From an uncultured Acidimicrobiia bacterium (GTDB lineage Bacteria > Actinomycetota > Acidimicrobiia > Acidimicrobiales > SZUA-35): a stretch of 64,000 bases of DNA. Shown here one piece after another: positions 1-64,000 of this stretch; within the stretch, counting starts at the first letter, position 1; each line of letters starts with the position of its first letter. Where the stretch lies: assembly GCA_965530755.1 (NCBI GenBank), contig CBESNA010000001.1, forward strand, positions 4,739 through 68,738, written 5' to 3'. Under the pieces are notes generated by a model. That model did not search any database. It saw nothing but the letters and a program-made list of their open reading frames with translations, and was not told where the DNA came from. Made by a program: the position numbers and the translations under genes.

Positions 1-2
1 AC

Positions 3-173
3 CGGCTCCGGGTCTTCGATCTGCCGATCTACGTGCCGGTGCCCTGGAAGCAGACAGAGGATCGCTTGGAACTGATGGACATCGCCTTGGCCCACGATCC
101 GGAGTTCGCGCGAGCCCACTACCCGGCACAGGTTCGTCGGCATCACGAAGCCCTTCTACCACCGCTGACGTGA
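3..173 (+). CDS. 3' end of a CDS entering from the left window edge (partial, function not assignable)
   Basis: Frame 3 is open from the edge to TGA at 171-173 (...PEFARAHYPAQVRRHHEALLPPLT*). Third codon positions are G/C-rich. Only about 56 codons are visible. Confidence 0.3.
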   Translation, partial: RLRVFDLPIYVPVPWKQTEDRLELMDIALAHDPEFARAHYPAQVRRHHEALLPPLT

Positions 174-302
174 ACGCAACATCACGAGATTCCTCCCGCG
201 AGGGGGATCTCGGCGCATCCAGCTACCATTTTGGGCTTCCGTTGCGCAACCGCCGAAATCGGCACGTCGAATCGTTCGACACTCGCGACATGGAGGAAAC
301 AA

Positions 303-1169
303 ATGAACATCCTGAAGAACCCCCTGGCTCGCCTGCTTGCGGCACTGCTCGCCTTCTCACTCATCGCCGCTGCGTGCGGAAGCGATGCCGCCGAGGAATC
401 CGTCGACGCCGAGACACCCGCCGAATCCGGCGATGACACCGGACTTCCCGACCTCGAGGGTCGCACTGTGACCGTCGGCGTCGAGAACGCGTACCTCCCC
501 TTCAACTACGTCGCCGTCGGTTCCGACGAAGGCGAAGGCTGGGACTACGACGCCTGGAACGAGATCTGCCGCCTGCTGAACTGCACGGCCGAATTCGTCG
601 CCGCCGGCTGGCCGGACGTCATCGACCAGGTTGCCCAGGGTGAACTCGACACCGCCGCAGACGGCATCTCGATTACGCCGGAGCGCGAGGAGATCGTTGC
701 TTTCTCGAACTCATACATGGTCGTCCAGCAGAAGTTCATCGTTGGCAAGGACGACGATCGCTTCGCAACCGCTGACGACATCGTGAACAGCGACGCCATC
801 GTCGCCACCCAGGTCGGCACCTCGAACTTCGAGCTCGCCGAGAGCCTCCTGGGCGGCACAGACCGCATCCAGGCCTTCGACCAGTTCGGCCTCGCCGTGC
901 AGGCACTCATCGCCGGTGACGTCGACGCCGTCATCATCGACGACGCCGCAGGCCTCGGCTACATCGGTGAGAATGCCGACTCGGTCAAGACCCTCGACGA
1001 CGGCCTCCAGAGCGACCCGCTCGGGTTCATCTACCCGCTCGATTCCGACCTCGTCGACCCGGTCAACCAAGCCCTCGAAGAAATGAAGACCAGCGGATTC
1101 CTCGACAAGATCGGTGAGACCTTCTTCGGCGCCGGCTTCACCATCACCTACGACGACATCGAAGGCTGA
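303..1169 (+). CDS. ABC transporter substrate-binding lipoprotein, polar amino-acid (family 3) type
   Basis: Signal peptide with lipobox (LIAAACGSD). GGAGGA sits 5 nt upstream of ATG 303. Sequence resembles periplasmic amino-acid binding proteins. The ORF-track start at 231 lies upstream of the RBS and was rejected. Confidence 0.8.
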   Translation: MNILKNPLARLLAALLAFSLIAAACGSDAAEESVDAETPAESGDDTGLPDLEGRTVTVGVENAYLPFNYVAVGSDEGEGWDYDAWNEICRLLNCTAEFVAAGWPDVIDQVAQGELDTAADGISITPEREEIVAFSNSYMVVQQKFIVGKDDDRFATADDIVNSDAIVATQVGTSNFELAESLLGGTDRIQAFDQFGLAVQALIAGDVDAVIIDDAAGLGYIGENADSVKTLDDGLQSDPLGFIYPLDSDLVDPVNQALEEMKTSGFLDKIGETFFGAGFTITYDDIEG

Positions 1170-1205
1170 TGATGACGACGGGCAACGACCCGTCTCCTTG
1201 AATTA

Positions 1206-1245
1206 CAGTGCGCCGGGCCCTCGGGCCCGGCGCACTGCCGTTTTG
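1206..1245 (+). terminator. Intrinsic terminator/attenuator between the binding-protein and permease genes
   Basis: Perfect 15-bp inverted repeat CAGTGCGCCGGGCCC / GGGCCCGGCGCACTG (1206-1237), followed by CCGTTTTG. Confidence 0.65.
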
Positions 1246-1267
1246 CCAATCCAACCGAGGACCGCCG

Positions 1268-2104
1268 TTGACTGCGAACACTGCTACGCCCGTCACCGAA
1301 ACGATCGCTGTGACCAAGTTCGACTTCCGCGAGAGCTTCCCGTGGTGGCTGGTCATCATGGTCGGGATCATCGCGTCCCTGGTCGTGCTCGTCCTCACCT
1401 CCGAGGCCTACCAGGAGGCCTTCACCGAGATCATCCCTGGCCTGAAGGCGACACTGATCCTGACCGCCGGAAGTTTCGTGGTGTCGATCTTCCTCGGCCT
1501 CTTCATCGGTATCGCCCGCATGAGCAAGAACCCGTTCGTCAACACGCCGGCGACGGTCTACATCGAGTTCATCCGCGGCGTGCCGATGATCGTTTTCATC
1601 TTCGCCATCGCTCTCGTCTTGATCCCCGAATCGGTGAACGGCATCAACTCGCTCACCGAAAAGCTCGGATTCCCGACCGATCTGAAGACTCGCTCGGTTC
1701 CCAACCTCTGGCGTGGCGCCATCGCTCTTTGCCTGTTCTACGCCGCCTTCATCGCCGAGGTGTTCCGTGCCGGGATCCAATCGGTGGACAAGGGCCAGAT
1801 CGAAGCGGGCAAGGCACTCGGCCTCAGCGGCAGCACGATCATGCGCAAGATCACGCTTCCTCAGGCCGTGCGCAACACGCTGCCGGCGCTCGGGAACGAT
1901 CTGATCGCACTGTTCAAGGACACGTCGCTCGTCTCGGTCATCGCCGCAGCCGAGCTCACGTACAACGCCCGCATCTATCAGGGCAGCTCGTTCCGAGTAC
2001 GCGAGACCTTCTTCATCCTGATGGTCATCTACGTGACCCTCACGCTGGTGTTGTCGCTCGCTCTTCGCTTCCTCGAAGGTCGCCTCGCCATTCCTGATCG
2101 CTGA
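1268..2104 (+). CDS. Amino-acid ABC transporter permease (His/Glu/Gln/Arg/opine family)
   Basis: Multi-TM protein with the permease EAA-loop region (GKALGLSGSTIMRKITLPQAVRN). TTG 1268 is preceded by GAGGA at 6 nt. The ORF-track start at 1208 falls inside the terminator hairpin. Confidence 0.75.
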   Translation: MTANTATPVTETIAVTKFDFRESFPWWLVIMVGIIASLVVLVLTSEAYQEAFTEIIPGLKATLILTAGSFVVSIFLGLFIGIARMSKNPFVNTPATVYIEFIRGVPMIVFIFAIALVLIPESVNGINSLTEKLGFPTDLKTRSVPNLWRGAIALCLFYAAFIAEVFRAGIQSVDKGQIEAGKALGLSGSTIMRKITLPQAVRNTLPALGNDLIALFKDTSLVSVIAAAELTYNARIYQGSSFRVRETFFILMVIYVTLTLVLSLALRFLEGRLAIPDR

Positions 2105-2174
2105 GGCGCTCCTCGTCGTTCTGAGACACTGACCCTTCATTTCTGGGGGGGAGTGCCGCAGAACGGGGTCGGTG

Positions 2175-2702
2175 CTACTGCCGGGTCGAGCCGTGGTAGC
2201 CCGAGGGGATGAAGATGCAGGGAATCCCGTTGGTCTCGAACATCTTCACGTTGCGCGGATCGTCCTCGATCGCCAGGACTGGAGTGTAGTTCCGTGACTG
2301 CAGCTGCTCGATAGCGTGCTGTTTCATGAGCGTGGAACGTCGATAGTCGCCCGAGCTCCGCATGATCAGCAGATCCCACCGGACCTCGTGTTCGTGTAGC
2401 CACTTCAGCGTGATCCCGTCGATCCAATCCGACCGTGCCGTGACCAGCGCGATCACGTGATCATCGGCGACGGTCTCCAGCAGCCGGGCCTGCTCGAGGA
2501 GAAGGCCGTCACCGCCGGCGGCCAGGAAGAAGCTGTCCCAATCCTGCCAACGGCCATTCAGATAGTGCTGGCGGTGCCGCGCATCGGCGAGCACTCCGTC
2601 GATGTCGACCACCAGGGTGGGCGCCGGCGGATCGGGATCGGCTCGGCGCTCGCCGTTCGGCCAGTACCACGTGGGTTCGTCCTCGACGAAGCGATAGCTC
2701 AC
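2175..2702 (-). CDS. HAD-superfamily phosphatase-like protein
   Basis: DxDG nucleophile motif (LVVDIDGVL). Small single-domain protein, 14 bp downstream of acs on the same strand. Confidence 0.5.
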   Translation of the reverse strand: MSYRFVEDEPTWYWPNGERRADPDPPAPTLVVDIDGVLADARHRQHYLNGRWQDWDSFFLAAGGDGLLLEQARLLETVADDHVIALVTARSDWIDGITLKWLHEHEVRWDLLIMRSSGDYRRSTLMKQHAIEQLQSRNYTPVLAIEDDPRNVKMFETNGIPCIFIPSGYHGSTRQ

Positions 2703-2716
2703 TCAGGCGTCGACGG

Positions 2717-4672
<1,956 letters not shown>

Positions 4673-4737
4673 GAAACTACTCCCAGGTGGAGGAACAAAC
4701 GATGACGAAAAGAGCGGCGACCGGATGAGGGTCGAAC

Positions 4738-5319
4738 CTAGTCAAGCCGCGTCGGCGGATGCGGTCCAGTGGCGACGCCCAGCAGCGACGCCGTGCCGTC
4801 TCCTTCGCGGTGATGCCGGATCTCCAAGGCACCGAAACGCTCGAGGAGTTCCCCCGGACGGGCTCGATAAGCGCCCGGCTCGGCCCCAACCTCGCTGAGG
4901 ACAGCGACGGCCAACATCCCGCCGTCGGCGAGACGGTTCACGAGCTGCTCGTCGAGCCCGGGGGCCGAGAACAAGTGGCAAGTGATCAGGTCGACCGGAG
5001 GGCCAGGGGGCAGTCCACCGTCGAGGTCAGAACACACGAAATGCACTCGACCGCTCACCTCGTGCTCGTCGGCCAAGGTATTCGCGAGCCCGACGGCGAC
5101 CGGCGAGACGTCGGTTCCCAGGACCTCGAATCCACGCTCGGCCAACCACACTGCACCCTCCCCTGCTCCGCAGGCGACGTCGAGTGCAGTTCCCTCCACC
5201 GGCAGGTCGTTCTCGAACGACCGGAACCCGGCGGGGCACCGGGCGACCGCCTTGTCGGCAACACCGTGTTCACCGTCGATGTAGCGGCGGTCCCATCGCT
5301 CGCGATCGGCGGCGGTCAT
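4738..5319 (-). CDS. Class I SAM-dependent methyltransferase
   Basis: SAM-binding motif [18 protein letters not shown] followed by an acidic loop (GTDVS). Confidence 0.7.
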
Positions 5320-5335
5320 CGGCAGCCCAATCCGC

Positions 5336-5950
5336 TCACGGCAACCGGTAGTGCTGTCGGATGCCGGCGATCAGGAGGTCCAGGCCGGCCTCGAACATGG
5401 CATCTCCGCTGATCTGTTCGATCTGTGCGAAGTAGTCGGACATCCCATCCGAAGCAGCTCCGACGGGTTGGGGCGCCAAGGCGGTTCCAATCTCGTTCAC
5501 TGCGTGGCCCATGGCGAACGACACGGCGAGATGGAGTGCCATGTGTGCCTCTTCGATCGAAAGACCCACTCCGACGAACCGCTCGTGGGCCCAGTGCAGC
5601 ACCCGAACCGAGTTCTCAGACCTGACAGACCGAGACGCGAAGAGCTCCGGTGCCGACTCGTGTTCGAGAAGGACGGAGAGGAAGGCACGGAGACCTCGCC
5701 GAATGGCCTGCTCCCAATCGGCGGGGTCGACGCTGGTGGGGAGGTCGATCTCGCCGTACAAGTGATCGACGACCGCATCGAGTAGATCGTTCTTGTTCTC
5801 GATGTAGTGGTAGAGCGACATTGCCTCGACGCCGAGTTCGGCACCGAGCTTGCGCATCGAGAGACCGACGAGACCATTTGTGTCGATGAGTCCGAGAGCT
5901 ACGGCGGCAATCCGCTCCCGGCTCAGCACGGGTCTCGACGTGTCCGACAT
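5336..5950 (-). CDS. TetR family transcriptional regulator
   Basis: N-terminal TetR HTH (GLSMRKLGAELGVEAMSLYHYIENKNDLL) with an all-helical C-terminal domain. Confidence 0.85.
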   Translation of the reverse strand: MSDTSRPVLSRERIAAVALGLIDTNGLVGLSMRKLGAELGVEAMSLYHYIENKNDLLDAVVDHLYGEIDLPTSVDPADWEQAIRRGLRAFLSVLLEHESAPELFASRSVRSENSVRVLHWAHERFVGVGLSIEEAHMALHLAVSFAMGHAVNEIGTALAPQPVGAASDGMSDYFAQIEQISGDAMFEAGLDLLIAGIRQHYRLP

Positions 5951-5959
5951 TGTCGCAGA

Positions 5960-6961
5960 CTACTCGGGCCGCCCGACAGGCGAGCTGCCGAGCCACTCGA
6001 GGCAAAGGAATCCGCCGAGCCCTGACGGGTCGAGCAGGGCCTCGGCTTCCCGGACCCTGCTCCGCATGCGCAGGGCGGCGAGGTCGCCGATCCCAGCGTG
6101 CTCGCGCCAATAGGAGCGTCCCTCCTCGACGAGTTTCTCGATGCCGTGGTCACGAAGAAAGTCGGCCTGAAGTCGGTGACGGTCAGGTGTCGGCAGCTGG
6201 TCGACGGCGAGGTCTGTCGTGATGTCACGCTCCCCCGGGTCGGCGAAGGGGTCGTCGCCTCGCTCGTGCCGCCGGTACGTCCGCAACCAACCCCCGCGCT
6301 CGGCGAGCTCGGCGGTTGTCGCCACTCCGTAGTCGAACGCCACGACCCGAAGCGGCGAACCGGCGAGCAGGTCGTCGATCAGGCGTGTTGCTCGGTCGAG
6401 AACAGGAAACGGCTGGTCGAGCGGGATCTCGACAGAGACAGTGCCCCGACGCTCCCACCCTGCCGTCGGCCCGGCGTCACCATCGGACACCGTCATCACG
6501 TGGTCGCCATTTGCGGTTCGCAGGCCGACATCGAAGGGGACGTTGTCCAGCAGTTCGTTGGCGATGATCACGGCGCCGGAGACATCGGGCAGCTCACCTC
6601 CCGTCGCCCGGTCGACACCGATCAGCGACCATGCCTGGGCACACGCCGGCGACGCCAACTCGAGTGCCCGCAGCAGCCCGCCGGGTCCACTGCCGAGATC
6701 GATCACCGGGAAACGAGACGGCCGACCTGCGTCACTCCACCAACGGTCGATGGCTCGAGCCAGGACGGCTCCGAACAATGGCCCGGCTTCGGGACTGGTG
6801 ATGAAGTCGCCCCCGCGACCACCGGCCATGCCTCGGCCGGAGGAATAGAAACCGACCTCGCTGTCGTAGAGACAGCGCTCCATGTAGTCGCTGAACAGCA
6901 CGGAGGGGAACCTATCGGCCCCCTGGGGATGGGCCGTTCGGCCATATTCGTACAGCCGCAT
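5960..6961 (-). CDS. MidA/NDUFAF7-family (DUF185) SAM-dependent methyltransferase
   Basis: Family signature GGDFITSPEAGPLFG. Length 333 aa is consistent with the family. Confidence 0.7.
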   Translation of the reverse strand: MRLYEYGRTAHPQGADRFPSVLFSDYMERCLYDSEVGFYSSGRGMAGGRGGDFITSPEAGPLFGAVLARAIDRWWSDAGRPSRFPVIDLGSGPGGLLRALELASPACAQAWSLIGVDRATGGELPDVSGAVIIANELLDNVPFDVGLRTANGDHVMTVSDGDAGPTAGWERRGTVSVEIPLDQPFPVLDRATRLIDDLLAGSPLRVVAFDYGVATTAELAERGGWLRTYRRHERGDDPFADPGERDITTDLAVDQLPTPDRHRLQADFLRDHGIEKLVEEGRSYWREHAGIGDLAALRMRSRVREAEALLDPSGLGGFLCLEWLGSSPVGRPE

Positions 6962-7006
6962 CTACCCAGAAGTCAAGGCAGAGCCGTAGCTGCCGTTCTC
7001 TATCGT

Positions 7007-9025
7007 GTGGGAACCAACCTTTCAAGAACCAGGCGCGCTGCGGTGGCGACCGCGACCGCGCTCTTCTTGACGACGTTCGTCATGCTCTCGGGTGTCGGCG
7101 CTCAAGGCGACCAGCCCGCAGACGACACGTACGTCGACGACGCCATGTTCTACGACGAGGTCTGCGATCCGGCATTTCACCCGAACTGGGAGTCCGACCC
7201 GTATTGCAACCCGGCTCTCTACGACGATCCGACGTTTGCAGACGACCCGACGTCGCCATCGGTGTTGGCCCTCACCACTGGTCGAAGCGCTTCGATCCTC
7301 ACCGACCGAGGCGGCGTCGACACCGATATCGACCTCGCCGACCTCGCCTTCGACGACGCCGTTCGGGTCGGCGCCGCCCGGATGCTGCTCGCCATCGACG
7401 CTCTCGCCGAGCTCGGTGCCTTCGAACGATCCGACCCGCCGGGCGGGGCAACGCTGGTGCGAGACATTCGGGACACGATCCCGGCCGCCGGCCTCACAGA
7501 CGACGGCTACATCGAGGAACTCCGACGCTTCAACGACGACTTCGGACCGTTCCTCCTCCAGTTGCTGGACTCTGGCGCCGTCGTGAGCGACGACCTCTGG
7601 ATCGCCGCCGACGACCTCGGCATGGTGGCCCTCGCATTCGACGGGGTCGAAGCGGGCGCCACGGCTATTCTTCCGCCCGGCCCGTGGATCGTCGGAGTCG
7701 GAGATCTCCTGGTTCGGGGAGGCGCCACCGGGCCGCCATTGAGCCTTGCCGCCGACGCCGAGGCGATTCGCTCGATGCTGCAAGACCTCGCCGTCGATGA
7801 GGTCACTCCGTCCACCGTTGCCCCGACGCCTTCCGTGCCTACACCGGCGACCGCAGCCCTCCCCGACCCGGATCCCGCCGTCGCTGACTCGGCCGGATCC
7901 TTCCCCTACCTCTGGGCAGCACTGGCCGTTCTCGCCGCAATCGTCGGCGTCGGCGTCGCTGCCGCCACGAGCCGGCGGTCCGTTGAAGCCGGCGACGACG
8001 CAACAGCGCCGACTCGGACCTCGGCCACCGATCCTGAGCCGCCGTCCCACTCCGAAGAGAGCGATCGGCCGGCTCGCCAGGAGGCGCCGTCGGTGGCCGA
8101 CCTTCTCGATGCAAGCCGACGTATGACATCTGCGCTCGATGCGACGTCGATCGCGACCATTGCCTTGTCAGAGGCGTTGCGGCTTGCCGATGCCGAGGGC
8201 GGAATCATCGTTCGCCGAACCGACGACGGGCCCGATCCGATCAGCTGCGAACCTCCCATGTTGTTCAACTACGACCACGTCGCCGATGGATGCCTCCCGC
8301 GCATCATGGATACCGGCCGATCGATCACCTCCATCGCCCAGCACGAACCGCTGTTGGTCGAGGTCCCAATGGCCATGGCTGCCGTGCCGATCGTCGCTGC
8401 CGGGACCGTGACCGGAGCCATCCTCGTCGTCCGGGTGTCGGCCAGACCGTTCAGCCGCGATGAACTCGATGCCCTCGAGATGCTCGCTCCCCTGGCCGGC
8501 TCGGCATTCGCCGCGGCCGACACGCACGAGTCGGCAACCGAGTTGCGCGACGTCGAACCTCTGACCGGTCTGCAGAACCGCCGACGCCTCGACCGTGATC
8601 TGGCCGCCATCTCGCCAGACGACCAGGTCGCCTACGTGATGGTCGACATCGACCACTTCAAGAACTTCAACGACACCAATGGGCACGCCGCCGGTGATGA
8701 CGCCCTGCGGCGAGTCTCGGAGCTATTGGCGGCGTCGGTTCGCCCAATGGATCTCGTCTACCGGTACGGCGGCGAGGAGTTCTGTGTGCTCCTTCCCGGA
8801 GCTACTGCAGAGGCGGCCCTTGTCGTGGCAGAACGAGCGCGAGCCGCTGTCGAGAGCGCCGTCATCCCAGGGATGGAGAACCAGCCAGAAGGCCGGGTCA
8901 CGATCTCGGTCGGCGTGAGCGATTCGGCGTGGGGTTCACCGGCTGACTTAGTCGAGCGGGCCGACGCTGCGCTCTACGAGGCGAAGCGAAGCGGCCGCAA
9001 CCGCGTCAACCTCCACCAGCCCTGA
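7007..9025 (+). CDS. Membrane-anchored GAF-GGDEF diguanylate cyclase with an extracytoplasmic N-terminal domain
   Basis: GTG 7007 precedes a signal/anchor segment (AVATATALFLTTFVMLSGVGAQG). A second TM follows (FPYLWAALAVLAAIVGVGVAAA), then a GAF-like region and a GGDEF domain with active site GGEEF and I-site RPMD five residues upstream. The 5' part of ORF 6098..9025 is antisense to midA and was rejected. Confidence 0.85.
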   Translation: MGTNLSRTRRAAVATATALFLTTFVMLSGVGAQGDQPADDTYVDDAMFYDEVCDPAFHPNWESDPYCNPALYDDPTFADDPTSPSVLALTTGRSASILTDRGGVDTDIDLADLAFDDAVRVGAARMLLAIDALAELGAFERSDPPGGATLVRDIRDTIPAAGLTDDGYIEELRRFNDDFGPFLLQLLDSGAVVSDDLWIAADDLGMVALAFDGVEAGATAILPPGPWIVGVGDLLVRGGATGPPLSLAADAEAIRSMLQDLAVDEVTPSTVAPTPSVPTPATAALPDPDPAVADSAGSFPYLWAALAVLAAIVGVGVAAATSRRSVEAGDDATAPTRTSATDPEPPSHSEESDRPARQEAPSVADLLDASRRMTSALDATSIATIALSEALRLADAEGGIIVRRTDDGPDPISCEPPMLFNYDHVADGCLPRIMDTGRSITSIAQHEPLLVEVPMAMAAVPIVAAGTVTGAILVVRVSARPFSRDELDALEMLAPLAGSAFAAADTHESATELRDVEPLTGLQNRRRLDRDLAAISPDDQVAYVMVDIDHFKNFNDTNGHAAGDDALRRVSELLAASVRPMDLVYRYGGEEFCVLLPGATAEAALVVAERARAAVESAVIPGMENQPEGRVTISVGVSDSAWGSPADLVERADAALYEAKRSGRNRVNLHQP

Positions 9026-9031
9026 CCAGTC

Positions 9032-10558
9032 CTACGACAGACTGAAGTTGGTCATATTCGAGATCTCGCCGAGCAGCACCGAACCGGACAACAGGGTGAA
9101 GATCACGGTCAGGGCCAGTGCAGCCTGGAGGGTCGGTGTCATGGGGATCGGCGACTCGTCGCCGTCCGGCACCGGCATGAACCACATCTGCTTGGCGATC
9201 GCGAGGTAGTAGTAGGCCGCGATCACCGAGTTCACAGCGGCCACCAGGGCCAAGGCGATACCCCAGGAGTTGCCACCATCGGTGAGCACACGGAAGATCT
9301 CGAATTTGGCCCACCAGCCTCCGACCGGAGGAATGCCCGCCAAGCTGAAGAGGAACGCCGTCATCACTGCGGTGAGTCCCGGCGCGTAGTTGAACAGGCC
9401 GCCGTAGCTCGAGATCTCACCGGAGCGGGTCTTGCGGGCCACCGAGATCACGACGGCGAAAGCGCCGAGATTCATCGCGGCGTAGATCACGAGGTATGTG
9501 ACGATCGCGGAGGTCGCCTGCTCCGGTCGATCGCCGAACACAGCGAGCGGGGCCAGCATGTAGCCGGCCTGGGCGATGCCGGAGTAGGCCAACATCCTGA
9601 CGATGTTGGTCTGACGCAGGGCGATCAGGTTGCCAACCGTCATGGTCAGTGCACTGAGCACCCAGAGCAGTGGCTCGACGACATCGGCCCGACCGGGGAA
9701 GGCGTAGATCACGACGCTGACCAGCGCCACGAAACCTGCGGCCTTCGATGCGACGGCGAGGAACGCGGTGAGCGGAGTCGGGGCGCCCTCGTAGGTATCG
9801 GGTGCCCAGGTGTGAAACGGGACGGCCGAGACCTTGAAACCGAACCCGATGATCGTGAACACCACGGCGAGGGTGACGGCTGGCGCGCTTTCACCACCGG
9901 CGATCGCATCCCCGATGTCGGTGAGCTTCGTGCTGCCGGTCAGGCCGTAGAGCAGGGACATCCCGTAGAGCATGATTCCCGAGGCGAACACACCCATCAG
10001 CATGAACTTGAGGCCGGCCTCGTTCGACTTGAGGTCTCGCTTGCGCCAGGCGGCCATGAGGTACGCCGGGATGGAGACGAGCTCGATCGCAACGAAGATC
10101 GAGATGAGATCGCGGGCGGAGGTCATCACCAGCATGCCGACGATCGACGCCGAGATCAGTTGGTAGAACTCGCTGTCGTAGTAGTCACCCTCGAGCATGT
10201 AGTTCGACGAGAGCAGTACCACTACGTAGCCGGTGAGCAGGAACATCGCCTTCAGCACGAGGGCGTATTCGTCCACCACCCAGGCACCGTCGAACATGAC
10301 CCGCGGCAGCTGGTCGCCGTCGTTCCAAAGCGTGATGACGGGGATGAGCGCGATCAGGAACGTGAAGCTGGTGAGCGTCGGGATCAGTCGTCTGACTCGT
10401 TCGAGTCCGAGCAGGTCGACAACGGTGACGATCGCCCCGGTCAACAGCAAGAGCAGCTCGGGCGCAACCGCATGCCAATCGATGGCGGGTCGGTCGAACG
10501 GAACGACCTCGACCTGAGCCAGAGAGGCGATGATGTGAGCCGTGATGGCAGCGAACAT
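9032..10558 (-). CDS. nuoN: NADH-quinone oxidoreductase subunit N (cluster 1, EFG-less)
   Basis: 14-TM antiporter-like subunit (FKVSAVPFHTWAPDTYEGAPTP). Last gene of the cluster. Confidence 0.9.
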   Translation of the reverse strand: MFAAITAHIIASLAQVEVVPFDRPAIDWHAVAPELLLLLTGAIVTVVDLLGLERVRRLIPTLTSFTFLIALIPVITLWNDGDQLPRVMFDGAWVVDEYALVLKAMFLLTGYVVVLLSSNYMLEGDYYDSEFYQLISASIVGMLVMTSARDLISIFVAIELVSIPAYLMAAWRKRDLKSNEAGLKFMLMGVFASGIMLYGMSLLYGLTGSTKLTDIGDAIAGGESAPAVTLAVVFTIIGFGFKVSAVPFHTWAPDTYEGAPTPLTAFLAVASKAAGFVALVSVVIYAFPGRADVVEPLLWVLSALTMTVGNLIALRQTNIVRMLAYSGIAQAGYMLAPLAVFGDRPEQATSAIVTYLVIYAAMNLGAFAVVISVARKTRSGEISSYGGLFNYAPGLTAVMTAFLFSLAGIPPVGGWWAKFEIFRVLTDGGNSWGIALALVAAVNSVIAAYYYLAIAKQMWFMPVPDGDESPIPMTPTLQAALALTVIFTLLSGSVLLGEISNMTNFSLS

Positions 10559-10561
10559 TGG

Positions 10562-12115
10562 TTACTTTCCGAGAGCGGCGACGACGTCGGAGACTGCCGT
10601 GAGTGGACCGTCCATGACGTTGAACATCAGGCCGGGCACGAAGCCGAAGAGGACGATCAGCGCGAGCATCGGGGCCCACGCGACCCACTCGAAACTGGTC
10701 ATGTCGTGGATGTTGGGATCGTCGGCGAACTCTTCGGACGGTTCGCCGAAGGCAGTGCGCTGGAGCAGCCACAACAGGTAGGCGGCGGCGAGGACAGTGC
10801 CGAGAGCTGCGACCACCATGTAGAACCGGAACAGATTCACGTTGAGCCCCGGGGCCGGGCTGTAGGCGGCGAGGATGGCCGGGAATTCACCCCAGAAACC
10901 GGCGAGGCCCGGAAGGCCGAGCGAGGCCATCGTGGTGAAGCCCAAGATCCAGCCCATGCGTGGAGCCTGGATCAGCAGACCGCCGAGACGTTTGATCTCG
11001 AGGGTGTGGTAGCGCTCCTTCACCGAGCCGGCGATGAAGAACAACAAGCCGGTGATGAGGCCGTGCGCCACCATGCCAAACACTGCGGCCTGGAGACCGA
11101 ACGTGGTCAGCGTGGCGATGCCGAGCATCACGTACCCCATGTGGGCAACGGACGAGAAGGCGATCAATCGCTTCATGTCGGTTTGTGCCAGGCAACCGAG
11201 AGCGCCGTAAATGATGCCGATGACAGCAAGGCCACCGATGATCGGGGCCCACTCGACAGCCGCCTCGGGAAGGATCGGGATGGCGATACGAATGAAGCCG
11301 TAGGTGCCGAGCTTCAGCAGAACCGCAGCCAGGATCACCGAGCCCTGCGTGGGCGCCTGGGTGTGTGCGTCCGGCAGCCACGTGTGGAACGGGAACATGG
11401 GCACCTTGATGCCGAACCCGAGGAACATGCCTCCGAAGATCAACCACTGGGCCCGGGACGAGATGTCGCGACTGGCGACCTGCTCTGCCAATTGAGCCAT
11501 GTCGAAGGTCGAGGATCCGGTGAGCCAGTAGAGCGCGAGGAAGCTGACGAGCATCAGCGCAGAACCGAACAACGTGTAGAGGAAGAACTTGATCGACGCA
11601 TAGAGGCGATCGGGTCCGCCCCAGACACCGATCATGAAGTACATCGGGAGCAACACGACCTCGAAGAAGACGAAGAAGAGGATGAGGTCGCGGGCGACGA
11701 ACGATCCGAGCATGCCGGTGTGGAGCACCATGATCAGCATCAGGAACGCCTTCGGATTTCCGGGCTCCGGGATGTGATCCCAGCTGTAGATGATCACCAG
11801 CGGGACGACCAACAGTGTCAAAGCGATGAGCGGCAACGAGATGCCGTCGAGCGCTACGTGGTAGCGAATGTTGACGACCTCGATCCACGACTGGTTGATC
11901 GTGAGCTTCGGGGCCTGACCGGTGTCGTAGTCGAAATTGTCCGGCAGCATCAGCAACACGCCCACCACGGCGGAGGCGAGGCTGAAGCCGAGGGCAAGCA
12001 GCTTTTGTGCTTCCTCCATGGCTGCCGGCACGAGCATCATGATGGCCACCCCGACGAGGGGGAGGAACACCATCAGGCTGAGCCCGTTTTCTTGGAGGAA
12101 TGTGAGGTCTTCCAC
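10562..12115 (-). CDS. nuoM: NADH-quinone oxidoreductase subunit M (cluster 1)
   Basis: Antiporter-like motifs (FGIKVPMFPFHTWLPDAHTQAPT). GTG 12115 lies 13 nt after the nuoL stop. The ORF-track start at 12172 would overlap nuoL. Confidence 0.88.
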   Translation of the reverse strand: MEDLTFLQENGLSLMVFLPLVGVAIMMLVPAAMEEAQKLLALGFSLASAVVGVLLMLPDNFDYDTGQAPKLTINQSWIEVVNIRYHVALDGISLPLIALTLLVVPLVIIYSWDHIPEPGNPKAFLMLIMVLHTGMLGSFVARDLILFFVFFEVVLLPMYFMIGVWGGPDRLYASIKFFLYTLFGSALMLVSFLALYWLTGSSTFDMAQLAEQVASRDISSRAQWLIFGGMFLGFGIKVPMFPFHTWLPDAHTQAPTQGSVILAAVLLKLGTYGFIRIAIPILPEAAVEWAPIIGGLAVIGIIYGALGCLAQTDMKRLIAFSSVAHMGYVMLGIATLTTFGLQAAVFGMVAHGLITGLLFFIAGSVKERYHTLEIKRLGGLLIQAPRMGWILGFTTMASLGLPGLAGFWGEFPAILAAYSPAPGLNVNLFRFYMVVAALGTVLAAAYLLWLLQRTAFGEPSEEFADDPNIHDMTSFEWVAWAPMLALIVLFGFVPGLMFNVMDGPLTAVSDVVAALGK

Positions 12116-12128
12116 AGTTATCGCTTTC

Positions 12129-14372
12129 TCATACGGCGACGATGAACACGGCGGCCAACACTGCGGCCGCACCGAACATCAGGCTTGCGTACTGACGAAC
12201 TCGGCCGGACTGGACGTGGCGAAGAACTCCGCCGGAGGCCAATGCGGTGAGACCAGAACCATTGACGGTGCCGTCGATGGCGCCCTGGTCGATGAACCGG
12301 TAGACGAAGCGGCCGGCGATGACCGCCCCCTTCCCGGTGTAATTGATGACGTTGTCGATGACGTTCTGGTTGACCCAGTAAGCAGCCCGAGCCATCCAGC
12401 CCTTGGTGCTCTCGGCGACAACGCCTTCGTAGAAGTGGTCGAGGTAGTACTTTTCCACGAGCAGCGTGTGGAAGCCCCGGGCGTAGCGGTTGTTGTCACG
12501 CAGACCGCCGGTGACCTCGGTTGCCCGCGGATTCTTGGCGAAGAGCTTCGAGTAGTAGGTGTAGGTGACGAAAATCGCGAACAAGCCGATCACCGTCGCA
12601 AGGATGGCCATGGCAACGCTTGGTTCACCGTGGCTGATCACCGGGAAGACATTTCCGCCGCCCGGTTCGATCCAGCGCTCGAGGGTGAGTCCGATGCGGT
12701 CGCCGATGACCGGGAAGCCCTTCGGGATGTTCAAGAATCCGACGACGACGGCCAGGCCGGCAAGGACCTGAAGCGGGATCATCATACGGGGGCCCGGATC
12801 GTGCGGGTGATCGTGTCCGCGATACTCGCCGAAGAAGATGAGCATGATCGCCCGGGTCATGTAGGCGGCGGTGAGGGCCGCACCGATGAGGGCCATGATC
12901 AGCGGAATCGTGTAGTCGCCGTTGCCGCTGGTCCCGACGAGGATCTCGTCCTTCGACCAGAAGCCGGCCAGCGGGAAGATGCCGATGAGGGCACCGCTCG
13001 CGATCATGAAGATCACGAACGTCTTCGGCATCAGCTTGCGCAAGCCGCCCATCTCAGCCTTCATGTCGAAGCTGTGATGGCAGGCGTGGCTGAGTGCACC
13101 AGCACCGAGGAACAGACAGGCCTTGAAGATCGCGTGCGTGAAGAGGTGGAACATGCCGGCGGTCCAGGCGCCGACACCAAGAGCCAAGACCATGTAGCCG
13201 AGCTGACTGACCGTTGAATAGGCGAGCACCTTCTTGATGTCGTTCTGCACGAAGGCGAGCAGGCCACCGCCAACCACGGTGATCCCGCCGATGATGGCCA
13301 TCGCGTTGACCGAACTCCCCGGTATGGCGAGGCCTTCCCAGAACACTGGATAGAGACGGCCGATCATGTAGACACCGGCGACGACCATCGTTGCGGCATG
13401 GATGAGCGCCGAGACCGGCGTCGGGCCGGCCATCGCATCTGGCAGCCAGGTGTGGAGGACGAACTGACCGGACTTGGACATCACGGCTGCCATCAAACAA
13501 AGAGCGGCGACGGTGAGCGTGCCACTCCCGATGTCGCCGACGACGGCAGCGTGGTTGATGGTGCGAATGTCGAAGCTGTTGCCGGCGGCGAAGAAGAGAA
13601 TTGAGACACCAATGAGCAGCCCGATGTCGCCGACCCGGTTCGTGAGGAATGCCTTGAGGGCGGCATCGGAGTTCGGTTTCTCTTCCCACCAGTGGCCGAT
13701 CAGTGCAAACGAACAGACGCCCACGAGCTCCCAGCCGACGATCATCTGGAGGGTGCTGGCGCTCAGGACGAAGAAGAGCATCGAGGCGGTGAACAGCGAC
13801 AGGAAAGCGAAGTAGTGGACGTATCGTCGATCGCCGCCGACATAGTCGGTCGAGAAGATGTGCACCAGCATCGAGATGAAGGTCACCACGACGAGCAGGA
13901 GGACAGACTGGCCGTCGACCAAGGTGCCGATCGAGATGGGCTTCTCCGAGGCGCGGTCGTCGCAGTCGGTGTTCTGAGCATCAGAGCTGTCGAACCAGCA
14001 CCAGCTGTTGACCACGGCCTCGGGCTTGGCCTCGACTTCTGCTCCCGCTTCGGCGAAGGCCGCCTCTTGTACACCGACCAGATCGTCGCCGCTGGCGAAT
14101 TCGGTGATCAACACCGCTTCTTCCTCGCCGTGGTCTTCCTCTATGTAGCTGTCGCTGGCGTTGACCCACGCAGCAGCGGTGAGAATCGACAGCAGGAACG
14201 ACGCAACGACGGCGGTCAGCCCGATGAAGTGGACGTGTTTCCCCAGCCGCTTGCCGACGAACAGGGTCAGCACGAAGGAGGCAGCCATGATCGCGGGGAT
14301 CAGACCGGCCCAGTCGAAGAACCAGCTACTGACCTCGAAGGTCGGCGCGGCCGCGGCGGCGAGAAGATGCAT
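12129..14372 (-). CDS. nuoL: NADH-quinone oxidoreductase subunit L (cluster 1), with an acidic N-terminal loop insertion
   Basis: WLPDAMAGPTPVSALIHAATMV motif. 747 aa, with a C-terminal lateral-helix region. Confidence 0.9.
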   Translation of the reverse strand: MHLLAAAAAPTFEVSSWFFDWAGLIPAIMAASFVLTLFVGKRLGKHVHFIGLTAVVASFLLSILTAAAWVNASDSYIEEDHGEEEAVLITEFASGDDLVGVQEAAFAEAGAEVEAKPEAVVNSWCWFDSSDAQNTDCDDRASEKPISIGTLVDGQSVLLLVVVTFISMLVHIFSTDYVGGDRRYVHYFAFLSLFTASMLFFVLSASTLQMIVGWELVGVCSFALIGHWWEEKPNSDAALKAFLTNRVGDIGLLIGVSILFFAAGNSFDIRTINHAAVVGDIGSGTLTVAALCLMAAVMSKSGQFVLHTWLPDAMAGPTPVSALIHAATMVVAGVYMIGRLYPVFWEGLAIPGSSVNAMAIIGGITVVGGGLLAFVQNDIKKVLAYSTVSQLGYMVLALGVGAWTAGMFHLFTHAIFKACLFLGAGALSHACHHSFDMKAEMGGLRKLMPKTFVIFMIASGALIGIFPLAGFWSKDEILVGTSGNGDYTIPLIMALIGAALTAAYMTRAIMLIFFGEYRGHDHPHDPGPRMMIPLQVLAGLAVVVGFLNIPKGFPVIGDRIGLTLERWIEPGGGNVFPVISHGEPSVAMAILATVIGLFAIFVTYTYYSKLFAKNPRATEVTGGLRDNNRYARGFHTLLVEKYYLDHFYEGVVAESTKGWMARAAYWVNQNVIDNVINYTGKGAVIAGRFVYRFIDQGAIDGTVNGSGLTALASGGVLRHVQSGRVRQYASLMFGAAAVLAAVFIVAV

Positions 14373-14375
14373 GGA

Positions 14376-14675
14376 TCAGCCCTGGAGGAGGTTGGCTTCG
14401 GACACGTCGATGCTCCGACGGTTCCGGTAGATGAGCAGGACGATCGCAAGTCCGACACCGACCTCGGCGGCAGCCACTGCGATCACGAACAGTGCGAACA
14501 CCTGGCCTGGGATCGTGCCGTTGAAGGCGCCGAAGGCCACGAGGTTGATGTTGGCGGCGTTGAGGATGAGCTCGATCGACATGAGGACGAGCACGCCGTT
14601 CTTGCGGGTGAGGACGCCGTAGACACCGATACAGAAGAGCACAGCGGCGAAGAGAAGGAACTGATTCAGAAACAT
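14376..14675 (-). CDS. nuoK: NADH-quinone oxidoreductase subunit K (cluster 1)
   Basis: 99-aa 3-TM protein (MFLNQFLLFAAVLFCIGVYGVLTRKN...). ATG is at 14675. The longer ORF 14376..15176 is a read-through frame. Confidence 0.9.
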   Translation of the reverse strand: MFLNQFLLFAAVLFCIGVYGVLTRKNGVLVLMSIELILNAANINLVAFGAFNGTIPGQVFALFVIAVAAAEVGVGLAIVLLIYRNRRSIDVSEANLLQG

Positions 14676-14683
14676 GCCGACTC

Positions 14684-15193
14684 CTAATCCCGCCTGGCCA
14701 CGACGATGGCACCGATCAGCGCTGCGAGCAGTAGCAGCGAAATCGCTTCGAACGGGACGATGTAGGTACTGAAGATCGAATCTGCGACTTCTTGGGTGCG
14801 CTGCACCCGACGATCGGCCGGCAGCTTCTGGGTACCCCACTGGTCGACGACCGCGTAGGTCATCACGGCGAACATCACGACAGCGACGAGGCCACCGATC
14901 CACTTCTGTTCGTAGTCGAGGTTGTCCTCGTGGCCGATCTGGGCCCGGGTGAGCATGACGCCGAACAGCAACAGGACCATGATGGCGCCCACGTAGACGA
15001 GCAACTGGGTGGCAGCCGCGAATTCGGCGCCGAGGACGATGTAGGTCGCAGCGACGCTGACCAGCACCACCAGCAGATGGAGCGCAGCGTGGACCACGTT
15101 CTTCGTGGAGACCATCCGCAGTGCACTGACCACGGCCACAGCCGCGATCACGTAGAAGAAGGCGTTGGCCACCCACTCCTCGGTGTCGGTCAT
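14684..15193 (-). CDS. nuoJ: NADH-quinone oxidoreductase subunit J (cluster 1)
   Basis: Typical NuoJ N-terminus after ATG 15193 (MTDTEEWVANAFFYVIAAVAVVSALRMV). An alternative GTG at 15238 would make a GTGA overlap with the nuoI stop. Confidence 0.85.
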   Translation of the reverse strand: MTDTEEWVANAFFYVIAAVAVVSALRMVSTKNVVHAALHLLVVLVSVAATYIVLGAEFAAATQLLVYVGAIMVLLLFGVMLTRAQIGHEDNLDYEQKWIGGLVAVVMFAVMTYAVVDQWGTQKLPADRRVQRTQEVADSIFSTYIVPFEAISLLLLAALIGAIVVARRD

Positions 15194-15234
15194 CACCGAT
15201 GCTTCGGCCGCGAACGTGGCCAACGATGCTCCGA

Positions 15235-15735
15235 TCACCGAGGCACCTGCTTTGCCTTCACTTCGGAGCCAGCTTCGTAGGCCTCGAAGTCGGGCACGGT
15301 TTCCATCCACTGGCCGAGCCGGCTCTTGTCGTGGAGGAGATCAGCGATCTTCGGTTCGGAGTATTCGTACTCTGGGCTCCAGAACAGGGCCTCGAACGGG
15401 CACACCTCGACGCAGATCCCGCAGTACATGCAGAGGCTGTAGTCGATGTCGAACCGGTCGAGCTTGTTGACCGAGCGTGGCTTGCCGCCGGCTCGACGGG
15501 GTGGCGCGAGGGTTTTGTGTCCCTCGATGTAGATGCACCAATCGGGGCACTCGCGGGCGCACAACATGCACGACGTGCAGTTCTCTTCGTGGAGGGCGAT
15601 GACGCCGCGGGCTCGGGGTGCGGGCTCTTCCTTTTCGTGCGGGTACTGCACGGTCTCGGCGCCGTGGACGACGGTCTTGACGACCTCTTTGAAGGTCAGA
15701 CCGAGCCCTTTGACCACACCTGGTACGAGTGGCAT
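15235..15735 (-). CDS. nuoI: NADH-quinone oxidoreductase subunit I (cluster 1), 2x[4Fe-4S]
   Basis: CTSCMLCARECP and CMYCGICVEVCP motifs. Confidence 0.92.
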   Translation of the reverse strand: MPLVPGVVKGLGLTFKEVVKTVVHGAETVQYPHEKEEPAPRARGVIALHEENCTSCMLCARECPDWCIYIEGHKTLAPPRRAGGKPRSVNKLDRFDIDYSLCMYCGICVEVCPFEALFWSPEYEYSEPKIADLLHDKSRLGQWMETVPDFEAYEAGSEVKAKQVPR

Positions 15736-15844
15736 CAGTCTCCCCTTCCGTCCGTCATGCGGCCGACAGTCTGGCCCAGCCAGGCGACGATCACACAGTT
15801 CGCTCTGACACAGTTCGCGTCACCGGAAGGGTTGCGGCCGGCCA

Positions 15845-16894
15845 TCAGAGCCACACCTTCAGCACACCGGTGATCGCGATATTGACGAGGGAGATGGGAA
15901 TGAGCACCTTCCAGGCGAACTTCTGGAGCTGATCTTCACGGAATCGGGGGTAGGTGAACCGCACCCAGTAGATGACGAAGGTCAACACCAGCATCTTGGT
16001 GACCATGACCAACGGTCCGATCACGTTGAACCAGTTCGAGTCGTACTCGAGGCCGAGCAGATCAGTGACGAATGGCGGGATGCTCCAGCCTCCGAGGAAG
16101 AGCACGGAAGCCAAGAAGGCGAAGATCGCGGCCGTGGCGAACTCGCCGATGAAGAACATCAGGAAGCGCATGCCCGAGTACTCCGTCATGTAGCCCGAGA
16201 CCAGCTCGGACTCGGCGATCGGCATGTCGAACGGCACCTGCGTGAGCTCGGCTTGCACTGCGACCATGAAGATCAGGAACCCGACGAACTGCGTGAGGAT
16301 GAACGGGAGTCCCAGTCCGCCCCAACCGAAGATCTCACCATTGATCTGGGCGTAGACGATCTGCTGCAGATTCAGCGTGCCGGCCTGGATGACAACGCCG
16401 ACGACCGCCAGCACCATCGGCAACTCGTAGGCAATGAGCTGTCCGGCGGCGCGCAGGCCACCGAGCAGCGAGTACTTCGAGGCGCTCGCCCAGCCGGCCA
16501 TGAGGATGCCGATCACCGAGATCGAGCTGACGGCAAGAGCAAAGAACACGCCCGTGTCGAGGTCGGTGAAGACGGCGTTCGGGCCGAACGGCACGACCAC
16601 CGCCAGCAAGAACGTGCTCAACAGCACGATGTAGGGCGCCATGGCGAACACGTTGCGGTCGGCCTTCGCAGGGAAGATGTCTTCCTTCTGCAACGACTTG
16701 CCCACTTCGGCCAGGAGCTGGAGCGAGCCGTACGGCCCGGCTTCCATCGGGCCCAGACGGCTCTGCATGAACGAGACCATCTTGAACAAGTACAGGTACA
16801 CGGTCAGGCCGGCGGGAAGCAGCACGACGAGCAGCACCATGACGCTCTTGAGGATGGTCTCCATCCACCACGACGTTTCGATCGCAAGCATCAT
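15845..16894 (-). CDS. nuoH: NADH-quinone oxidoreductase subunit H (cluster 1)
   Basis: NuoH/ND1 motifs (MQSRLGPMEAGPYGSLQLLAEVGKSLQKEDIFP). 8-TM protein. Confidence 0.92.
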   Translation of the reverse strand: MMLAIETSWWMETILKSVMVLLVVLLPAGLTVYLYLFKMVSFMQSRLGPMEAGPYGSLQLLAEVGKSLQKEDIFPAKADRNVFAMAPYIVLLSTFLLAVVVPFGPNAVFTDLDTGVFFALAVSSISVIGILMAGWASASKYSLLGGLRAAGQLIAYELPMVLAVVGVVIQAGTLNLQQIVYAQINGEIFGWGGLGLPFILTQFVGFLIFMVAVQAELTQVPFDMPIAESELVSGYMTEYSGMRFLMFFIGEFATAAIFAFLASVLFLGGWSIPPFVTDLLGLEYDSNWFNVIGPLVMVTKMLVLTFVIYWVRFTYPRFREDQLQKFAWKVLIPISLVNIAITGVLKVWL

Positions 16895-16915
16895 CGGGCC
16901 ACCACTCCTGACGAA

Positions 16916-17037
16916 TCGGCTGGGAGTTGTGAGCCCCAGCGAGCAACTCCGTTAGTGAGCGAAGCGAACGGCGTGCCTTCGGCTGGGAGTTGTGAGCCCC
17001 AGCGAGCAACTCCGTTAGTGAGCGAAGCGAACGGCGT
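16916..17037. repeat. Tandem direct repeat, 2 x 59 bp with a 63-bp period, filling the nuoD-nuoH spacer of cluster 1
   Basis: TCGGCTGGGAGTTGTGAGCCCCAGCGAGCAACTCCGTTAGTGAGCGAAGCGAACGGCGT occurs at 16916-16974 and again, identical by eye, at 16979-17037. Each unit holds two overlapping alternative inverted repeats: GGAGTTG-N14-CAACTCC and GCTGGG-N10-CCCAGC. Confidence 0.9.
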
Positions 17038-18209
17038 CATCGGTCAATGTCTCCGAGGATGAAGTAGAGCGAGGCGAGGATGGTGATCACATCCGGGACG
17101 TAGGTGCCCTTGAGCAGCCAGGGGGCGATGCTCATGTTGTTGAAGCTGGCCGAGCGGATCTTCACCCGGAACGGCTCGAGGCCGCCCTTCGACACGACGT
17201 AGTAACCCATCTCACCGAGCGGGTTTTCGGTGGCGACGTAGGCCTCGCCCTCTGGCACTTTGATGATGCGGGGCACCTTGGCCATGATCGGACCGGACGG
17301 GATCGTGTCGAGCAACTGCTCGACGATCGAAACACTCTCACGAACCTCTTGCAGCCGAACCCACGATCGGGCATAGGCGTCGCCGTCCGGGTGAGTCCAG
17401 ACCTTCCAATCGACCTTGTCCCATGCCAGACCGCACGGATTGTCGCGACGCAGGTCCCAATCGACGCCCGACCCGCGGATGTTGGCACCGCTCAACCCGT
17501 AGCTGAGCCCGACGTCTGCCGGGATGACACCGATGCCTCGGGTACGAGCGGCGAAGATCTCGTTGCCGAACAGCAGATCCTCGATCAGGTCGCAGAAGTC
17601 CGAGATCTTGGTCAGGCTCTGCTTGGTCTCGGCGATCCACCCGGCCGGGAAATCATCCTTGACCCCGCCGATGCGATCGAAGTTGGGATGGAAGCGGCCG
17701 CCCGTCGCTGACTCGATCTGATTGAGCACGTGCTCGCGGTCGCGGAACGCGTAGAACACGGGGGTGACAGCACCGAGCTGGACTCCGAGATCGCCGAGGA
17801 ACAGCGTGAGGTGCGCGATGCGGCCGAGCTCGAACAGAATCGTCCGAATGTGCTGGGCCCGAGGCGGCGCCTCTATGTCCATGAGCTGCTCTGCGGCGAG
17901 GATGAAGGGCACCTCGTTGCAGAAGCTTCCGAGCCAGTCGATCCGGTTCACCAGCGTGGTGACCTGAGGGTAGGTCCGCACCTCCGTGAGCTTCTCGTAG
18001 CCCCGGTGCATGTAACCCATGATCGGCTCTGCCTCGATCACCTGCTCACCGTCGAGCCGGGCGACGATGCGGAGCGTGCCGTGGGTCGCCGGGTGCTGTG
18101 GACCGATGTTGAGGGTCATGCCCTCCGCTTCGAGTTCGAGATTGACTCGGGCGTCGGCAGCCTGGGCGGCCACGTATGCCAGCTGACGGCGATCGGACAC
18201 TGCGGTCAT
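17037..18209 (-). CDS. nuoD: NADH-quinone oxidoreductase subunit D (cluster 1)
   Basis: NIGPQHPATHGTLRIV motif. ATG 18209 has GGAG 7 nt upstream. The ORF-track ATG at 18278 has no spaced RBS and overlaps nuoC by 11 nt, but remains possible. Confidence 0.88.
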   Translation of the reverse strand: MTAVSDRRQLAYVAAQAADARVNLELEAEGMTLNIGPQHPATHGTLRIVARLDGEQVIEAEPIMGYMHRGYEKLTEVRTYPQVTTLVNRIDWLGSFCNEVPFILAAEQLMDIEAPPRAQHIRTILFELGRIAHLTLFLGDLGVQLGAVTPVFYAFRDREHVLNQIESATGGRFHPNFDRIGGVKDDFPAGWIAETKQSLTKISDFCDLIEDLLFGNEIFAARTRGIGVIPADVGLSYGLSGANIRGSGVDWDLRRDNPCGLAWDKVDWKVWTHPDGDAYARSWVRLQEVRESVSIVEQLLDTIPSGPIMAKVPRIIKVPEGEAYVATENPLGEMGYYVVSKGGLEPFRVKIRSASFNNMSIAPWLLKGTYVPDVITILASLYFILGDIDR

Positions 18210-18267
18210 GACGCGGCTCCGCTGTCGTGGGCGTTCCCGCCGGATCCGAGCAGAATCATCAGTTGCG

Positions 18268-18981
18268 TCATGACGCATCCTCGGGGTTGGTCGTACTCGG
18301 CGCAGCGCTGTCCGCGAGTTCCGGCGTCGGGGGAGCTTCGTCAGCGAGCGGTGGCATTGGCTCGACGTCGACGATGCCGGGCCATGGCTTCACCAAACGA
18401 GCCAACAGGGGGAAGTCTTTCCGCATCGGATGACCCTCGAAGTCGCCGGGCAGGTACAGAGGGCGGAGACCCGGGTGACCGGTGAAGGTGATGCCGAACA
18501 TCTCCCACACCTCACGCTCGTGCCAGTTGGCACCGGGGTAGTGATCGGTCCAGGTGGGCGCAGCCATGTCGTCGCCGACGTCGGCCTTCAACGTGACGCC
18601 GATCCCAGTCGCGAGGTTGGCAACACGCGCAATGATCTGGAACCGAGTGTCGCCGCCGGCGTAGCCCGTGGTCATCGGCTCGATTTCGGATGCCTCGGAC
18701 TCATCCAAGACCGTGTCGACAGCAGCATCGAGGCTGCGACCGTAGGGAGAGGGCATCCAGTCGATCGCCGACACGAAGTCGAAGAAACGGAACCGCTGCC
18801 GGTCGCGCAAGTACGCCGCCGTGTCGGCAAACGCCTCGATCTTCACCCGGATCCAGAGATCGACCCCAGGAACCAGATGATGCTCGACGAGGGAGTCGCC
18901 GAGCTCGGCCACCATCGCCTCGAGCAGGGCGGAACGAGCTTCGTCGACCACGACATCCGTGGTCTCCACGATGTCGGTCAT
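18268..18981 (-). CDS. nuoC: NADH-quinone oxidoreductase subunit C (cluster 1), with a Pro/Ala-rich C-terminal tail
   Basis: NuoC core (FDFVSAIDW, HYPGANWHEREVWEMFGITFTGHP). Confidence 0.9.
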   Translation of the reverse strand: MTDIVETTDVVVDEARSALLEAMVAELGDSLVEHHLVPGVDLWIRVKIEAFADTAAYLRDRQRFRFFDFVSAIDWMPSPYGRSLDAAVDTVLDESEASEIEPMTTGYAGGDTRFQIIARVANLATGIGVTLKADVGDDMAAPTWTDHYPGANWHEREVWEMFGITFTGHPGLRPLYLPGDFEGHPMRKDFPLLARLVKPWPGIVDVEPMPPLADEAPPTPELADSAAPSTTNPEDAS

Positions 18982-19056
18982 GCGCCGATCTCTCTGCTGT
19001 CGAAGATCATCATGCGCCGATCTCTCTGCTGTCGAAGATCATCATGCGCCGATCTC
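18979..19056. repeat. Tandem direct repeat, 32-bp unit x about 2.4, at the nuoB/nuoC junction of cluster 1
   Basis: CATGCGCCGATCTCTCTGCTGTCGAAGATCAT occurs at 18979-19010 and 19011-19042, and its first 14 nt recur at 19043-19056. On the minus strand this reiterates the nuoB 3' end GAGATCGGCGCATGA three times. Confidence 0.9.
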
Positions 19057-19545
19057 CATGGGATCGCCCTTCCACTTCTCGACCATGTCCTCGTTCTGGA
19101 TGATGTCCTGGAGCAGCACGATGCCCTCCAGCAGCGCCTCGGGGCGGGGCGGGCAGCCAGGGACGTACACATCGACGGGAATGATCTGGTCGATGCCCTT
19201 GGTGACCGAGTAACTATCCCAATAGGGGCCGCCGCAGTTCGCACACGACCCCATCGAGATCACATACTTGGGCTCGGGCATCTGCTCGTACAGACGGCGA
19301 ATGGCCGGAGCCATCTTGTCGGTGACCGTCCCGGACACGACGACGAGGTCGGCCTGACGTGGGCTGGCGGGCAGCGGAATCACGCCGAGGCGCATCACGT
19401 CGTAGCGCGGCGATCCGAACGCTGCACCCATCTCGATGGCGCAGCACGCCAGGCCCCACTGGTACACCCAGAGGCTGTACTTGCGACTTGTGTTCAGCAA
19501 TGTGGTGAGTGCCTTGGGCATCTTGCCCGAGTCAACGAGACCCAT
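19042..19545 (-). CDS. nuoB: NADH-quinone oxidoreductase subunit B (cluster 1)
   Basis: N2-cluster ligands are present ([25 protein letters not shown]). Confidence 0.92.
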
Positions 19546-19596
19546 ACCTGGTTCCCCGAATCAATGGTGAGCGTGTGTTGGCCGGACCGTGAACGG

Positions 19597-19962
19597 TCAA
19601 ACCCAGCGAAGGACACCCTTGCGCCAGGCGTACGCCAGACCAAGAGCAAGAATGAAGATGAAGATCACCATCTCCACCAATCCGAAGAGGCCGTACGCCT
19701 CGAGGCGGGTCGCCCACGGAAAGATGAAGACGGCCTCGACGTCGAACATGACGAAGAGCAGAGCAAAGATGTAGTAGCGGATCTGACTCTGGGACCATCC
19801 GGTGCCCACAGGATCGACGCCACTCTCATAGTTCTCGATCTTGGCTTCGGTCGGACGATTCGGGCGTATGAAACTGGAAAGCCCGATGAACGTGCCGACG
19901 AGCAGCACGGCGATGCCGCCGAAGAGAGCGACGATGGCGTAGTCACGGAGGAAGTCCGACAC
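19597..19962 (-). CDS. nuoA: NADH-quinone oxidoreductase subunit A (cluster 1)
   Basis: 3-TM NuoA with KIENYESG and FDVEAVFIFPW. A GTG 19962 start gives a typical 121 aa, but the start is uncertain. The ORF-track start at 20049 is a TTG with no RBS, 3 nt after the glgB stop. Confidence 0.8.
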   Translation of the reverse strand: MSDFLRDYAIVALFGGIAVLLVGTFIGLSSFIRPNRPTEAKIENYESGVDPVGTGWSQSQIRYYIFALLFVMFDVEAVFIFPWATRLEAYGLFGLVEMVIFIFILALGLAYAWRKGVLRWV

Positions 19963-20052
19963 GGGGAGCGATGCTAGCCCTCTGGAGAGGCATCGGCCAA
20001 GATCTTCAGCGGTTTCTCGTATCCGACGTCGCCTGGGCGCCGACCCCAATCG

Positions 20053-21954
20053 TCAGCGGGTGGGAGCGAGAGCGATCACAGCGAGCGGTGGCAGGTCGAC
20101 GACCAACGACTGCTCGCGGCCGTGACTCCCCGTATCGTCGCTGCTGAGCGTCGTCGCGGCGAATGCTCCGCTCCCTCCGAAGTCCGGATCGTCGCTGTTC
20201 AACAGCACTTCCCACTGGCCCGATACGGGCACACCGACTCGGTAGCCGGACCGAGGCACCGGAGTGAGGTTCTGGACGCACAACACGGGTCGGTCGTCGT
20301 CGAGGCCGAGTCGCAGCCACACGAGCACCGAATTCGCGCCGTCATCGAGCACCACCCACTCGAAACCAGACGGATCGAGCTCGTTGCGGTGCATCGCCGG
20401 CTCGTTGCGGTAAACGTCGTTGAGCTTTGCAACCCAGCGTTGGACGCCGAGATGGTTCGGCAGCTCCAGTTGCGCCCAGGCCAGCGGATGGTCGTGGTTC
20501 CACTCCGGTCCTTGCCCGAACTCCTGGCCCATGAACAGCAGCTTCTTACCCGGATTCAGCCACTGGTTTCCGAACAACACACGCAGATTGGCGAACTGTT
20601 GCCACTCGTCGCCCGGCATCTTGGCCAGGATCGAGCCCTTGCCGTGCACGACCTCGTCATGACTGAGCGGAAGCACGTACTGCTCGGTGAACGCGTAGAC
20701 GCCACGGAACGTGATCTCGTTGTGGTGGAACCGGCGGTGGATGGGATCGCGCTCGAGATACTCGAGCGTGTCGTGCATCCAGCCCATGTCCCACTTGTAG
20801 TGGAACCCAAGACCGCCTTCATCGGCCGGCCGGGTGACACCGGGAAATGCCGTGGACTCCTCGGCGATGGTGATGACGTCCGGATGTTCGACACCGATCG
20901 CGGTGTTGAGATCTCGAAGGAAGTGAATCGCCTCGAGATTCTCCCGACCGCCGTACTGGTTGGGCACCCACGCACCCGACTCCCGGGAGTAGTCGCGGTA
21001 CAGCATCGAGGCGACGGCATCGACCCGGATCCCGTCGATGTGATAGCGCTCGATCCAGTGGAGAGCACTGCTAATCAGGAAGGACCGCACCTCGTGCCGG
21101 CCGAAGTTGAAGATGTAGCTCTTCCAGTCTGGGTGCCAGCCCTCCTTGGGATCGCCGTGTTCGTAGAGGTGGGATCCGTCGAAACTGCCGAGAGCGAAAT
21201 CGTCTGACGGGAAGTGCGACGGCACCCAATCGAGGATCACGCCGATCCCGCGCTCGTGGAGCTTGTCGACGAAGCCCATGAAGTCCGTCGGAAGGCCGTA
21301 GCGCGCGGTCGGAGCGAAGTAGCCGGTGGTCTGATAGCCCCAGGACCCGTAGAACGGGTGCTCCATGATGGGCAGCAACTCGACGTGGGTGAAGCCGCAC
21401 GCGTCGAGATGATCGGCCAACGGCTCCGCCAACTCCGCCCAGGTCAGGCTGCGGTATGCCTCGGCGTGGCGCCAGGACCCGACGTGCATCTCGTAGATCG
21501 AGATCGGTCGATCATGGCCCTGGTGCTCGGATCGAGCGTCGATCCAGTCGCTGTCTGACCAATCGTAGGAGAGGTCGGTGACGACCGACGCCGTCGCCGG
21601 TGGGAGCTCGGCGGCGAACGCCAACGGGTCGGCCCGCTCCACGTCGTAGCCGGCCTTGGTGGTGATCCGGAACTTGTATCGATCACCGACGGTGGCATCG
21701 GAGGCCACGCCGGCCCAGATGCCCGAGTCGCCCTGCGGAACGAGTTGGTACTTGTCGTTGACTTCCCAATTCGAGAAGTCACCGACAGCCCAGACCCGAG
21801 TTGCCTCGGGCGCCCAAACCGCGAAGCGGCGGCCCGGCTGGTCTGCGACGGTCAGGGCCTGTGCGCCGAGCACATCGAACAACCGACGGTGGCCGCCCTC
21901 GTTGAACAGCCAACGATCGCCCTCGGGGATCAGATCATTGAGGTCGAGAGTCAT
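20053..21954 (-). CDS. glgB: 1,4-alpha-glucan branching enzyme (GH13)
   Basis: GH13 branching-enzyme motifs (IDGIRVDAVASMLY, GFHYKWDMGWMHD, LPLSHDEVVHGKGS). Confidence 0.9.
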   Translation of the reverse strand: MTLDLNDLIPEGDRWLFNEGGHRRLFDVLGAQALTVADQPGRRFAVWAPEATRVWAVGDFSNWEVNDKYQLVPQGDSGIWAGVASDATVGDRYKFRITTKAGYDVERADPLAFAAELPPATASVVTDLSYDWSDSDWIDARSEHQGHDRPISIYEMHVGSWRHAEAYRSLTWAELAEPLADHLDACGFTHVELLPIMEHPFYGSWGYQTTGYFAPTARYGLPTDFMGFVDKLHERGIGVILDWVPSHFPSDDFALGSFDGSHLYEHGDPKEGWHPDWKSYIFNFGRHEVRSFLISSALHWIERYHIDGIRVDAVASMLYRDYSRESGAWVPNQYGGRENLEAIHFLRDLNTAIGVEHPDVITIAEESTAFPGVTRPADEGGLGFHYKWDMGWMHDTLEYLERDPIHRRFHHNEITFRGVYAFTEQYVLPLSHDEVVHGKGSILAKMPGDEWQQFANLRVLFGNQWLNPGKKLLFMGQEFGQGPEWNHDHPLAWAQLELPNHLGVQRWVAKLNDVYRNEPAMHRNELDPSGFEWVVLDDGANSVLVWLRLGLDDDRPVLCVQNLTPVPRSGYRVGVPVSGQWEVLLNSDDPDFGGSGAFAATTLSSDDTGSHGREQSLVVDLPPLAVIALAPTR

Positions 21955-22847
21955 GCCGAGCCGTCCTCGGGCAGGCGGATGTCGAGGCCGAAGAGCTCCG
22001 AGAATTGCTCGCGATATTCAACGTCGTCGGCGATGGCACCGAGTGCGACCCAATCCTCGTCCGGCACGGTGTCGAGTGCAGTCGTGAGGGCGTTGGCCCC
22101 CCAGCCGCAGGTCCAGCGAAGTTTGGGTTCGTCCGTGGTGACGGCTTCGTAGATCGTCTCGGCGACGACCGATGGGTGCCCGGGATCGGCGAGCCCAACC
22201 ATGTAGAAGTCGAGGAGGCGCTGGTAGTGGCGGTCATAGGCCCCGCTCTCGTTCGGGGCGTCGACGTTCTTGGCCATGATGGCCGTCTTGATGACGCCGG
22301 GCTCGACGATCGCCACTCTGATCCCGAACGGCGCCACCTCGTGTGCCAGTTCCTGACTCATCCCTTCGGCCGCCCACTTCGATGCAACGTACGGCGCCTG
22401 GGCGGAGGCGGCGAAGCGGCCGATGACCGAAGTGACGTTGACGATCGACCCGCTCCCCTGCTCACGCATGTGAGGAAGCACCGCCTGGATGCAGCGGACC
22501 AGACCATGCAGATTGACGTCCATGACCTCGGCGAAACGGTCGATGGCGCATTCCTCGACGGTGGCGTTCCCACCGACTCCGGCGTTGTTGACCAACACGT
22601 CGATTCGGCCGGCCTCGGCGTGGATCTGCGCCACGGCTGCGTTCACCGAGTCGGTGTCGGTGACGTCGCACACGACTGGATGGACCGTGACGCCGGCGGC
22701 CTGGGCCATGGCGTCGAGCTTGGCCGACTTGTCGAGCGAGCGCATCGTGCCGTAGACGGTCCAGCCCTTGGCCGCGAGGTCGACAGCGGCGCTCCGACCG
22801 ATTCCCGAGTTGCTTCCGGTGACGATGGCGACCAGTGATTCAGACAT
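21951..22847 (-). CDS. Short-chain dehydrogenase/reductase (classical SDR)
   Basis: TGSNSGIGRS cofactor motif, NNAG, and catalytic YVASK. ATGA stop/start overlap with glgB. Confidence 0.85.
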   Translation of the reverse strand: MSESLVAIVTGSNSGIGRSAAVDLAAKGWTVYGTMRSLDKSAKLDAMAQAAGVTVHPVVCDVTDTDSVNAAVAQIHAEAGRIDVLVNNAGVGGNATVEECAIDRFAEVMDVNLHGLVRCIQAVLPHMREQGSGSIVNVTSVIGRFAASAQAPYVASKWAAEGMSQELAHEVAPFGIRVAIVEPGVIKTAIMAKNVDAPNESGAYDRHYQRLLDFYMVGLADPGHPSVVAETIYEAVTTDEPKLRWTCGWGANALTTALDTVPDEDWVALGAIADDVEYREQFSELFGLDIRLPEDGSA

Positions 22848-22955
22848 GGGCGCCGACCCTACTCTGCACGAACGATCGACTCATCTCGAACCGTTGCTCA
22901 GTCTTCGGCTCGGTGTCGGGCGCCGACATCGTCGGCACCCGAGCAACACTGGCGC

Positions 22956-23348
22956 ATGGCCCATCTCGATCTCGTGAGCATCATCGTCGACGACTACGAC
23001 GAAGCGATCCGCTTCTTCACCAACGTGCTGGATTTCGACCTGACCGAGAACTCGCCATCGCTCACGAATGACGGCCGGTCCAAGAGGTGGGTCGTTGTCA
23101 CCCCGAGAGGTGGGGCCACCGGGGTGCTCCTGGCCAAGGCCGACGGAGCCCTGCAGTCGGCAGCGGTCGGACAGCAGGCGGCCGGACGGGTGGGGTATTT
23201 CCTTCGGGTCGACGACTTCGACGCCGCTCATGGACGGCTCGTCGATGCCAACGTCGAGATCGTCTCGCCGCCACGATCCGAGCCGTACGGGCGAGTTGCC
23301 GTCTTTGTCGACATCGCCGGCAACAAGTGGGATCTGCTCGGCGATTGA
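22956..23348 (+). CDS. VOC-family (glyoxalase/bleomycin-resistance fold) protein
   Basis: 130-aa protein whose N-terminus (HLDLVSIIVDDYDEAIRFFTNVLDFDL) is typical of the VOC fold. Confidence 0.65.
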   Translation: MAHLDLVSIIVDDYDEAIRFFTNVLDFDLTENSPSLTNDGRSKRWVVVTPRGGATGVLLAKADGALQSAAVGQQAAGRVGYFLRVDDFDAAHGRLVDANVEIVSPPRSEPYGRVAVFVDIAGNKWDLLGD

Positions 23349-23403
23349 CCCGGCTCACCGACCGGGTTGTCGGATCCGCAGCCGTACGGGCGAGACTGAC
23401 CCG

Positions 23404-24522
23404 ATGCGGATCGGTCCGATCGAACTGACGTCTCCTGTGGTCCTGGCCCCGATGGCCGGCGTCACGAACGCGCCGTTCCGTCGCCTGTGCCGCCGATTCG
23501 GTGGCGGACTCTACGTGAGCGAGATGATCTCGGCTCGAGCGCTGGTCGAGGGATCGGACAAGACCGAGCGCCTCGCCAGCTTCGACCCCGATGAGTCACC
23601 CCGATCGCTGCAGCTCGCCGGCGTCGACCCGTACTACGTGGGCGAGGCGGTACGGCATTTGGTCGGAGCCGGCAGGATCGATCACCTGGACCTCAACTTC
23701 GGATGCCCGGTCCGCAAGGTGACCCGCAATGGCGGAGGCGGCGCGCTCCCGTACAAGCGCAAGCTCTTCGCTGCCGTCGTCGAGGCGGCCGTGGCCGCTG
23801 CGTCCCCGGCCGGCGTTCCCGTGACCATCAAGTACCGAGTCGGCGTCGATGACGATCACACGACCTACCTCGACGCCGGCCGCATCGCCGCCGATCTCGG
23901 GGTCGCTGCGATCGCGCTCCACGGGCGAACCGTGGCGCAGCTCTATTCCGGCACTGCCGATTGGTCGACGATCGCCTCGCTGAAAGAAGCTGTTCCCGAG
24001 ATCCCGATCCTCGGCAACGGTGACATCTGGGCGGCCGATGACGCCGTTCGTATGATCTCCGAGACAGGCTGCGACGGCGTGGTGATCGGCCGAGGCTGCC
24101 TCGGTCGCCCTTGGCTGTTCGGCCAACTCGAGGCTGCGCTGCGCGGCGATCCGATCCCCGACCATCCAACGACGCACGAGGTCGTCCCCGTGATGGTCGA
24201 GCATGCGCAGTTGCTGATGGAGTGGATGGGCGACGAGGCCCGGGGTGCGCGCGAGTTCCGCAAGCACACGGCGTGGTACCTCAAGGGGTACCCCGTTGGC
24301 GGCGAGCTCCGAGGCAAGCTGGGCAAGATCGACTCGCTCGATGACCTCGTAGAACTCCTCGGCCGGATCGACGACCATCCGCTCCCTACCGAGAACCATC
24401 GGGTGGCGAGGGGACACACGCGAGGTCCTCAGACTGTCGCTCTGCCGGACGGTTGGCTCGACGACCCATTCGACGACCGGCCGGCGAACCCCGACGGCGA
24501 CTCCGCCGCCAGCGGCGGCTGA
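23404..24522 (+). CDS. dusB: tRNA-dihydrouridine synthase
   Basis: LAPMAGVTNAPFRRL and DLNFGCPVRKV motifs. ATG 23404. The upstream part of ORF 23068..24522 overlaps the VOC gene and was rejected. Confidence 0.88.
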   Translation: MRIGPIELTSPVVLAPMAGVTNAPFRRLCRRFGGGLYVSEMISARALVEGSDKTERLASFDPDESPRSLQLAGVDPYYVGEAVRHLVGAGRIDHLDLNFGCPVRKVTRNGGGGALPYKRKLFAAVVEAAVAAASPAGVPVTIKYRVGVDDDHTTYLDAGRIAADLGVAAIALHGRTVAQLYSGTADWSTIASLKEAVPEIPILGNGDIWAADDAVRMISETGCDGVVIGRGCLGRPWLFGQLEAALRGDPIPDHPTTHEVVPVMVEHAQLLMEWMGDEARGAREFRKHTAWYLKGYPVGGELRGKLGKIDSLDDLVELLGRIDDHPLPTENHRVARGHTRGPQTVALPDGWLDDPFDDRPANPDGDSAASGG

Positions 24523-24530
24523 TTCCGCAT

Positions 24531-24594
24531 CCCCAAACCTCGGGTTTGAGCCCCACAGAACCGGGGGTCATAGCCTCGGGTTGAGAGCACGATC
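24531..24594. repeat. 64-nt element, copy A (inverted partner at 25840-25903)
   Basis: CCCCAAACCTCGGGTTTGAGCCCCACAGAACCGGGGGTCATAGCCTCGGGTTGAGAGCACGATC. The first 47 nt match the reverse complement of copy B with 2 mismatches. Contains a hairpin (CAAACC-TCG-GGTTTG) and an internal direct repeat CCTCGGGTT(T)GAG. Confidence 0.8.
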
Positions 24595-24639
24595 TGGTTC
24601 TCTCGGCGACGGCTCAGCGTTGGGCGAGGCGTCCTCAGC

Positions 24640-24978
24640 TCATGTCGGACGCGGGGCGAACATGATCACAGCCACTCCGCCAAGGCAGATGGCAGCACCG
24701 AGCAGATCGTGCCGATCTGGGCGGAATCCGTCTGCGACTACGCCCCACAGCAGCGACCCGGCAACAAAGACACCACCGTAGGCAGCGAGGACCCGGCCGA
24801 AATTCGGGTCGGGTTGGAACGTGGCCACGAATCCGTAGCCGGCGAGCGCGGCGATGCCGACTCCGACCCAGGCGATACCGCGGTGCTCGCGAACGCCCTG
24901 CCAGATCAACCACGCTCCACCGATCTCCAGTACCGCTGCGGCAGCGAACAGAACAATCGAACGGACCGAGTCGGGCAT
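24640..24978 (-). CDS. ynfA: YnfA-family (UPF0060) small membrane protein
   Basis: 112 aa, 4 [23 protein letters not shown] is typical of YnfA. ATG 24978. Confidence 0.7.
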
Positions 24979-25011
24979 CTGGCCGACCGTACCCGCCGAC
25001 CGAAGTATCAC

Positions 25012-25043
25012 TTGACCTTGCAACCGGCTTCAACGTTTAGATT
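25012..25043 (+). promoter_or_regulatory. Candidate MerR-type promoter with an over-long spacer, upstream of the merR-family gene
   Basis: TTGACC (25012-25017), a 19-20 nt spacer holding the imperfect dyad TTGCAACCGGCTTCAA, then TTAGAT/TAGATT (25037-25043). The -10 ends 7 nt before ATG 25050, implying a leaderless transcript. Confidence 0.35.
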
Positions 25044-25049
25044 CGGCCT

Positions 25050-25817
25050 ATGAGCAACTCACTCCGGATTGCCGAGATCGCCGACCGTGCGGGCATCTCG
25101 ACCGCGACGGTCCGCTACTACGAACGCATCGGCGTGCTCCCCATACCGGAGCGTTCGGCCGACGGGTATCGGATGTATGACGCCCACACGGTCGAACGAC
25201 TCGAGTTCATCGGTCGAGCCAAACAGCTCGGTTGCTCCCTCGACGAGGTCACGGATCTCGCCCAAGCCTGGGAAGGCGGCGAATGCGGACCAATCCAGGA
25301 TCGGCTCCGCACCCTGGTGTCCGACAAGCTCGCCGCCGCCCAGACCGAGATCGTCGAGTTGGTCACACTGACCGCAGACCTGCGTCGGGCTGCTGCAGCG
25401 TTGGGAGGCCATCGTCCGGTCGGCCGATGCGACGATACGTGCGGCTGCACCTTCAACAATCGTGCCGAAGCGCTGCCGGTGCCGATCGCGTTCACCGAGC
25501 GACCAGCCACCGCTGACACACCGATCACGTGCACCCTCGACGCGGGGCAGATGCCCGACCGCATCGTCGAATGGAACACGCTCGTCGGATTCGGTACCGA
25601 CCGTGTGACTCGTACTGCGATCGCCGGCGGAGTTCGGCTCCACTTTCGCGACACTGTGGACGTCGCCGAGATCGCCCGCCTGGCGACCGCGGAACAGAAC
25701 TGCTGCCAGTTCTTCACGTTCCGCATCGCCATCGACCAGCACGGTGTGGCGCTCGAGGTCACAGCGTCAGGAGATGCAATCGACATCGTCCATACCGCGT
25801 TCGAAGCACCCGCATGA
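25050..25817 (+). CDS. MerR family transcriptional regulator with a Cys-containing C-terminal domain
   Basis: N-terminal MerR HTH (LRIAEIADRAGISTATVRYYERIGVLP). Divergent from ynfA. Confidence 0.85.
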   Translation: MSNSLRIAEIADRAGISTATVRYYERIGVLPIPERSADGYRMYDAHTVERLEFIGRAKQLGCSLDEVTDLAQAWEGGECGPIQDRLRTLVSDKLAAAQTEIVELVTLTADLRRAAAALGGHRPVGRCDDTCGCTFNNRAEALPVPIAFTERPATADTPITCTLDAGQMPDRIVEWNTLVGFGTDRVTRTAIAGGVRLHFRDTVDVAEIARLATAEQNCCQFFTFRIAIDQHGVALEVTASGDAIDIVHTAFEAPA

Positions 25818-25839
25818 ACCAGGAAACCGAGCCAGGCGC

Positions 25840-25903
25840 GATCAGGACTCGAACCGGAGGCTATGACCCCCGATCCTGTGGGGCTCAAACCCGAGGTTTG
25901 GGG
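25840..25903. repeat. 64-nt element, copy B (inverted partner of 24531-24594)
   Basis: The reverse complement reads CCCCAAACCTCGGGTTTGAGCCCCACAGGATCGGGGGTCATAGCCTCCGGTTCGAGTCCTGATC. It lies immediately 3' of the nuoN (cluster 2) stop. Confidence 0.8.
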
Positions 25904-25906
25904 CCG

Positions 25907-27589
25907 CTAGGGGCGGAGGAGGGCGAGGGTGGCGGCGGCGTCGGAAAGGAATCCGCCACCAACACTCGGCACCACGCCCCACAGCAGCGCCGCAGCGACC
26001 GACACCAACAACACCACCAGAACCTCCGGCGGGACGTCGAGCTGCTCGCGACCAGCGGTCGACGTACCACCATCGGCATCGTCGACAGCAGACGCAGCAG
26101 CGCCGAGTGACGACGCAGCCACGGCTGACCCGGCCGCCGCCCCGGTATCGGCTTCGTCAGCCTCGTCGGGGGCGTCGTCGTCGCTCATGAACATGGCCAC
26201 GACGAGTCTCAGGTACAAGTAGGCCGCCACCGCGGCAGCCAACATGGCCACCCCGGCCAACCAGTAACTCTCATCGCTCGCCGCAGCGGCGATCACCCGG
26301 AACTTGGCGAAGAAACCAGACGTGAAGGGAATGCCTGCTTGGGCGAACAGCAGCACCGCGAAGAGCGCCGCCAGAAGAGGCTCACGTGACGCCAGCCCGC
26401 GATAGTCGCTGATCTGGTGATTCCCGTCGCCCCGCCCGCCGACGACTGTGATCACGGCAAAGGACCCGATGACGGTGAGGGAGTAGGTGAACAGGTAGAA
26501 CAACGTGGCCGAACCGCCGAGCAGATCGACGCTGCCATCGGCCAGGACTCCGTCCTGAGCCGCACTGTGCAGACCCACCAGCATGAAGCCGGCGTGGGTG
26601 ATCGACGAGTACGCCATCATCCGCTTCACGTTGGTCTGCACCACGGCGAAGAACGCACCGATGACCAAGGTGAGCATCGCCATCGCCGCGACGATCGGCA
26701 GCCACTCGTCGCTGATAGCTGAGAATCCGTACAGGAAGACCCGCAGGAACCCGGCGAACGCCGCGACCTTCACCGCGGAGGCCATGAAGGCAACGATCGG
26801 CGTCGGAGCACCCTGGTAGACGTCAGGTGCCCAGACGTGGAACGGAGCAGCCGACACCTTGAAGCCGAAGCCGACCAGCATGAAGGCGATCCCGACGAGC
26901 AAGAGCGAGGCGTCCTCGATGGCGAGCAGCCCATTCGGAGCAGGGACGACCATGCCCCGGGCGATTCCGCCGAGGCGGGTCGAGCCGGTCGCCCCGTAGA
27001 CGAGCGCGATGCCGTAGAGGAACACCGCAGAGGACAACGCACCAAGGACGAAGTACTTGAACCCGGCCTCTTGGGACTCGGACCGTCGCAGATGCAGCGC
27101 CGCCAACACGTACACGGCGATGGAGAGGACTTCGAGGCCGACGAACGAGACGATGAGGTCTTCTGCCGACGCCAGCAAGACACCACCGGATGCGGACAGC
27201 AGGACGAGGGCGTACCACTCTGGCCCCTCGAGGCCCTCACGACGCGTGTAGTTGTCGAGCAGGAAAGCGACCAACACGACGGCGATACACAAGATCAATG
27301 TGATGAAGAGCGTGAAGTTGTCGACCACGATCGCGTCGGCCAGCACGTAGAACTCGCTCCGACCGGTGATTTCACCTTCGTCGTTGACTCGTTGCACGAT
27401 CGTCGGGATGAACGCCGCTGCGGTGATGGCAGACGCTGCGGTGAACGCCGCCGGGAAGCTTCCCTTGCGCGTGCTCGGTACCAGCGACGTGATCGTGATG
27501 AGGATGATGCTGGCCATCGAAAGGATGGTGAAGGGCCAGATCAGCGACCATTCGATGTCGGGGGTGACCACTTGGGCGAGCATGTTCAT
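25907..27589 (-). CDS. nuoN: NADH-quinone oxidoreductase subunit N (cluster 2), with an acidic low-complexity insertion
   Basis: FKVSAAPFHVWAPDVYQGAPTP motif. 560 aa. ATGA overlap with nuoM. Confidence 0.9.
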   Translation of the reverse strand: MNMLAQVVTPDIEWSLIWPFTILSMASIILITITSLVPSTRKGSFPAAFTAASAITAAAFIPTIVQRVNDEGEITGRSEFYVLADAIVVDNFTLFITLILCIAVVLVAFLLDNYTRREGLEGPEWYALVLLSASGGVLLASAEDLIVSFVGLEVLSIAVYVLAALHLRRSESQEAGFKYFVLGALSSAVFLYGIALVYGATGSTRLGGIARGMVVPAPNGLLAIEDASLLLVGIAFMLVGFGFKVSAAPFHVWAPDVYQGAPTPIVAFMASAVKVAAFAGFLRVFLYGFSAISDEWLPIVAAMAMLTLVIGAFFAVVQTNVKRMMAYSSITHAGFMLVGLHSAAQDGVLADGSVDLLGGSATLFYLFTYSLTVIGSFAVITVVGGRGDGNHQISDYRGLASREPLLAALFAVLLFAQAGIPFTSGFFAKFRVIAAAASDESYWLAGVAMLAAAVAAYLYLRLVVAMFMSDDDAPDEADEADTGAAAGSAVAASSLGAAASAVDDADGGTSTAGREQLDVPPEVLVVLLVSVAAALLWGVVPSVGGGFLSDAAATLALLRP

Positions 27590-29316
27590 TCCTCTGCCCC
27601 ATCGTCGGAGTGTTCGGCGTCGACCGAGCTGTCGGCGTCCTCGGAATGCCCGGCCTCGGCCTCTCGTTCTTCGAGGGCCTCGGTCAGCTCATGGCTTCCC
27701 GCAGGTTCGCTCGGCGCTTCGGGTTCGACCTCATCGAATTCCGGTGCATTGGCCTCGATGTGGGCGACCAGCCGATCGACGGCCGGCTCGATCCGTTCGA
27801 GCATCGGCTTGGGGTAGACGCCCAGGAAGACGATCAGCACCAACAGCGGTGCGATCGACAAGAACTCTGAGAGGCGGAGGTCACGCATCGTGGCGTTCTC
27901 TCCCTCGGCCGGCCCGTGGAAGACACGCTGGTAGGCCCAGAGGAGGTAGAGGGCGGCCAGGATCACACCGGTCACAGCGACGACGGTCCACCACCGTGCG
28001 CTCTGGAAGGCGCCGAGCAGGATCAAGAACTCACCGACGAAACCATTGAGACCCGGCAACCCGATGCTGGACAACATCACGAGGGTGAACACACCGGCCA
28101 TCATCGGCGCGGACTTCTGGAGCCCGCTCAACAAGGCGATCTCGCGAGTGTGGCGGCGCTCGTAGATCCAGCCGACGAGCATGAAGAGTGCACCGGTGGA
28201 GATGCCGTGATTCACCATCTGGATCACCGAGCCGCTGATGCTCTGCGTGTTCATGGCGAAGATGCCGATGACGATGAAGCCCATGTGGGCCACGGACGAA
28301 TACGCCACGAGTCGCTTGAGGTCCTTCTGCATCGTGGCCACGATCGCCCCGTAGACGATGCCGATCGTGCCGAGTGTGAGGAAGATCCATGCCAGATCGA
28401 CCGCGGCCTGCGGGAACAAGTAGAGGCCGAACCGGATGTAGCCGTACGTGCCCAGCTTGAGCATGACGCCAGCGAGGATGATCGATCCGGCGGTCGGGGC
28501 CTCGGTGTGGGCGTCTGGCAGCCATGTGTGCAGTGGGAACAGCGGCACCTTGACGGCGAAGCCGAGTGCAAACGCCAGGAAAATCAGCGTTTGCGCGGTG
28601 TCGCCGAGGGCTTGCGCCTCGGCCAGTTCGACGACGTCGAACGTCAGCGGGTTGCCGGTGTTCCGTGCTGTGAGGAAGGCGGTCGACACCAGACCGACCA
28701 GCATCAGCGCCGAGCCCGCCATCGTGTAGAGGAAGAACTTCAGCGAGGCGTAGATCCGGTTGCCGTGACCCCACCCGCCGATGAGGAAGTACATCGGGAC
28801 GAGCACGATCTCGAAGAAGAGGAAGAACAACAGCAAGTCGAGGGCGACGAACACACCCATCGACCCCGCCATCAAGACCATGATCCAGACGTAGTACTGC
28901 TTGGGATCGTGGTGGGGATCAGTGGCCAGGATGGCGATCGGGAAGAGCAGCCCGGCCAGCACGACGAGGAAGAGCGAGATGCCATCGACAGCCAGGAACC
29001 ACGAGAGGCCGAGGTCACTGAGCCAGACGTGACGACTCACGAACTGGAGACCGGCATCGCTCTTGTCGAAGTCGACGAGCACATACAGCGACAGCGCGCC
29101 GGTGAGCGACGAACCGGCGAGGGCCACGATCTTGGCGTAGTCGGGACGAGACGCCGGGAGGAGCAGCAGCACGAATGCGGTGATGAGCGGCACGATGATC
29201 AGCGATGGCAGGATCGGCCAGCTGACAGCTTCGCTCGCGGACTCGGACGCGAACCGCGCGAGTCCGTCATTCATCGCCGACGCCAGCGGAGCAACAGTCA
29301 ATGGAGCAACGGTCAT
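27586..29316 (-). CDS. nuoM: NADH-quinone oxidoreductase subunit M (cluster 2), with an acidic C-terminal tail
   Basis: FAVKVPLFPLHTWLPDAHTEAPT motif. ATG 29316 forms an ATGA overlap with the nuoL stop. The upstream 120 codons of ORF 27586..29676 were rejected. Confidence 0.9.
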   Translation of the reverse strand: MTVAPLTVAPLASAMNDGLARFASESASEAVSWPILPSLIIVPLITAFVLLLLPASRPDYAKIVALAGSSLTGALSLYVLVDFDKSDAGLQFVSRHVWLSDLGLSWFLAVDGISLFLVVLAGLLFPIAILATDPHHDPKQYYVWIMVLMAGSMGVFVALDLLLFFLFFEIVLVPMYFLIGGWGHGNRIYASLKFFLYTMAGSALMLVGLVSTAFLTARNTGNPLTFDVVELAEAQALGDTAQTLIFLAFALGFAVKVPLFPLHTWLPDAHTEAPTAGSIILAGVMLKLGTYGYIRFGLYLFPQAAVDLAWIFLTLGTIGIVYGAIVATMQKDLKRLVAYSSVAHMGFIVIGIFAMNTQSISGSVIQMVNHGISTGALFMLVGWIYERRHTREIALLSGLQKSAPMMAGVFTLVMLSSIGLPGLNGFVGEFLILLGAFQSARWWTVVAVTGVILAALYLLWAYQRVFHGPAEGENATMRDLRLSEFLSIAPLLVLIVFLGVYPKPMLERIEPAVDRLVAHIEANAPEFDEVEPEAPSEPAGSHELTEALEEREAEAGHSEDADSSVDAEHSDDGAEE

Positions 29317-31679
29317 AGCACCAGGCTCCTCAGCAGGGCAACGGCCAAGGCGCTGGTGCCGAGCACGAGGACCATTCCGTAAGAACGAACGAACCCGGTC
29401 TGGAGTCCTCTGGCACGATTGGCTGTGGCCGAGATCAGGGCCGGAACACCGTTCACGGCTCCGTCGATGAATGTCTTGTCGAACCAGGCGGCTCGATCGA
29501 AACCCTCGGTGCCGGGACCGCCGGCCACCGAGGCGATGGCCTTGTCGTAAGTGACGGCGAGCGCCAGTCCTGGCTTCTCGATCACCTCCGGTTTGACGCG
29601 ACCCTGCAGGTACACGGCGAAGGCCGCAGCGATGGCGACGAGTCCAACGGCGATGGCAACAGCAGCCAAGACCCACTTCAAGCCTGTGGCCACCGTCAAC
29701 TCGTGTTCATTGGCAAACAGCGACGGCTCGAGCCAGTGCTCGAGAAAATGCAGATCCTTGCTGAACGGCAAGTTGAGGCCACCGGCGACGATCGCCAGTC
29801 CAGCGAGGACGACCAGCGGAACCGTCATGGTCCATGGAGATTCGTGAGGGTGATACTCCTGCCGGGCTCGGTAGCTCTCTGGCAGGTCAGCCTCGAAATC
29901 GGAGACGTCGGGAGCAGGTGTGAAGGCGAAGACGTACTCTGGGACGGCCGGCGCGTTGCGTCTGGCGGTGTCGAACTCCTGGCGTCGCCCGGCCGCAACA
30001 ACCTGAGCGGCTTCGGCCGCGAGCAGAGCTTCCTCGGCCTCCACGACCTTGCCCTCGGCCTTCGCCAAGGCATCCTGCGATTTCGGCACGGCTTTGGTCG
30101 CTTTGTCGAACGCCTTGACCAACTTGTCGTGACCGTCCAAGTCCGGGGTCGACGCTTCGACGGCAACACCGGCCTCGACCAGGCCCGCCTCGGCCTTGGC
30201 GATCGCCTCGAGCCGCTTGGGAAGGTCGGCCTTGGCCTTGTCGAGGGCATCTTGGGCGCTCACGAGGCCCCCACGAGCGGCCTCGATCTCAGCCGTGGCA
30301 CCGTCGATTCGACCTTGGAACGCGGCGTCGATCTCGTCGGCGTGGGCATCGAAGAACCGGGTCCGTCCGAAGAAGGTGAGGATGACCTGGCGAGTCATGT
30401 AGAAGGCGGTGAGGAGGGCAGTGACGAGCCCGACGAACCACAGCAGCGGGTTGACGTCGAAGGCGTAGAGCAGGATTTCGTCCTTGCTCCAGAATCCGGC
30501 GAACGGCGGAACTCCTGCGATCGCGAGCCAGCCGATGATGAACGTGCCGGCAGTGATCGGCATGAGCTTGTAGAGCCCGCCCATCCGGCGCATGTCCTGC
30601 TCGTCGTGCATGCCGTGGATGACCGACCCGGACCCGAGGAACAGCAGCGCCTTGAAGAAGGCGTGGGTGATCATGTGGAAGATCGCCGGCACGTATGCAC
30701 CGACACCAATGGCCATGAACAGATAACCGAGCTGGCTGACCGTTGAGTAGGCCAGCACCTTCTTGATGTCGTTCTGCACCAGGGCGGCCAGGGCAGCGAC
30801 CAGTGCGGTGAGGGCGCCAACCCAGGCGATCAGGGAGAGCGACCATGGCTCAGCCGCAGCGAGTACGGGGTTGAGACGTGTGAGGAGATAGACCCCCGAG
30901 GTCACCATCGTGGCAGCGTGGATCAACGCCGAGACGGGGGTGGGGCCGGCCATGGCGTCTGGCAGCCAGACGAAGAGCGGGATCTGGGCGGACTTGCCAG
31001 TGGCGGCGAGCAGCATCAGAAGCGTGATTCCCGTTGCGGTACCGATGGCGAGAGCCGGGGCCTCGACGATGATGTCGGCGTAGTTGATCGACCCGATCGA
31101 CTTGAACACCAAGAACGTCGCGAGCATGAAACCGAAGTCACCAATGCGGTTGGTGACGAAGGCCTTCTTGCCCGCACTGGCGTTGGCTTCACTGGTGAAC
31201 CAGAACGAGATCAGCAGGTAGGAGCACGCACCGACGCCTTCCCAACCGAGGAAGGTCAGGAGCAGGTTGTCGCCGAGCACCAACACCAGCATCGAGGCGG
31301 CGAAGAGGTTGAGGTAGAGGAAGAACTTCGAGTAGTTCGGATCGCCATGCATGTACCCAACCGAATACAGGTGGATCATCGTGCCGACGCCGGTGATGAA
31401 CAGGCTCATCGCGATCGACAGGGGGTCGACCAGGAATCCGACGTCGACGCTGAACGATCCGGCTGGCACCCAGGTGAAGATCTTCTGGATGTAGAACCGC
31501 TCCGGTTCGTCCTCAGCCAGGAGACCGAAGAAGACCACGACGGTGGCAAGGAAACTTCCGCCCATGGCCCCAGTGGCAAGCCAACCGGCGGCCGGTTCGC
31601 CGAGACGGCGGCCGACCAACAGGATCAGCACGAAACCCAGGAGGGGCAGAGCAGGGATCAGCCAGGCGGCTTCGAGCAT
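29313..31679 (-). CDS. nuoL: NADH-quinone oxidoreductase subunit L (cluster 2), with a 165-aa Ala/Glu/Lys-rich insertion
   Basis: WLPDAMAGPTPVSALIHAATMV motif. 788 aa. Confidence 0.9.
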   Translation of the reverse strand: MLEAAWLIPALPLLGFVLILLVGRRLGEPAAGWLATGAMGGSFLATVVVFFGLLAEDEPERFYIQKIFTWVPAGSFSVDVGFLVDPLSIAMSLFITGVGTMIHLYSVGYMHGDPNYSKFFLYLNLFAASMLVLVLGDNLLLTFLGWEGVGACSYLLISFWFTSEANASAGKKAFVTNRIGDFGFMLATFLVFKSIGSINYADIIVEAPALAIGTATGITLLMLLAATGKSAQIPLFVWLPDAMAGPTPVSALIHAATMVTSGVYLLTRLNPVLAAAEPWSLSLIAWVGALTALVAALAALVQNDIKKVLAYSTVSQLGYLFMAIGVGAYVPAIFHMITHAFFKALLFLGSGSVIHGMHDEQDMRRMGGLYKLMPITAGTFIIGWLAIAGVPPFAGFWSKDEILLYAFDVNPLLWFVGLVTALLTAFYMTRQVILTFFGRTRFFDAHADEIDAAFQGRIDGATAEIEAARGGLVSAQDALDKAKADLPKRLEAIAKAEAGLVEAGVAVEASTPDLDGHDKLVKAFDKATKAVPKSQDALAKAEGKVVEAEEALLAAEAAQVVAAGRRQEFDTARRNAPAVPEYVFAFTPAPDVSDFEADLPESYRARQEYHPHESPWTMTVPLVVLAGLAIVAGGLNLPFSKDLHFLEHWLEPSLFANEHELTVATGLKWVLAAVAIAVGLVAIAAAFAVYLQGRVKPEVIEKPGLALAVTYDKAIASVAGGPGTEGFDRAAWFDKTFIDGAVNGVPALISATANRARGLQTGFVRSYGMVLVLGTSALAVALLRSLVL

Positions 31680-31680
31680 C

Positions 31681-31986
31681 TCAGCCCCTCATCTCGGCGA
31701 AATCATCGGCACTGGCATCCGGCTGACGGCGCATCAGCGCCACGACGATCGACAGCCCGACGACCACCTCGGCGGCAGCGACGACGAGCACGAAGAAGAC
31801 TGCGGTCTGGCCGGCGAGATCACCGAGCGCTCCGGAGAACGCGACGAAACTGATGTTGACGGCGTTGAGCATCAGCTCGACACACATGAACATGACGAGT
31901 GGATTGCGCCTGGTCATGAGGCCGAAGGCCCCGAGGGAGAACAGCACGGCGCTCAGCACCAGATACCACGTTGCGGTGACTTCCAC
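31681..31986 (-). CDS. nuoK: NADH-quinone oxidoreductase subunit K (cluster 2)
   Basis: 101-aa 3-TM protein ([28 protein letters not shown]). Confidence 0.9.
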
Positions 31987-31994
31987 GGCTACTC

Positions 31995-32570
31995 CTACCG
32001 AACCGAGGTTCCGGGGTCATCGACCACCAGATCCTCGCCACCTTGATTACGGACCAACACGACAGAACCGACCGTGGCGATCGTCAGGAGGAGCGCCGTG
32101 GCTTCGAAGGCCAGGATGTTACGAGTGAAGAGGTCGCGCGCCAACTGGACGACGTCCTGACTGTCGTCGATCGGCGTGACCGCTCCCGGCTGGCCGGTGA
32201 GGGCAACGGCACCGTCGTCTGCATCGCCGGAGAGGAAGAGCCCACCCAGGGACAGTAGGAGGAGGAGGCCGGCACCCGCGGCGGCCAGTGCTCGTTGTCC
32301 GACGATGGGCTCGGTGCTGACATCTTCGGACTGGTCGACGCCGAGCAGCATGATCACGAAGAGGAACAGGACAACGACGGCACCGGCGTACACAACGACC
32401 TGGACCAGTGCCAGAAAGTGCGCTTCCTGCAGAATGAAGAGCAGGGCAACCCCGAAAAGGGTGGCTATCAGCGAAAGCGCGGCGTGGACCGGATTGCGGA
32501 AGCTGATCACACCGAGCCCGCCACCGAGGACGATGGCGGCGGCGATCACGAAGACGACGACATCAACCAT
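31995..32570 (-). CDS. nuoJ: NADH-quinone oxidoreductase subunit J (cluster 2)
   Basis: NuoJ-like TM pattern ([26 protein letters not shown]). Confidence 0.88.
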
Positions 32571-33265
32571 CAGTGATGACCCCCATGACCGTGTTCGTCG
32601 TCCGCATCGTCAGCAACGACCGCTGGTGCGTCCTCATCGGGATGGGCTTGGCCCTGTTCGGGGGGACGCACGCCGTAACCGAGCTCGCCGGACCACGCAA
32701 CGGTGTCTTCGAACGATGCCTTGCCAGACGATGACGTCGCCCGCATCCAACCGGAGGTGTTCTGGTCTTCTCCGGGCCGCCAGTCCTCCCAAGGCAGATG
32801 CTGAGGCATGCCGTCGTCACCCACGAGGAGTTCGTCCTTGGTGTAGATGGCGTCCTGGCGATTCGTGAACGAGAACTCGAACAGTTTCGATTCGGTGATG
32901 GCCTCGGTGGGGCAGGCCTCCACGCAGAGATCGCAGTGGATGCAGCGCAGGTAGTTGATCTCGTAGATGAAACCGAACCGCTCGCCGGGAGACTTCGGAT
33001 CGTCCGGCGGGTTGTCGGCGCCCCGGACATAGATGCACTTGGCAGGGCAGACGCCGGCACACAGCTCGCAGCCGATGCACTTCTCCATGCCGTCTTCGTA
33101 ACGGTTCAGGACGTGGCGACCGTGAGTCCGCTCGGGCTTCGGTGCTTTCTGGTCCTTCTCCGAGATCTCACCCTTGCGGTTCTTGGTTCCGCCTCGGTAC
33201 TCCCTGGTGGTGACGCCCTCGCCCCACTTCTTGAACGTGACGGCGAAGCCTTCGAGGTAGCCCAT
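32570..33265 (-). CDS. nuoI: NADH-quinone oxidoreductase subunit I (cluster 2), with an acidic/His-rich C-terminal extension
   Basis: CIGCELCAGVCP and CIHCDLCVEACP motifs. Confidence 0.92.
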   Translation of the reverse strand: MGYLEGFAVTFKKWGEGVTTREYRGGTKNRKGEISEKDQKAPKPERTHGRHVLNRYEDGMEKCIGCELCAGVCPAKCIYVRGADNPPDDPKSPGERFGFIYEINYLRCIHCDLCVEACPTEAITESKLFEFSFTNRQDAIYTKDELLVGDDGMPQHLPWEDWRPGEDQNTSGWMRATSSSGKASFEDTVAWSGELGYGVRPPEQGQAHPDEDAPAVVADDADDEHGHGGHH

Positions 33266-34557
33266 CAGTGGTCTCCTGCGTTCGTCGCCCCAGGTTGGGG
33301 AGCGAGATCAGCGGTGACGCTGACCTCGGTGAGTCCTGCTGCTTCGAGCCGTTCGTGACGCGAATTCTCGATCGCCCTGCGCAGGAGAGCGAAGCCGATC
33401 ATGCCGATGATGCCGGCGGCCACCAGCACGACGACGAGATCACCAAGCGTGTCGTCGAAGATCCCGATGCCACCGTCTCTGGCCACCCGGATGCCGGCGA
33501 GGATCAGGAACCACCCCAGCGAGAGGGGGATCAAGACCTTCCAACCGAGGTCCATGAGTTGGTCGTAGCGAACCCTGGGCAACGTGGCCCGGATCCACAC
33601 GAACATGAACAGGAAGAAGAAGAGCTTGAACAGGAAGAGGGCGAGACCGACGTACCAGGCGTTGGGGAAATCGACCAGCGGAAGGTCGAAGAACGGGGAC
33701 GGCCCACCGAAGAACAGCGTGACGATGATGGCGCCCATCGTGAACGTGTTCATGAACTCGGCCAGGAAGAACAGCGCGAAGCGAATCGATGAGTACTCGG
33801 TGTGGTATCCGCCGACGAGCTCCTGCTCGGCCTCGACGAGATCGAATGGAGGCTGGTTGAGTTCGGCGGTGCCGGCGATCACGAACACGATGAAGGGCAC
33901 GAACCCCGTGACGACGAAGTTCCACGTGAAGATGCCGTCGGCCTGGGACGAGACGATGCCGTTGGTGGACAGGCTGCCGGAGACCAGGATCACTGCCGCC
34001 AGGGACAGTCCCAGCGCCGCTTCGTAGGAGATGGCCTGGGCCGAGGCTCGCACCGAACCGAGCAACGGATACTTCGAACCGGAGGACCACCCGGCAAGGA
34101 GAATGCCGTAGATCCCGAGCGAACTCATCGCCAGGAAGAACAGGATCCCCACGGGAACGTCGGCCACCTGCCAGAGAAACTCGCGACCGAACAGGGTGCT
34201 GGTTCCGGTGCCGCCGTCGGAGAAGTCACCGGCCAGCGGGACCACGGTGAACGTGAGGAACGCTGGGATCAGCGACAGGTACGGCGCCAACTGGAACACG
34301 AACCGATCGGATCGGGTGGGGATGATGTCCTCTTTGAAGAACAGCTTCATGCCATCGGCGAGCGTCTGGAGCATGCCGAAGGGGCCAGCCACGTTCGGAC
34401 CAATGCGGTTCTGGAGCCGGCTGATCACTTTGCGCAGGAACCACACCATGAACATGGTGGCGATGAGGCAGATGACGAACGACGCCACGGCGAGCACGAG
34501 AGCGAGGATCACATCACCGAAGTCGACGCCGTCTGCGAGGAAGGGATGACCCATCAC
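33265..34557 (-). CDS. nuoH: NADH-quinone oxidoreductase subunit H (cluster 2)
   Basis: LQNRIGPNVAGPFGMLQTLADGMKLFFKEDIIP motif. 430 aa with terminal extensions. Confidence 0.92.
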   Translation of the reverse strand: MMGHPFLADGVDFGDVILALVLAVASFVICLIATMFMVWFLRKVISRLQNRIGPNVAGPFGMLQTLADGMKLFFKEDIIPTRSDRFVFQLAPYLSLIPAFLTFTVVPLAGDFSDGGTGTSTLFGREFLWQVADVPVGILFFLAMSSLGIYGILLAGWSSGSKYPLLGSVRASAQAISYEAALGLSLAAVILVSGSLSTNGIVSSQADGIFTWNFVVTGFVPFIVFVIAGTAELNQPPFDLVEAEQELVGGYHTEYSSIRFALFFLAEFMNTFTMGAIIVTLFFGGPSPFFDLPLVDFPNAWYVGLALFLFKLFFFLFMFVWIRATLPRVRYDQLMDLGWKVLIPLSLGWFLILAGIRVARDGGIGIFDDTLGDLVVVLVAAGIIGMIGFALLRRAIENSRHERLEAAGLTEVSVTADLAPQPGATNAGDH

Positions 34558-36944
34558 GCCACCGCCACACGGATCTCGGAGGCAACAGACGTGGCGTCGA
34601 TCATCTCACCGGCATCGACGCCGGGAAGCCGGAACGGAATTCGAGCGGCGCCACGTGGCAACCCGTCGACCCGCCGCGCCGGGAGGGTCGCCGAACCATT
34701 GGCCCAATCGATGCTGACCTCGGCACCATCGGCGATGCCGAGGGCATCGAAGTCGGCAGCGGCCATTTCGATCTCCGCCGGGGCGGGAAGTCCACGAAGC
34801 GACGTCGATTGCTGCACCAGCGTGCCGAGGTCCCAGAGCTTGCGATCCACCACCAGTCGCAGACCGTACCCGTCGGGGGCCGGAGCGACGACGGGATCCC
34901 CGAAGTCCGGGGCGTCGTGCCCACTGATGTCGAGCAGGGGCCCGTCACCCGACGTCGACAATCCGGGCCAATCGACGGCGGCAAACGCCGGCATCGTAGA
35001 AGACAGTGCCGTCCGGATCTCGTCGATGGTGACAACCTCGAGGTCGTGACCGAGAGCAGCTGCGACCTCAACGGCGATCATCCAGTCGCTGCGGGCCTGG
35101 CCAGGAGGCGTGATCTTGGCGTGGAGCGGTGAGAGCCGTCCTTCGAGATTGACGAACGCGCCATCGGCCTCGCCTGACAGCGCAGCCGGCAAGATGATCG
35201 AGGCTCGTGAGGACGACTCGGTGAGAAAACCGTCGACCGCGATGATCGTTTCGACCGCATCGAAGGCCCGAGCAACGAGCGAACGATCCGGCACGTCGGC
35301 CAGGGGATCAGCACCGAGCAGAACGAGCGTGTCGATCGATCCATCGGCGGCGGCTCGCAGCATGCCGAGCGTGTCGAGCCCGTTGCCCGGGGTGAGACCC
35401 GTGACGAAGGACCCGTGGACATTGCCGCGCCGAAGTCCGCTGAGGACCTTGGCGTCAGGGGCAGCAGTGAGGAGGGCACCAAGTGCGTCCATCGTGACAT
35501 CGGCGGTCTCAGCCAGATTGCCCCGACCGCAGATGATCGTGACCGGTCGGCCGGAACCGAGGAGCTCGGCGATCGAGCCGATGGCGGCCGCCGACACACC
35601 GCCGACGGGACCGTCAGCGGAACCGGAGGCAATGGCGGCCGCCACTGCACCCACCTGGCCGGGCAGTGCGTGCGCGCTGACCGCGGCGTGGCTCGACAAA
35701 CTCGTGGCATGCGGCGTGAGCTCGACGAGGCTCGCCCCCGCCTGGGTGACGGCGTGCCGCAGGCGCAAGAAGAGAGTCGGAAGCTCTTCCTTCGGATCGG
35801 CACCGAGCAACACGACGATGCCATCGGGTGCCGCAGCATCAGCGATCGTGGCCCGCGGCAGACCGAGGAACATCGACGCCGGAAGACCATCGCCGAGCTG
35901 AGCGTCGACGTTCTCGACACCGAGACGGTCGAGCAGCGAGGCCCACGCGAACTGGCCCTCGACAGGCAATCTCGCGCCACCAATGACGCCGATCCTGGAA
36001 GGATCGATCGAGAGTGGCTCGACCACTGCGGCGACGGCGTCGCTCCAGCGACGCGTCTCGAGTCTGTCGCCGATCGCGATCATCGGCTCGGTGACGCGGT
36101 TCTCGGATTCCGACGCCTCGTAGGCGAACCGTTCCTTGTCGGACAACCAGCTCCAGTTCACAGCATCGGAATCGACGCCGAGGATGCGCACGAGCCGGTC
36201 CCTCGATGCCTGGAGCACGATGCGAGCGCCAGTGCTGTCGACGGTCGAGGTGCTCTCGGTCTCGTTGAGGTCCCACGGGCGAGCCTTGAATCGATACGGC
36301 TCAGCGGTGAGGGCACCCACGGGACAGATCTGCACGGTGTTGCCACTGAAATACGAGGAGAACGGGTGATCTGGGAACGTGTTGACCTGCGTCTGGGCAC
36401 CACGATCCATGAAGTGGATCAACGGGTCACCGGCGACTTCGTCGGCGAAGCGGGTGCATCGATCGCAGAGAATGCAGCGTTCCCGGTCGAGGTACACGAG
36501 ATCGCTGATCGGAATGGGCTTTTCGAAGTGGCGCTTCTCCTCGACGAACCGGCTCTCGCCAGGACCGTATGCGTAGGCGTTGTCCTGCAGGGGACACTCG
36601 CCACCCTTGTCGCACACGGGACAGTCGAGTGGATGGTTGATCAGGAGCAGTTCCAGCACTCCGTCCTGGGCATCCTTGGATGCCTCGGACTCGGTGTTCA
36701 CGACCATGTTCGGCGTGACGGTGAGCATGCAGCTGGGCTGCAGGCCCGGCCCACGACCAGTGTCGACCTCGACGAGACACATTCGGCACATGCCAACGGA
36801 GGTCATCCGCGGGTGATAGCAGAACCTCGGGATGTGGACGCCTTGGCGTTCGCACGCCTCGATGAGCAACTCGCCATCGTTGGCGTGGAGTTCGGCGCCG
36901 TTGAGCGTGAACGGCACCCCGGTGGTGGCTTCGGTCGACGTCAC
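34554..36944 (-). CDS. nuoG: NADH-quinone oxidoreductase subunit G (cluster 2)
   Basis: N-terminal 2Fe-2S and 4Fe-4S motifs (CYHPRMTSVGMCRMCLVEV, HPLDCPVCDKGGECPLQ, CILCDRCTRF), followed by a molybdopterin-like domain. Confidence 0.92.
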   Translation of the reverse strand: MTSTEATTGVPFTLNGAELHANDGELLIEACERQGVHIPRFCYHPRMTSVGMCRMCLVEVDTGRGPGLQPSCMLTVTPNMVVNTESEASKDAQDGVLELLLINHPLDCPVCDKGGECPLQDNAYAYGPGESRFVEEKRHFEKPIPISDLVYLDRERCILCDRCTRFADEVAGDPLIHFMDRGAQTQVNTFPDHPFSSYFSGNTVQICPVGALTAEPYRFKARPWDLNETESTSTVDSTGARIVLQASRDRLVRILGVDSDAVNWSWLSDKERFAYEASESENRVTEPMIAIGDRLETRRWSDAVAAVVEPLSIDPSRIGVIGGARLPVEGQFAWASLLDRLGVENVDAQLGDGLPASMFLGLPRATIADAAAPDGIVVLLGADPKEELPTLFLRLRHAVTQAGASLVELTPHATSLSSHAAVSAHALPGQVGAVAAAIASGSADGPVGGVSAAAIGSIAELLGSGRPVTIICGRGNLAETADVTMDALGALLTAAPDAKVLSGLRRGNVHGSFVTGLTPGNGLDTLGMLRAAADGSIDTLVLLGADPLADVPDRSLVARAFDAVETIIAVDGFLTESSSRASIILPAALSGEADGAFVNLEGRLSPLHAKITPPGQARSDWMIAVEVAAALGHDLEVVTIDEIRTALSSTMPAFAAVDWPGLSTSGDGPLLDISGHDAPDFGDPVVAPAPDGYGLRLVVDRKLWDLGTLVQQSTSLRGLPAPAEIEMAAADFDALGIADGAEVSIDWANGSATLPARRVDGLPRGAARIPFRLPGVDAGEMIDATSVASEIRVAVA

Positions 36945-38383
36945 GACAAGGCCCCTTGCGTCGGGAGGGACGTTTCGCCCCCAGGGCGAAACTCGTCGTT
37001 CGGCGACGCAGTCGCCGAAACCTTGGCCTCGAACTCGGCCCGGAATCGGCGGATGGCCGACGTGATCGGCGCCACCGATGACGGACCCAGCGGGCAGATG
37101 GTGGTCTGCTTCGGGGGGAACGGGACGGCCTCGAGACCAGCGTCGCCGAAGCTGGCGACGGGATAGTCGCCGGGACTGATGTTGCGACCGATGTCGAGCA
37201 GGAGGTCGATGTCCTCCGGCCGGCCGAGGCCGTCGTCGATGCGTTGGAGCACCTTCTCCTCCCAGCTGGTTCCCTCACGACAGGGCGTGCACTTGCCGCA
37301 GGATTCGCGGGCGTAGAAGCGAACGAGTCGGAGGGCTGCCTTCACCGCATCGGTGGTCTCATCCATCACCATGATCGCCCCAGACCCGAGCATCGATCCG
37401 GCCGGTCCGACCTCGGATGCCTCGATCTTGAGGTCGAGTTGATCCTCGAAGAACCATGGAGCCGATCCGCCACCGGGGACAAACGCCTTCAACGCGTGAT
37501 CGTCGGCGATGCCCTGACAGTAATTGTCATCGTGGAAGAGATCGCGGAATGTCGGGACACCTTGCTCGACCTCGTAGACGCCGGGTCGCTTGACGTGCCC
37601 GCTGATGGCCAACATGCGGGTACCGGGCGACTTCTCCGACCCGATCTTCTTGTACTCCTCGGCGCCGTGAACCATCAGCCAGGGCAGGTTGGCGAGGGTC
37701 TCGACGTTGTTCACGATCGTGGGCTTCATGTAGAGGCCCTTGGCCGCCGGGAAGAACGGCGGCTTGAGACGAGGCATGCCGCGGTTGCCCTCGAGCGACT
37801 CGATCAGCGCAGTCTCTTCACCGACGATGTAGGCACCGGCGCCCCAGTGCAGGACGACGTCGATCGAGACGTCGGTGCCGAGGATGTTCTTGCCGACGAA
37901 CCCGGCGGCGTAGGCGTCGTTGAGCGCCTGTGCGATGTTCTCCTGAGCCTGAGCCATCTCGCCCCGGACGTACAGGAAACACTGGTTCAGTCCGAGGGCA
38001 TAACAGGTGATGATGCACCCCTCGATGAGCTGGTGCGGATCGCGTTCCATCAGGAGGCGATCCTTGTAAGTGCCCGGCTCGGACTCGTCGCCGTTGACGA
38101 CGAGATACCTCGGCCAGATCGGGGGCATGAAGCCCCACTTGATGCCTGCTGGGAAGCCGGCGCCGCCGCGGCCGAGCAGGACGGCGTCCTTCACCTCGGC
38201 TGCGACCTCGGCGGGGGTGCGCCGAAGCGCGTTCTTCAGCCCGTCGTAGCCACCGGTGGCGAGCGCTCGCTCGAGCGTGTGACTGTCCTCGTAGCGGAAT
38301 CGACTGGTCACCACCTTCGGGCCTGCGTTGTCGACGTAGCCCGGCGCATGAGCGACGTAGTCGTTGGTGGGAGCGGCGCTCAC
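36941..38383 (-). CDS. nuoF: NADH-quinone oxidoreductase subunit F (cluster 2)
   Basis: FMN/NADH site GAGAYIVGEETALIESLEG and N3 cluster motif ESCGKCTPCREG. Confidence 0.93.
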   Translation of the reverse strand: MSAAPTNDYVAHAPGYVDNAGPKVVTSRFRYEDSHTLERALATGGYDGLKNALRRTPAEVAAEVKDAVLLGRGGAGFPAGIKWGFMPPIWPRYLVVNGDESEPGTYKDRLLMERDPHQLIEGCIITCYALGLNQCFLYVRGEMAQAQENIAQALNDAYAAGFVGKNILGTDVSIDVVLHWGAGAYIVGEETALIESLEGNRGMPRLKPPFFPAAKGLYMKPTIVNNVETLANLPWLMVHGAEEYKKIGSEKSPGTRMLAISGHVKRPGVYEVEQGVPTFRDLFHDDNYCQGIADDHALKAFVPGGGSAPWFFEDQLDLKIEASEVGPAGSMLGSGAIMVMDETTDAVKAALRLVRFYARESCGKCTPCREGTSWEEKVLQRIDDGLGRPEDIDLLLDIGRNISPGDYPVASFGDAGLEAVPFPPKQTTICPLGPSSVAPITSAIRRFRAEFEAKVSATASPNDEFRPGGETSLPTQGALS

Positions 38384-39003
38384 GAGACTTCCTCCGGGGC
38401 GGGTTGTCGGCTGGCGAACCAGGCCGGCGTGCCGGTGTCTTCAGGGGCGCCGATCCCGCCGAGACGGTCAGGGGTGATCGTCTGGCGAACCCGGGCAAGG
38501 GTGCCGTGTTCAGGGATGTCCGTACGCTTGCCGGCGCGAAGATCGTCGACGAGGACGTCGAAGTCGTTGTTACCGAGTCGGTACTCGTAGCGGTAGTTCA
38601 CCTGAAGGCAGGGCCCCTCGGTGCAGGCCGCTATGCACTCGACATCTTCGAGGGTGAACAAACCGTCTTCGGTGGTGCCGCCGGGGCGAACACCGAGCTT
38701 CTGCTCGGCGTGATGCAGCAGTTCCTCTGCGCCGACGAGCTGGCATGACAGGTTCGTGCAGATGTCGATCTTGTACGTTCCGACCGGGTGGGTGACGAAC
38801 ATCTCGTAGAAGCTGCAGGTTCCCATGACCTCGGCCGGCGTGACGCCGACCAAATCGGCCAGGTGCTCCATGGCGTCTGCCGCGACGTAGCCGTCCTGTT
38901 CCTGCGCCAGGTGGAGCAGCGGAATAAGTGCGGACTTCTTGCGCGGATATCGAGCGATGATGTCGTGCGCAATCGCTTCGTTCTCAGGGGACAGTCGACT
39001 CAC
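38380..39003 (-). CDS. nuoE: NADH-quinone oxidoreductase subunit E (cluster 2)
   Basis: Thioredoxin-like 2Fe-2S subunit (CTNLSCQL, ECIAACTEGPCLQVN). Confidence 0.9.
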   Translation of the reverse strand: MSRLSPENEAIAHDIIARYPRKKSALIPLLHLAQEQDGYVAADAMEHLADLVGVTPAEVMGTCSFYEMFVTHPVGTYKIDICTNLSCQLVGAEELLHHAEQKLGVRPGGTTEDGLFTLEDVECIAACTEGPCLQVNYRYEYRLGNNDFDVLVDDLRAGKRTDIPEHGTLARVRQTITPDRLGGIGAPEDTGTPAWFASRQPAPEEVS

Positions 39004-39006
39004 GGG

Positions 39007-40362
39007 TTACCTGTCTACTTCGCCGAGGATGGGATCGACACTGCTGATCACGGCCACCGCATCGGCGAGGAGCGAGTCGGCCATCATGTGCGACATGGTC
39101 TGGAGGTTCACGAAACTCGGGCCCCGGATGTGCATGCGATATGGCTTCGAGGAGCCATCGGACACGATGTAGCAACCGAGCTCGCCGCGGGGTGACTCGA
39201 CGGCAACGTAGGTCTCGCCTTCCGGCACCTTGAAACCCTCGGTGAAGATCTTGAAGTGATGGATGAGGGCCTCCATCGATTCGTCGATCCTGGCCCGGGG
39301 TGGCGGGGTTACCTTGGTGTCCTGCACGCGATAGTCGCCGCGCGGCATCTTGTCGACGATCTGGTGAACGATCTTGATCGACTCCCGAATCTCGTTGAGC
39401 CGGATGGCGTAGCGGTCGAAGCAGTCGCCATAGGAGCCGACGACCACGTCGAAATCGACTTGGTCGTAGGCGAGGTAGGGCTCGTCGCGACGCAGATCCC
39501 ACGGAACGCCGGCACTACGCAGCACCGGACCGGTGGCAGAGAGGGCGATGGCCTCCTCGGCGGTCATCGTGCCGACCCCTTGCAACCGATCTCGCCAGAT
39601 CGGTTGACCGGTCATCAGGATGTCGTACTCCTCGAGACGAGGCGGCAGCATGTCCATCAGCGCCAGCACTTCGTCACGCCAGCCGTCCGGCAGGTCGGCA
39701 GCGACACCACCGGGCCGGATGTAGTTGTGGTTCATGCGCAGGCCGGTGACCATCTCGAAGAACCGCAGCACCTGTTCGCGCTCGCGCCAGCCGTAGATCA
39801 TCATCGATACGGCACCGAGGTCCATGCCGTTGGTCGCCATGAAGAGCAGATGCGACGAGATGCGGTTCATCTCGCTCATGAGCATGCGGATCCAAGTGGC
39901 CCGCTCCGGGATCTCGACGCCGAGAAGGTCCTCGACGGCCAAGGAGAACACCAGCTCGTTGAAGAACGGAGAGGCGTAGTCCATTCGGGTGACGTTGGTC
40001 GGGCCCTGGAGGTAGGTCAGGCTCTCGGCCTGCTTCTCCATGCCGGTGTGGAGGTAACCCATGATGGGTTTGGACCGCCGAACCGTTTCGCCATCGAGTT
40101 CCAGCATCAGACGGAGGACACCATGTGTCGACGGGTGTGAGGGCCCCATGTTGACGAGCATGGTCTGCTCGCCCTCGCCGGCGATCGGCCGATCGCTGAG
40201 CTCGGCAGCCTCGACTTCTGACATTCGGAGGACAGCGTTGGACCGGGGAAGCTTGTCGAGCTGGGTGAGCAGGCCGTTCTCGTCAACGGTCAGAACATGG
40301 CCGTTCACGGTGATCGTCGAAGGGGTGAGCTCGGTGTCGGGGGTGGGGTCAGTGACGGTCAT
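39007..40362 (-). CDS. nuoD: NADH-quinone oxidoreductase subunit D (cluster 2)
   Basis: NMGPSHPSTHGVLRLML motif. 451 aa with an N-terminal extension. Confidence 0.92.
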   Translation of the reverse strand: MTVTDPTPDTELTPSTITVNGHVLTVDENGLLTQLDKLPRSNAVLRMSEVEAAELSDRPIAGEGEQTMLVNMGPSHPSTHGVLRLMLELDGETVRRSKPIMGYLHTGMEKQAESLTYLQGPTNVTRMDYASPFFNELVFSLAVEDLLGVEIPERATWIRMLMSEMNRISSHLLFMATNGMDLGAVSMMIYGWREREQVLRFFEMVTGLRMNHNYIRPGGVAADLPDGWRDEVLALMDMLPPRLEEYDILMTGQPIWRDRLQGVGTMTAEEAIALSATGPVLRSAGVPWDLRRDEPYLAYDQVDFDVVVGSYGDCFDRYAIRLNEIRESIKIVHQIVDKMPRGDYRVQDTKVTPPPRARIDESMEALIHHFKIFTEGFKVPEGETYVAVESPRGELGCYIVSDGSSKPYRMHIRGPSFVNLQTMSHMMADSLLADAVAVISSVDPILGEVDR

Positions 40363-40372
40363 GGATGAGTCC

Positions 40373-40900
40373 TCAGCGTGAAGCCGGTGCGCCCTTGAAC
40401 TGCACGGGGATGGCGCCGGTGGCGTAGTCCTTGCGGAGGGGATGACCCTCCCAGTGCTCCGGCATCATGATGCGCGACAGGTCAGGATGACCCTCGAACA
40501 CGATGCCCATGAGGTCGTACACCTCACGTTCGAGCGCATCGGACCCCGGATAGATCGAGTAGAGCGAGCCGATGATGGGATCCGATGCGGGCACCTGGAT
40601 TCGCGCCCGGATCCGTTCGCGGCGCTCGTGAGAGATGAAACCGGCGACGACCTCGAAACGCTCTGCCTGGACGCCGACCGGCACGCGTCGGTGGCCTCCG
40701 AAGCTGAGGAAATCAACGGCGGTGACGTCGACACACATGTTGAATCCGTCCGCCAGCAGCGACGAAGCAACCTCGAGCCACTGTTCGCGAGCAGGATGGA
40801 TCACTCGTTGCGCTCTCGACCAGCTGACCGGACACCCGTAGGCGGATTCAGGTTCGATGGCGACTGGTGGTTCCACCGATTCGTCTGGGGCGTCGCTCAT
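40373..40900 (-). CDS. nuoC: NADH-quinone oxidoreductase subunit C (cluster 2)
   Basis: [29 protein letters not shown], the NuoC core. Confidence 0.9.
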
Positions 40901-41487
40901 GCCGATCGACCGACAGTGAGCAAGGTGGTTTCGCCCTGGCCGTCACGCTGCTCGATGATGATCCCGGCTCCGCTGCCGGACACACCGCGTCTGCGCATGA
41001 TCTCGCCGGTCTCGATCTGGTGGTGGAGGGTCTCGATGGCGTGGAGAAGGGTCTCCGGGCCGGGCGGGCAGCCAGGTGCGTACACGTCGACGGGCACGAC
41101 CTGATCGACACCCTGGACGATCGCGTAATTGTTGAACATGCCGCCGCTCGACGCGCAGACACCCATGGATATGACCCACTTGGGCTCCATCATCTGGTCG
41201 TAGATCTGGCGGAGGACCGGTGCCATCTTCTGGCTGACCCGACCAGCGACGATCATGATGTCCGCCTGGCGCGGCGATGCCCGGAAGACTTCCATGCCGA
41301 GCCGAGCCATGTCGTAGTGAGATCCACCAGTGGCCATCATCTCGATGGCGCAACACGCCAAACCGAAAGTGGCGGGCCACGACGAACGCGAGCGGGACCA
41401 TCGAACCAGATTTTCGAGTTGACCCGTGACGATGTTGTGGTCGAGCCCACCCAGGCCGTCGTCCTGGATGTCGGTGATCAGACCCAT
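40897..41487 (-). CDS. nuoB: NADH-quinone oxidoreductase subunit B (cluster 2)
   Basis: [19 protein letters not shown] and APGCPP motifs. ATG 41487 overlaps the nuoA stop (TGATG). The upstream part of ORF 40897..41892 was rejected. Confidence 0.92.
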
Positions 41488-42017
41488 CAGGAACCTCCGC
41501 TGGGTTCGAGCGTGCGAATCGGGTCGGGATGACCGGCAGACTCGCGTCCGGGTCCGGCAGTGAACGTCTGGTCGAAGCGACCGTCGAGACCGACACGGCG
41601 GATGGTCGACGATGAGGTGCGGTGCGCACCCACCGCTTCCGGCTGGCGACGATTGACCTGGAGCGAGCCCCAGTCGAGGGCTCCCTTGGAGATCAGGTAG
41701 AGGAACGACTCGAACACCAGCGCCGAGAACAAGAGGATGGCGACGAGCCCGAAGAGACCGAGTTCGCGGTGCGCCATGGCGTACGGGTAGAGGAAGATGA
41801 TCTCGATGTCGAACACGATGAAGAGCATCGCGACGAGGTAGAAGCGCACCGGGAACCGCTGCGGAGGTTCGCGGCCGGGGATGATGCCGCACTCGTACGG
41901 CGCGTACTTGGCCTCGGTTGCTCGGTTCGGAGCCAACAGCTTCGACGCGACGAGGCTGACGGCCGCGAAGAGGGCGGCGAGGACCAGTAGCGCCGCAATC
42001 GGTAGGTACTGGGCCAT
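41487..42017 (-). CDS. nuoA: NADH-quinone oxidoreductase subunit A (cluster 2), with a ~55-aa C-terminal extension
   Basis: KYAPYECGI and [11 protein letters not shown] motifs. Confidence 0.9.
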
Positions 42018-42062
42018 GAGAGTTCCTTCCGAGCGGTCAGGCGACCGCGGCCAGCTGGGCGA

Positions 42063-43043
42063 TCATGCGACCGCAGCGCGAATGTTCTGTTCTCGACGGT
42101 CCCGGATGTGCATCATCCATGAGACCACGGCGAACAGAATGCCATTGAAGATGGCAAAGAGTGCGGGAACGACGCGTTGTCCTCCGACGAGCGCAGGGAT
42201 CGGCCCCCCGCGGTCACGCTCGAGCACCACGCTGATTGTGCTCTTGGTTGGATCGGCGGTGGCGACGGGGGGCGGTTCGCCTGGCAACGTCGGCTCGTCG
42301 ACCACACCCTGGAACTGGACGACCACGAGCTCCTGGGGATGCCAGAAGTGGATGAACGTGGTGTCGAACTTGTGCAGCAGACGGGCCGGGAGGTCGGTGA
42401 ACGACTCCACCCAGGCCGACTTTCCGGGATCGTCGGCGACGATGTCCGGATCGAGGCGCGGTTTACCGCCGATGTTGTAGGCGTCGAAGGTGAGGGGCAC
42501 GAACTCGGCCGTACTGGCGAAGACGCCCTCCTCGATCAAGAACTCCTCCGCCGTTGCCGTGGCCTCGCCGCGTTGCGGGTCGGAGGTGGCGAGGTAACGC
42601 CAATCGGCGAGCAGCTGCGGGTTGGCCCGAGAGATCTCGACGGCGTCAGCCTGACGAAGGTCGGGGTCATCGGACGAGACTGCTTCACCAAGATCGAAAG
42701 CCTCGATGGCCAGTCCGAGCTCTTGAACGCGCTCGTCCTCGGCGAACACGAGTCCATCGGCATCGCGAGCGGGATTGTCACCGTTGATCTCGACCAGCGC
42801 CCACGATTCACCTTCGCCCCGCCAACCAATGGCATAGATAGTCCAGACGACACCCATCAGGAACAGCCAGCCGAACAACTGACCGGCCGTGATGAGGGCA
42901 CCGAGGCGAGAGCCGCTGTTGCTGGCGACCAGGAGATACGAGCCCCCGATGAGGACCACCACGCCGACCAACACACTGAGCAGACCACGGAAGAACGGAT
43001 CGAATCCGACGCCGCCGATGAATCCAAGAGAAACTGCAAGCAT
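42063..43043 (-). CDS. Orphan membrane protein (3 N-terminal TM, ~200-aa acidic extracytoplasmic-looking domain, C-terminal TM), last gene of the Rieske/cyt b module
   Basis: ATG 43043 overlaps the cytochrome c stop (TGATG). I recognise no family. Hydrophobic segments include LLSVLVGVVVLIGGSYLLV, LFGWLFLMGVVWTIYAIGW and VVPALFAIFNGILFAVVSWMM. Confidence 0.6.
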   Translation of the reverse strand: MLAVSLGFIGGVGFDPFFRGLLSVLVGVVVLIGGSYLLVASNSGSRLGALITAGQLFGWLFLMGVVWTIYAIGWRGEGESWALVEINGDNPARDADGLVFAEDERVQELGLAIEAFDLGEAVSSDDPDLRQADAVEISRANPQLLADWRYLATSDPQRGEATATAEEFLIEEGVFASTAEFVPLTFDAYNIGGKPRLDPDIVADDPGKSAWVESFTDLPARLLHKFDTTFIHFWHPQELVVVQFQGVVDEPTLPGEPPPVATADPTKSTISVVLERDRGGPIPALVGGQRVVPALFAIFNGILFAVVSWMMHIRDRREQNIRAAVA

Positions 43044-44578
43044 CAGAGACCTCGCTCGTAGTCGACGACTGCCTGGATGTATTCCGGAGGCAGCAAGGCA
43101 CCAAAGCCCGGCATCATGCCGGCTGAACTCTGACCGCCTCGGCCGAAGCCGCGGCCGGCCTCGGCGCCGCTGTAGATGAAGTTGTACTGGGCGTAGCTGG
43201 TGCGCTCGGGCATGTCGACCACCGTGCAATCGTCACCGAGACGGCCGTCGCTCAAAGCGATCACCGTGCCGGTCAGGTCGGACTCGGTGAGTTCGACCGG
43301 TGCGATGAACTCGCCGTTGTCGTCGAGCTCGAACACGTGGTCGAAGGCGAACGGATACGACTCGCCGCCGTCGGGCTCCCACAGATTCGAGACCGTGGCG
43401 CAGTCGGCGAGGTCGCCGTTGTCGAGGATTCGGTAGAACTCGTCGGTGCCATCTGGATTCTGCTGACCGGTGATGGGGCTACCGCGATCGTCGAGACGAA
43501 TCTCGGTGCCGTCCATGGCGAGGTAGTAGAAACCGTCGTCGTCGGCCAGTCCACCCTCCGGAGCCCAGGTGCCATCCGGCAGCTTCCAGGCGTCATCGGG
43601 GAAGTGCTGGTCGACGCCACCACACAGGTTCCAGCCGATGCCGGAGGGGTTGCCACCACCGCAGGCAGCAACGCCGTCGGAGAGCGGGTCGCCTCCGGGG
43701 TGCGGCACGTTCGGTCCGAGGGACCAACCAGCGGTGTGACAGCGTGCGCAGCTCAGCGAGCCGGCCTGGAAACTCGAGTAGTAACCGAGGTTGAACACGG
43801 CTTCACCGACGGAGTCGAATTCGCCGTCTGCCATGGACCGCTCGACCTCTTTGACGATCGCGGCCGCCTGCTTGTCGGCGGCTTCCTGCGCGGCTTCGGG
43901 ATCAGCAGACTCGTTGATGGTGATCGGATCGAGCGACTGGACCTGGAACAGATCGATGTATTCCTGGACGTTCTGGACCTGCTGAGTGGTGAGCGGACCA
44001 CCGCCAGGGGTGCCCCATGCTGCCATCGGCGAACCGGGGCGGCCGTAGTTCAGGATGTAGGTGACCTCTTCCTCGGAGTAGCGGAGGAAGACGTTGTTGA
44101 GCGCCGGCGCGGTCCACGCCGCATTGGCGAGGAACTGGCCGTCTTGATCCTGCAGCACGTAGGCGGCGACGCCGCCGACGCCGCCGGCGGCGTGGCAGTT
44201 CACGCACTGCGCGGTTTCGATGTAGACACCCTCGCCGCGTGATTCGAAGTTGAGCTGATACGCGTCGACCGCGCCGTCTTGTCGACCTGGCTCAGCGAGC
44301 CAGTAGAACGGCAGGGCGAGGGCCAGCAGACCGAGCGTGACCAATGCGAAACCGAGAGACCAATCGAGCTTCTTGCCCTCGAGTTCTTCATCGTCGAGGT
44401 AGGGCTTCTTGTTCGCCGCCAACTCGATCTCCGAACCGAGCTCGGGGCGAGCCTGGAACGAGTTTCGAATGAACAGGAGAACGAAGCCGGCCAGAACGAC
44501 CACAGCGACGGTCAAACCGATGGCGCGGAAATCTGCGGCGAAAACCGCAGTTGTAGCAAACACAGGGGCAGAACTCAT
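43043..44578 (-). CDS. Membrane-anchored di-haem c-type cytochrome (QcrC-like), with a large insertion in the second haem domain
   Basis: Two CxxCH motifs (CVNCH, CARCH). Candidate Met ligands are GSPMAAWG and AGMMPGFG. Two N-terminal TM segments. One-nt overlap with the Rieske stop. Confidence 0.85.
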   Translation of the reverse strand: MSSAPVFATTAVFAADFRAIGLTVAVVVLAGFVLLFIRNSFQARPELGSEIELAANKKPYLDDEELEGKKLDWSLGFALVTLGLLALALPFYWLAEPGRQDGAVDAYQLNFESRGEGVYIETAQCVNCHAAGGVGGVAAYVLQDQDGQFLANAAWTAPALNNVFLRYSEEEVTYILNYGRPGSPMAAWGTPGGGPLTTQQVQNVQEYIDLFQVQSLDPITINESADPEAAQEAADKQAAAIVKEVERSMADGEFDSVGEAVFNLGYYSSFQAGSLSCARCHTAGWSLGPNVPHPGGDPLSDGVAACGGGNPSGIGWNLCGGVDQHFPDDAWKLPDGTWAPEGGLADDDGFYYLAMDGTEIRLDDRGSPITGQQNPDGTDEFYRILDNGDLADCATVSNLWEPDGGESYPFAFDHVFELDDNGEFIAPVELTESDLTGTVIALSDGRLGDDCTVVDMPERTSYAQYNFIYSGAEAGRGFGRGGQSSAGMMPGFGALLPPEYIQAVVDYERGL

Positions 44579-45447
44579 CAGTGACTCGCTGCTCCGATGC
44601 AGTTGGGACCCTCGGCCTCTTGGCCGGTGGTGTTGGTGCCGATCGCCGGACCCTGAATCACGGTGCCGGTGTCGACCTCGAGCTCATTGGCCGCATTGAC
44701 TACCATCGGGAAGCGGTCCATGCCGCGTGGGGCGGGGCCGCCCTTCTTCTCGCCGACCCGGTTGTACTGGGAGCCGTGGCAGGGACATTCGAACCACTGA
44801 GAAGTCTGACAGTCGGGCACACGGCAACCGAGGTGCGGGCAGGTCTGGTAGAGGGCCACGACCCCGGCGCGAAGACCAGCCTCGACCTGGGGGAAGAAGC
44901 CGTAGCCAGTGACCGCCTTCTCGATCGCATCGTGGGGGTACTCGGTCACCCACATACGACCCTCGGGGACGTAGAGGAAGCCACCGCCGGCCTTGATGGA
45001 GGCCTGGATGTCGCTGATGCGTCCGACGTTGATGATCGAACCGAATCCGCTCGAGCCCTGCGGCCACAAAAAGGCAATACACGCTGCGCCGAAGCTGGTG
45101 AGTCCGAGACCGAACGTGGCGACGATGCCCCGGTTCAAGAACTGGCGACGGGCGACACCGATGGTCTCAGGGTCCGGGGGAACGTAGGCGACGGGGGCGA
45201 CGCTGCCGGCCGCGACGAGCGCTCCGGAACGTTCGACACGGGCCGCGGCTTCGACTGCCTTGCCGCTGACGACCAGCTCGGGCTCCTCGGCGCCGACAGG
45301 AGAGATCGTTGCCGCGCGGTCGCGCTTGACGGTCTCTCCCGACAACTGCCCAATGGCAGACGCCGAATCACGATTTCGGAACGTTGCTGCGATCGCGAAC
45401 AGAGCGATGGCGGCCAGTACAGCGACAGCGATGATCAAACCAGTCAT
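44578..45447 (-). CDS. qcrA: Rieske [2Fe-2S] subunit of a menaquinol:cytochrome c reductase
   Basis: CPHLGC and CPCHGS boxes. An internal twin-arginine segment (ARRQFLNRG) precedes a TM helix. Confidence 0.9.
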   Translation of the reverse strand: MTGLIIAVAVLAAIALFAIAATFRNRDSASAIGQLSGETVKRDRAATISPVGAEEPELVVSGKAVEAAARVERSGALVAAGSVAPVAYVPPDPETIGVARRQFLNRGIVATFGLGLTSFGAACIAFLWPQGSSGFGSIINVGRISDIQASIKAGGGFLYVPEGRMWVTEYPHDAIEKAVTGYGFFPQVEAGLRAGVVALYQTCPHLGCRVPDCQTSQWFECPCHGSQYNRVGEKKGGPAPRGMDRFPMVVNAANELEVDTGTVIQGPAIGTNTTGQEAEGPNCIGAASH

Positions 45448-45460
45448 GTGCGATTCCTCT

Positions 45461-46234
45461 CTAGAGCTCGAAGAACAGGCCGTCGGCCCATGGGAAGACG
45501 AAGTTGAAGCCAGGGCCTCGGAAGAACGAGCCGATCATGGTGAGCACGGCCCAGAACATCAAGAACATGGTGAACAAGCTGACCGCAAACTTGCGATCCT
45601 CGGGTTTGTTCGATGGATTGCGGTCGATGTATGGCGCCATCGTCAAGATGATGAGGCCGATGCCGGGAATCGTCACGCCGGCGACCATCGGGTGGAACAT
45701 GGTGAGCAGTTCCTGGAGGCCGAGGAAATACCACGGCGCCTTCGAGGGATTCGGGGTGGCGTTCACGTTCGCCAATTCGAGCAGCGGAGCGTTCACGAAG
45801 ATCGAGAAGAACGTGAGGAAGACGGTGACGGCGAGGGCGGCACCGAACTCGACCACGATCAGGTGCGGCCAAGTGTGAACCTTGTCGAGCGGCTTGGACT
45901 TGATGTCCTGGATCGACCCGGACTTGACCACCGTGAGCAGGCGCTGGGTGTGTCCGGCGGGTCCGGTCATGGCTGGAACATCGGCGACCGCAGTTGCCGC
46001 CGCGACAGCGGTCCCGACGCCACCACCGGCGGGAGCGACTGCTGCCTCGGAGCCCTTCTGCTTGGCCGACTTCGAGCGCTGCAGGAGGTGGGCGGGGATC
46101 TTGCTGGCCGCCGGGTCGGTCGAGGCCGACTCGGCTGCCTCCGAGGCAGCCGGAGCAGCAGCTTCCGCCGCGCCTTCGGCCTTCTTGCGAGCCTCCTCGG
46201 CCCGCTTGCGGAGATGTTCGGGGATTTCGGTCAT
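45461..46234 (-). CDS. Cytochrome b C-terminal-domain protein (b6f subunit IV-like), with a ~115-aa Ala/Lys-rich N-terminal extension
   Basis: PEWY-type Qo motif region (APWYFLGLQELL) and 3 TM segments. The extension carries two IPxHLxxR motifs. Confidence 0.85.
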   Translation of the reverse strand: MTEIPEHLRKRAEEARKKAEGAAEAAAPAASEAAESASTDPAASKIPAHLLQRSKSAKQKGSEAAVAPAGGGVGTAVAAATAVADVPAMTGPAGHTQRLLTVVKSGSIQDIKSKPLDKVHTWPHLIVVEFGAALAVTVFLTFFSIFVNAPLLELANVNATPNPSKAPWYFLGLQELLTMFHPMVAGVTIPGIGLIILTMAPYIDRNPSNKPEDRKFAVSLFTMFLMFWAVLTMIGSFFRGPGFNFVFPWADGLFFEL

Positions 46235-46315
46235 TGCAGATCCTGTCCGGGGAGTCCTGTGAAGGAGGAGGGTCGGAAGACGAGGGGAAACGAGAAGACG
46301 TAGATCGTGATCGGC

Positions 46316-47107
46316 CTAGAGCGGCCCGGAGATGCCGCCGTCTTTCCTGACCCTCCAGAAGTGGATGGCCATGAAGATGACGGTGACGAAGGGTAGGAGC
46401 AGTACGTGCAGCACGTACCAACGCAACAACGTGTCGGTGCCGATGACCTTGCCACCCAGCAGCACGAACCGGACCTGGTCACCGAACACAGGGGTGTACC
46501 CCATCATGTTGGTACCGACGGTGACCGCCCACAAGGCGAGCTGATCCCACGGAAGCAGATAGCCGGTGAAGGACAGCAGCAGCGTCATCTGGAGGAGGAT
46601 CGTGCCGATGACCCAGTTGAACTCACGCGGCGCCTTGTAAGCCCCGTGGTAGAACACGCGGGCCATGTGAAGGAACACCGAGAGCACCATCAGATGGGCG
46701 CCCCATCGGTGCATGTTCCGAACGAGTAGACCGAAGGTGACCGAGGTCTGCAGCGTGTAGATGTCCTGCCACGCTGCGGCTGCGGTCGGCCGGTAGAAGA
46801 ACATCAAGAAGATGCCGGTGACGGTGAGGATGATGAAGAGGAAGAAGCTGAGCCCGCCGAGACACAGGGTGTAGCTCACCTTGACCGCGTGGCGCTTCAC
46901 CTTCACAGGGTGCAGGTGGTACAGCACCGAGTTCATGATCACGTATGACCGGTTCCTAGGGCTGTCGGTGTAGCCCTTGCGGAAGACCGAGCCGGGCCGG
47001 AAGATCGAGTTCCAGACCTGTGAGCTCTGGACCGAGTCGCTGGCGGTCGCCGCCGATGCCGCGGCACGCTCGGCGAGCGTGGGCTTGTCCTGAATCGACT
47101 TTGCCAT
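46316..47107 (-). CDS. qcrB: Cytochrome b6-type (N-terminal domain only) cytochrome b
   Basis: Paired haem-ligand histidines (RNMHRWGAHLM, WYVLHVLLLPFVTVIFMAIHFW). Ends in GGISGPL like Bacillus QcrB / cytochrome b6. Confidence 0.9.
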   Translation of the reverse strand: MAKSIQDKPTLAERAAASAATASDSVQSSQVWNSIFRPGSVFRKGYTDSPRNRSYVIMNSVLYHLHPVKVKRHAVKVSYTLCLGGLSFFLFIILTVTGIFLMFFYRPTAAAAWQDIYTLQTSVTFGLLVRNMHRWGAHLMVLSVFLHMARVFYHGAYKAPREFNWVIGTILLQMTLLLSFTGYLLPWDQLALWAVTVGTNMMGYTPVFGDQVRFVLLGGKVIGTDTLLRWYVLHVLLLPFVTVIFMAIHFWRVRKDGGISGPL

Positions 47108-47169
47108 GAGTTGAGAGTTCCTCGAGTTGCGGGGGTCGAGATCGACCGGAAATCGGTGTGACGGGGAGC

Positions 47170-47589
47170 CTAGGCGAGGCGCATGCCGTAGCCGTAGCCG
47201 TGGGAATCGGTTCGCTGGTGATGATCACCGGTTGGGTTGGCGGTGTCGGCCACCTTGCCCAGGATGATCACGCCAGTGGGACAGCGGTCGACGCAGAGTG
47301 CACAGCGAGTACACACGTCGTCGTCGATGGTGAAAATGAATGCATCGGAGGGATCGTCGCCCGGTTTGGCGATACCGAAACTCTCAGAGATGGCGTCTGT
47401 CGGCTGCATGTGGATGCACTTCCACGGGCAGATGTCGACGCAGCCTTCACAGGCAATACATTCGGCCTGATCGATGTGGATGAACTGCTTCGGCTTGACC
47501 GCCTTGGAGAGGTAGTCCGCGTCGACCTCGACCAGGATGTAGTCGTCGCGGAACTCTGGAAGGGGTGGATTGGCGTCGGTGGTGACCAT
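47170..47589 (-). CDS. 2x[4Fe-4S] dicluster ferredoxin-domain protein
   Basis: CIACEGCVDICP and CTRCALCVDRCP motifs. 139 aa. 62 bp upstream of cytochrome b6. Confidence 0.85.
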   Translation of the reverse strand: MVTTDANPPLPEFRDDYILVEVDADYLSKAVKPKQFIHIDQAECIACEGCVDICPWKCIHMQPTDAISESFGIAKPGDDPSDAFIFTIDDDVCTRCALCVDRCPTGVIILGKVADTANPTGDHHQRTDSHGYGYGMRLA

Positions 47590-47599
47590 CTGTCGTCGA

Positions 47600-48037
47600 T
47601 CAGCCCCTCTTGATCAGGGGGCGGCCGTACGTGGATGTCGGCAGCTCGGCCGCCTTGGTCTTGCCTCGTTCCTGCCACTGCAACCACATCACGATCATTC
47701 CGGTGAGGAACGCGATGTAGATCAGTGCAGCGATCGAGTCGGACAGCACTCGATAGGTGATCTCGAAGGGGAACCAGCCGCCCTGGCTCTTGGCGGTGAT
47801 CAGGCCCCAGGCATCCCAGATGCGATCGGCTCGGAAGCTCCACTCGTTCTCGGCGAGGGTCAACCACTGGTGGGGCACGATGCCGAAGACGAGGAAGAAG
47901 ACGAAAAAGACGTACACCGACATCATGCTCGCCTCGCCCCAGCTCATGTGGTTCTCGGGGTCTCGCCGAGACGACCACAACGCAAAGGCGCCGACCAGGA
48001 GGAAGGAGATGGCGGTTGAAACAATGAGAGCGGTCAC
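47600..48037 (-). CDS. Orphan small membrane protein, first gene of the Rieske/cyt b module
   Basis: GTG 48037 is preceded by GAGG at 6 nt. 145 aa with about 4 hydrophobic segments. The ORF-track start at 48136 would place the Rex operator inside the coding sequence and was rejected. Confidence 0.6.
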   Translation of the reverse strand: MTALIVSTAISFLLVGAFALWSSRRDPENHMSWGEASMMSVYVFFVFFLVFGIVPHQWLTLAENEWSFRADRIWDAWGLITAKSQGGWFPFEITYRVLSDSIAALIYIAFLTGMIVMWLQWQERGKTKAAELPTSTYGRPLIKRG

Positions 48038-48068
48038 GCAGAACCTCGACAGTGGCGAGCAAACGAGC

Positions 48069-48086
48069 TTGTGAACAGTTGCACAA
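48069..48086. promoter_or_regulatory. Rex operator (ROP)-like palindrome
   Basis: TTGTGAACAGTTGCACAA matches the ROP consensus TTGTGAA-N4-TTCACAA at 13 of 14 specified positions. It lies 32 bp upstream of GTG 48037 in the divergent intergenic region. Confidence 0.7.
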
Positions 48087-48115
48087 TCTAATCGAACGAT
48101 CCTGCCTCTGTGCAA
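48085..48115 (-). promoter_or_regulatory. Candidate sigma-70-type promoter of the Rieske/cyt b-nuo gene array
   Basis: On the minus strand: TTGCAC (48115-48110), a 19-nt spacer, then TAGATT (48090-48085). The -10 abuts and overlaps the Rex operator. Confidence 0.4.
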
Positions 48116-48385
48116 ACCGAGTGCGCGATGGCGCAAACGGATCGTCGAGAGGCAGAGTCGACCGAACGATCGAACACCTTAGGCTCACCTGCACAGCGAG
48201 CAGCCCGATGTTAGTGCGAAGAACCCGTGGTCTGTCACGTTCTCCCGATTCGACGAGTTGTTCGACGAACTCGCTGAATGCAGCAGATCGCGCCTACAGT
48301 TCGGGCTTCGTGTCTCTTTGTCCACTCGTCATTTTCGATCTTGCCTCACGCGTTTGCGCCGGCAGCTCCCATCCCCGAGGATCAC

Positions 48386-49276
48386 GTGACTGAAATCCCC
48401 GAACATCTCCTGAAGCGCAGCCGGGCGGCCAAGGGCACGCCGGACCCCTCGGGAGACAGCGCCGGAAGCGCGGTCGAATCCGCACCGCCGGCCTCAGCAG
48501 CACCGGCCACCGCGGGACCACCCGCCATCGCCGCAGCGGCAAGTGCGATCCCGAAGGATCCGGAGCCGAAGCCCGAACCCGACCTGCCCCACTACATCGT
48601 CGCCGCCAACAAGCGGAGGAAGCTCCCGCTGTGGAGTTTCCTCGTTGTCGGCGCACTGCCGCTCTGGGCAATCAGTTTCGCGGGCACCATGCAGCAGCCC
48701 GCGGTCGAAGATCCACTGTTCGAAGAGGCGGCGCTCGTCTACGCCGAGACCGGCGGTTGCTCGGGTTGCCACGGCGCCGGCGGTGGCGGCGGTGTCGGTT
48801 ACAAATTCAGCGAAGGCGAGATCATCAAGACCTTCCCCGAGCCGATCGACCAGATCGCACACATCGCTCGCGGCTCGAGCCTCATCAATGGCGAGCAGTA
48901 CGGCGATCCGGAACGCGACGGTGGAGCCCGCATCTCCGGCGCTCGTAACCAGGGCGCCATGCCGGCCATGCTCGGCGTCCTGTCGATGGCGGAGCTCGAG
49001 TTGGTGGTCTTCCACGAACGAGCCGTCATCGGTGGCGAAGACACCGAGTCCGCGCTCTACCAGGAGTGGATCGATCACCTCCGCGAAGCCGCTGAGAGCG
49101 GTGAAGGTTCACCGACCAGTGACGACGATCTCAATCTGATCCTCCAGTGTTCCGATCCGGCGTACACCCCGGGTGGGTCCGGACCTGGTCCGGTCGACCT
49201 CGACGGTGACGGAGCAAACGACTGCCCCGGCCCCGATGGGTCGGTGACCGGAAGCGGCGAAGTCGCTGCCGGTTGA
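48386..49276 (+). CDS. Membrane-anchored mono-haem class I c-type cytochrome
   Basis: GTG 48386 with GAGGA 4 nt upstream. One TM (LPLWSFLVVGALPLWAISFAG), CSGCH haem motif, and GAMPAM as a Met-ligand candidate. The N-terminus TEIPEHLLKRSRAAKG is shared with the subunit IV-like protein. Confidence 0.8.
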   Translation: MTEIPEHLLKRSRAAKGTPDPSGDSAGSAVESAPPASAAPATAGPPAIAAAASAIPKDPEPKPEPDLPHYIVAANKRRKLPLWSFLVVGALPLWAISFAGTMQQPAVEDPLFEEAALVYAETGGCSGCHGAGGGGGVGYKFSEGEIIKTFPEPIDQIAHIARGSSLINGEQYGDPERDGGARISGARNQGAMPAMLGVLSMAELELVVFHERAVIGGEDTESALYQEWIDHLREAAESGEGSPTSDDDLNLILQCSDPAYTPGGSGPGPVDLDGDGANDCPGPDGSVTGSGEVAAG

Positions 49277-49391
49277 TCCGCCTCCGGCGATCGCCACTGT
49301 CGACACTGGTCCGAATGACCAATTGACCTGCCGCCACATCGACCCGAGACTCAACAAGACTGTTGGTCTGATCTCGTCGACGAAAGTACCC

Positions 49392-51734
49392 ATGCCCGAT
49401 CCTCGTGCCCGCTGGGTTCGCATCCGCTCTTCTCTCGTCGCACTGATCGTGTTCAGCTCGGCGATGGCTGCAGCAGGCACGGCTGGCGCCACCGACGCCA
49501 CGATCGATGAGGCCACCGAGCGAACATCTGCAGCCGTCCCAGGCGACGTGTTGCCCGGCGACGTCGTGATCGAGACCACCGACCCTACGGTCGACACGAC
49601 CTCTCGGACCTACGTCGGTGCGCTTCAGGATCTTCGTGAAGAGCAGCAGATCCGCCAGGCGCTCACCCGGCGGTTCATCGACACCGGCACCGCTGCCGCC
49701 GTCACCGGCGACATCGCGGTCACCTACGTCCGTTCGACGCCGTCAGATGTGAGAGCGGTGGTCGATGCCGCTGTCAGCGACTGGAACGCAACCCTAAGAA
49801 CGACCTCGAGCGGTCCAGTCATCGTCAGTTTCGACTGGGTGGACCTGTCCGACACCCTTCCCGGCACCCTCGGATTCGCAGGTCCGACTGGGTTCATTCG
49901 ACGAGCCGACAACCTGTACTACCCCGTAGCTCTGGCCAACACCCTCGACCGCCGCGACTACGCCCCGAGCCGGGTGGAGATCGAAGTCACGATCTCGAGT
50001 GCGTTCTACGATCAGCCGGGTGGCTGGTACGTCGACGCCTCGGACGAGAGTATTCCGTTCAACCGACTCGACCTCTATGCCACGATGCTCCATGAACTCG
50101 GCCACGGTTTCGGGTTCCTCGGATCGGCCGAGCGACGCGACGGCGTCAACCTCCTCCAGGTCCCGCCGGACAAGTTCGACACTCTCGTTCGTTATCGGGG
50201 CTCGCGATTGGTCGATCTCGCCAACAACGGCGCCTACCTCACGAGCGGGGAACTGTTCATCGACATCGGCGGCGGCCAGCTCCACGAGATCTACGCACCT
50301 CGAACCTTCTACAACGGCAGCAGCTACTCGCACTTCGACGAGGCCGAGTACCGCAGCGGCGACCCAGGTTCGCTGATGACACCTGCGCTCGGCGCAGGCG
50401 AGACCGAACGCGTGATCGATGCACCGACACTCGGGGTGCTGGTACAGAGCGGCTGGCAGACCGACGTCCCGATGCTTGCCCCGTCCATCACCGAGGTCGG
50501 CGAGCGCTCAGGCGCCTTCGATGTGTCGTGGTCGGCCGACCTCGGGGAGAACGCCGTCCCTCCCCAGTCCTGGGCGATCCGTGTGGTCCGCACCAGCAAC
50601 GGGCAGCAGGCGGCTCGGGTCGTCACCAGTGGCTCGGCCAGGACTGCACGAGTGTCCGGTCTCACGAACAATCTCAACTACCGGGTAGAGGTGAGCCCGA
50701 TCGGCTTCGCTGCCAGCCCGGGAACCGCCACGCAAACCCTGTCGCTCACTCCTCCCCCGGTGGCGCCGACCTTGGTGAACGTCGCTGGATCCGGATTCGA
50801 TCGGACGGTGCAGTGGCAGCTGGCCGACGACGGGGGCAGCCCCGTGATCCGTTATGACGTGCAGATGTCGAAGAACGGCGGCTCCTTCGTCCCCCTCGGA
50901 AGCACCGGCTCGGCCCAGATCGCCACGGGACGACTCACCAACGACGTCTTCCAGTTCCGGGTCCAGGCGGTCAACGCCAATGGCGGCAGCATCTTCGGCT
51001 ACTCACTTCCGACCGGCTTCACCAACACCGTCGTGCGCCCGCTTCCCCTCGACGGCGAGATCGCCCGTCTCTACCAGGCCTATTTTGATCGAGTCCCCGA
51101 CCGGACGGGAATGGCGTTCTATCTCGACCAGCGATCGACCGGTCGTTCGCTCTCATCGGTCTCCCAGGAGTTCCTCGATTCGTCCGAGTTCGTCTCCGCC
51201 TACGGCTCACTCGGCAATCGGGCGTTCATCGAACAGCTGTATCGCAACGTCCTCGGCCGGCGAGGCGATTCCGGAGGAATCGACTACTGGACGTCCCAGC
51301 TCGACTCCGGCCGTGCGAGGTCCTCCGTCGTGATCGACTTCGCCCAGTCATCCGAATTCGTTCTACAGACCGACACCGCCCCGGTGCAGAGTCCCAACCA
51401 GGGCGCGGTCTACCGTCTCTATCTGGCCTACTTCCTCCGGCCGGCCGATGCCGGCGGAGCTGCATTCTGGACCCAGGAGGCCAACAGCGGACGATCGCTC
51501 ACCAGCATCTCGAACGCCTTTGCCCTCTCACCGGAGTTCAGCGATCGTTACGGCGACCTCTCGAACGCGGCCTTCATCGAGCTCGTCTACGCCAACGTGC
51601 TCGGCCGCCTACCCGACAGCGCCGGCCGCACGTACTGGCTCGGCCGGATGGCCGGCGGCGTGTCGCAGGGCGACGTGATGCTGGCCTTCTCGGAGTCGCC
51701 CGAGTTCGTGCTGCGCACCGGCTCGGTCCGCTGA
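49392..51734 (+). CDS. Secreted multidomain protein: HExxH metallopeptidase-like domain, two FN3-like domains, four DUF4214-like repeats
   Basis: Signal peptide (LVALIVFSSAMAAAGTAGA) and zinc motif MLHELGHGFGF. Two FN3-like blocks end in YRVEVSPIG and FQFRVQAVNANG. Four repeats of the pattern LYxxxLGRxxDxxGxxYW...S.EF. Confidence 0.7.
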   Translation: MPDPRARWVRIRSSLVALIVFSSAMAAAGTAGATDATIDEATERTSAAVPGDVLPGDVVIETTDPTVDTTSRTYVGALQDLREEQQIRQALTRRFIDTGTAAAVTGDIAVTYVRSTPSDVRAVVDAAVSDWNATLRTTSSGPVIVSFDWVDLSDTLPGTLGFAGPTGFIRRADNLYYPVALANTLDRRDYAPSRVEIEVTISSAFYDQPGGWYVDASDESIPFNRLDLYATMLHELGHGFGFLGSAERRDGVNLLQVPPDKFDTLVRYRGSRLVDLANNGAYLTSGELFIDIGGGQLHEIYAPRTFYNGSSYSHFDEAEYRSGDPGSLMTPALGAGETERVIDAPTLGVLVQSGWQTDVPMLAPSITEVGERSGAFDVSWSADLGENAVPPQSWAIRVVRTSNGQQAARVVTSGSARTARVSGLTNNLNYRVEVSPIGFAASPGTATQTLSLTPPPVAPTLVNVAGSGFDRTVQWQLADDGGSPVIRYDVQMSKNGGSFVPLGSTGSAQIATGRLTNDVFQFRVQAVNANGGSIFGYSLPTGFTNTVVRPLPLDGEIARLYQAYFDRVPDRTGMAFYLDQRSTGRSLSSVSQEFLDSSEFVSAYGSLGNRAFIEQLYRNVLGRRGDSGGIDYWTSQLDSGRARSSVVIDFAQSSEFVLQTDTAPVQSPNQGAVYRLYLAYFLRPADAGGAAFWTQEANSGRSLTSISNAFALSPEFSDRYGDLSNAAFIELVYANVLGRLPDSAGRTYWLGRMAGGVSQGDVMLAFSESPEFVLRTGSVR

Positions 51735-51752
51735 TCCAGCGAAGCGACTGAC

Positions 51753-53045
51753 TCAGCGAAGCGACTGAGCAGCTGTTCCCGCGGCCTCGATCGTCCGTTC
51801 GATGTCTGCGTCGCTGTGGGCGAGGCTCGGGAACGCAGCCTCGTACGGTCCCGGGGCAAGGGCGACGCCCTGGTCGAGCATGGCGTGGAAGAACGGGGCA
51901 TAGCTCCCGTTGTCGGCGGCAGTCTTGGCGTCGTCGTAGTTCCGAACCGGGGAGTCGGCGAAGAAGATCCCGAAGAGTGGGCCGACCCGCGGAACCTGTA
52001 CGTCGACTCCAGCGGCTCCAATGGCGGCGGCGAGTCCTTCGGCGAGCCGAGTGGCCTTGGCCACGAGCTCGTCGTACCGATCGTCGGTGAGCTGATCGAG
52101 CACGGCGAGTCCGGCCGCCGTTGCCAGCGGGTTCCCCGACAGCGTGCCGCCCTGATAGACGGGGCCGAGCGGTGCGATGTGGGACATCACTTCACGCGAT
52201 CCACCGAACGCGCCGACGGGGAGACCACCACCGATGATCTTGCCGAACGCCCAGACGTCCGGGGTTACCCCGGACCAGGCCGTCGCTCCCCCTCGACCGA
52301 GACGAAAGCCGGTGATCACCTCGTCGAAGAGGAGCAGAGCGCCGACCCGATCACATTCGGCTCGGCACGCCTGCAGGAAGCCCGGTTCGGGTTCGACGAC
52401 ACCCATGTTCGCGGCGACCGGTTCGATCGCCAGGACGGCGGTTTCCTCGTCGAGGGTCGGGACGACGTTGTACGGCCACACGACGGTGTCGGCAACCGAG
52501 GCCTCTGTGACACCGGCCGAGCCGACGAGCCCCTGGTTGGCGACCCCCGAGCCGCCGGCGACCAGCAGCGAGTCGACGTGACCGTGGTAGCACCCAGCAA
52601 ACTTCACGACCTTCGAGCGGCCGGTGGCTCCCCTGGCAAGACGAATCGCTGACATGGTCGCTTCGGTCCCCGACGAGGTCATGCGAATCATCTCGATGCC
52701 GGGGACCCACTCGACGATGCGTTCCGCGAGTTCGATCTCGCCGACCGTCGATGCCCCGTACGTGGTCCCCTTGGTGGCTGCGGTCCGGATTGCGGCGACG
52801 ACCGCTGGATCGGCGTGGCCGAGAATCGATGCCCCGTAGCTCTGGACGTAGTCGAGGTACTTATTGCCTTCCGGGTCCCAGACGTACGCACCTTGCGCCC
52901 GGTCGACGAAGTAGGGAGTTCCGCCGACGGAGAGGAACGCTCGGACCGGCGAGTTGACCCCGCCGGGAAGCACACGCTTGGCCCGCTCGAAGAGTTGCTC
53001 GTTGGATCGGCCTGGAGAGGCGGGAGGGGCAGCAGCGTCGTTCAC
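51753..53045 (-). CDS. hemL: Glutamate-1-semialdehyde 2,1-aminomutase
   Basis: Class III aminotransferase with typical HemL N-terminus (LFERAKRVLPGGVNSPVRAF) and MTSSGTEATMSAIRLARG. Confidence 0.92.
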   Translation of the reverse strand: MNDAAAPPASPGRSNEQLFERAKRVLPGGVNSPVRAFLSVGGTPYFVDRAQGAYVWDPEGNKYLDYVQSYGASILGHADPAVVAAIRTAATKGTTYGASTVGEIELAERIVEWVPGIEMIRMTSSGTEATMSAIRLARGATGRSKVVKFAGCYHGHVDSLLVAGGSGVANQGLVGSAGVTEASVADTVVWPYNVVPTLDEETAVLAIEPVAANMGVVEPEPGFLQACRAECDRVGALLLFDEVITGFRLGRGGATAWSGVTPDVWAFGKIIGGGLPVGAFGGSREVMSHIAPLGPVYQGGTLSGNPLATAAGLAVLDQLTDDRYDELVAKATRLAEGLAAAIGAAGVDVQVPRVGPLFGIFFADSPVRNYDDAKTAADNGSYAPFFHAMLDQGVALAPGPYEAAFPSLAHSDADIERTIEAAGTAAQSLR

Positions 53046-53058
53046 CGCACCAGTGTGC

Positions 53059-54042
53059 TCAGGTGCGAAGCATCTCGGCCACCTCGGCCGCGAGATAGGT
53101 GAGGATGATGTCGGCGCCGGCTCGTTTGATCGCGGTCAAGACCTCGATCGCCGCCGCATCGCCGTCGATCCAGCCATTCGCTGCGGCGGCCTTGAGCATC
53201 GCGTACTCGCCACTCACGTGATACGCCGCCACCGGCACCTCGACGTCTGCCCTCACGGCAGCGATCAGATCGAGGTAGGTGTGAGCCGGTTTGACCATGA
53301 CCATGTCGGCCCCTTCTGCGATGTCGAGGCGAACCTCCTCGAGCGCCTCCCTGCCGTTGCGAGGATCCTGTTGGTAACCCTTGCGATCGCCACCGTCCGC
53401 GATCGTGACGTCGACGGCATCGCGGAATGGCCCGTACATGGCGCTCGCATACTTCGCGGCGTAGGCGAGGATCGAGACGTCGTCGAAGCCCGCTTCGTCG
53501 AGCGCTGACCGGATCGCCCCGACCTGACCGTCCATCATCCCAGACGGTGCAACGACATGGGCTCCCGCCGTCGCCTGCGCAACGGCGATCCTCCGATAGT
53601 TGATCAGGGTTGCATCGTTGTCGACCTCGCCGGCGGCGTCGACGATGCCGCAGTGGCCGTGACTCGTGTACTCGTCGACACAGAGGTCAGCCATCAACAC
53701 GATGCGGTCGCCCAGACGATCGCGCAGACGGCGCAACGCCACCTGGACGATGCCGTCCGCTGCCCAGGCTTGCGATCCTTCGTCGTCCTTGGTGGCCGGG
53801 ATGCCGAACAGCATGATGGCCGGGATGCCGAGGGCGACCAGGCGGTCGACCTCGGTGTCGAGCGATGCGAGGTTGTGCTGCTGGACGCCGGGAAGTGACG
53901 CTATGTCGACGGGGGCCTCGATGCCCTCACGCACGAAGAGCGGCGCAACAAGGTCGTCGACCGAGAGGGTGGTCTGGGCGACGAGTCGGCGCAGTGCACC
54001 GGTACGGCGAAGCCGACGGAGGCGGCGCTGGGGGAACGTCAT
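53059..54042 (-). CDS. hemB: Porphobilinogen synthase (delta-aminolevulinate dehydratase)
   Basis: RLRRLRRTGALRRLV N-terminus, and active-site region VMVKPAHTYLDLI and AAYHVSGEYAML. Confidence 0.92.
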   Translation of the reverse strand: MTFPQRRLRRLRRTGALRRLVAQTTLSVDDLVAPLFVREGIEAPVDIASLPGVQQHNLASLDTEVDRLVALGIPAIMLFGIPATKDDEGSQAWAADGIVQVALRRLRDRLGDRIVLMADLCVDEYTSHGHCGIVDAAGEVDNDATLINYRRIAVAQATAGAHVVAPSGMMDGQVGAIRSALDEAGFDDVSILAYAAKYASAMYGPFRDAVDVTIADGGDRKGYQQDPRNGREALEEVRLDIAEGADMVMVKPAHTYLDLIAAVRADVEVPVAAYHVSGEYAMLKAAAANGWIDGDAAAIEVLTAIKRAGADIILTYLAAEVAEMLRT

Positions 54043-54758
54043 GGGGCGAGCGTATGCAGCGCAGCGGCGATCAGGCCATCCGTCGAGGGCTCGGCCGCGG
54101 TCGTTGCGACGGCGAGCCCCAGTCCCCGGATCGCAGCTGCCGTGGATTCGCCGATGGCGACGAGCGCGGGGAGCTCGGCCGGATCGAGCCGATCGAGCAG
54201 GCGCTCGATGACCGATGGTGCGGTGACGAGCACGAGGTCAGCGGCGCTGATGCGATCGATGTCCGACGAGCTGATCTCGGGAGCGAGCGTGCGGTATGCC
54301 GTGACCACCTCGACCTCGACCCCCCGGCGTTTCAGAGCGGCGGCGAGATCGTCCGAGGCGAGCTCGGCGACCGCGGCGACCACCCGCTCCCCCTCGAGGA
54401 CCGGAAGCGTGCGACCGAGGCCGGCGGCCGACGGCTCGGGGGCTTCGAACGAGACGGTGAGACCAAGCTCCACCGCCCGGCGCGCCGTGGCTCGACCGAC
54501 CACGCCTAGCCGGAAAGCTCCACCAGGGCAGGCTGTAGCGACCGCGTCCACACCGTTGGACGAGGTCACGGCGACCCAGCTGTTCTTGACGACTGCAGCC
54601 AACGCCCGGCGGAGCGCTTCGCCCCCATCGATCGGAGGTACGACCTCGATCAAGGGAACGTGCACGGCGAACGCGCCGGCACGACGAATGGCGTCGAGCA
54701 GGGGCCCGCTCTGGCTCGTGGCCCGGCACACCACCAGGTGGCGTCCGGCGAGCGTCAT
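54039..54758 (-). CDS. hemD: Uroporphyrinogen-III synthase
   Basis: HemD-sized two-lobe protein (239 aa) between hemC and hemB, with 4-nt overlaps on both sides. Confidence 0.8.
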   Translation of the reverse strand: MTLAGRHLVVCRATSQSGPLLDAIRRAGAFAVHVPLIEVVPPIDGGEALRRALAAVVKNSWVAVTSSNGVDAVATACPGGAFRLGVVGRATARRAVELGLTVSFEAPEPSAAGLGRTLPVLEGERVVAAVAELASDDLAAALKRRGVEVEVVTAYRTLAPEISSSDIDRISAADLVLVTAPSVIERLLDRLDPAELPALVAIGESTAAAIRGLGLAVATTAAEPSTDGLIAAALHTLAP

Positions 54759-55645
54759 GCGACCAGATCCCGTAGCTGCCGGGCTGCCGCCCGCCCGATC
54801 TCTTCGTCAGCCGCTCGGTCGGAGCCCTCGGTTCCCGACACCAGGACTCGTTCGAGCCGTTGCTCGTCGATCGATGTCAGCATCGCGATGACCGTGAGAC
54901 GTCCGTCGTCCCCGAGGACAGCGTTGGCCCCCGCGGGAAGATCGCAGTCGCCGCCGAGCTCGAGCAGAAAGCCGCGCTCGGCGTCGAGCATGCGGCGAGC
55001 GCCGGAGTCCTCGATCGCCGACAGGAGCTCGATCAGCTCCTCCCGGTCGGCACGACACTCGACCGCCAACGCGCCCTGACCCACCTGGGGGATCATCGCA
55101 TCCGGTGACAGCACGTCCACGGTGTCGAGCTGCAGGCCGAGACGCTCGATGGCCGCGTTCGCCATGACCAATGCATCGAATTCCGAGAGCTTCGACAACC
55201 GAGTTCCGATGTTGCCTCGCAGGCCAACGAACTGGAGATCGGGTCGTAGCCGGGCGAGCTGCACCCGCCGACGATTGCTGCCAGTGGCAACGATCGCTCC
55301 CGGAGCGAGATCTGCCAGCCGGCCGCCGACGAGCGCGTCCCGCGCGTCGCCTCGAGCGGGTACCGCACCGATCACGAGCTCGTCCGGCGTGCATGCTTGA
55401 AGGTCCTTCGCCGAGTGCACGGCAATGTCAGCGGCGCCGGACAGCAGGACGTTCTGGACTTCCTTGCTGAACGCACCCTTCCCGCCGAGGGCCGAGATGG
55501 GGACATCCAACCGCAGATCGGCGAACGTGTCCATCGTGACGAGTTCGGTCTCGACCGTGCGGTCCTGTCCTGTGATCAGGTCGGCAACGTGGTGGGCCTG
55601 CCACAACGCCAGCGGACTCTTGCGCGTGGCGATGCGGATCTTCAC
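54755..55645 (-). CDS. hemC: Hydroxymethylbilane synthase (porphobilinogen deaminase)
   Basis: MKIRIATRKSPLALWQA N-terminus and RGNIGTRL motif. Confidence 0.92.
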   Translation of the reverse strand: MKIRIATRKSPLALWQAHHVADLITGQDRTVETELVTMDTFADLRLDVPISALGGKGAFSKEVQNVLLSGAADIAVHSAKDLQACTPDELVIGAVPARGDARDALVGGRLADLAPGAIVATGSNRRRVQLARLRPDLQFVGLRGNIGTRLSKLSEFDALVMANAAIERLGLQLDTVDVLSPDAMIPQVGQGALAVECRADREELIELLSAIEDSGARRMLDAERGFLLELGGDCDLPAGANAVLGDDGRLTVIAMLTSIDEQRLERVLVSGTEGSDRAADEEIGRAAARQLRDLVA

Positions 55646-56901
55646 GAGAGGTCGAAGAGCTCCCGCACCGACTCGACGAGACGGTCACCTCTCCGCGACC
55701 CTCCTGCGTCCTTGAGAGTCGCTGACGGCGGGTGAAGCAACTTCTTGACCAGACCACGAGTGAGGGCATCGACCGCTGCGGCTTGCTCTCCACTGAGGCT
55801 GTCGAGACGCTTGTCGAACCGGGCAATCTCGTCTGATCGAACCGAATCGGCCCAGCGGTGGAGGCTGCCGAGGAGCGGATCGACCTCGGCCGCACCGGCC
55901 GACCGTTGGAAGAGCGCCATCTGGTCTTCCATCACCGAGCGGGCGGCGGAGACTTCCTTCTGGCGTTCCTCGAGGCCGCGGTTGGCGAAGGCCTGCAAGT
56001 CGGACAGCACCATCAGATCGACATCGTCGAAGGCCATCACGCCAGGATCGACGTCGCGAGGCACAGCGAGGTCGAGGATGAGAAGGCGACGGCCGCTGGC
56101 ATCAAGCGCGGCGCGGACCGTCGCTGCGTCGAGCACCACACCGGGAGCCCCGGTGGCGCTGACCACGACGTCGGCCGATGCGACTGCTGCTGTCAGATCA
56201 TGGAAGGGCACCACATCCGCCCCGATCGGGGCGGCGATCTCAGCGGCACGGTCAGCGGTGCGATTGGTGACCGACACCAGCGCCGAAGCTGTCTTCGCCA
56301 GCGCACCGGCGACACCAGCACCCACTTCGCCGGCGCCGATGAGCAACACACGGCGTCCGGCGAGATCACCGAGACGTTCGGTGACGAGGGAGACGGCTGC
56401 GTGGGAGATCGATGCGGTCCGTCGCCCGATGGCGGTCTCGGTCCGCACCCGCTTGCCGGCGATCACGGCGTTCTCGAACAACGGATTCAGCAGTGGCCCG
56501 GCGGTTCCCTCGATGCGGGCCCGCTCCCACGCGGTCCGGATCTGGCCGAGGATCTCGTGCTCGCCGAGGACGGCCGAGTCGAGTCCGGCAGACACCGAGA
56601 AGAGATGGTCGACCGCCTCGCCATCAAAATGCACGTAGAGATGATCGACGAACGTCGACGAGTCGACACCGACGATCAGGCTCAGGGCCTCCCTGACATC
56701 TCGGTAGGCATCGTGGAAGCGTTCGGCGTGGACATAGACCTCGGTGCGGTTGCACGTCGAGAGCAACACGACCTCGTTCACCACGGGGCTCGACGCGATC
56801 TCGCTGAGCGCCTTGGGCACCACGTCGGCGGGGAGACTCATCAGCTCGAGCACGCCGATGGGGGCAGAGCGATGGTTCAGCCCGATGGCGATGACGGTCA
56901 T
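55642..56901 (-). CDS. hemA: Glutamyl-tRNA reductase
   Basis: ATG 56901 with a GAGGAG RBS. IGLNHRSAPIGVLE and LSTCNRTEVY (catalytic Cys) motifs. The upstream 56 codons of the ORF-track entry were rejected. Confidence 0.92.
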   Translation of the reverse strand: MTVIAIGLNHRSAPIGVLELMSLPADVVPKALSEIASSPVVNEVVLLSTCNRTEVYVHAERFHDAYRDVREALSLIVGVDSSTFVDHLYVHFDGEAVDHLFSVSAGLDSAVLGEHEILGQIRTAWERARIEGTAGPLLNPLFENAVIAGKRVRTETAIGRRTASISHAAVSLVTERLGDLAGRRVLLIGAGEVGAGVAGALAKTASALVSVTNRTADRAAEIAAPIGADVVPFHDLTAAVASADVVVSATGAPGVVLDAATVRAALDASGRRLLILDLAVPRDVDPGVMAFDDVDLMVLSDLQAFANRGLEERQKEVSAARSVMEDQMALFQRSAGAAEVDPLLGSLHRWADSVRSDEIARFDKRLDSLSGEQAAAVDALTRGLVKKLLHPPSATLKDAGGSRRGDRLVESVRELFDLS

Positions 56902-57004
56902 GAGTCTCCTCGACGATGATTCGAGCGGGAACCTTTGGTCGCCGAACGCGACCATTGTCGCAGTTCTGACGGCGTCTGCACCACTCCGGCGCGGGTGGAA
57001 CCCG

Positions 57005-57715
57005 TCACGCGACGATTCCGGTCTCTTGGGCCGGCTCGGTTCGACGGCGAGCAATCGGCACGCCGACACCGTTGCGGGCGCTGTTCGCCCGTTGTTGATA
57101 GAAGCTCAGGATCTGGAGTTCGGTCGCCAGATCAACCCGCCGGACCTCGACATCCTCGGCGGTCTGAACCGACGTCGCGGTGAAGTTGAGCAGCGAGGTG
57201 ACCCCCGCCGCAGCGAGAATGTCGGCCGCCGACTGCGCTCCTTCGGGTGGGGTCGCCAGCACGGCGACGGCGAGATGCTCGCGGGCAACCACAGTCGCAG
57301 CGTCATCGATGTGCTCGACGAGAATGCCGCTGACCGAGGATCCGACGACGTCAGGATCGACGTCGAGCAAGGCTCGAACGGGGAAGCCACGATCACCCAG
57401 ACCGGAGTAGTTGGCGAGTGCTCGACCGAGGTTGCCGACGCCGACGATCACGACCGGCCAGTCCTGATTGAGCCCGAGCGAGCCGCTGATCTCGAACACG
57501 AGATACTTCGTGTCGTAACCGACGCCTCGGGTTCCCGTGATCTCGAGCGACGCGAGATCTCGGCGCAGCGTGGCCGGATTGACACCGACGAGCTGGGCCA
57601 ATCGGTCGGACGAGATCGTGGATTCGCCATCCTTCGCCGCATCGACCACGCACTGGAGGTACTGCGGGAGCCGAGCCACGGTGGCTTCGGAGACTCGTCC
57701 GCTGGGAACCATCAT
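57005..57715 (-). CDS. rex: Redox-sensing transcriptional repressor Rex
   Basis: Winged-helix N-terminus (ATVARLPQYLQCV, SSDRLAQLVGVNPATLRRDL) and NAD(H) Rossmann motif VVIVGVGNLGRALANY. Positioned upstream of hemA as in Streptomyces rex-hemACD. Confidence 0.9.
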   Translation of the reverse strand: MMVPSGRVSEATVARLPQYLQCVVDAAKDGESTISSDRLAQLVGVNPATLRRDLASLEITGTRGVGYDTKYLVFEISGSLGLNQDWPVVIVGVGNLGRALANYSGLGDRGFPVRALLDVDPDVVGSSVSGILVEHIDDAATVVAREHLAVAVLATPPEGAQSAADILAAAGVTSLLNFTATSVQTAEDVEVRRVDLATELQILSFYQQRANSARNGVGVPIARRRTEPAQETGIVA

Positions 57716-57793
57716 GCGAGGCTAGACAGCAGTTTTCACAAATGCACGAAGCAAGGTGGACGTGCTCGTGGGCGCCGCACACAAGTGGCTCGC

Positions 57794-58780
57794 TCAATTC
57801 CCGCTGGTGCCATGATCCCCGAGCCCCGCGGAGGCTGCCGAGGTGAACACGATCCGGCGGGGCACCTTGGGCGCCTCGAGCCGCTCCAAGCAGAACTCGA
57901 TCAACTCGCGCTCGAGGATCGGCCGCTCGCCGACGGTCGGCAGCTTCGTTGCGGCAACGTACGCGACCAGCCGTTCCCCCGTCGTCGCGTCCGGCTCACC
58001 GACCACCGAAACCGCTTCGACGATCGAGTGAGCCCCCAGCACGCGTTCGACCTCGGAAGCCGAGACCTCGAGCCCGGACACGACGATCACGTCGTCGGGG
58101 CCGTCGGCGGTGCGTTCCCGTGCCGGCGCGTTGTCGACGAGGATCGTGGCCCCGATTGCCAGACCTGCGTGGAGAACGTCGAGCCCGGACGAATCATGCA
58201 GCGGCCCGATGCCGAGCACGACCGGCTCGTCGCCGGCCGACTCGACCAGTCTCGAGGTCATGGCATCAATGGTTGCCGCAACCTCGCCATGGGTCCGGGC
58301 CACACGCAACGCACCGATCGACAGAACGGCAGGATGGTCATCGTCGACGTCGGTGCCGGGGACCCATCCGTGGTCGAGCAACGCCAGACGATCTGCGGCG
58401 GAGGCGAAGACGTGCTTGGTTCCAGTCAGGTCGGGTCTCGAATCGGCCCAGGCGGATGCAGCGACCGCATCAGCGATCACGGCGGCCGGGTGGTAGTCGT
58501 CGACGAGACGAGCGATCTCCTTGCGAGTGGTCTGCGGATCCAAAGGCATCGAGACCAAGCCGGCAGTGACGCAGGCCAGATGGAAGACCACACTGAGGTC
58601 GGTGTTGTCGCCGATGAGCAGCACGTGATCGCCCACCTCGAGACCGGCGGCGACCAGGCCACCGCGCACGGCGCCGACCATTTCACCGAGTGCTCCGTAA
58701 GAGACCTGCCCACCACCATCGGTGATCAGTGCGACCCGCTCGTCGGCGATGACCGGAAATCGACGGGCGAGGTTGGTCAT
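57794..58780 (-). CDS. Truncated/degenerate adenylate-forming (ANL/acyl-CoA synthetase-like) family protein
   Basis: 328 aa. The N-terminal region resembles AMP-binding enzymes (VSYGALGEMV...GDHVLLIGDNTDLSVVFHLAC) and the C-terminal lid region is present (VSGLEVSASEVERVL...VVGEPDATTGERLVAYV). The T[SG]GTTG P-loop is replaced by LSIGALRVARTHG and most of the core is missing. Confidence 0.55.
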   Translation of the reverse strand: MTNLARRFPVIADERVALITDGGGQVSYGALGEMVGAVRGGLVAAGLEVGDHVLLIGDNTDLSVVFHLACVTAGLVSMPLDPQTTRKEIARLVDDYHPAAVIADAVAASAWADSRPDLTGTKHVFASAADRLALLDHGWVPGTDVDDDHPAVLSIGALRVARTHGEVAATIDAMTSRLVESAGDEPVVLGIGPLHDSSGLDVLHAGLAIGATILVDNAPARERTADGPDDVIVVSGLEVSASEVERVLGAHSIVEAVSVVGEPDATTGERLVAYVAATKLPTVGERPILERELIEFCLERLEAPKVPRRIVFTSAASAGLGDHGTSGN

Positions 58781-58935
58781 GTGAGATCGGGAGCGTCGAG
58801 TTCGATCACGATCAGTCCGGATTCGGTATCCGGATCGCCGTCGCCGCTTGGGGCCAGCACCACGAACTGGAGCGCAGCGGCGCCGAGGATCGCGAGGAGT
58901 AGTACGGCGATGGCGAGCACGACGCCGGGTCTCAT
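58777..58935 (-). CDS. 52-aa single-pass membrane peptide (below the ORF-track size cutoff)
   Basis: My translation: MRPGVVLAIAVLLLAILGAAALQFVVLAPSGDGDPDTESGLIVIELDAPDLT*. ATGA overlaps both the upstream stop (58932-58935) and the downstream start (58777-58780). Confidence 0.55.
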   Translation of the reverse strand: MRPGVVLAIAVLLLAILGAAALQFVVLAPSGDGDPDTESGLIVIELDAPDLT

Positions 58936-59834
58936 GAGATCTCCAAAGGATCGATGACCGGGGGAACCGTGGTCGGTTTCTGCCCGAGCGTGACCGCTGT
59001 CGAGCCCACGGCGGTTCTGCCGGTGGCGGGCCGGAGCGTGAGCGCATCTCCTTCGTTGATCTCGAGTTCGAACGCAGCCGATCCCCGGTCGACCGCGATC
59101 GACAGGAGACCGTAGGAATCCACGAGCAGCCCGACACTGCCCGTCGAGATCTCGGCAAAGGCCTGCACTCTCTGCGCCGTTCGGGTGGTTCGGCCACCCT
59201 CGATGGAGACGTGTTCCGGCCAGGACGCCAGGTCGGCGGGATCGACGTTGAGCTGGGCGTTTCCGAACCGGTCGACCCAGAGCACCTCGGCCTTGATCGA
59301 GCCGTCTTCTGACTGTTCGCTGACGGCCAGCACGCCGGGAAGCAGGCGCATCGGATCGATCGGGGTGCCCAGATCGCGCATCGGCACACCACGACAGAGA
59401 TGGGCGGCGGCCGGAGCGAAGACATCTCGACCGTCGAAGGTGGGGCCGGGCGCGGGAAGGTGGAATTCCGGATTGTCGAGAACGACGGCGTCGGTTGCTC
59501 CGCCGACGAGCGACACGGCCGGAGCGAAGAGGCCGTTGTCCGGACCGACGAGGTAGCTCTGGCCGTCACCGACCTCGATCACGATCGCCTTTCTGGCCGT
59601 GGCGACTCCGGGATCCACGACGCCAAGGACCACCCCGGGGGCGAGGTACTGCGCAGCCCGCGCCAGAGCGAGGCCGCCGGCGCGAACGTCGTGCGGCTCG
59701 ATGTCGTGCGTGATGTCGATGACGGTGACACCCGGGGTCATCGTGCGAATCACTGACTTGACGACGCCGACGAACTCATCGCTCAAGCCGTAGTCGGTGA
59801 GAAACGAGATCGTGTCGAATCGGAGGGACGTCAT
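58932..59834 (-). CDS. SAM hydroxide adenosyltransferase / SAM-dependent halogenase family (DUF62) protein
   Basis: N-terminal family signature ISFLTDYGLSDEFVGVVKSVI...IDITHDI and VVDPGVAT. ATGA overlap with proC. Confidence 0.75.
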   Translation of the reverse strand: MTSLRFDTISFLTDYGLSDEFVGVVKSVIRTMTPGVTVIDITHDIEPHDVRAGGLALARAAQYLAPGVVLGVVDPGVATARKAIVIEVGDGQSYLVGPDNGLFAPAVSLVGGATDAVVLDNPEFHLPAPGPTFDGRDVFAPAAAHLCRGVPMRDLGTPIDPMRLLPGVLAVSEQSEDGSIKAEVLWVDRFGNAQLNVDPADLASWPEHVSIEGGRTTRTAQRVQAFAEISTGSVGLLVDSYGLLSIAVDRGSAAFELEINEGDALTLRPATGRTAVGSTAVTLGQKPTTVPPVIDPLEIS

Positions 59835-60616
59835 GAGGAGCCGAGCTCCCGCGATCGCTCGGCGGCCGCCGCAACAGCATCGATGAAGGCCGAGCGGATG
59901 GCGCGCTCCTCGAGCACGCCGAGGCCGGCAGCGGTGGTGCCGGCCGGCGTGGTGACCCCGATCCTCAGGTCGGTCGCGGTGGCATCACCCGAGGTGAGCA
60001 TCGTGCCCGCGCCGCGGATCGTCTGGTGGGCCAAGAGCTCTGCCACCGGCCTTGGGAGGCCCGCAGCCACTCCGGCGTCGGCCATCGCCTCGGCCACCAT
60101 AAACACGTAGGCCGGCCCCGATCCGCTGAGACCGGTGACAGCGTCGAGTTGTGCTTCTGTCACGGTGACGGCGACACCAACGGCCTCGAACAACGACATG
60201 GCCCAGGACAGGTCGGCATCGGTGGCGGCCGTTCCCGGTGCGATGGCTGACGCACCCACGCCGACGAGGGCAGGCGTGTTCGGCATGACCCGCAGGACGC
60301 GCGTGCCGGGCGGAAGCACCGACTCCATGGCGGCGATGGTGATGCCGGCCGCAATGGAGACGACCAGACCGGGATCCACCAGCGACGACGCCACGTCGAT
60401 CACATAGTGCGGCTTCACGGCGAGGACGGACGGGACTCCGGCGAGCGGTGCATCGAGGATCGTCACACCAGGGAGGAGATCGGCGAGCCTGGCCCGTTGC
60501 TCAGCCGACACCTCGACGACCGCAGCCTTCGATGGCTCGATCCAGGAGGCGTCGATCATCCCTCCGAGGAGAGCCTGGCCCATCTTTCCTCCGCCGATCA
60601 TCTGCAATTCGGTCAC
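59831..60616 (-). CDS. proC: Pyrroline-5-carboxylate reductase
   Basis: Rossmann N-terminus MIGGGKMGQALLGG and a ProC C-terminal domain (TTPAGTTAAGLGVLE). The start is uncertain (GTG 60616 or ATG 60601). The ORF-track start at 60718 was rejected. Confidence 0.85.
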   Translation of the reverse strand: MTELQMIGGGKMGQALLGGMIDASWIEPSKAAVVEVSAEQRARLADLLPGVTILDAPLAGVPSVLAVKPHYVIDVASSLVDPGLVVSIAAGITIAAMESVLPPGTRVLRVMPNTPALVGVGASAIAPGTAATDADLSWAMSLFEAVGVAVTVTEAQLDAVTGLSGSGPAYVFMVAEAMADAGVAAGLPRPVAELLAHQTIRGAGTMLTSGDATATDLRIGVTTPAGTTAAGLGVLEERAIRSAFIDAVAAAAERSRELGSS

Positions 60617-60755
60617 GGCGGTCAACCTACCCGCTCGTCCAGATGCAGTGCCGGTGGGAGGACCGAACCCCTGTGGACTTCCCCGACCCCACGAGCGCAG
60701 CCACCCCCACCGACACAAGGAATGTTAGAAGTAAACAAACGTAGTTACAACCTGT

Positions 60756-61220
60756 TCAAGGGAACTTGGATGCATACCCGATACGCAGAGCCGGCCGGAA
60801 GTACTGCTCGACCCAGGCGTACAGAGATCCGAGGACTCGGTCCAACTCGTCCTCGCGCATGACCAGTTCGTTGTCGAGCGCACCTCGAAGGAAGATGGCG
60901 TTCTCTTCACCGACGGCGAACGCGGCGCCGAACAGTTGGAGGTTTCGCTTGAGGAGATGGGCGTAGAACTCCGTGTGGTTTTCCTCCGGCGCCGGCATCA
61001 CGTACGTCTCGTATTGGAGCGTTCGCTGCTGGAGATGGAATCGGATCGTGAAGACGTCCTTCTCTTCACCTCGCACGCGGATGAACCAGCGCCGGGACCC
61101 CGGCTGGTCGCGATCCACGGCTGCGAGCACCGGGTTCTCGGCCAGTTGCCTGGCCAGCCAGTCATCGATGAATGCCTCGAGCTCGTCGAGGTCTGCGTTC
61201 GATCGAGGTCGGGGCATCAC
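60756..61220 (-). CDS. Conserved actinobacterial protein adjacent to mshA (YbjN-like, tentative)
   Basis: 154-aa soluble protein. Its position downstream of mshA mirrors the mycobacterial mshA neighbour. Family assignment is from memory only. Confidence 0.5.
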   Translation of the reverse strand: MMPRPRSNADLDELEAFIDDWLARQLAENPVLAAVDRDQPGSRRWFIRVRGEEKDVFTIRFHLQQRTLQYETYVMPAPEENHTEFYAHLLKRNLQLFGAAFAVGEENAIFLRGALDNELVMREDELDRVLGSLYAWVEQYFRPALRIGYASKFP

Positions 61221-61238
61221 GCGTGCTCGCTCATCAGG

Positions 61239-62507
61239 TCAGCGAGTGCTGAGGTCGGAACCGAGCGTGTCGATCTCGATCGTGGGTTCCGCACACGGAG
61301 AGAGCGGTCCTCGCGTCAGATCTTCGTAGAGACGGCGAAGGCGTGCCGCCGATGTCGACCACGTGTAGTTGCGGGCCATCGCCGCAGCCGACACGGACAA
61401 CCTCCGGGCGAGCACCGGATCGGCGAGGATCGCATCGACCCACGCCGCATAGTCCCGAGCGTTCCTGGACTCGACCAGATAGCCGGTGTGACCGTGTTCG
61501 ACCAGCGTCAGAAGTCCGCCGACAGCCGAGGCAACCACGGGGACACCACATGCGGCCGACTCGAGGGCAACGAGCCCAAATGACTCCGATCGGCTCGGAA
61601 TGAGCACGACATCGGCGGCGCGGTAGTAGGTGGACAGGAGGTGGTGAGGGATCGGCGGCTTGAACTCGACTCGATCCCGGACCCCGAGCTCGTCGATCAG
61701 CGCGTGAATGCGATCAACCTCCTCGTCGCCTTGGCTTCCGGACGCTCCCCCGACGATCCAGAGCCTGGCGTCCTTGCGTTCGATGGCGGCGAGGGTCTCG
61801 ACCGCGACGTCGACGCCTTTGAGAGGTTGGATCCGGCCTACGAACAACAGCAGGGGGCGATCGTCTGTGTTGACAGCCCATCGGGCGCCGCCCTGATGTC
61901 CGGGAGAGAAGAACGCGTGGTCGACTCCCGGCGGAACGACCTCGATCCGCTCAGCGTCGGCATTGTAGAACTGCACGAGCTGCTCGGCCTCGGGGATGCA
62001 GTTTGCCAAGACGGCATCTGCGCACGCCATGACGCCGGCCTCGGCCTCGGCCCGCCGCTCTGGCTCGGGGTCGCCGCTCTCCGCCTTGACCCGGGCCAAC
62101 GTGTGGAACGTCGTGACGAGCGGCAGGTCGACCATGCGCTTGAGGGCCTGGCCGGCGACACCGGACAGCCAGTAGTTGGCGTGGATGATGTCTGGACGGA
62201 ACGACGTGAAGTCCTCCGCCACCCAGGAAGCGAACGGGCCGACGAGCTCCTCGAGCTGCTCCTTCGAGGCGTCGACTGGTCCGACCGGCACGTGAACAAC
62301 CTCGAACCCGGGCTCGACCTCGACGACTTCGTCGAGATCGTCGGCCCATCGCCGGACGTACACACGGCACTGCAGGCCGGCCTGCGCCATGGCCGACACG
62401 AACTCACGCACGTAGACGTTCATCCCCCCACCGTCGCCGGTGCCGGGCTGCACCAAGGGAGAGGTGTGCAGCGAAAGGACGGCGACTCGACGCACAAAGC
62501 GGCTCAC
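61239..62507 (-). CDS. mshA: D-inositol-3-phosphate glycosyltransferase (mycothiol biosynthesis)
   Basis: GT4 enzyme with the MshA N-terminus (VAVLSLHTSPLVQPGTGDGGGMNVYV) and a C-terminal E-x7-E region (SESFGLVALESAACG). Confidence 0.9.
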   Translation of the reverse strand: MSRFVRRVAVLSLHTSPLVQPGTGDGGGMNVYVREFVSAMAQAGLQCRVYVRRWADDLDEVVEVEPGFEVVHVPVGPVDASKEQLEELVGPFASWVAEDFTSFRPDIIHANYWLSGVAGQALKRMVDLPLVTTFHTLARVKAESGDPEPERRAEAEAGVMACADAVLANCIPEAEQLVQFYNADAERIEVVPPGVDHAFFSPGHQGGARWAVNTDDRPLLLFVGRIQPLKGVDVAVETLAAIERKDARLWIVGGASGSQGDEEVDRIHALIDELGVRDRVEFKPPIPHHLLSTYYRAADVVLIPSRSESFGLVALESAACGVPVVASAVGGLLTLVEHGHTGYLVESRNARDYAAWVDAILADPVLARRLSVSAAAMARNYTWSTSAARLRRLYEDLTRGPLSPCAEPTIEIDTLGSDLSTR

Positions 62508-62537
62508 CGCTGCCTTCCCGAGAACCGCTCGATCATT

Positions 62538-62918
62538 TCAATCGTCCTTGCCGGCATCGGGCTCGGTACTGGCCGTGATGAAGCTTCGGTAGACCCCGAT
62601 CAACGCCTTCTTCTGGTCGGCGTTGAGCTCGGGAGCACGCCGGATCGTCTCCTCGACGTCGCTCGAATGGGTCACTGCGCTCTCGTCGAGGATGCCCGCT
62701 CGGATGTACAACGTCTCGGACGAGATCTCGAGCGCCTTTGCGATCTGTTGAAGAATCTCGGCCGACGGCTTCCTCAAGCCCCGTTCGATCTGGCTCAGGT
62801 ACGGGTTGGAGACTCCGGCGAGTTCCGCGAGGCGACGCACGGACAGTTCGGCGATGCGGCGCTGCTCACGGATGAAGACTCCGAGATCCAACGGATTGCT
62901 GTTCGCCGACTTCGCCAT
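62538..62918 (-). CDS. XRE-family helix-turn-helix transcriptional regulator
   Basis: HTH_3-type motif SVRRLAELAGVSNPYLSQIERGLRKPSAEIL. The start lies 3 nt after the upstream RsiG-like stop. Confidence 0.85.
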   Translation of the reverse strand: MAKSANSNPLDLGVFIREQRRIAELSVRRLAELAGVSNPYLSQIERGLRKPSAEILQQIAKALEISSETLYIRAGILDESAVTHSSDVEETIRRAPELNADQKKALIGVYRSFITASTEPDAGKDD

Positions 62919-62921
62919 CGC

Positions 62922-63458
62922 TCAGCTCCCAAGCCCTTCGATCGATGCCTCGCCGTCGCGATAGCGACGTCCGATCTCGTTCTGCACGGCGTCGATCCTG
63001 TCGTGGAGTTGGCGCCGGAGGTCGGACAGCTCCTGCTCCATTCCCTCGACCCGCTTGAAGACCTCGAGCAGTCGATCGTCATCGAGCTCCCCAACGCCCG
63101 AGAGTTCCCTCGGCGAGATGACCGAATCGAGTCGAGTCCCGAGCGTGGCGGCCACCGGGCCCGGCTCGTTGATCTCAACAGCGCGTCCAGACGGCGCGCC
63201 AGTTTCCGACGCATCGGCCATGATGTCAGGGAGGTCGTAGAGCAGGTTGTTGAGCTGACCCGGATCGCCGTCGCCGGCCCGGCGCTGGACCTCGTGACCG
63301 ATGATGTCAAGCCGACCCTGGGCAACGCGGCGAACCATCGACACGTCACCTTCGACCCGATTCGCGTCGTACCGGAAGCTGCGAAGCTCCGTGATGGGCC
63401 GAGTACCGATGTTGGCGAGAGCGTCGTCGGCGAGGAGGGTGGCGAGAGGGTCAGTCAC
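62922..63458 (-). CDS. RsiG-like protein with two c-di-GMP-binding-type helix motifs
   Basis: Motif 1, EGDVSMVRRVAQGRLD, fits E-x3-S-x2-R-x3-Q-x3-D exactly (residues 36-51). Motif 2, EQELSDLRRQLHDRID, fits with H in place of Q (residues 141-156). 178 aa and predicted helical. Confidence 0.65.
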   Translation of the reverse strand: MTDPLATLLADDALANIGTRPITELRSFRYDANRVEGDVSMVRRVAQGRLDIIGHEVQRRAGDGDPGQLNNLLYDLPDIMADASETGAPSGRAVEINEPGPVAATLGTRLDSVISPRELSGVGELDDDRLLEVFKRVEGMEQELSDLRRQLHDRIDAVQNEIGRRYRDGEASIEGLGS

Positions 63459-63515
63459 TGGCCAGAGGCTACCGGCACCAACAGCGCGGCAAGCCAGCCG
63501 AGTGAAAGGGAGCGG

Positions 63516-63935
63516 TCAGACGCGCGGCATGAGCAACAACCACAGCGGCGCTGCGAAGAGGTAACTATCGAGGCGGCGAAGCGCCGGCGCCCACACGGCG
63601 CCGCGAGGCAACACCGCGGACGCAGCGATCTGGCCGAGCGGCGCGGCCACCGCCGTGAGCAGCGCGAACAGCGGGAAGCTGTTCGTGTCGAACGGCGCCG
63701 GCAGCACGAGATAGATGGCGGCGGCGGCGACGGCGAGGGCAACGATTCCGGCCACGGGACCCTCGACTGCGTTCGCCGACCCCGTCCCGATCACAAAGTC
63801 ACCGACCTCGTAGGCGGAGACCATGACCACGATGGCCACGAAGCCGCCGAAGTCGAGTCGCTCGATGGCCACGATGGAACCGGCTGCGACACCGGCGGGC
63901 AGCGCCGATCGAATCAGGAGTTCACCGCGGTGCAA
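63516..63935 (-). CDS. Hydrophobic membrane protein, function unknown
   Basis: 139 aa from a TTG start, about 4 hydrophobic segments, no family recognised. Upstream of the RsiG-like gene on the same strand. Confidence 0.45.
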   Translation of the reverse strand: MHRGELLIRSALPAGVAAGSIVAIERLDFGGFVAIVVMVSAYEVGDFVIGTGSANAVEGPVAGIVALAVAAAAIYLVLPAPFDTNSFPLFALLTAVAAPLGQIAASAVLPRGAVWAPALRRLDSYLFAAPLWLLLMPRV

Positions 63936-64000
63936 CAGCGCCTCCGAGTGCGGGACGGGACGACCCCGGGGACCGAGGACCGGCTCGTTCGAGGGCAGCC

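Follow-up and report, generated by a model that had tools for sequence, protein, structure and literature searches.

The 64,000-nucleotide stretch of DNA analysed here, referred to as the window, comes from an Acidimicrobiales bacterium and carries a canonical nuoA-N operon with nuoE, nuoF and nuoG (cluster 1) and, directly downstream, a second complex I-like gene set without this N-module (cluster 2). This arrangement raises the question of whether cluster 2 encodes an intact enzyme and, if so, where its electrons come from. The reading that we prefer, with a probability of roughly 0.75, is that cluster 2 specifies a functional proton pump of the complex I type, with 11 subunits and no N-module, in which NuoB, NuoC, NuoD and NuoI would form the Q-module and NuoA, NuoH, NuoJ, NuoK, NuoL, NuoM and NuoN the membrane arm.

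Gene content and integrity of cluster 2

Genes were called using NCBIfam and Pfam scans, and all 13 genes from SDR to NuoN2 were placed on the minus strand (Table 1). The cluster runs in the order nuoA-B-C-D-H-I-J-K-L-M-N from position 19962 to 9032, and these scans of the cluster detected no NuoE, NuoF or NuoG between NuoD2 and NuoH2, bearing out the original prediction of a second nuoABCDHIJKLMN set lacking nuoEFG. The predicted passage from the nuoD stop to nuoH across a 142-bp repeat-filled spacer was likewise recovered, at 17036-16895. The nuoA2 ORF reaches a TTG at 20049, and its NF005839 and PF00507 matches begin at about ORF residue 34. The nuoD2 start was placed at M24 of a 413-aa ORF because the homologues are 390 aa long, and the GTG start of nuoM2 lies 13 nt past the nuoL2 stop.

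Table 1. Features of cluster 2 and its surroundings (positions within the window).
Feature	Coordinates	Strand	Remarks
Canonical nuoA-N operon (cluster 1)	~42017-25907	-	with nuoE, nuoF, nuoG; upstream tandem partner
SDR	22847-21951	-	lineage-specific neighbour, outside the system
GlgB	21954-20053	-	911 bits vs. cut-off 741; lineage-specific neighbour, outside the system
nuoA2	19597..19962	-	121 aa; likely GTG start at 19962
nuoB2	19042..19545	-	167 aa; cluster N2 carrier; NF005012, 222 bits vs. cut-off 116
32-bp perfect tandem repeat	18978..19056	-	2.5 copies; nuoB2/nuoC2 junction; TRF
nuoC2	18268..18981	-	237 aa; Pro/Ala-rich C-terminal tail; PF00329, 105.6 bits
nuoD2	17037..18209	-	390 aa
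49-codon putative relay mini-ORF	16891..17040	-	covers the nuoD2-nuoH2 spacer
nuoH2	15845..16894	-	349 aa; PF00146, 334 bits
nuoI2	15235..15735	-	166 aa; two [4Fe-4S] motifs
nuoJ2	14684..15193	-	169 aa; NF005168; start from ORF translation
nuoK2	14376..14675	-	99 aa; NF004320, 119.8 bits vs. cut-off 57
nuoL2	12129..14372	-	747 aa; TIGR01974, 524 bits vs. cut-off 407
nuoM2	10562..12115	-	517 aa; TIGR01972, 543 bits
nuoN2	9032..10558	-	508 aa; TIGR01770, 377 bits vs. cut-off 333
GAF-GGDEF diguanylate cyclase	7007..9025	+	signal-peptide-like N-terminus; convergent on nuoN2
NDUFAF7/MidA-family putative protein-arginine methyltransferase	5960..6961	-	PF02636, COG1565

The ligands of cluster N2 and of the NuoI clusters, predicted to be intact, were all found: NuoB2 carries Cys34, Cys35, Cys101 and Cys131, whose adjacent CC pair is characteristic of N2, and NuoI2 contains two CxxCxxCxxxCP motifs (Cys53/56/59/63 and Cys102/105/108/112). 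In addition, both membrane Glu residues of NuoK2, the quinone-tunnel and E-channel motifs of NuoH2, and the TM5 Glu, TM7 Lys, TM8 His and TM12 Lys motifs of NuoL2 are kept; NuoL2 also has a long C-terminal helix and an acidic insertion of ~75 residues (aa 70-145). Comparison with four relatives gave dN/dS values of 0.02-0.3 for all 11 genes, which indicates strong purifying selection throughout and contradicts decay, an outcome set beforehand as a refutation. Judged from its sequence, the region is a complete 11-subunit complex I-like cluster without the N-module, under selection and not decaying.

Paralogues of clusters 1 and 2 share 31-46% identity, indicating an ancient divergence, and the alignment of NuoC1 with NuoC2 is confined to a 43-residue stretch (51% identity). 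Moreover, the best solved relative of NuoH1 is the M. smegmatis subunit (334 bits vs. 233 bits for NdhA), whereas that of NuoH2 is cyanobacterial NdhA (240 bits vs. 198 bits for M. smegmatis).

Conservation and closest known systems

The order A2-B2-C2-D2-H2-...-N2 was present in 80/80 Acidimicrobiia loci examined, and tblastn gave zero matches to nuoE, nuoF or nuoG in any of these 80 loci. In 35 of the 60 informative loci, nuoN1 lies 0.4-7.4 kb upstream of cluster 2 on the same strand. Ancestrally, cluster 2 of Acidimicrobiia probably followed the canonical nuoA-N operon in tandem, with a methyltransferase gene next, and cluster 2 appears to belong to a 'second nuo cluster' lineage of Actinomycetota. 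The paired layout has been described before in 'Ca. Actinomarinales' (López-Pérez 2020, PMC7771536; Bulzu 2021, bioRxiv 10.1101/2021.02.01.429150) and a similar second cluster for Streptomyces (PMC3765725, PMC8388888), and actinobacterial 11-subunit enzymes are on record (PMC3144371).

Ca. Actinomarinales, of the same class Acidimicrobiia, has the identical 11-gene order without nuoEFG, co-resident and nearly in tandem with a full nuoA-N operon, and its NuoD is 57% identical to NuoD2, with Trp at the Tyr87 position. The two differ at position 139 (Glu in Ca. Actinomarinales, Gln in NuoD2), at D401, which Ca. Actinomarinales keeps, and in the genes between the operons, which are heliorhodopsin and iron uptake genes there but dusB, SDR and glgB here; the displacement of the methyltransferase by a GGDEF gene and the MIRU-like repeats within the operon also set the present locus apart. 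In Streptomyces, the second cluster (nuoA2, B2, H2-N2; likened here by its published description) likewise lacks the N-module, accompanies nuoA-N and forms a transcribed operon (PMC3765725, PMC8388888), but it has no nuoC and its nuoD is detached, whereas the 11 genes here are contiguous. Orphan Trp-type nuoD genes were found in actinobacterial-looking neighbourhoods, some adjoining PF02636, and may correspond to the detached Streptomyces nuoD2.

The NUO11 enzymes of Bacillus cereus, Desulfitobacterium and Chlorobi (Moparthi & Hägerhäll 2011; Willemin et al. 2024) share the operon architecture, the missing N-module and ferredoxin as the suspected donor, although these organisms have no nuoEFG anywhere. 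A 366-aa representative (P0196) that matches the Bacillus-type NuoD model in length keeps the canonical HYDFD signature at the quinone site, and NuoD2 misses the Bacillus-type threshold (NF008974, 412/522). Cyanobacterial and chloroplast NDH-1, a ferredoxin:plastoquinone oxidoreductase, has the same 11-subunit core without an N-module, and its NdhH is the second-best match of NuoD2. In contrast, NdhH keeps Tyr87 and Asp139, NuoD2 scores under the NCBIfam NdhH cut-off (328/583), and the ferredoxin-binding NdhS/V/O and oxygenic-specific subunits are not linked to the cluster here.

Electron entry and the quinone site

A soluble low-potential carrier whose gene lies elsewhere would hand its electrons to NuoI2, from which they would pass through N6a/N6b and N2 to menaquinone at a remodelled site, thereby driving proton translocation. 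The most likely donor, and our favoured guess, is ferredoxin reduced by 2-oxoacid:ferredoxin oxidoreductases; 2-oxoglutarate:ferredoxin oxidoreductase commonly replaces 2-oxoglutarate dehydrogenase in relatives of the class (PMC12008989). The genes of cluster 2 and those beside it include no electron-input module, and ferredoxin, NdhS-like and FpoF-like genes were neither present in the 64-kb window nor conserved beside the cluster.

The 11 proteins might instead provide a second kind of Q/P-module and rely on NuoE, NuoF and NuoG of the adjacent operon, implying two NADH-dependent isozymes that differ in quinone sites or pumping. We consider this unlikely. The products of the nuoEFG genes just upstream might in principle bind to the cluster-2 Q-module, the tandem arrangement recurs in the 35 loci noted above and in Ca. 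Actinomarinales, and the lack of nuoC in the second cluster of Streptomyces suggests that subunits may be shared. However, among the Q-module subunits compared (NuoC, NuoD and NuoI), those that align along most of their length share only 31-39% identity with cluster 1, and related 11-subunit enzymes work in organisms without any nuoEFG (PMC3144371, PMC11238625).

For the orthologous cluster of Ca. Actinomarinales, which shows up to 35% identity to M. mazei Fpo in genomes with F420 biosynthesis, an Fpo/Fqo-like F420H2 dehydrogenase has been put forward, fed by an unlinked FpoF/FqoF-type subunit that would oxidise F420H2 (PMC7771536). For the present cluster this seems improbable: all the NCBIfam Fpo models score far under their cut-offs (FpoD 322/600, FpoH 256/475, FpoL 353/1050 and FpoI 48/180 bits) and under the Nuo models. 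The window contains no FrhB/FpoF-like or FpoO gene, and none is conserved alongside the cluster.

The signature His43/Trp92/Gln144/Val151/Tyr382 of NuoD2 corresponds to Thermus H38/Y87/D139/F146/D401; the quinone site is thus remodelled, with Trp for Tyr87, Gln for Asp139, Val for Phe146 and Tyr for Asp401. Y87, F146 and D401 have been termed a quinone-reactivity signature (PMC4758237). The clade is fixed for the H/W/Q/V(I)/Y pattern, with Trp in 80/80 loci, and the canonical HYDFD was found in 43 of 104 scored representative sequences, as well as in NuoD1. Ordinary quinone reduction by cluster 2 is therefore an assumption, the canonical ligands Tyr87 and Asp139 being Trp and Gln. Because these quinone proton donors are lost, the complex could also use an altered acceptor or operate in reverse, with pmf-driven electron flow from menaquinol to ferredoxin. 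The clade-wide fixation of a non-canonical signature speaks for such a change, but the tandem cysteines of N2, His38, the NuoH motifs and all pump residues are kept and cluster 2 has no linked gene for another acceptor, and we give this possibility little weight.

Flanking genes and intercistronic repeats

In 43 of 55 loci from relatives, as well as in Ca. Actinomarina, the PF02636 gene (47 bits vs. the Pfam cut-off of 23; PDB matches 4f3n, 1zkd and 5ztz) comes next after nuoN2 as a conserved 12th operon gene; in the window the inserted GGDEF gene parts the two. It lies outside the coordinates of the original prediction, which missed it. NuoD2 Arg69 is the equivalent of NDUFS2 Arg85, itself Thr64 in Thermus (PMC3829151); Arg occupies this position in 80/80 loci and Thr in NuoD1. 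By analogy with NDUFAF7, which methylates NDUFS2 Arg85 in mitochondria, the methyltransferase may modify NuoD2 Arg69 beside N2 during assembly.

The predicted ATGA overlap of SDR and glgB was confirmed, as was the distance of at most 90 bp from the glgB stop to nuoA (90 bp from 20053 to the GTG at 19962), but the coupling suggested for these genes found no support. The closest relatives (loci L001 and L003-L006) are the only ones with both genes in the nuoN1-nuoA2 interval; L002 has glgB only, L009 SDR only and L043 neither, and in distant relatives the gap holds quite different genes or is near-empty (419-884 bp). SDR and glgB are thus, as far as gene order can tell, chance neighbours of cluster 2. 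A single SDR-glgB-nuo unit, in which the SDR would be the module that feeds in electrons from NAD(P)H, suggested by the co-orientation, overlap and short spacing, is very improbable, both genes being absent or swapped for others beyond the nearest relatives and SDR enzymes having no iron-sulfur cluster or flavin for single-electron transfer to NuoI. The GAF-GGDEF gene is a lineage-specific insertion outside the system, and the comparison of loci indicates that SDR-glgB upstream and the GGDEF gene downstream are recent flank insertions.

Mycobacterial interspersed repetitive units (MIRUs) are intercistronic repeats in operons, whose small ORFs overlap the flanking stop and start codons. The 'repeat-filled' spacers of cluster 2 are MIRU-like tandem duplications: they are intra-operon repeats of 32 and 63 bp with small ORFs overlapping the stop and start codons of their neighbours, although they have no sequence similarity to MIRUs, occur in another order of Actinomycetota and were seen at nuo junctions only. 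The nuoB2/nuoC2 repeat encodes two identical 11-codon mini-ORFs, each linked by ATGA overlaps. The nuoD2-nuoH2 spacer, normally a gap of -4 to +20 bp in relatives, contains a perfect 63-bp tandem duplication (1.9 copies, 16916-17037), and the ATG of its 49-codon mini-ORF overlaps the nuoD2 TGA while its TGA overlaps the nuoH2 ATG. Through such relay mini-ORFs the repeats may preserve translational coupling. Their copy number and presence differ among close relatives.

Gene content and conservation of the nuo11 cluster

Genes were placed by profile scans (NCBIfam, Pfam) of the window, whose G+C content ranges from 62 to 68%. The scans identified contiguous nuoA, B, C, D, H, I, J, K, L, M and N genes, and no nuoE, nuoF or nuoG was found between nuoD2 and nuoH2 (suffix 2 denotes the 11-gene nuo11 cluster, and suffix 1 the canonical nuoA–N operon, or cluster 1). 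The original prediction of an 11-gene set lacking nuoEFG was thus borne out, as was that of intact iron-sulfur ligands: NuoB2, which carries cluster N2, has the tandem-Cys motif, and NuoI2 has both CxxCxxCxxxCP motifs. In overall identity, the cluster probably (about 0.75) encodes a functional pump that resembles complex I, has 11 subunits and belongs to the second-nuo lineage of actinobacteria, with NDUFAF7-type-assisted assembly and an electron donor encoded elsewhere.

Features of the window, with coordinates in nucleotides
Feature	Position	Strand	Remark
GAF-GGDEF gene	~7007-9025	plus	probable GTG start at 7007; signal-peptide-like N-terminus
NDUFAF7/MidA-family methyltransferase	6961-5960	minus	PF02636, 47 bits vs cut-off 23
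nuoN2	10558-9032	minus	
nuoM2	12115-10562	minus	
nuoL2	14372-12129	minus	
nuoK2	14675-14376	minus	
nuoJ2	15193-14684	minus	
nuoI2	15735-15235	minus	
nuoH2	16894-15845	minus	
49-codon mini-ORF	16891-17040	minus	
63-bp duplication	16916-17037		1.9 copies
nuoD2	18209-17037	minus	
nuoC2	18981-18268	minus	
32-bp array, nuoB2/nuoC2 junction	18978-19056	minus	2.5 copies
nuoB2	19545-19042	minus	
nuoA2	19962-19597	minus	likely GTG start
GlgB	21954-20053	minus	NF003811, 911 bits vs cut-off 741
SDR	22847-21951	minus	profile scan
Canonical nuoA–N operon	~42017-25907	minus	includes nuoE, F, G; upstream of nuo11 cluster
NuoD1	39007-40362		

When one genome per species was scanned, 584 stretches encoding NuoD2 relatives were found, and the best 80 loci, all from Acidimicrobiia, were compared. 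The order A2-B2-C2-D2-H2-I2-J2-K2-L2-M2-N2 was kept in all 80 within reach of each contig, and no E, F or G match was found in the nuo11 cluster of any of these 80 loci. NuoD2 of the window is 96% identical to proteins of uncultured Acidimicrobiales/Acidimicrobiaceae MAGs. Furthermore, compared with four relatives, each of the 11 genes had a dN/dS of 0.02–0.3, values that are rough with dS near saturation; ratios above 1 for nuoM2 against two related loci (L003 and L004) were an alignment or cross-hit artefact and were not used. The TM5 Glu, TM7 Lys, TM8 Lys/His and TM12 Lys/Glu motifs were readable in NuoL2, NuoM2 and NuoN2, except for the TM12 lysine of NuoN2, which was not placed. Both NuoK glutamates, the NuoA Asp/Glu pair and the NuoH PFDxxxAExEL motif were likewise readable in the sequence. 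A promoter and terminator scan of positions 8700–26000 gave counts no higher than those of shuffled sequence and was therefore uninformative. Ahead of its conserved N-terminal domain, NuoL2 carries ~75 inserted residues (~70–145), acidic and of low complexity, two of them cysteines; the relatives conserve this region poorly, and tblastn gives two segments there.

Judged by sequence comparison, the nuo11 cluster is no recent copy of cluster 1, because the paralogues share 31–46% identity and their nearest solved relatives differ. NuoH2 scored highest with cyanobacterial NdhA (240 bits, vs. 198 for Mycobacterium smegmatis, 196 for Escherichia coli and 180 for Thermus), whereas NuoH1 scored 334 bits with M. 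smegmatis, 271 with Thermus and 233 with NdhA. The corresponding scores were 333 (Thermus), 298 (NdhH) and 245 bits (M. smegmatis) for NuoD2, and 451 (mitochondrial) and 441 bits (M. smegmatis) for NuoD1.

Known relatives and the electron donor

Eleven-subunit enzymes have already been reported in actinobacteria (PMC3144371), and the Streptomyces nuo2 operon, whose nuoD2 was reported as detached, has been described (PMC3765725, PMC8388888). Ca. Actinomarinales, of the same class, have two neighbouring nuo clusters, one without EFG (PMC7771536), and an NDUFAF7 gene after the second cluster (bioRxiv 10.1101/2021.02.01.429150). With this actinobacterial second nuo cluster the window shares an N-module-less cluster co-resident with nuoA–N, nearby and on the same strand, and a PF02636 gene downstream of nuoN, although a GGDEF gene intervenes here. 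Published work already contains the core finding, to which the window cluster adds another example. Both nuo clusters are kept even in streamlined 1.1-Mb relatives (PMC7771536), which implies non-redundant functions.

The contiguous 11-gene operon without nuoE, nuoF and nuoG is that of NUO11 enzymes, but the strict NUO11 definition, which excludes N-module genes from the whole organism (PMC4758237), does not cover this case, since cluster 1 carries all three. NuoEFG, the NADH-oxidising N-module, might be borrowed from the neighbouring canonical operon. Sixty loci have at least 7.5 kb of upstream sequence, and in 35 of them nuoN1 is found 0.4–7.4 kb upstream of the nuo11 cluster on the same strand, which argues that the tandem nuo14-then-nuo11 arrangement is ancestral. 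The cluster itself differs from canonical Nuo14 in that the N-module is not encoded with it, and we consider such borrowing unlikely. The canonical operon also begins a one-strand respiratory super-region of the window (25907–57069), with cytochrome c, Rieske and cytochrome b domain genes (bc-type complex) beyond the operon at 43043–47107 and the haem biosynthesis genes hemL, hemB, hemD, hemC and hemA at 51753–57069.

F420H2, entering through an unlinked FpoF, has already been proposed as the donor for the Actinomarinales cluster. However, the present cluster differs from Fpo/Fqo in that no subunit reached the NCBIfam Fpo cut-offs (bits/cut-off: FpoD 322/600, FpoH 256/475, FpoL 353/1050, FpoK 116/145, FpoI 48/180, FpoC 52/220 and FpoJ 38/110), and we give this donor little weight. 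No FpoF/FqoF subunit was found within the 64-kb window or beside the cluster in relatives. Photosynthetic NDH-1 differs as well, the NdhH (328/583) and ndhI (58/302) models both remaining below cut-off, and no gene for ferredoxin-docking NdhS, NdhV or NdhO was linked to the cluster. A group 4 hydrogenase was ruled out: NuoD2 lacks the NiFe cysteine ligands, ends in ...SLYFILGDIDR with no Cys pair, and matched Mbh (135 bits) and FHL (124 bits) far below its complex I matches.

We favour ferredoxin as the likeliest candidate donor, because of the analogy with NDH-1 and other NUO11 enzymes, the affinity of NuoH2 to NdhA, and 2-oxoglutarate:ferredoxin oxidoreductase, which is common in Acidimicrobiia (PMC12008989). 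In the proposed mechanism, a donor encoded elsewhere would feed the nuo11 complex. The question of what feeds electrons to the N-module-less complex I enzymes of bacteria has stood since 2011. Soils, activated sludge, lakes and oceans all harbour abundant Acidimicrobiia.

The linked methyltransferase and the quinone site of NuoD2

The product of the PF02636 gene matched the solved COG1565/DUF185 proteins 4f3n (9e-13) and 1zkd (1.4e-8), as well as 5ztz, the Dictyostelium NDUFAF7 homologue (9e-8), and it has a SAM-binding GxGxG-type motif (VIDLGSGPGG), in keeping with the NDUFAF7/MidA family. Of the 55 relatives with enough downstream sequence, 43 have a PF02636 gene after nuoN2 on the same strand, at most ~140 bp away in 36 of those 43, and in Ca. 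Actinomarina it directly follows nuoN. By its predicted family and position, the methyltransferase gene represents a twelfth member of the nuo11 operon that is conserved in relatives and that the original prediction had missed. The breadth of this linkage is undescribed as far as our literature searches show.

Only in the window and in L001, the nearest related locus, does a GAF-GGDEF gene separate nuoN2 from the methyltransferase gene. A 975-aa plus-strand ORF (6098–9025) was an over-call, its first ~300 codons being an antisense shadow of the methyltransferase gene, and tblastn matches to "GGDEF" in related loci L002–L009 had the same origin. The GGDEF gene and nuoN2 are convergent, their stop codons 6 bp apart, and the methyltransferase gene diverges from the GGDEF gene across only ~45 bp.

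Human NDUFAF7 dimethylates Arg85 of NDUFS2, which corresponds to Thr64 of Thermus Nqo4 and lies ~7 Å from cluster N2 (PMC3829151). This position is Arg in NuoD2 of all 80 loci (GYMHRGYEK; Arg69 in the window), whereas NuoD1 of the window carries Thr. This contrast suggests that, of the two complexes, only the second offers the linked methyltransferase a plausible target, in NuoD2 and not in NuoD1. Assembly of the nuo11 complex would be helped by an NDUFAF7-type methyltransferase.

The quinone site was read from an alignment of NuoD2 with Thermus Nqo4 that was ungapped in the relevant regions. At H38, Y87, D139, F146 and D401 (Thermus numbering), NuoD2 has His, Trp, Gln, Val and Tyr (residues 43, 92, 144, 151 and 382), so that the canonical Nuo14 triad His38/Tyr87/Asp139 is His/Trp/Gln here; Trp occupies the Y87 position in 80 of 80 loci. 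NuoD1 reads H/Y/D/M/D, Ca. Actinomarina NuoD H/W/E/M/D, and HYDFD, the modal signature, was found in 43 of the 104 full-length sequences that represented the diversity of NuoD. A crude NJ tree, built from BLOSUM distances with a midpoint root and without taxon labels, served only to show the split between Trp-type and canonical sequences; in it, Trp-type NuoDs from the clade of the window cluster, Actinomarina and orphan nuoDs grouped apart from the canonical clade. The orphan Trp-type genes (loci L084–L087) lie in a panC/nadB/folE-folK/ftsH housekeeping region, with a PF02636 gene adjoining nuoD in two of three distinct contexts examined (L086, L087), and might correspond to the nuoD2 that is detached in Streptomyces-like actinomycetes. 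The clade-wide Trp/Gln site and the Arg/Thr contrast between NuoD2 and NuoD1 have, according to our literature searches, not been described.

Y87, F146 and D401 have been described as a signature of quinone reactivity (PMC4758237), and their replacement in NuoD2 therefore calls for caution on acceptor chemistry. Given the Trp/Gln site, an altered acceptor or reverse operation was considered, a reading that we regard as improbable. It is a tentative possibility that the second nuo cluster represents a distinct complex I-like class, combining Tyr87 and Asp139 replaced by Trp and Gln/Glu, dependence on a dedicated NDUFAF7-type Arg methyltransferase that would act on NuoD2 near N2, a non-canonical acceptor or reverse operation, and a non-NADH donor. 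If so, NDUFS2-type arginine methylation would occur in free-living bacteria, outside the mitochondrial lineage. The lineage-wide Tyr87-to-Trp site and the linked NDUFAF7-type methyltransferase bear on the quinone site and the N2-near arginine in complex I generally.

The nuoN1–nuoA2 gap and intercistronic repeats

The ATGA overlap of SDR and glgB was confirmed from the sequence, and the distance from the glgB stop to the likely GTG start of nuoA2 is 90 bp, as anticipated. The filling of the nuoN1–nuoA2 gap varies by clade: clustered gap ORFs of 35 loci were clade-specific (threonine dehydratase/GATase, STAS, dusB and small membrane proteins), and no universal accessory or electron-input gene was found among them. 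dusB, SDR and glgB occupy the gap only in the nearest relatives (L001 and L003–L006; partial sets in L002, L009 and L043), which marks the SDR/glgB adjacency as a recent insertion without conserved functional coupling, contrary to the coupling first proposed. The SDR is thus a very improbable input module. For the window, a correct annotation is gained, and the SDR/glgB adjacency should not be taken as functional.

The nuoD2–nuoH2 spacer is 142 bp long and made of repeats, as first reported, and holds a perfect 63-bp duplication. A mini-ORF spans it, its ATG overlapping the nuoD2 TGA and its TGA the nuoH2 ATG. The perfect 32-bp units at the nuoB2/nuoC2 junction contain two 11-codon ORFs of identical sequence, linked through ATGA overlaps. 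Such relay mini-ORF repeats likewise appear undescribed in the literature searched. The D2–H2 distance is normally −4 to +20 bp in relatives, and repeat presence and copy number differ even between the window and its 96%-identical relative L001, which has no D2–H2 insert and a longer B2–C2 array containing an assembly gap. Related or unrelated duplications occur at nuo junctions of other relatives, with assembly gaps in several arrays. D2–H2 junction elements were found at ~11170–11620 in L003, L004, L008, L030, L043, L056 and L059, and further related elements in L013, L019 and L054, at B2–C2 of L001 and at ~4860 in L076. One type consists of the motif TTCGCTTCGCTCAC followed by a 10–11 bp hairpin with compensatory changes, and another of three 49-bp repeat units that all terminate in GACCGATGA.

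An Rfam scan of the cluster gave two sub-threshold chance matches, neither in the repeat spacers, and the whole nuoD2–nuoH2 spacer folds no more stably than shuffles (z = 0.08). In some relatives, single repeat units gave stable folds (z = −2.9 and −3.5). In behaviour the elements resemble mycobacterial MIRUs, being variable minisatellites between cistrons that probably keep translation of the flanking genes coupled. Among the relatives, one copy of a junction element lies in the canonical operon, at an L1–M1 junction. In the canonical operon of the window, two imperfect 21-bp tandem repeats (80–81% matches) were also observed, in nuoN1 (26860–26901) and in the nuoB1 region (41008–41055).

Follow-up and report, generated by a model that had tools for sequence, protein, structure and literature searches.

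The window analysed here, a stretch of DNA of 64 kb, carries a 22 kb block of 21 genes orientated in the same direction, in which the seven genes of a Rieske/cytochrome b module are followed by all 14 nuo genes. This block is probably a lineage-specific respiratory super-operon of Acidimicrobiales, which would most likely be transcribed from the intergenic region 48038–48385 to nuoN and would encode two enzymes. Co-transcription of the bc and nuo modules appears well supported by comparative evidence. No published description of such a bc-nuo fusion in Acidimicrobiales was found in the literature. The fused block makes the coupled expression, and possibly the physical coupling, of complex I and a bc complex testable.

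According to the ORF coordinates and the Pfam and NCBIfam assignments the 21 genes fill positions 25907 to 48037 of the minus strand, beginning with a GTG start codon at 48037 and ending with the stop codon of nuoN at 25907. This agrees with a preliminary description of the window, and the spacer range reported there, from 4-nt overlaps to 81 bp, was borne out as well. Upstream, the block is limited by a divergent intergenic region of 348 bp (48038–48385, unstranded), which by position only is presumed to contain the promoters of the block and of the divergent gene divC. Downstream it ends at a convergent MerR gene. Consensus scans found no sigma-70 match in the 348-bp region, this consensus being poorly suited to Actinobacteria. 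In the spacers of the block neither terminator-like nor sigma-70-like sites were detected and the totals were at or below the shuffled expectation, where the promoter negatives have to be read with the caveat that the sigma-70 scan captures high-GC actinobacterial promoters poorly.

The first gene of the block, here named TM1 (47600–48037), encodes a small membrane protein of 145 aa with three hydrophobic segments (3 TM helices). It matched nothing significantly in Pfam, NCBIfam or the PDB and was found in 80 loci (the best 80 of at least 593 matches) with identities of 31–75%. After 10 nt follows Fdx (47170–47589), a cytoplasmic 2x[4Fe-4S] ferredoxin-like subunit of 139 aa without TM helix that matches Pfam Fer4 families. 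Its two CxxCxxCxxxCP motifs were present in 81 of 83 loci and, with 71–97% identity between loci, it ranks second in conservation within the module. A spacer of 62 nt separates Fdx from the cytochrome b6-type subunit (46316–47107; 263 aa, 4 TM helices, PF00033). This subunit has His pairs 14 and 15 residues apart and a haem-ci cysteine at LC82LGG, which is found in 82/83 loci. Its most conserved stretch, judged by invariant columns, is a His-rich N-terminal extension of ~47 residues on the n-side, carrying the invariant motif YHLHPVKVKRH.

The subunit IV-type C-terminal part of cytochrome b (SuIV, 45461–46234; 257 aa, 3 TM helices, PF00032) starts 81 nt downstream of b6. Its Qo motif is APWY (75/75 loci), and its N-terminus MTEIPEHLRKR recurs as a degenerate second copy at residues 44–58. 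Thirteen nucleotides further, the Rieske [2Fe-2S] protein (44578–45447; 289 aa, two TM segments, PF00355) shows a twin-arginine motif RRQFL and the boxes CPHLGC and CPCHGSQY (‘SY’ signature), both of which occur in 74/74 loci; with the actinobacterial NCBIfam Rieske model it reached only 22 bits (cut-off 275). CytC (43043–44578) is a membrane-anchored dihaem cytochrome c of 511 aa (Pfam Cytochrome_CBB3 and Cytochrom_C) with the haem motifs CVNCH and CARCH, two CxxCH motifs being present in 72 of 73 loci. It contains a large beta-rich insert (AF2 model, pLDDT 72.7) and had no significant PDB match. The last gene of the module, an orphan membrane protein of 326 aa (42063–43043), joins the two modules. 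Its TM helices, two at the N-terminus and one at the C-terminus, enclose an alpha/beta domain that is well folded (AF2 model, pLDDT 80.7). Neither a Pfam, NCBIfam or PDB sequence match nor a fold match of the model was obtained, and the taxon names attached to its 234 homologues were all Acidimicrobiales/Acidimicrobiia. The start/stop overlaps of Rieske with CytC and of CytC with the orphan, noted in the preliminary description, are of 1 nt each. Additionally, divC (48386–49276, plus strand) lies divergently to the block and adjoins it in nearly all loci. It starts with the motif VTEIPEHLLKRS, encodes a membrane-anchored mono-haem cytochrome c of 296 aa (CSGCH) and had no Pfam or NCBIfam match.

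Judged by sequence, this module encodes a Rieske/cytochrome b complex of the b6 type with split cytochrome b, to which a ferredoxin subunit and two lineage-specific membrane proteins are added. It is likewise assigned to the uncharacterised ‘APWY’ branch, which takes in the anammox NAD(P)-linked Rieske/cytochrome b complexes. The preliminary description had compared it with the actinobacterial qcrCAB genes, but this identity was rejected: the cytochrome b scored 120.8 bits against a QcrB cut-off of 500 bits, and the nearest solved structures were those of cytochrome b6 (best PDB matches, E = 4e-47). Like QcrCAB of Mycobacterium and Corynebacterium, the module is predicted to act as a quinol:cytochrome c reductase; the two also have in common a dihaem c subunit, a multi-TM Rieske protein of the Tat type and the actinobacterial host. 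However, its cytochrome b is split, whereas QcrB is long, and the gene order is Fdx-b6-SuIV-Rieske-c instead of C-A-B. Furthermore, QcrCAB forms an obligate bcc-aa3 supercomplex, while no cta genes were found within the 64-kb window. The split cytochrome b of Ilumatobacter has been described as independently derived (Kao & Hunte).

Common to the module and to cytochrome b6f (cyanobacteria, chloroplasts) and b6c (Bacilli, Heliobacteria) are the four-helix b6 with its His pairs, the CxGG haem-ci motif and a three-helix subunit IV. In contrast to these complexes, cytochrome f and the small Pet subunits are missing in the window, subunit IV has no fused cytochrome c, the Qo motif is APWY instead of PEWY/PDWY, and both the N-terminal extension of b6 and the Fe-S subunit are additional. 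The b6 subunit also stays under the NCBIfam b6 cut-off (215 vs 325). It does pass the equivalog cut-off for ExtP of the Geobacter ‘ext’ cluster for selenite/tellurite reduction (303.5 vs 290), and public records of close relatives bear this name from the NCBI pipeline. Since SuIV fails the ExtQ cut-off (54 vs 150), the other scanned module proteins matched no further Ext model of NCBIfam, and the context is respiratory, the name ExtP is most likely an over-annotation.

The nuo part, likewise on the minus strand, starts with nuoA (41487–42017; PF00507, NF005922), whose product of 176 aa has a C-terminal extension of ~55 aa (median length across loci 160 aa). It overlaps by 1 nt with nuoB (40897–41487; 196 aa, PF01058), which overlaps by 4 nt with nuoC (40373–40900; PF00329). 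Then follow nuoD (39007–40362; PF00346) after 10 nt and nuoE (38380–39003; PF01257) after 3 nt. Overlaps of 4 nt each link nuoE to nuoF (36941–38383; PF01512, PF10589), nuoF to nuoG (34554–36944; PF13510, PF10588, PF22117, PF00384) and nuoG to nuoH (33265–34557; PF00146), and overlaps of 1 nt link nuoH to nuoI (32570–33265; Fer4 families) and nuoI to nuoJ (31995–32570; PF00499). The genes nuoK (31681–31986; PF00420) and nuoL (29313–31679; PF00361, PF00662, PF01010) follow after 8 nt and 1 nt, respectively. The ATG of nuoM (27586–29316; PF00361) overlaps the nuoL stop as ATGA, and a further 4-nt overlap leads to the last gene nuoN (25907–27589; PF00361). The 14 subunits and their order are those of the canonical operons of E. 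coli, Thermus (nqo) and Mycobacterium, from which the window differs by the seven genes upstream of nuoA and by the NuoA extension.

The 45-nt spacer between the orphan and nuoA (42018–42062, minus strand) contains a ribosome-binding site GGAAGGA. Its length had been given correctly before, but a hairpin, which had not been seen there, is present as a 6-bp GC stem (GCGGUC-GCCU-GACCGC) without U-tract, which folds no better than shuffles (z = −0.12). Read by eye, the spacer lacks the dinucleotide TA and hence any TANNNT −10 box. Neither a strong terminator nor a recognisable promoter, which the preliminary description had named as evidence against a common transcript, was identified here by consensus scans and by folding against shuffles. 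Across loci, the median of this spacer was 4 nt (best 80 of at least 593 matches), the lengths depending on a start-codon heuristic. The orphan stop and the nuoA start are only 2–6 nt apart in 39 species, and a GGAGG-like ribosome-binding site lies inside the 3' end of the orphan, so that neither a terminator nor a promoter would fit into the spacer. The subclade of the window itself has longer spacers (18–125 nt), and hairpins occur there in some relatives; in one of these, locus L005, a GC stem of 7 bp precedes TTTT. It is therefore plausible that transcription terminates in part between the bc and nuo halves or that the two are differentially expressed. Promoters within coding sequence, for example at the 3' end of the orphan gene, may also drive nuo.

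The order TM1-Fdx-b6-SuIV-Rieske-CytC-orphan-nuoA-B-C-D was found in 66/66 informative species-representative genomes (from the best 80 of at least 593 matches) and in two long-read MAG chromosomes. Of the orders of Acidimicrobiia, the sample covered Acidimicrobiales. The adjacency in related genomes, on which the preliminary description had made its proposal depend, is thus conserved, and since it recurs in every informative relative the arrangement exceeds chance. Carriers belong to Microthrixaceae, Ilumatobacteraceae, Iamiaceae and Aldehydirespiratoraceae and include the isolates Salinilacustrithrix flava and Aquihabitans sp. G128. The junction order was retained while orphan identity dropped to 27%. 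In five species nuo was broken after nuoD with bc-nuoABCD still joined; in the single interrupted locus that was read (L044) the insert after nuoD is an ABC-transporter gene.

Conserved synteny by itself can reflect descent and not selection. The block might consist of two adjoining, independently transcribed operons, with nuo driven by an internal promoter at or just before the orphan-nuoA junction and the adjacency inherited without function. Long operons often have internal promoters, the sigma-70 scan is unsuited to high-GC Actinobacteria, and hairpin-bearing spacers of 39–125 nt occur in the subclade of the window, where the long spacers of loci L041 and L032 have the hexamer TAGATT in common. 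We nevertheless consider this reading rather unlikely, given the minimal spacers of the 39 species, the spacer of the window with neither a TA dinucleotide nor a stable stem-loop, the persistence of the junction across deep divergence in all 66 informative species, and its survival where the nuoD-nuoE junction was lost.

In the preferred super-operon, transcription of the 21 genes would start in the divergent region and read through to nuoN. The first enzyme would be a b6-type menaquinol:cytochrome c oxidoreductase, composed of split b6 and subunit IV with haems bL, bH and ci and the APWY Qo site, the Tat-type Rieske protein, CytC as electron exit, the n-side 2x[4Fe-4S] subunit and the lineage-specific TM1 and orphan. 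We infer that Fdx, TM1 and the orphan are subunits of this complex; the quinone is presumably menaquinone, going by Acidimicrobiia chemotaxonomy. The second enzyme would be a complete 14-subunit NADH:quinone oxidoreductase. NuoEFG would oxidise NADH and complex I would reduce the quinone; the quinol would be re-oxidised at the Qo site, and Rieske and then CytC would carry the electrons out, perhaps via the cytochrome encoded by divC, to a terminal oxidase encoded elsewhere. We infer both this direction of electron flow and a single transcript, which, often translationally coupled at the junction, would allow coordinated synthesis of both enzymes.

The nearest outgroup module is Chloroflexota-like and has the same APWY motif. 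Of the outgroup loci, 23 have 6 kb or more of downstream sequence, and nuo, the orphan, TM1 and divC are absent from all of these. Because the fusion is kept in all 66 species and this outgroup is without nuo, orphan and TM1, the bc-nuo fusion is, on present sampling, a derived and conserved trait. Directly upstream of b6, 41 of 45 outgroup loci encode a GltD-like NAD(P) flavoprotein (Fer4_20, Pyr_redox_2, 2x4Fe4S), and the Fdx of the window is homologous to its C-terminal 2x[4Fe-4S] domain. The Pyr_redox_2 and Fer4_20 part had 0 matches in Acidimicrobiales. The anammox bacterium Kuenenia stuttgartiensis likewise has this domain at the C-terminus of a flavoprotein: its b6f-like Rieske/cytochrome b complexes (Kustd1480-1485 and Kuste4569-4574) include an NAD(P) oxidoreductase subunit. 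Like these and the outgroup complexes, the module has a split b6 and subunit IV, the haem-ci cysteine, an n-side Fe-S subunit gene adjoining cytochrome b and a high-potential-type Rieske protein. It differs by the missing flavoprotein parts, by a dihaem class I c-type subunit instead of a hexa-/octahaem cytochrome or a cytochrome c-cupredoxin fusion, by 3 instead of 5 TM helices in subunit IV, and by the complete nuo operon, orphan, TM1 and divC attached only in Acidimicrobiales.

This exchange of a flavoprotein part for nuo, orphan, TM1 and divC would fit a functional or physical coupling in which Fdx, as remnant of an NAD(P) oxidoreductase subunit, connects haem bH/ci with a module linked to NAD(H) that complex I now supplies in trans. 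The orphan or TM1 might serve as tether in a complex I-bc supercomplex. If true, electrons could be channelled directly, or quinol-driven bifurcation to NAD+ of the anammox type could occur. The high conservation of Fdx and one apparently clean Fdx-b6 fusion (P0148) point in this direction. So does the conserved His-rich extension of b6, as in the Kuenenia models an additional haem, with an N-terminal His of cytochrome b as ligand, lies on the route to the Fe-S chain. The Rieske ‘SY’ signature correlates with potentials above +300 mV, and the same high potential was measured in the Kuenenia NAD(P)-linked complexes. However, the contrast covers two clades only, so that the co-occurrence of traits amounts to a single evolutionary event, and Fdx may be no more than a structural vestige. 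The carriers, which we take to be mostly aerobic heterotrophs, also have no obvious need for quinol-driven NAD+ reduction. We therefore regard such a coupling as speculative and quite unlikely.

Uphill reverse electron flow to NAD+ takes place in Acidithiobacillus ferrooxidans. A corresponding unit, with the APWY-type bc complex and complex I both running in reverse from a high-potential donor to NAD+, is very improbable for the block. It would agree with the high-potential Rieske signature and with the possibility, proposed by Kao & Hunte, of reverse operation in APWY-type complexes. In contrast, all sampled Acidimicrobiales have the arrangement, among them Microthrix and heterotrophic isolates, and the 64-kb window is without lithotrophic donor genes. 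Where the module is the sole Rieske/cytochrome b complex of a host, forward respiration must depend on it.

For Ca. Actinomarinales, paired nuo14 and nuo11 clusters have been described; complex III was reported missing there and no link to a bc complex was mentioned. A second nuo cluster is present in the window as well, 6 kb downstream of the block, and with its 11 genes without EFG it resembles the nuo11 member of such a pair.

The 21 genes between the GTG start at 48037 and the stop at 25907 follow each other on the minus strand. This arrangement, reported in a preliminary description, was borne out by the ORF coordinates and by Pfam and NCBIfam matches. The first gene, here named TM1 (47600-48037), encodes a small protein with three hydrophobic segments predicted as TM helices and without a Pfam or NCBIfam family. 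It is followed by Fdx (47170-47589), a 2x[4Fe-4S] ferredoxin without membrane segment, the cytochrome b N-terminal (b6-type) protein (46316-47107), the cytochrome b C-terminal (subunit IV-type) protein (45461-46234) and the Rieske [2Fe-2S] protein (44578-45447). CytC (43043-44578), a cytochrome c of 511 aa with two CxxCH motifs, and a membrane protein of 326 aa lacking a Pfam or NCBIfam family (42063-43043; here referred to as the orphan) complete this part, and nuoA-N (25907-42017) encode complex I in canonical order. As described before, the largest spacer measures 81 nt and the tightest junctions are 4-nt overlaps (ATGA). Rieske and CytC overlap by 1 nt, as do CytC and the orphan, whereas nuoA starts 45 nt after the orphan. 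The upstream edge of the block is a 348-bp divergent intergenic region followed by a divergently transcribed mono-haem cytochrome c (divC; 48386-49276, plus strand), the downstream edge a convergent MerR gene. One co-oriented, tightly spaced block combines a complete complex I with a b6-type Rieske/cytochrome b complex carrying an n-side Fe-S subunit.

All 14 subunit families NuoA-N were found on one strand in canonical order, with a Pfam match for each gene. The NADH-oxidising N-module is present: NuoE (PF01257), NuoF with FMN and 4Fe-4S domains (PF01512 and PF10589) and NuoG (PF13510/PF10588/PF22117/PF00384). From these matches nuoA-N is predicted to be an operon for a 14-subunit NADH:quinone oxidoreductase (Nuo/NDH-1). 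NuoA has a length of 176 aa (median over the loci 160 aa) and a C-terminal extension of ~55 residues (41487-41654, minus strand) which canonical NuoA proteins lack.

The preliminary description likened the Rieske/cytochrome b module to the actinobacterial qcrCAB, which did not hold. An assignment to QcrCAB (bcc) was rejected as cytochrome b reached 120.8 vs 500 bits with the QcrB model (NF050120) and the Rieske protein 22 vs 275 bits with the QcrA model (NF050121). Mycobacterial and corynebacterial QcrB structures matched cytochrome b with just ~87 bits, and the closest solved structure in the PDB was the cyanobacterial/chloroplast cytochrome b6 (E = 4e-47). No cytochrome oxidase families were found among the genes scanned within the 64-kb window, hence no association with cta (aa3 oxidase) was seen.

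Cytochrome b is split into b6 of 263 aa (PF00033) and subunit IV of 257 aa (PF00032) with four and three helices, respectively; only three b6 segments pass the hydrophobic window threshold, and we infer the fourth from the PF00033 match and the b6 alignment. The His pairs of haem bL/bH as read from the translation are H133/H147 and H234/H249, spaced 14 and 15 residues, and all four were invariant in the cytochrome b alignment A1. In b6f the cysteine of the CxGG motif binds haem ci. The corresponding cysteine, a predicted haem ci ligand, was found within LCLGG in 82 of 83 loci and within LCFGG in one. The Qo motif was APWY in 75/75 loci. Rieske box I read CPHLGC or CVHLGC (74/74 loci) and box II CxCHG(S/T)x(Y/F) (74/74), in nearly all loci as CxCHGSxY. 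Such a Ser/Tyr pair correlates with potentials of +300 to +350 mV (Baymann et al., PMC3509893). The complex is not a cytochrome b6f proper either, as its c-type subunit matched class I cytochrome c families only and NF002990 scored 215 vs 325.

Kao & Hunte (PMC4122944) described an uncharacterised 'APWY clade' with the CxGG motif. At the level of motifs, the features that define it in their work were all found here, namely APWY on the C-terminal part of cytochrome b, a split cytochrome b and CxGG. The same authors noted such a split cytochrome b in Ilumatobacter, another member of the Acidimicrobiia, with an origin separate from that of the long actinobacterial QcrB (PMC4122944).

In NCBI, close relatives of this cytochrome b6 (P0123, P0172 and P0541) bear the automatic name 'selenite/tellurite reduction operon b-type cytochrome ExtP'. 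A Geobacter Ext (selenite/tellurite reduction) cluster was rejected for the window: cytochrome b passed the ExtP model (303.5 vs 290), subunit IV failed the ExtQ model (54.1 vs 150), and no other Ext model matched among the remaining module proteins scanned. Due to the failing ExtQ model and the lack of further Ext matches, the name given to the close relatives is probably an over-annotation, and since the context is a respiratory bc complex the equivalog model probably over-reaches.

To survey the distribution of the block, the cytochrome b alignment was searched against one genome per GTDB species. The best 80 of at least 593 matches carried Acidimicrobiales-type names with the exception of two short contigs, and included Microthrixaceae, Ilumatobacteraceae, Iamiaceae, Aldehydirespiratoraceae, Salinilacustrithrix flava and Aquihabitans sp. 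G128. The two contigs (L038 and L063) carry an Acidimicrobiales-type module and are labelled as Verrucomicrobiota and Bifidobacterium breve MAGs, labels which most likely reflect binning contamination. With the window's proteins as tblastn queries, the order TM1-Fdx-b6-subunit IV-Rieske-CytC-orphan-nuoA-B-C-D was found in 66/66 informative loci, i.e. those of sufficient length to show it, so that the adjacency of the bc module and nuoA is conserved in related genomes. Orphan identity among loci keeping this order fell to 27%. Two long-read MAG chromosomes (5.4 and 6.3 Mb) showed the identical 21-gene order together with the divergent cytochrome c, their orphans being ~50% identical to that of the window. 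In total, 234 orphan homologues were detected, and all attached taxon names were Acidimicrobiales or Acidimicrobiia.

In five species (loci L008, L026, L044, L046 and L061) nuoE-G-like sequence was missing after nuoD. One of these loci was read, L044 of Salinilacustrithrix flava, and here an ABC-transporter ATPase/permease gene follows nuoD (L044 17618-19465). The bc module was still joined to nuoABCD in all five. Because this link is kept where nuo is broken after nuoD, the bc-nuoA junction is no less stable than a junction within nuo. In Aquihabitans sp. G128 (L062) the block is intact.

The median spacer between the orphan and nuoA was 4 nt (n = 69 loci; start codons chosen heuristically). 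In 39 loci it measured 2-6 nt with a GGAGG-like site within the 3' end of the orphan, an arrangement predicted to allow translational coupling; a spacer of this length is too short to hold a terminator or promoter. In the window itself, the 45-nt spacer forms a 6-bp GC stem without U-tract, and its fold was no better than that of shuffled sequences (z = -0.12). It contains no TA dinucleotide, which rules out a TANNNT box. Consensus scans found neither terminator-like nor sigma-70-like sites in any spacer of the block. These tools are weak in high-GC Actinobacteria, thus the negative scans and the spacer folding are only mild evidence. Within this sensitivity, neither a strong terminator nor a recognisable promoter was seen in 42018-42062, which favours the co-transcription proposed in the preliminary description.

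The genes share one strand and short spacers, and no intrinsic terminator was found between them, which is the sequence pattern of a single operon. A single transcript starting from the divergent region would coordinate the synthesis of both complexes, and we consider it likely that such a transcript, coordinated synthesis and forward electron flow from NADH via complex I and bc to an oxidase describe the function of the block. The main rival, an internal promoter splitting the block into two operons, is rather unlikely. It finds some backing in the subclade of the window, where orphan-nuoA spacers are longer (18-125 nt) and at times contain hairpins, as in L005, where TTTT follows a GC stem of 7 bp. 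Given these spacers and hairpins, partial attenuation between the bc and nuo halves is possible. GC-rich hairpins in this spacer were seen in some close relatives, in L018-L020 as well as in L005, where GGCGCGT-TTCT-ACGCGCC followed by TTTT looks like a terminator. These hairpins suggest a lineage-specific attenuation between the halves.

The nearest distinct cytochrome b cluster, obtained from a search of 50%-identity representatives, shared 62-68% identity. Metagenome contigs were scanned with the cytochrome b of this cluster, which yielded 80 loci (~70-73% GC) used as outgroup; among the cluster members, one bears the name Chloroflexi/Chloroflexota bacterium. The gene order of the outgroup matches that of the window, with b6 (FCLGG), subunit IV (APWY), Rieske and a cytochrome c-cupredoxin fusion. 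In 23 outgroup loci the sequence extends 6 kb or more downstream, and none of these carries nuo, orphan, TM1 or the divergent cytochrome c. The bc-nuo junction is conserved across the order Acidimicrobiales and absent from its nearest outgroup.

In place of the 139-aa ferredoxin, the outgroup has a gene overlapping the b6 start, whose product of ~650-790 aa combines Fer4_20 and Pyr_redox_2 (GltD-like NAD(P)/FAD oxidoreductase) with a 2x[4Fe-4S] domain at the C-terminus. Of the 45 loci with enough upstream sequence, 41 have this flavoprotein immediately before b6. As a GltD-like NAD(P) flavoprotein-2x[4Fe-4S] fusion it is the first gene of the cluster in L100 (8034-10004) and 41 other outgroup loci (L083-L162). 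Fdx is homologous to its C-terminal 2x[4Fe-4S] domain (32% over 85 residues, E = 4e-11), and its N-terminal part gave 0 tblastn matches in the 82 Acidimicrobiales loci.

The architecture of the outgroup is that of two Kuenenia Rieske/cytochrome b complexes, which are b6f-like with a cytoplasmic NAD(P) oxidoreductase and for which quinol bifurcation was proposed as source of NAD(P)H (PMC12954380). Their Rieske potentials were measured at >+300 mV, and the models include, besides an Fe-S path, an additional haem with an N-terminal His of cytochrome b as ligand (PMC12954380). This anammox-like Rieske/cytochrome b6 architecture is present in soil and sediment metagenomes, in an uncultured lineage which is probably Chloroflexota. 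The module of the window was rejected as an anammox-type NAD(P) oxidoreductase complex, as of the FAD/NAD(P) subunit only the 2x[4Fe-4S] domain is present. Its b6 has an N-terminal extension of ~47 residues compared to solved b6, and the invariant stretch NRSYV(I/V)MN...YHLHPVKVKRH is the best conserved part of the protein. Four database proteins appear as Fdx-b6 fusions. Only P0148 (377 aa, JGI) looks clean and in-frame; P0128, P0134 and P0185, with Arg/Pro-rich linkers, appear to be frameshift artefacts, and the fusions are weak Rosetta-stone evidence.

The N-termini of subunit IV and divC share the near-invariant decapeptide (M/V/L)TE(I/V)PEHL(R/L)KR(A/S) in essentially every genome (L001-L082). 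In the window the sites are 46205-46234 and 46055-46100 on the minus strand and 48386-48420 on the plus strand. A second, degenerate copy in subunit IV reads SKIPAHLLQRSKSAK. The decapeptide was absent from the subunit IV of the Chloroflexota-like outgroup. Both N-termini should be cytoplasmic, since each precedes a linker and a TM helix, and the decapeptide is probably a cytoplasmic docking peptide. The AF2 model of the orphan (pLDDT 80.7) comprises two N-terminal helices and one C-terminal helix around a confident alpha/beta domain, that of CytC (pLDDT 72.7) a confident beta-rich insert. Foldseek returned no PDB match at E <= 0.001 for either model, CytC yielding only non-significant ones to dihaem peroxidases and QcrC. 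PDB sequence searches with the orphan, CytC and TM1 gave nothing usable.

The loss of the flavoprotein coincides with the gain of nuo, orphan, TM1 and the shared N-terminal motif. This would be explained if the ferredoxin were left over from an NAD(P)-linked module and, in this lineage, joined the n-side of bc to complex I, a reading which is compatible with the single-transcript model, which we regard as improbable and which rests on a single contrast of two clades. Spelled out, the complex would derive from an anammox-type NAD(P)-linked ancestor, in anammox possibly electron-bifurcating, and would have lost its own flavoprotein. The retained 2x[4Fe-4S] subunit would dock on, or exchange electrons with, complex I, with the orphan, TM1 and the MTEIPEHLxKR peptides serving in assembly or as tethers; we hold this scenario to be improbable as well. 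If true, the block would encode a bacterial supercomplex of complexes I and III, hard-wired at the genetic level, in which a route for electrons bypasses or supplements the quinone pool.

In the likely forward direction, electrons would pass from NADH via complex I to menaquinone, which we take to be the quinone of this lineage from the chemotaxonomy of Acidimicrobiia, and on to the Qo site. From here they would reach an oxidase encoded elsewhere via Rieske, the dihaem CytC and possibly divC. Kao & Hunte (PMC4122944) suggested that APWY-clade enzymes may run in reverse. A dedicated unit for reverse electron flow is very improbable in our case, because the block is universal in the sampled heterotrophic members.

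The genes of bacterial complex I and complex III are normally unlinked. Full-text searches of the open-access literature gave no account of a bc-nuo operon in the Acidimicrobiia. The components are of known kinds; what is new is their fusion throughout the order, together with the truncation of the Fe-S subunit, the proteins specific to the lineage and the N-terminal motif common to subunit IV and divC. The order-wide and, as predicted, often translationally coupled fusion offers a natural experiment in the coordinated assembly of complexes I and III, and cultured carriers such as Aquihabitans and Ilumatobacter allow a direct search for a bacterial I-III association. It also connects an actinobacterial group that is large and abundant in the environment with the uncharacterised 'APWY' branch. 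As this branch is shared with the anammox NAD(P)-linked complexes, these aerobic heterotrophs could be a more tractable system for the roles of the n-side Fe-S subunit and haem ci. Two annotation habits are corrected as well, the automatic naming of the relatives' cytochrome b as ExtP and the listing of complex III as missing from Acidimicrobiia that pathway tools can produce.

A second complex-I-like cluster of 11 genes (9032-20049, minus strand), with nuoABCD and nuoHIJKLMN but no nuoEFG, is located 6 kb downstream of nuoN. Genes for a glycogen-branching-type enzyme, an SDR, Dus and MerR lie between both clusters. The pairing of nuo14 and nuo11 is common to the window and Ca. Actinomarinales, where the tandem clusters are known and complex III was reported as missing (PMC7771536).

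A haem-biosynthesis cluster (51753-57069, minus strand) was found 2.5 kb upstream of the cytochrome module and comprises hemA-type GluTR, hemC, hemD, hemB and a class-III aminotransferase (hemL-like). Synteny of this cluster is suggested by ALAD in L001 and the aminotransferase in L002 at the corresponding upstream edge of these loci. The gene that separates divC from the haem cluster (49323-51734, plus strand) encodes a secreted-type protein of 803 aa with fn3 and three DUF4214 repeats and is syntenic in L001 and L002.

Follow-up and report, generated by a model that had tools for sequence, protein, structure and literature searches.

A conserved b6-type Rieske/cytochrome b gene cluster in Acidimicrobiales with a free-standing dicluster ferredoxin and two lineage-specific membrane proteins

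Seven genes transcribed in the same direction, from the minus strand of a 64-kb stretch of DNA from an uncultured bacterium of the Acidimicrobiales (class Acidimicrobiia; the window), are best explained, with somewhat better than even confidence, as encoding an Acidimicrobiales b6-type Rieske/cytochrome b complex that carries a cytoplasmic two-cluster iron-sulfur branch, for which the role of a bifurcating outlet is favoured. The complex probably serves the cell as menaquinol:cytochrome c oxidoreductase, menaquinone use by these organisms being assumed from taxonomic descriptions. Since the ferredoxin encoded by the second gene appears from its sequence to be a cut-down form of the NAD(P)-linked module of anammox and Chloroflexota relatives, the cluster is a real, conserved variant in Acidimicrobiales of a known but uncharacterised kind of complex. 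An earlier note on this DNA had suggested an undescribed variant; the kind has already been described (PMC4122944, PMC12954380, PMC5600118), whereas the reduced, free-standing ferredoxin and two Acidimicrobiia-specific orphan proteins appear to be new.

The cluster spans positions 42063-48037, and its genes, termed g1 to g7 in the order of transcription, are separated by gaps of 10, 62, 81 and 13 nt followed by two 1-nt overlaps. Gene inventory, lengths and motifs in the list of open reading frames (ORFs) are exactly those of the earlier note, and the same seven products, identical in length, are annotated as genes in public collections. They are not chance ORFs: homologues of each occur in as many as 80 species genomes of Acidimicrobiales. 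Order and strand are kept in all 67 loci from species-level Acidimicrobiales relatives with enough contig, and the loss of this neighbourhood in relatives, by which the earlier note proposed that its reading could be refuted, therefore does not occur: the ferredoxin and orphan genes stay beside those for the Rieske protein and cytochrome b. The complex I operon nuoA-N (25907..42017, minus strand) starts 45 nt downstream of g7, and nuoA directly follows g7 in 69 Acidimicrobiales loci.

The core of the cluster is of the b6 type. The 263-aa product of g3 (46316..47107, minus strand) is a cytochrome b6-type subunit (PF00033, 154 bits) that ends in RKDGGISGPL, has its closest solved relatives in chloroplast and cyanobacterial b6 (164 bits) and passes the NCBIfam ExtP model (303.5 bits against a cut-off of 290). 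Its four helices correspond to the N-terminal half of cytochrome b. An LCLGG motif supplies the putative haem cn cysteine, C82, and the pattern HxHP...CxGG recurs in cytochrome b6 of 80/80 Acidimicrobiales loci; the histidine of the N-terminal HxHP is clade-specific, and H64 occupies an alignment column that shows no variation among 12 diverse representatives of the clade. Subunit IV, the C-terminal part of cytochrome b, is encoded separately by g4 (45461..46234, minus strand; 257 aa). Its PF00032 match lies at residues 155-237, which leaves an N-terminal extension of about 115 aa that is predicted to be cytoplasmic and bears two IPxHLLxR motifs. The Qo motif is APWY, at residue 166; APWY is kept in 75 Acidimicrobiales loci and WPH...EF in 76.

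The Rieske [2Fe-2S] protein, encoded by g5 (44578..45447, minus strand; 289 aa; PF00355, boxes CPHLGC and CPCHGSQY), has an additional N-terminal transmembrane helix and an internal Tat-like RRQFL at residue 100, ahead of the second helix. Its box II is of the high-potential type, and the S..Y signature of that box occurs in 71/73 loci. The product of g6 (43043..44578, minus strand) is a membrane-anchored di-haem cytochrome c of 511 aa, with a Pfam cytochrome c match at 114-208 and haem-binding motifs CVNCH at residue 125 and CARCH at residue 277; it is found in 72 Acidimicrobiales loci at 36-75% identity. Divergent from the cluster lies a gene for a membrane-anchored mono-haem cytochrome c (48386..49276, plus strand; CSGCH), present in 69 of the 80 Acidimicrobiales loci, which is a candidate electron acceptor.

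Because Chloroflexota relatives carry a dicluster-bearing flavoprotein ahead of cytochrome b6, the complex is, as judged from sequence, a member of the known 'APWY clade' or 'subfamily G' of b6-type Rieske/cytochrome b complexes. The 'APWY clade' of Kao & Hunte, 'subfamily G' of Dibrova et al. and 'group A2' of Baymann et al. are equated here by traits and members rather than by a tree. A split cytochrome b with the APWY Qo motif and CxGG is on record for Ilumatobacter, a member of the Acidimicrobidae (Kao & Hunte 2014, PMC4122944), and in subfamily G the short cytochrome b co-occurs with FeS/NAD(P) oxidoreductases (PMC5600118).

With the cyanobacterial and chloroplast b6f complex the cluster shares the split into b6 and subunit IV, the CxGG cysteine for haem cn, the ...GISGPL C-terminus and the Rieske box CPCHGSQY, and an n-side input from ferredoxin/FNR has long been proposed for b6f (PMC5600118). 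That complex differs in having PEWY for APWY, cytochrome f for the di-haem cytochrome c and plastoquinone for menaquinone, and in lacking both an encoded Fe-S subunit and the extra N-terminal HxHP segment; no PetG/L/M/N genes were seen at this cluster. The QcrCAB (bcc) complex of Mycobacterium and Corynebacterium, from the same phylum, likewise has a di-haem cytochrome c and a Rieske protein with one or more extra N-terminal transmembrane segments and an internal Tat-like motif, but its QcrB is an unsplit long cytochrome b with PDWY and without haem cn. Assignment of g3 as QcrB and of g5 as QcrA was rejected, at 120.8 bits against an NCBIfam cut-off of 500 and 22 against 275, respectively. Geobacter ExtO/ExtP/ExtQ belong to the same cytochrome b subfamily and combine a small cytochrome b with a separate membrane partner and a Rieske protein, whereas the Ext cluster lacks a ferredoxin and further includes a porin, a rhodanese and cytochromes with 4 to 12 haems (PMC5877670). 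The product of g4 scores 54 bits against the NCBIfam ExtQ cut-off of 150. The public label 'selenite/tellurite operon' on Acidimicrobiia proteins is over-propagated.

The most distinctive component is the product of g2 (47170..47589, minus strand), a 139-aa cytoplasmic 2x[4Fe-4S] ferredoxin proposed to be an n-side subunit, which has two CxxCxxCxxxCP motifs, matches Fer4 dicluster families in Pfam and has no signal or Tat motif visible in its sequence. It is present in 80/80 Acidimicrobiales loci at 68-97% identity and is the second most conserved product of the cluster (median identity 76%, against 86% for cytochrome b6), ahead of subunit IV, the Rieske protein and cytochrome c. Eighty of its 139 columns are invariant, among them the N-terminal TDANPP and the C-terminal tail HGYGYGMRL, and the invariance of all eight cluster cysteines and both termini is the pattern expected of a fixed subunit and not of a carrier that diffuses. 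An AlphaFold2 model of g2 alone was unusable (pLDDT 42). NuoI, a dicluster ferredoxin bound in a complex, likewise has an insert between its two cluster motifs, but g2 is distinct from it, since the adjacent nuo operon encodes a NuoI of its own (231 aa; 32570-33265, minus strand); the best NCBIfam match of g2, TIGR01971, reaches 46.9 bits against a cut-off of 113.

The affinity of g2 is indicated by the Chloroflexota, which hold the nearest cytochrome b6 genes beyond Acidimicrobiales (58-62% identity where measured, in L081 and L082). In Limnocylindria and Dehalococcoidia (L081-L088) the gene order is flavoprotein, cytochrome b6, subunit IV, Rieske protein, cytochrome c. The flavoprotein, of 650 aa and GltD-like by NCBIfam, combines Fer4_20, Pyr_redox_2 and dicluster domains; it lies immediately upstream of cytochrome b6 in 8/9 sampled non-Acidimicrobiales contexts and overlaps it by 4 nt in five loci. 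These loci have in common with the Acidimicrobiales APWY, the S..Y box of the Rieske protein, the order of the core genes and the placement of a dicluster domain right before cytochrome b6; they differ in an ordinary N-terminal Tat signal on the Rieske protein, in a subunit IV without IPxHLL motifs, and in that the dicluster is the C-terminal domain of the flavoprotein instead of a free-standing protein. Aligned with that domain, g2 gives an hhalign probability of 99.5% (E=2e-23) over 106 columns, while the control alignment with the window's NuoI gives 98.4% (E=6e-15) over a 67-column core only. Any pair of dicluster ferredoxins aligns at high hhalign probability, so the case for specific homology rests on extent, position and synteny: the alignment with the last ~140 aa of the flavoprotein takes in the pre-cluster segment and the inter-cluster insert. 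By this comparison g2 is homologous, as a free-standing protein, to the dicluster domain at the C-terminus of a GltD-like NAD(P) flavoprotein, and this homology lends support to the extra cytoplasmic-side Fe-S branch proposed in the earlier note. No flavoprotein part was found in the 64-kb window or in the 80 Acidimicrobiales loci, and Acidimicrobiales thus seem to have retained the membrane-proximal dicluster module alone and to have added two orphans.

The absence of the flavin/NAD(P) domain, the catalytic end of the branch, could mean that g2 persists as an evolutionary relic with a role in structure or assembly, its clusters carrying no physiological electron flux beside an ordinary Q cycle. 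Relatives are for the most part aerobic heterotrophs, which require a plain complex III, and one outgroup context, L089, is without any flavoprotein. We nevertheless regard a relic as improbable, since the eight cysteines and most of the surface of g2 are invariant at 74-89% overall identity, and conservation exceeding that of three core subunits is a stronger constraint than a structural relic should need.

Among the described members of the group are the anammox b6-type complexes, which have an n-side FeS/NAD(P) oxidoreductase and for which menaquinol bifurcation has been proposed in Kuenenia (PMC12954380). As in the Chloroflexota, the flavoprotein gene is reported to stand right before that for cytochrome b6 in anammox Planctomycetes. 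Two systems of Kuenenia stuttgartiensis, Kuste4569-4574 and Kustd1480-1485 (Kartal et al. 2013; PMC12954380), resemble the present cluster in their b6-like four-helix cytochrome b, separate subunit IV, haem cn site and n-side Fe-S wire, in a conserved N-terminal histidine proposed to ligate an extra inter-monomer haem b, and in a high-potential Rieske protein, measured in Kuenenia (+303 and +335 mV; PMC12954380) and indicated here by the S..Y signature. They differ in their large NAD(P) oxidoreductase, which contains FAD and four FeS clusters, where the present cluster has only the 139-aa two-cluster protein, in hexa- and octa-haem cytochromes and an HAO-like subunit in place of a di-haem cytochrome c, in having no counterpart of g1 or g7, and in their host, an anammox planctomycete rather than an actinobacterium.

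From the genes, motifs, synteny and homology shown above we infer the physical association of the products, their cofactors, and the path and direction of electrons. The core would consist of cytochrome b6 with two b haems and haem cn bound covalently at C82, subunit IV with its APWY Qo motif, a Tat-exported Rieske protein of the high-potential type and the di-haem cytochrome c. Menaquinol would be oxidised at Qo, one electron passing through the Rieske cluster and the di-haem cytochrome c to the membrane-anchored mono-haem cytochrome c or an oxidase, and the other through bL to bH/cn, possibly also by way of an extra inter-monomer haem on the clade-invariant H64. From bH/cn, electrons could either reduce menaquinone at Qi, as in a Q cycle, or leave by way of the two [4Fe-4S] clusters for a partner in the cytoplasm, which must be a separate protein because Acidimicrobiales lack the flavin/NAD(P) domain. 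We lean towards the Fe-S branch as a low-potential outlet, by analogy with the bifurcation proposed for anammox. Two points count against this reading: in the absence of a flavin domain no partner can be assigned to the distal end of the FeS wire, and an oxygen-exposed low-potential cluster would be hazardous in aerobes. The cultured relatives of the host are aerobes.

The main rival to the outlet reading reverses the flow, g2 taking electrons from a cytoplasmic low-potential donor, either a soluble ferredoxin or NAD(P)H via a separately encoded flavoprotein, and passing them through haem cn/bH to menaquinone at Qi. The complex would then be a 'membrane-anchored dehydrogenase', a hard-wired equivalent of the route from ferredoxin to b6f long proposed for cyclic electron flow. 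The anatomy is identical for either direction; Dibrova et al. read the combination of a short cytochrome b with an oxidoreductase as a membrane-anchored dehydrogenase and mention proposals that ferredoxin donates electrons to haem cn (PMC5600118). Regulation also bears on the point. A putative Rex-type operator, TTGTGAACAGTTGCACAA (48069..48086), 32 nt upstream of the g1 start codon, has one mismatch to TTGTGAA-N4-TTCACAA and is the sole match in the window, where 0.03 are expected; a site with <=2 mismatches occupies the same place in 41/71 relatives, with 3 other sites in 1.27 Mb, and a gene of Rex architecture lies at 57005-57715. Such an operator implies induction at high NADH/NAD+, when an extra entry into the quinone pool could help. 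An inlet is nonetheless rather unlikely: the high-potential-type Rieske protein and the menaquinone pool suit the energetics proposed for an outlet (PMC12954380), a full complex I for NADH oxidation is encoded directly downstream, and the Kuenenia authors judged such an input energetically wasteful (PMC12954380).

Neither orphan matches a Pfam or NCBIfam family, as the earlier note had anticipated, and both are absent from the Chloroflexota outgroup loci. Encoded by g1 (47600..48037, minus strand), the first is a 145-aa membrane protein starting at GTG with three predicted transmembrane helices; the longest ORF extends to 48136, conservation starting at its V34. It occurs in 77/80 Acidimicrobiales loci, the 3 absences falling at contig ends, with conservation of the motifs RRP, TWGEA, PHQWLTxAENEW and, at the C-terminus, S(T/S)YGRPL(V/I)K. 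The second, g7 (42063..43043, minus strand; 326 aa), whose start overlaps the g6 stop by 1 nt, has a ~210-aa domain predicted to lie outside the membrane, between two N-terminal and one C-terminal transmembrane helices. Its family comprises 234 proteins only, all unnamed (P0121, also of 326 aa, is 100% identical), and its AlphaFold2 model (pLDDT 84) found no fold match in the PDB (best E=0.12, TM below 0.15). We infer that g1 and g7, like g2, are physical parts of the complex, as lineage-specific accessory subunits; the predicted cytoplasmic tail of g1 could anchor the ferredoxin, and g7 would sit at the outer face, close to the Rieske protein and cytochrome c.

Alternatively, g1, g2 or g7 might act in maturation, for instance in the covalent insertion of haem cn, or be independent proteins that merely share the operon. 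The insertion system of non-phototrophs has been called 'a mystery' (PMC5600118), g1 has a conserved Trp-rich, His-containing loop, and the orphans have no known family and g7 no known fold. This seems very unlikely, however, given that attachment of haem cn takes place on the n-side, while predictions put both the large domain of g7 and the Trp-rich loop of g1 outside; a Pfam search gave no CCB-family match, the CxGG cysteine occurs in Chloroflexota relatives that have neither g1 nor g7, and the g2 homologue is fused to a flavoprotein, which does not point to a chaperone.

Two smaller observations concern the core subunits and their neighbour. The divergent mono-haem cytochrome c bears TEIPEHLLKR at its N-terminus, a motif common to subunit IV. 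In cytochrome b6, the spacing from the histidine to RK is 190 residues in g3 and 204 in three representatives, P0252, P0254 and P0260; a spacing of 204 is also that of H43/R247 and H62/R266 in Kuenenia, where H43 and H62 are the proposed ligands of the extra haem and R247 and R266 are nearby arginines (PMC12954380).

The Rieske/cytochrome b cluster consists of seven genes (g1 to g7) that, by an ORF scan of the window, run in tandem along the minus strand at 42063-48037; the first four gaps measure 10, 62, 81, and 13 nt, and the last two junctions are 1-nt overlaps. In gene order, g1 (47600-48037, 145 aa) encodes an orphan membrane protein with three predicted transmembrane helices; g2 (47170-47589, 139 aa) a ferredoxin with two CxxCxxCxxxCP motifs and no export signal; g3 (46316-47107, 263 aa) a protein of the cytochrome b6 type; g4 (45461-46234, 257 aa) subunit IV; g5 (44578-45447, 289 aa) a Rieske protein; g6 (43043-44578, 511 aa) a di-haem cytochrome c with two CxxCH motifs; and g7 (42063-43043, 326 aa) a second orphan, in which a large domain lies between helices at both ends. 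The assignments of g2 to g6 are backed by both Pfam and NCBIfam, and g1 and g7 match no family in either. Public collections call the same seven genes at identical lengths, under names that, where given, are generic or misleading. An inventory of the seven genes made in an earlier note was right in every item (ORFs, lengths, and motifs); the anatomy it described stands, and the feature is real and strongly conserved. The cluster belongs with the subfamily G/anammox-type b6 complexes, as a reduced variant that keeps only the ferredoxin, and is accompanied by two new lineage-specific proteins.

Conservation was assessed with a cytochrome b6 scan, one genome per species, that returned more than 587 relatives, of which the best 80 were analyzed. 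These share 83-96% cytochrome b6 identity with the window protein, are nearly all labeled Acidimicrobiales, Acidimicrobiia, or unclassified Actinomycetota, and comprise both isolates, among them Salinilacustrithrix flava and Aquihabitans sp., and relatives from many environmental metagenomes (e.g., groundwater, lake, and sand samples). Among these best 80 loci, the full g1-g7 set was found by tblastn in the same order and strand in 67/67 with a long enough contig, and all absences of individual members fall at contig ends. Median tblastn identities to the window proteins over the same 80 loci are 86% for cytochrome b6, 76% for the ferredoxin, 69% for subunit IV, 59% for the Rieske protein, 45% for cytochrome c, 40% for g1, and 33% for g7, so that, of the four catalytic-core subunits, three are under less constraint than the ferredoxin, which ranks second in the series. 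In an alignment of 19 ferredoxin sequences (74-89% identity), 80 of the 139 columns are invariant, including all eight cysteines, an N-terminal TDANPP, and a C-terminal HGYGYGMRL tail. A rival reading would treat the ferredoxin as a structural relic; this pattern of invariance suits a fixed subunit with large interfaces, and suits a diffusible carrier less well.

The cytochrome b is split at the canonical point, with PF00033 on g3, the C-terminus of which reads RKDGGISGPL, and PF00032 on g4, giving the four-helix b6 and separate three-helix subunit IV of b6-type complexes. Among PDB entries, g3 is closest to b6 chains from chloroplasts and cyanobacteria (164 bits), which align to their last residue, and the same search returned no solved structure from a member of the APWY clade. 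The four haem-ligand histidines, a pair each in helices B and D, do not vary among clade representatives, and an LCLGG sequence at C82 supplies the CxGG motif, a predicted haem cn site; the HxHP...CxGG pattern recurs in 80/80 loci (best 80 of more than 587). The Qo motif APWY lies at residue 166 of subunit IV and is found in 75 Acidimicrobiales loci from the same set. Cytochrome f is not encoded in the cluster, where the c-type subunit is the di-haem cytochrome c, and the intergenic gaps of the cluster, at no more than 81 nt, are too short for small ORFs of the PetG/L/M/N kind.

By identity and motifs, the closest relatives of g3 are other members of the APWY clade from several phyla, the named matches being Chloroflexota, and the clade representatives nearest to it, at 45-62% identity, carry APWY and/or (W/F/L)C(M/L/A)GG. 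The clade, many members of which carry CxGG, was defined by Kao and Hunte (2014; PMC4122944), and by traits and members it appears to coincide with what Dibrova et al. call subfamily G and Baymann et al. call group A2. The split cytochrome b of Ilumatobacter, a member of the Acidimicrobidae, was already listed in that work (Kao and Hunte, 2014; PMC4122944), and the split b6 form is thus not new in the lineage. For this reason, the proposal in the earlier note that the complex is of an undescribed kind was too strong, although its idea of an additional Fe-S branch is a reasonable one. For the ferredoxin-only variant itself, no description was found in the searchable literature, outside of which most subscription journals lie.

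Several alternative identities suggested by annotation models were rejected. An identity of g3 as the unsplit, actinobacterial QcrB type of cytochrome b is ruled out by its score against NF050120 (120.8 bits vs. a cut-off of 500), as is a QcrA-type identity of the Rieske protein by NF050121 (22 bits vs. 275). The NCBI model for ExtP is passed by g3 (303.5 vs. 290), and g4 fails that for ExtQ (54 vs. 150); gene context and the ExtQ failure led us to reject a selenite/tellurite operon, no other Ext genes being present near g1-g7. The Geobacter ext cluster, which encodes a porin, a rhodanese, and multihaem cytochromes (PMC5877670), is quite unlike g1-g7 in composition, which indicates that the ExtP name has been over-propagated. 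This 'selenite/tellurite reduction operon b-type cytochrome ExtP' model also captures cytochrome b6 proteins of Acidimicrobiia and Chloroflexota outside ext-like operons. Public names of g2 vary, between NuoI/formate hydrogenlyase subunit 6 and PreA. Displaced NuoI, the dicluster ferredoxin of complex I, was rejected as an identity for g2, since TIGR01971 scores 46.9 bits vs. a cut-off of 113 and the adjoining nuo operon already encodes a NuoI (32570-33265). The analysis thus corrects misleading names in public annotation, for instance 'ExtP selenite/tellurite operon' for g3 and 'NuoI/formate hydrogenlyase subunit 6' for g2.

The origin of the ferredoxin was approached through the nearest cytochrome b6 proteins outside the order. 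An exhaustive search of 50%-identity representatives placed the nearest non-Acidimicrobiales proteins at 45-68% identity, and a profile built from these (A2) was used to retrieve members, the named ones belonging to Candidatus Limnocylindria and Dehalococcoidia (both Chloroflexota). Nine outgroup contexts (L081-L089) were sampled, and the delta-proteobacterial and planctomycete branch was covered via the literature. In eight of the nine, a protein of about 650-665 aa is encoded directly upstream of cytochrome b6, its gene overlapping that of cytochrome b6 by 4 nt in five loci; subunit IV, the Rieske protein, and cytochrome c follow in that order. This protein is a flavoprotein with Fer4_20 and Pyr_redox_2 domains and a C-terminal dicluster domain, grouped by NCBIfam with GltD-like NAD(P)-binding oxidoreductases, and the anammox-like flavoprotein-cytochrome b6 architecture appears to be widespread outside Planctomycetes. 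The Chloroflexota clusters L081-L088 are trailed by small unnamed membrane proteins (e.g., L086, 6031-11781). In L081, frameshifts break both the flavoprotein and Rieske genes, and the 402-aa flavoprotein call there is artefactual, produced by a frameshift in a long-read assembly.

The window ferredoxin aligns with the final ~140 residues of the outgroup flavoproteins (tblastn E = 1e-9 to 2e-14), and the alignment extends over the stretch that precedes the first cluster as well as the insert that separates the two. Profile-profile comparison with the flavoprotein domain gave 99.5% probability and E = 2e-23 over 106 columns, vs. E = 6e-15 over 67 core columns for a generic dicluster control, the NuoI of the window. 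When 657- and 663-aa flavoproteins were used as tblastn queries against the window and all 80 best loci, only residues 505-639 were matched, which is the region corresponding to g2; the remainder of the flavoprotein was not found. The dicluster protein is therefore tied to cytochrome b6 by two independent observations, its strict synteny in Acidimicrobiales and its occurrence at the same position within a larger redox protein of another phylum. An AlphaFold2 model of g2, from a 19-sequence alignment, was unusable (pLDDT 42). The database representatives P0326, P0243, P0286, and P0246 come from error-prone assemblies; they are frameshifted or chimeric and mimic ferredoxin-cytochrome b6 fusions, and the first three were discarded as candidates for such fusions.

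A further comparison is with Kuenenia stuttgartiensis, in which two of three Rieske/cytochrome b complexes are b6-like with a subunit IV, and in both of these a putative NAD(P) oxidoreductase faces the cytoplasm (PMC12954380). Their Rieske potentials are +303 and +335 mV, AlphaFold3 models lead through four Fe-S clusters to FAD and, unexpectedly, contain a haem b at the interface of the dimer (ligand His43 or His62 of cytochrome b), and the function proposed is bifurcation of menaquinol electrons to NAD(P)+ (PMC12954380). Like the Kuenenia type, the Acidimicrobiales cluster includes a cytoplasmic Fe-S module (g2, with two [4Fe-4S] motifs); unlike it, no FAD/NAD(P)-binding domain was found in the window or the 80 best loci, and the cytochrome c of g6 has just two CxxCH motifs where Kuenenia has a 6-8-haem cytochrome c on the p-side. 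The HxHP histidine of g3, H64, lies 18 residues ahead of the haem cn cysteine, and its alignment column does not vary among 12 diverse clade representatives. The distance from this histidine to the C-terminal RK motif is 190 residues in g3 and 204 in the clade representatives P0252, P0254, and P0260, the latter equal to H43-R247 and H62-R266 of the Kuenenia proteins (PMC12954380). Spacing argues for, but falls short of proving, equivalence of the HxHP histidine with the ligand of the extra Kuenenia haem, itself an AlphaFold3 prediction. A WPH...EF motif of subunit IV, found in 76 of the best 80 of more than 587 loci, could supply the glutamate ligand described in the Kuenenia work (PMC12954380), and Rieske box II is of the S..Y high-potential type in 71/73 loci.

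The quinone pool of Acidimicrobiia is menaquinone according to chemotaxonomy, and cultured members of Acidimicrobiales are known as aerobes. The core of the complex is most likely a menaquinol:cytochrome c oxidoreductase; for the g1-g7 complex as a whole, we infer physical association, cofactor occupancy, and electron direction alike. The first electron from the Qo site would pass to the Rieske cluster and the di-haem cytochrome c, and from there probably to an oxidase or to the membrane-anchored cytochrome c of the divergent gene. The second would pass through haem bL to bH/cn, and then either to menaquinone at Qi or, by way of the pair of [4Fe-4S] clusters in g2, to a partner in the cytoplasm, which must be a separate protein since the flavin domain is absent. 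Our reading of the Fe-S branch leans towards an outlet, since a Rieske protein of the high-potential type combined with a menaquinone pool would leave the low-potential chain negative enough, as argued for Kuenenia (PMC12954380). The rival reading has the branch as an inlet, taking electrons from ferredoxin or NAD(P)H to menaquinone; with flow reversed in this way, the same wire would amount to a hard-wired ferredoxin:quinone reductase, a route long postulated for cyclic electron flow through b6f.

Taken as an outlet, the branch would form part of a bifurcating scheme in which the high-potential Rieske/cytochrome c/oxygen branch pulls menaquinol oxidation and the second electron is driven via haem bH/cn, and the extra inter-monomer haem if present, onto a bound two-cluster ferredoxin, generating a low-potential reductant for the cytoplasmic partner. 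The joint reading, that complex III of Acidimicrobiales is an electron-bifurcating machine with g2 bound and g1 and g7 as new structural subunits, is a tentative one that we regard as less likely than not in its entirety; if true, it would cover an entire order of widespread actinobacteria. For complexes of the b6 type with n-side Fe-S modules, the existing proposal is that the low-potential Q-cycle electron is diverted to NAD(P)+; its basis is work on anammox enrichment cultures, which grow slowly, together with AlphaFold models. Acidimicrobiales have the same core with a minimal two-cluster subunit, perhaps as their sole complex III, and their cultured isolates include Microthrix as well as the aerobic Ilumatobacter, Iamia, Aquihabitans, and Salinilacustrithrix. 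The order thus offers a tractable system in which to ask whether haem cn/bH exchanges electrons with a cytoplasmic Fe-S protein, whether the predicted extra haem is real, and how a high-potential Rieske protein copes with menaquinol.

The two orphans define new protein families tied to respiration. Neither has a counterpart in the outgroup loci, the small membrane proteins trailing the Chloroflexota clusters having no similarity to g1 or g7. The g7 family has 234 detectable members, none of them named. The AlphaFold2 model of g7 is confident (pLDDT 84): a pair of helices at the N-terminus leads into an alpha/beta domain of ~210 aa, which is followed by a long helix at the C-terminus; a Foldseek search of the PDB gave no fold match (best E = 0.12, TM <0.15). 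From its positively charged C-terminus, the large domain is predicted to lie outside the cell membrane, beside the Rieske protein and cytochrome c. In g1, conservation begins at the GTG start chosen in the earlier note and is strong in the motifs RRP, TWGEA, and PHQWLTxAENEW and in a basic C-terminal YGRPLVK tail that is predicted to be cytoplasmic. A rival reading gives the accessory proteins roles in assembly. The Rieske protein has a layout in which the Tat-like RRQFL comes after an additional transmembrane helix at the N-terminus and a ~70-aa linker, unlike the plain N-terminal Tat signal of its Chloroflexota homologues. It resembles in this the polytopic Rieske proteins with internal Tat targeting of other actinobacteria.

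The cluster is probably under NADH/NAD+ control through a predicted Rex operator. The candidate, TTGTGAACAGTTGCACAA, lies at 48069-48086, 32 nt upstream of g1, has one mismatch to TTGTGAA-N4-TTCACAA, and is the sole match in the 64-kb window vs. 0.03 expected by chance; a comparable site occupies the same place in 41/71 relatives, vs. three elsewhere in 1.27 Mb. A sigma-70 promoter scan of the cluster returned no promoters, and a terminator scan gave terminator-like matches at or below shuffle level. A candidate rex gene with PF06971 and PF02629 architecture (57005-57715, minus strand) is the first of a haem biosynthesis operon, rex-hemA-hemC-hemD-hemB-hemL (51753-57715, minus strand), an arrangement similar to the rex-hem operon of Streptomyces. 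On the other side, nuoA begins 45 nt past g7, an adjacency kept in 69 of the best 80 of more than 587 loci. The succession of rex-hem, cytochrome c, the Rieske/b6 cluster, and nuoA-N thus forms a respiratory gene island of ~32 kb.

A further feature is the motif TEIPEHL(L/R)KR(S/A), which occurs at the extreme N-terminus of subunit IV and again ~40 aa on (46225 and 46099, minus strand), and also at the N-terminus of the divergent membrane-anchored cytochrome c (48395, plus strand). These are its only three occurrences in a six-frame translation of the window. It is kept in most of 44 full-length relatives and is absent from Chloroflexota subunit IV, and its presence suggests that the tails of subunit IV and cytochrome c, both predicted to be cytoplasmic, may share a docking partner. 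The space between this cytochrome c gene and hemL is taken up by a plus-strand gene (49323-51734) for a protein of 803 aa, which combines an fn3 domain with two DUF4214 repeats at the C-terminus.
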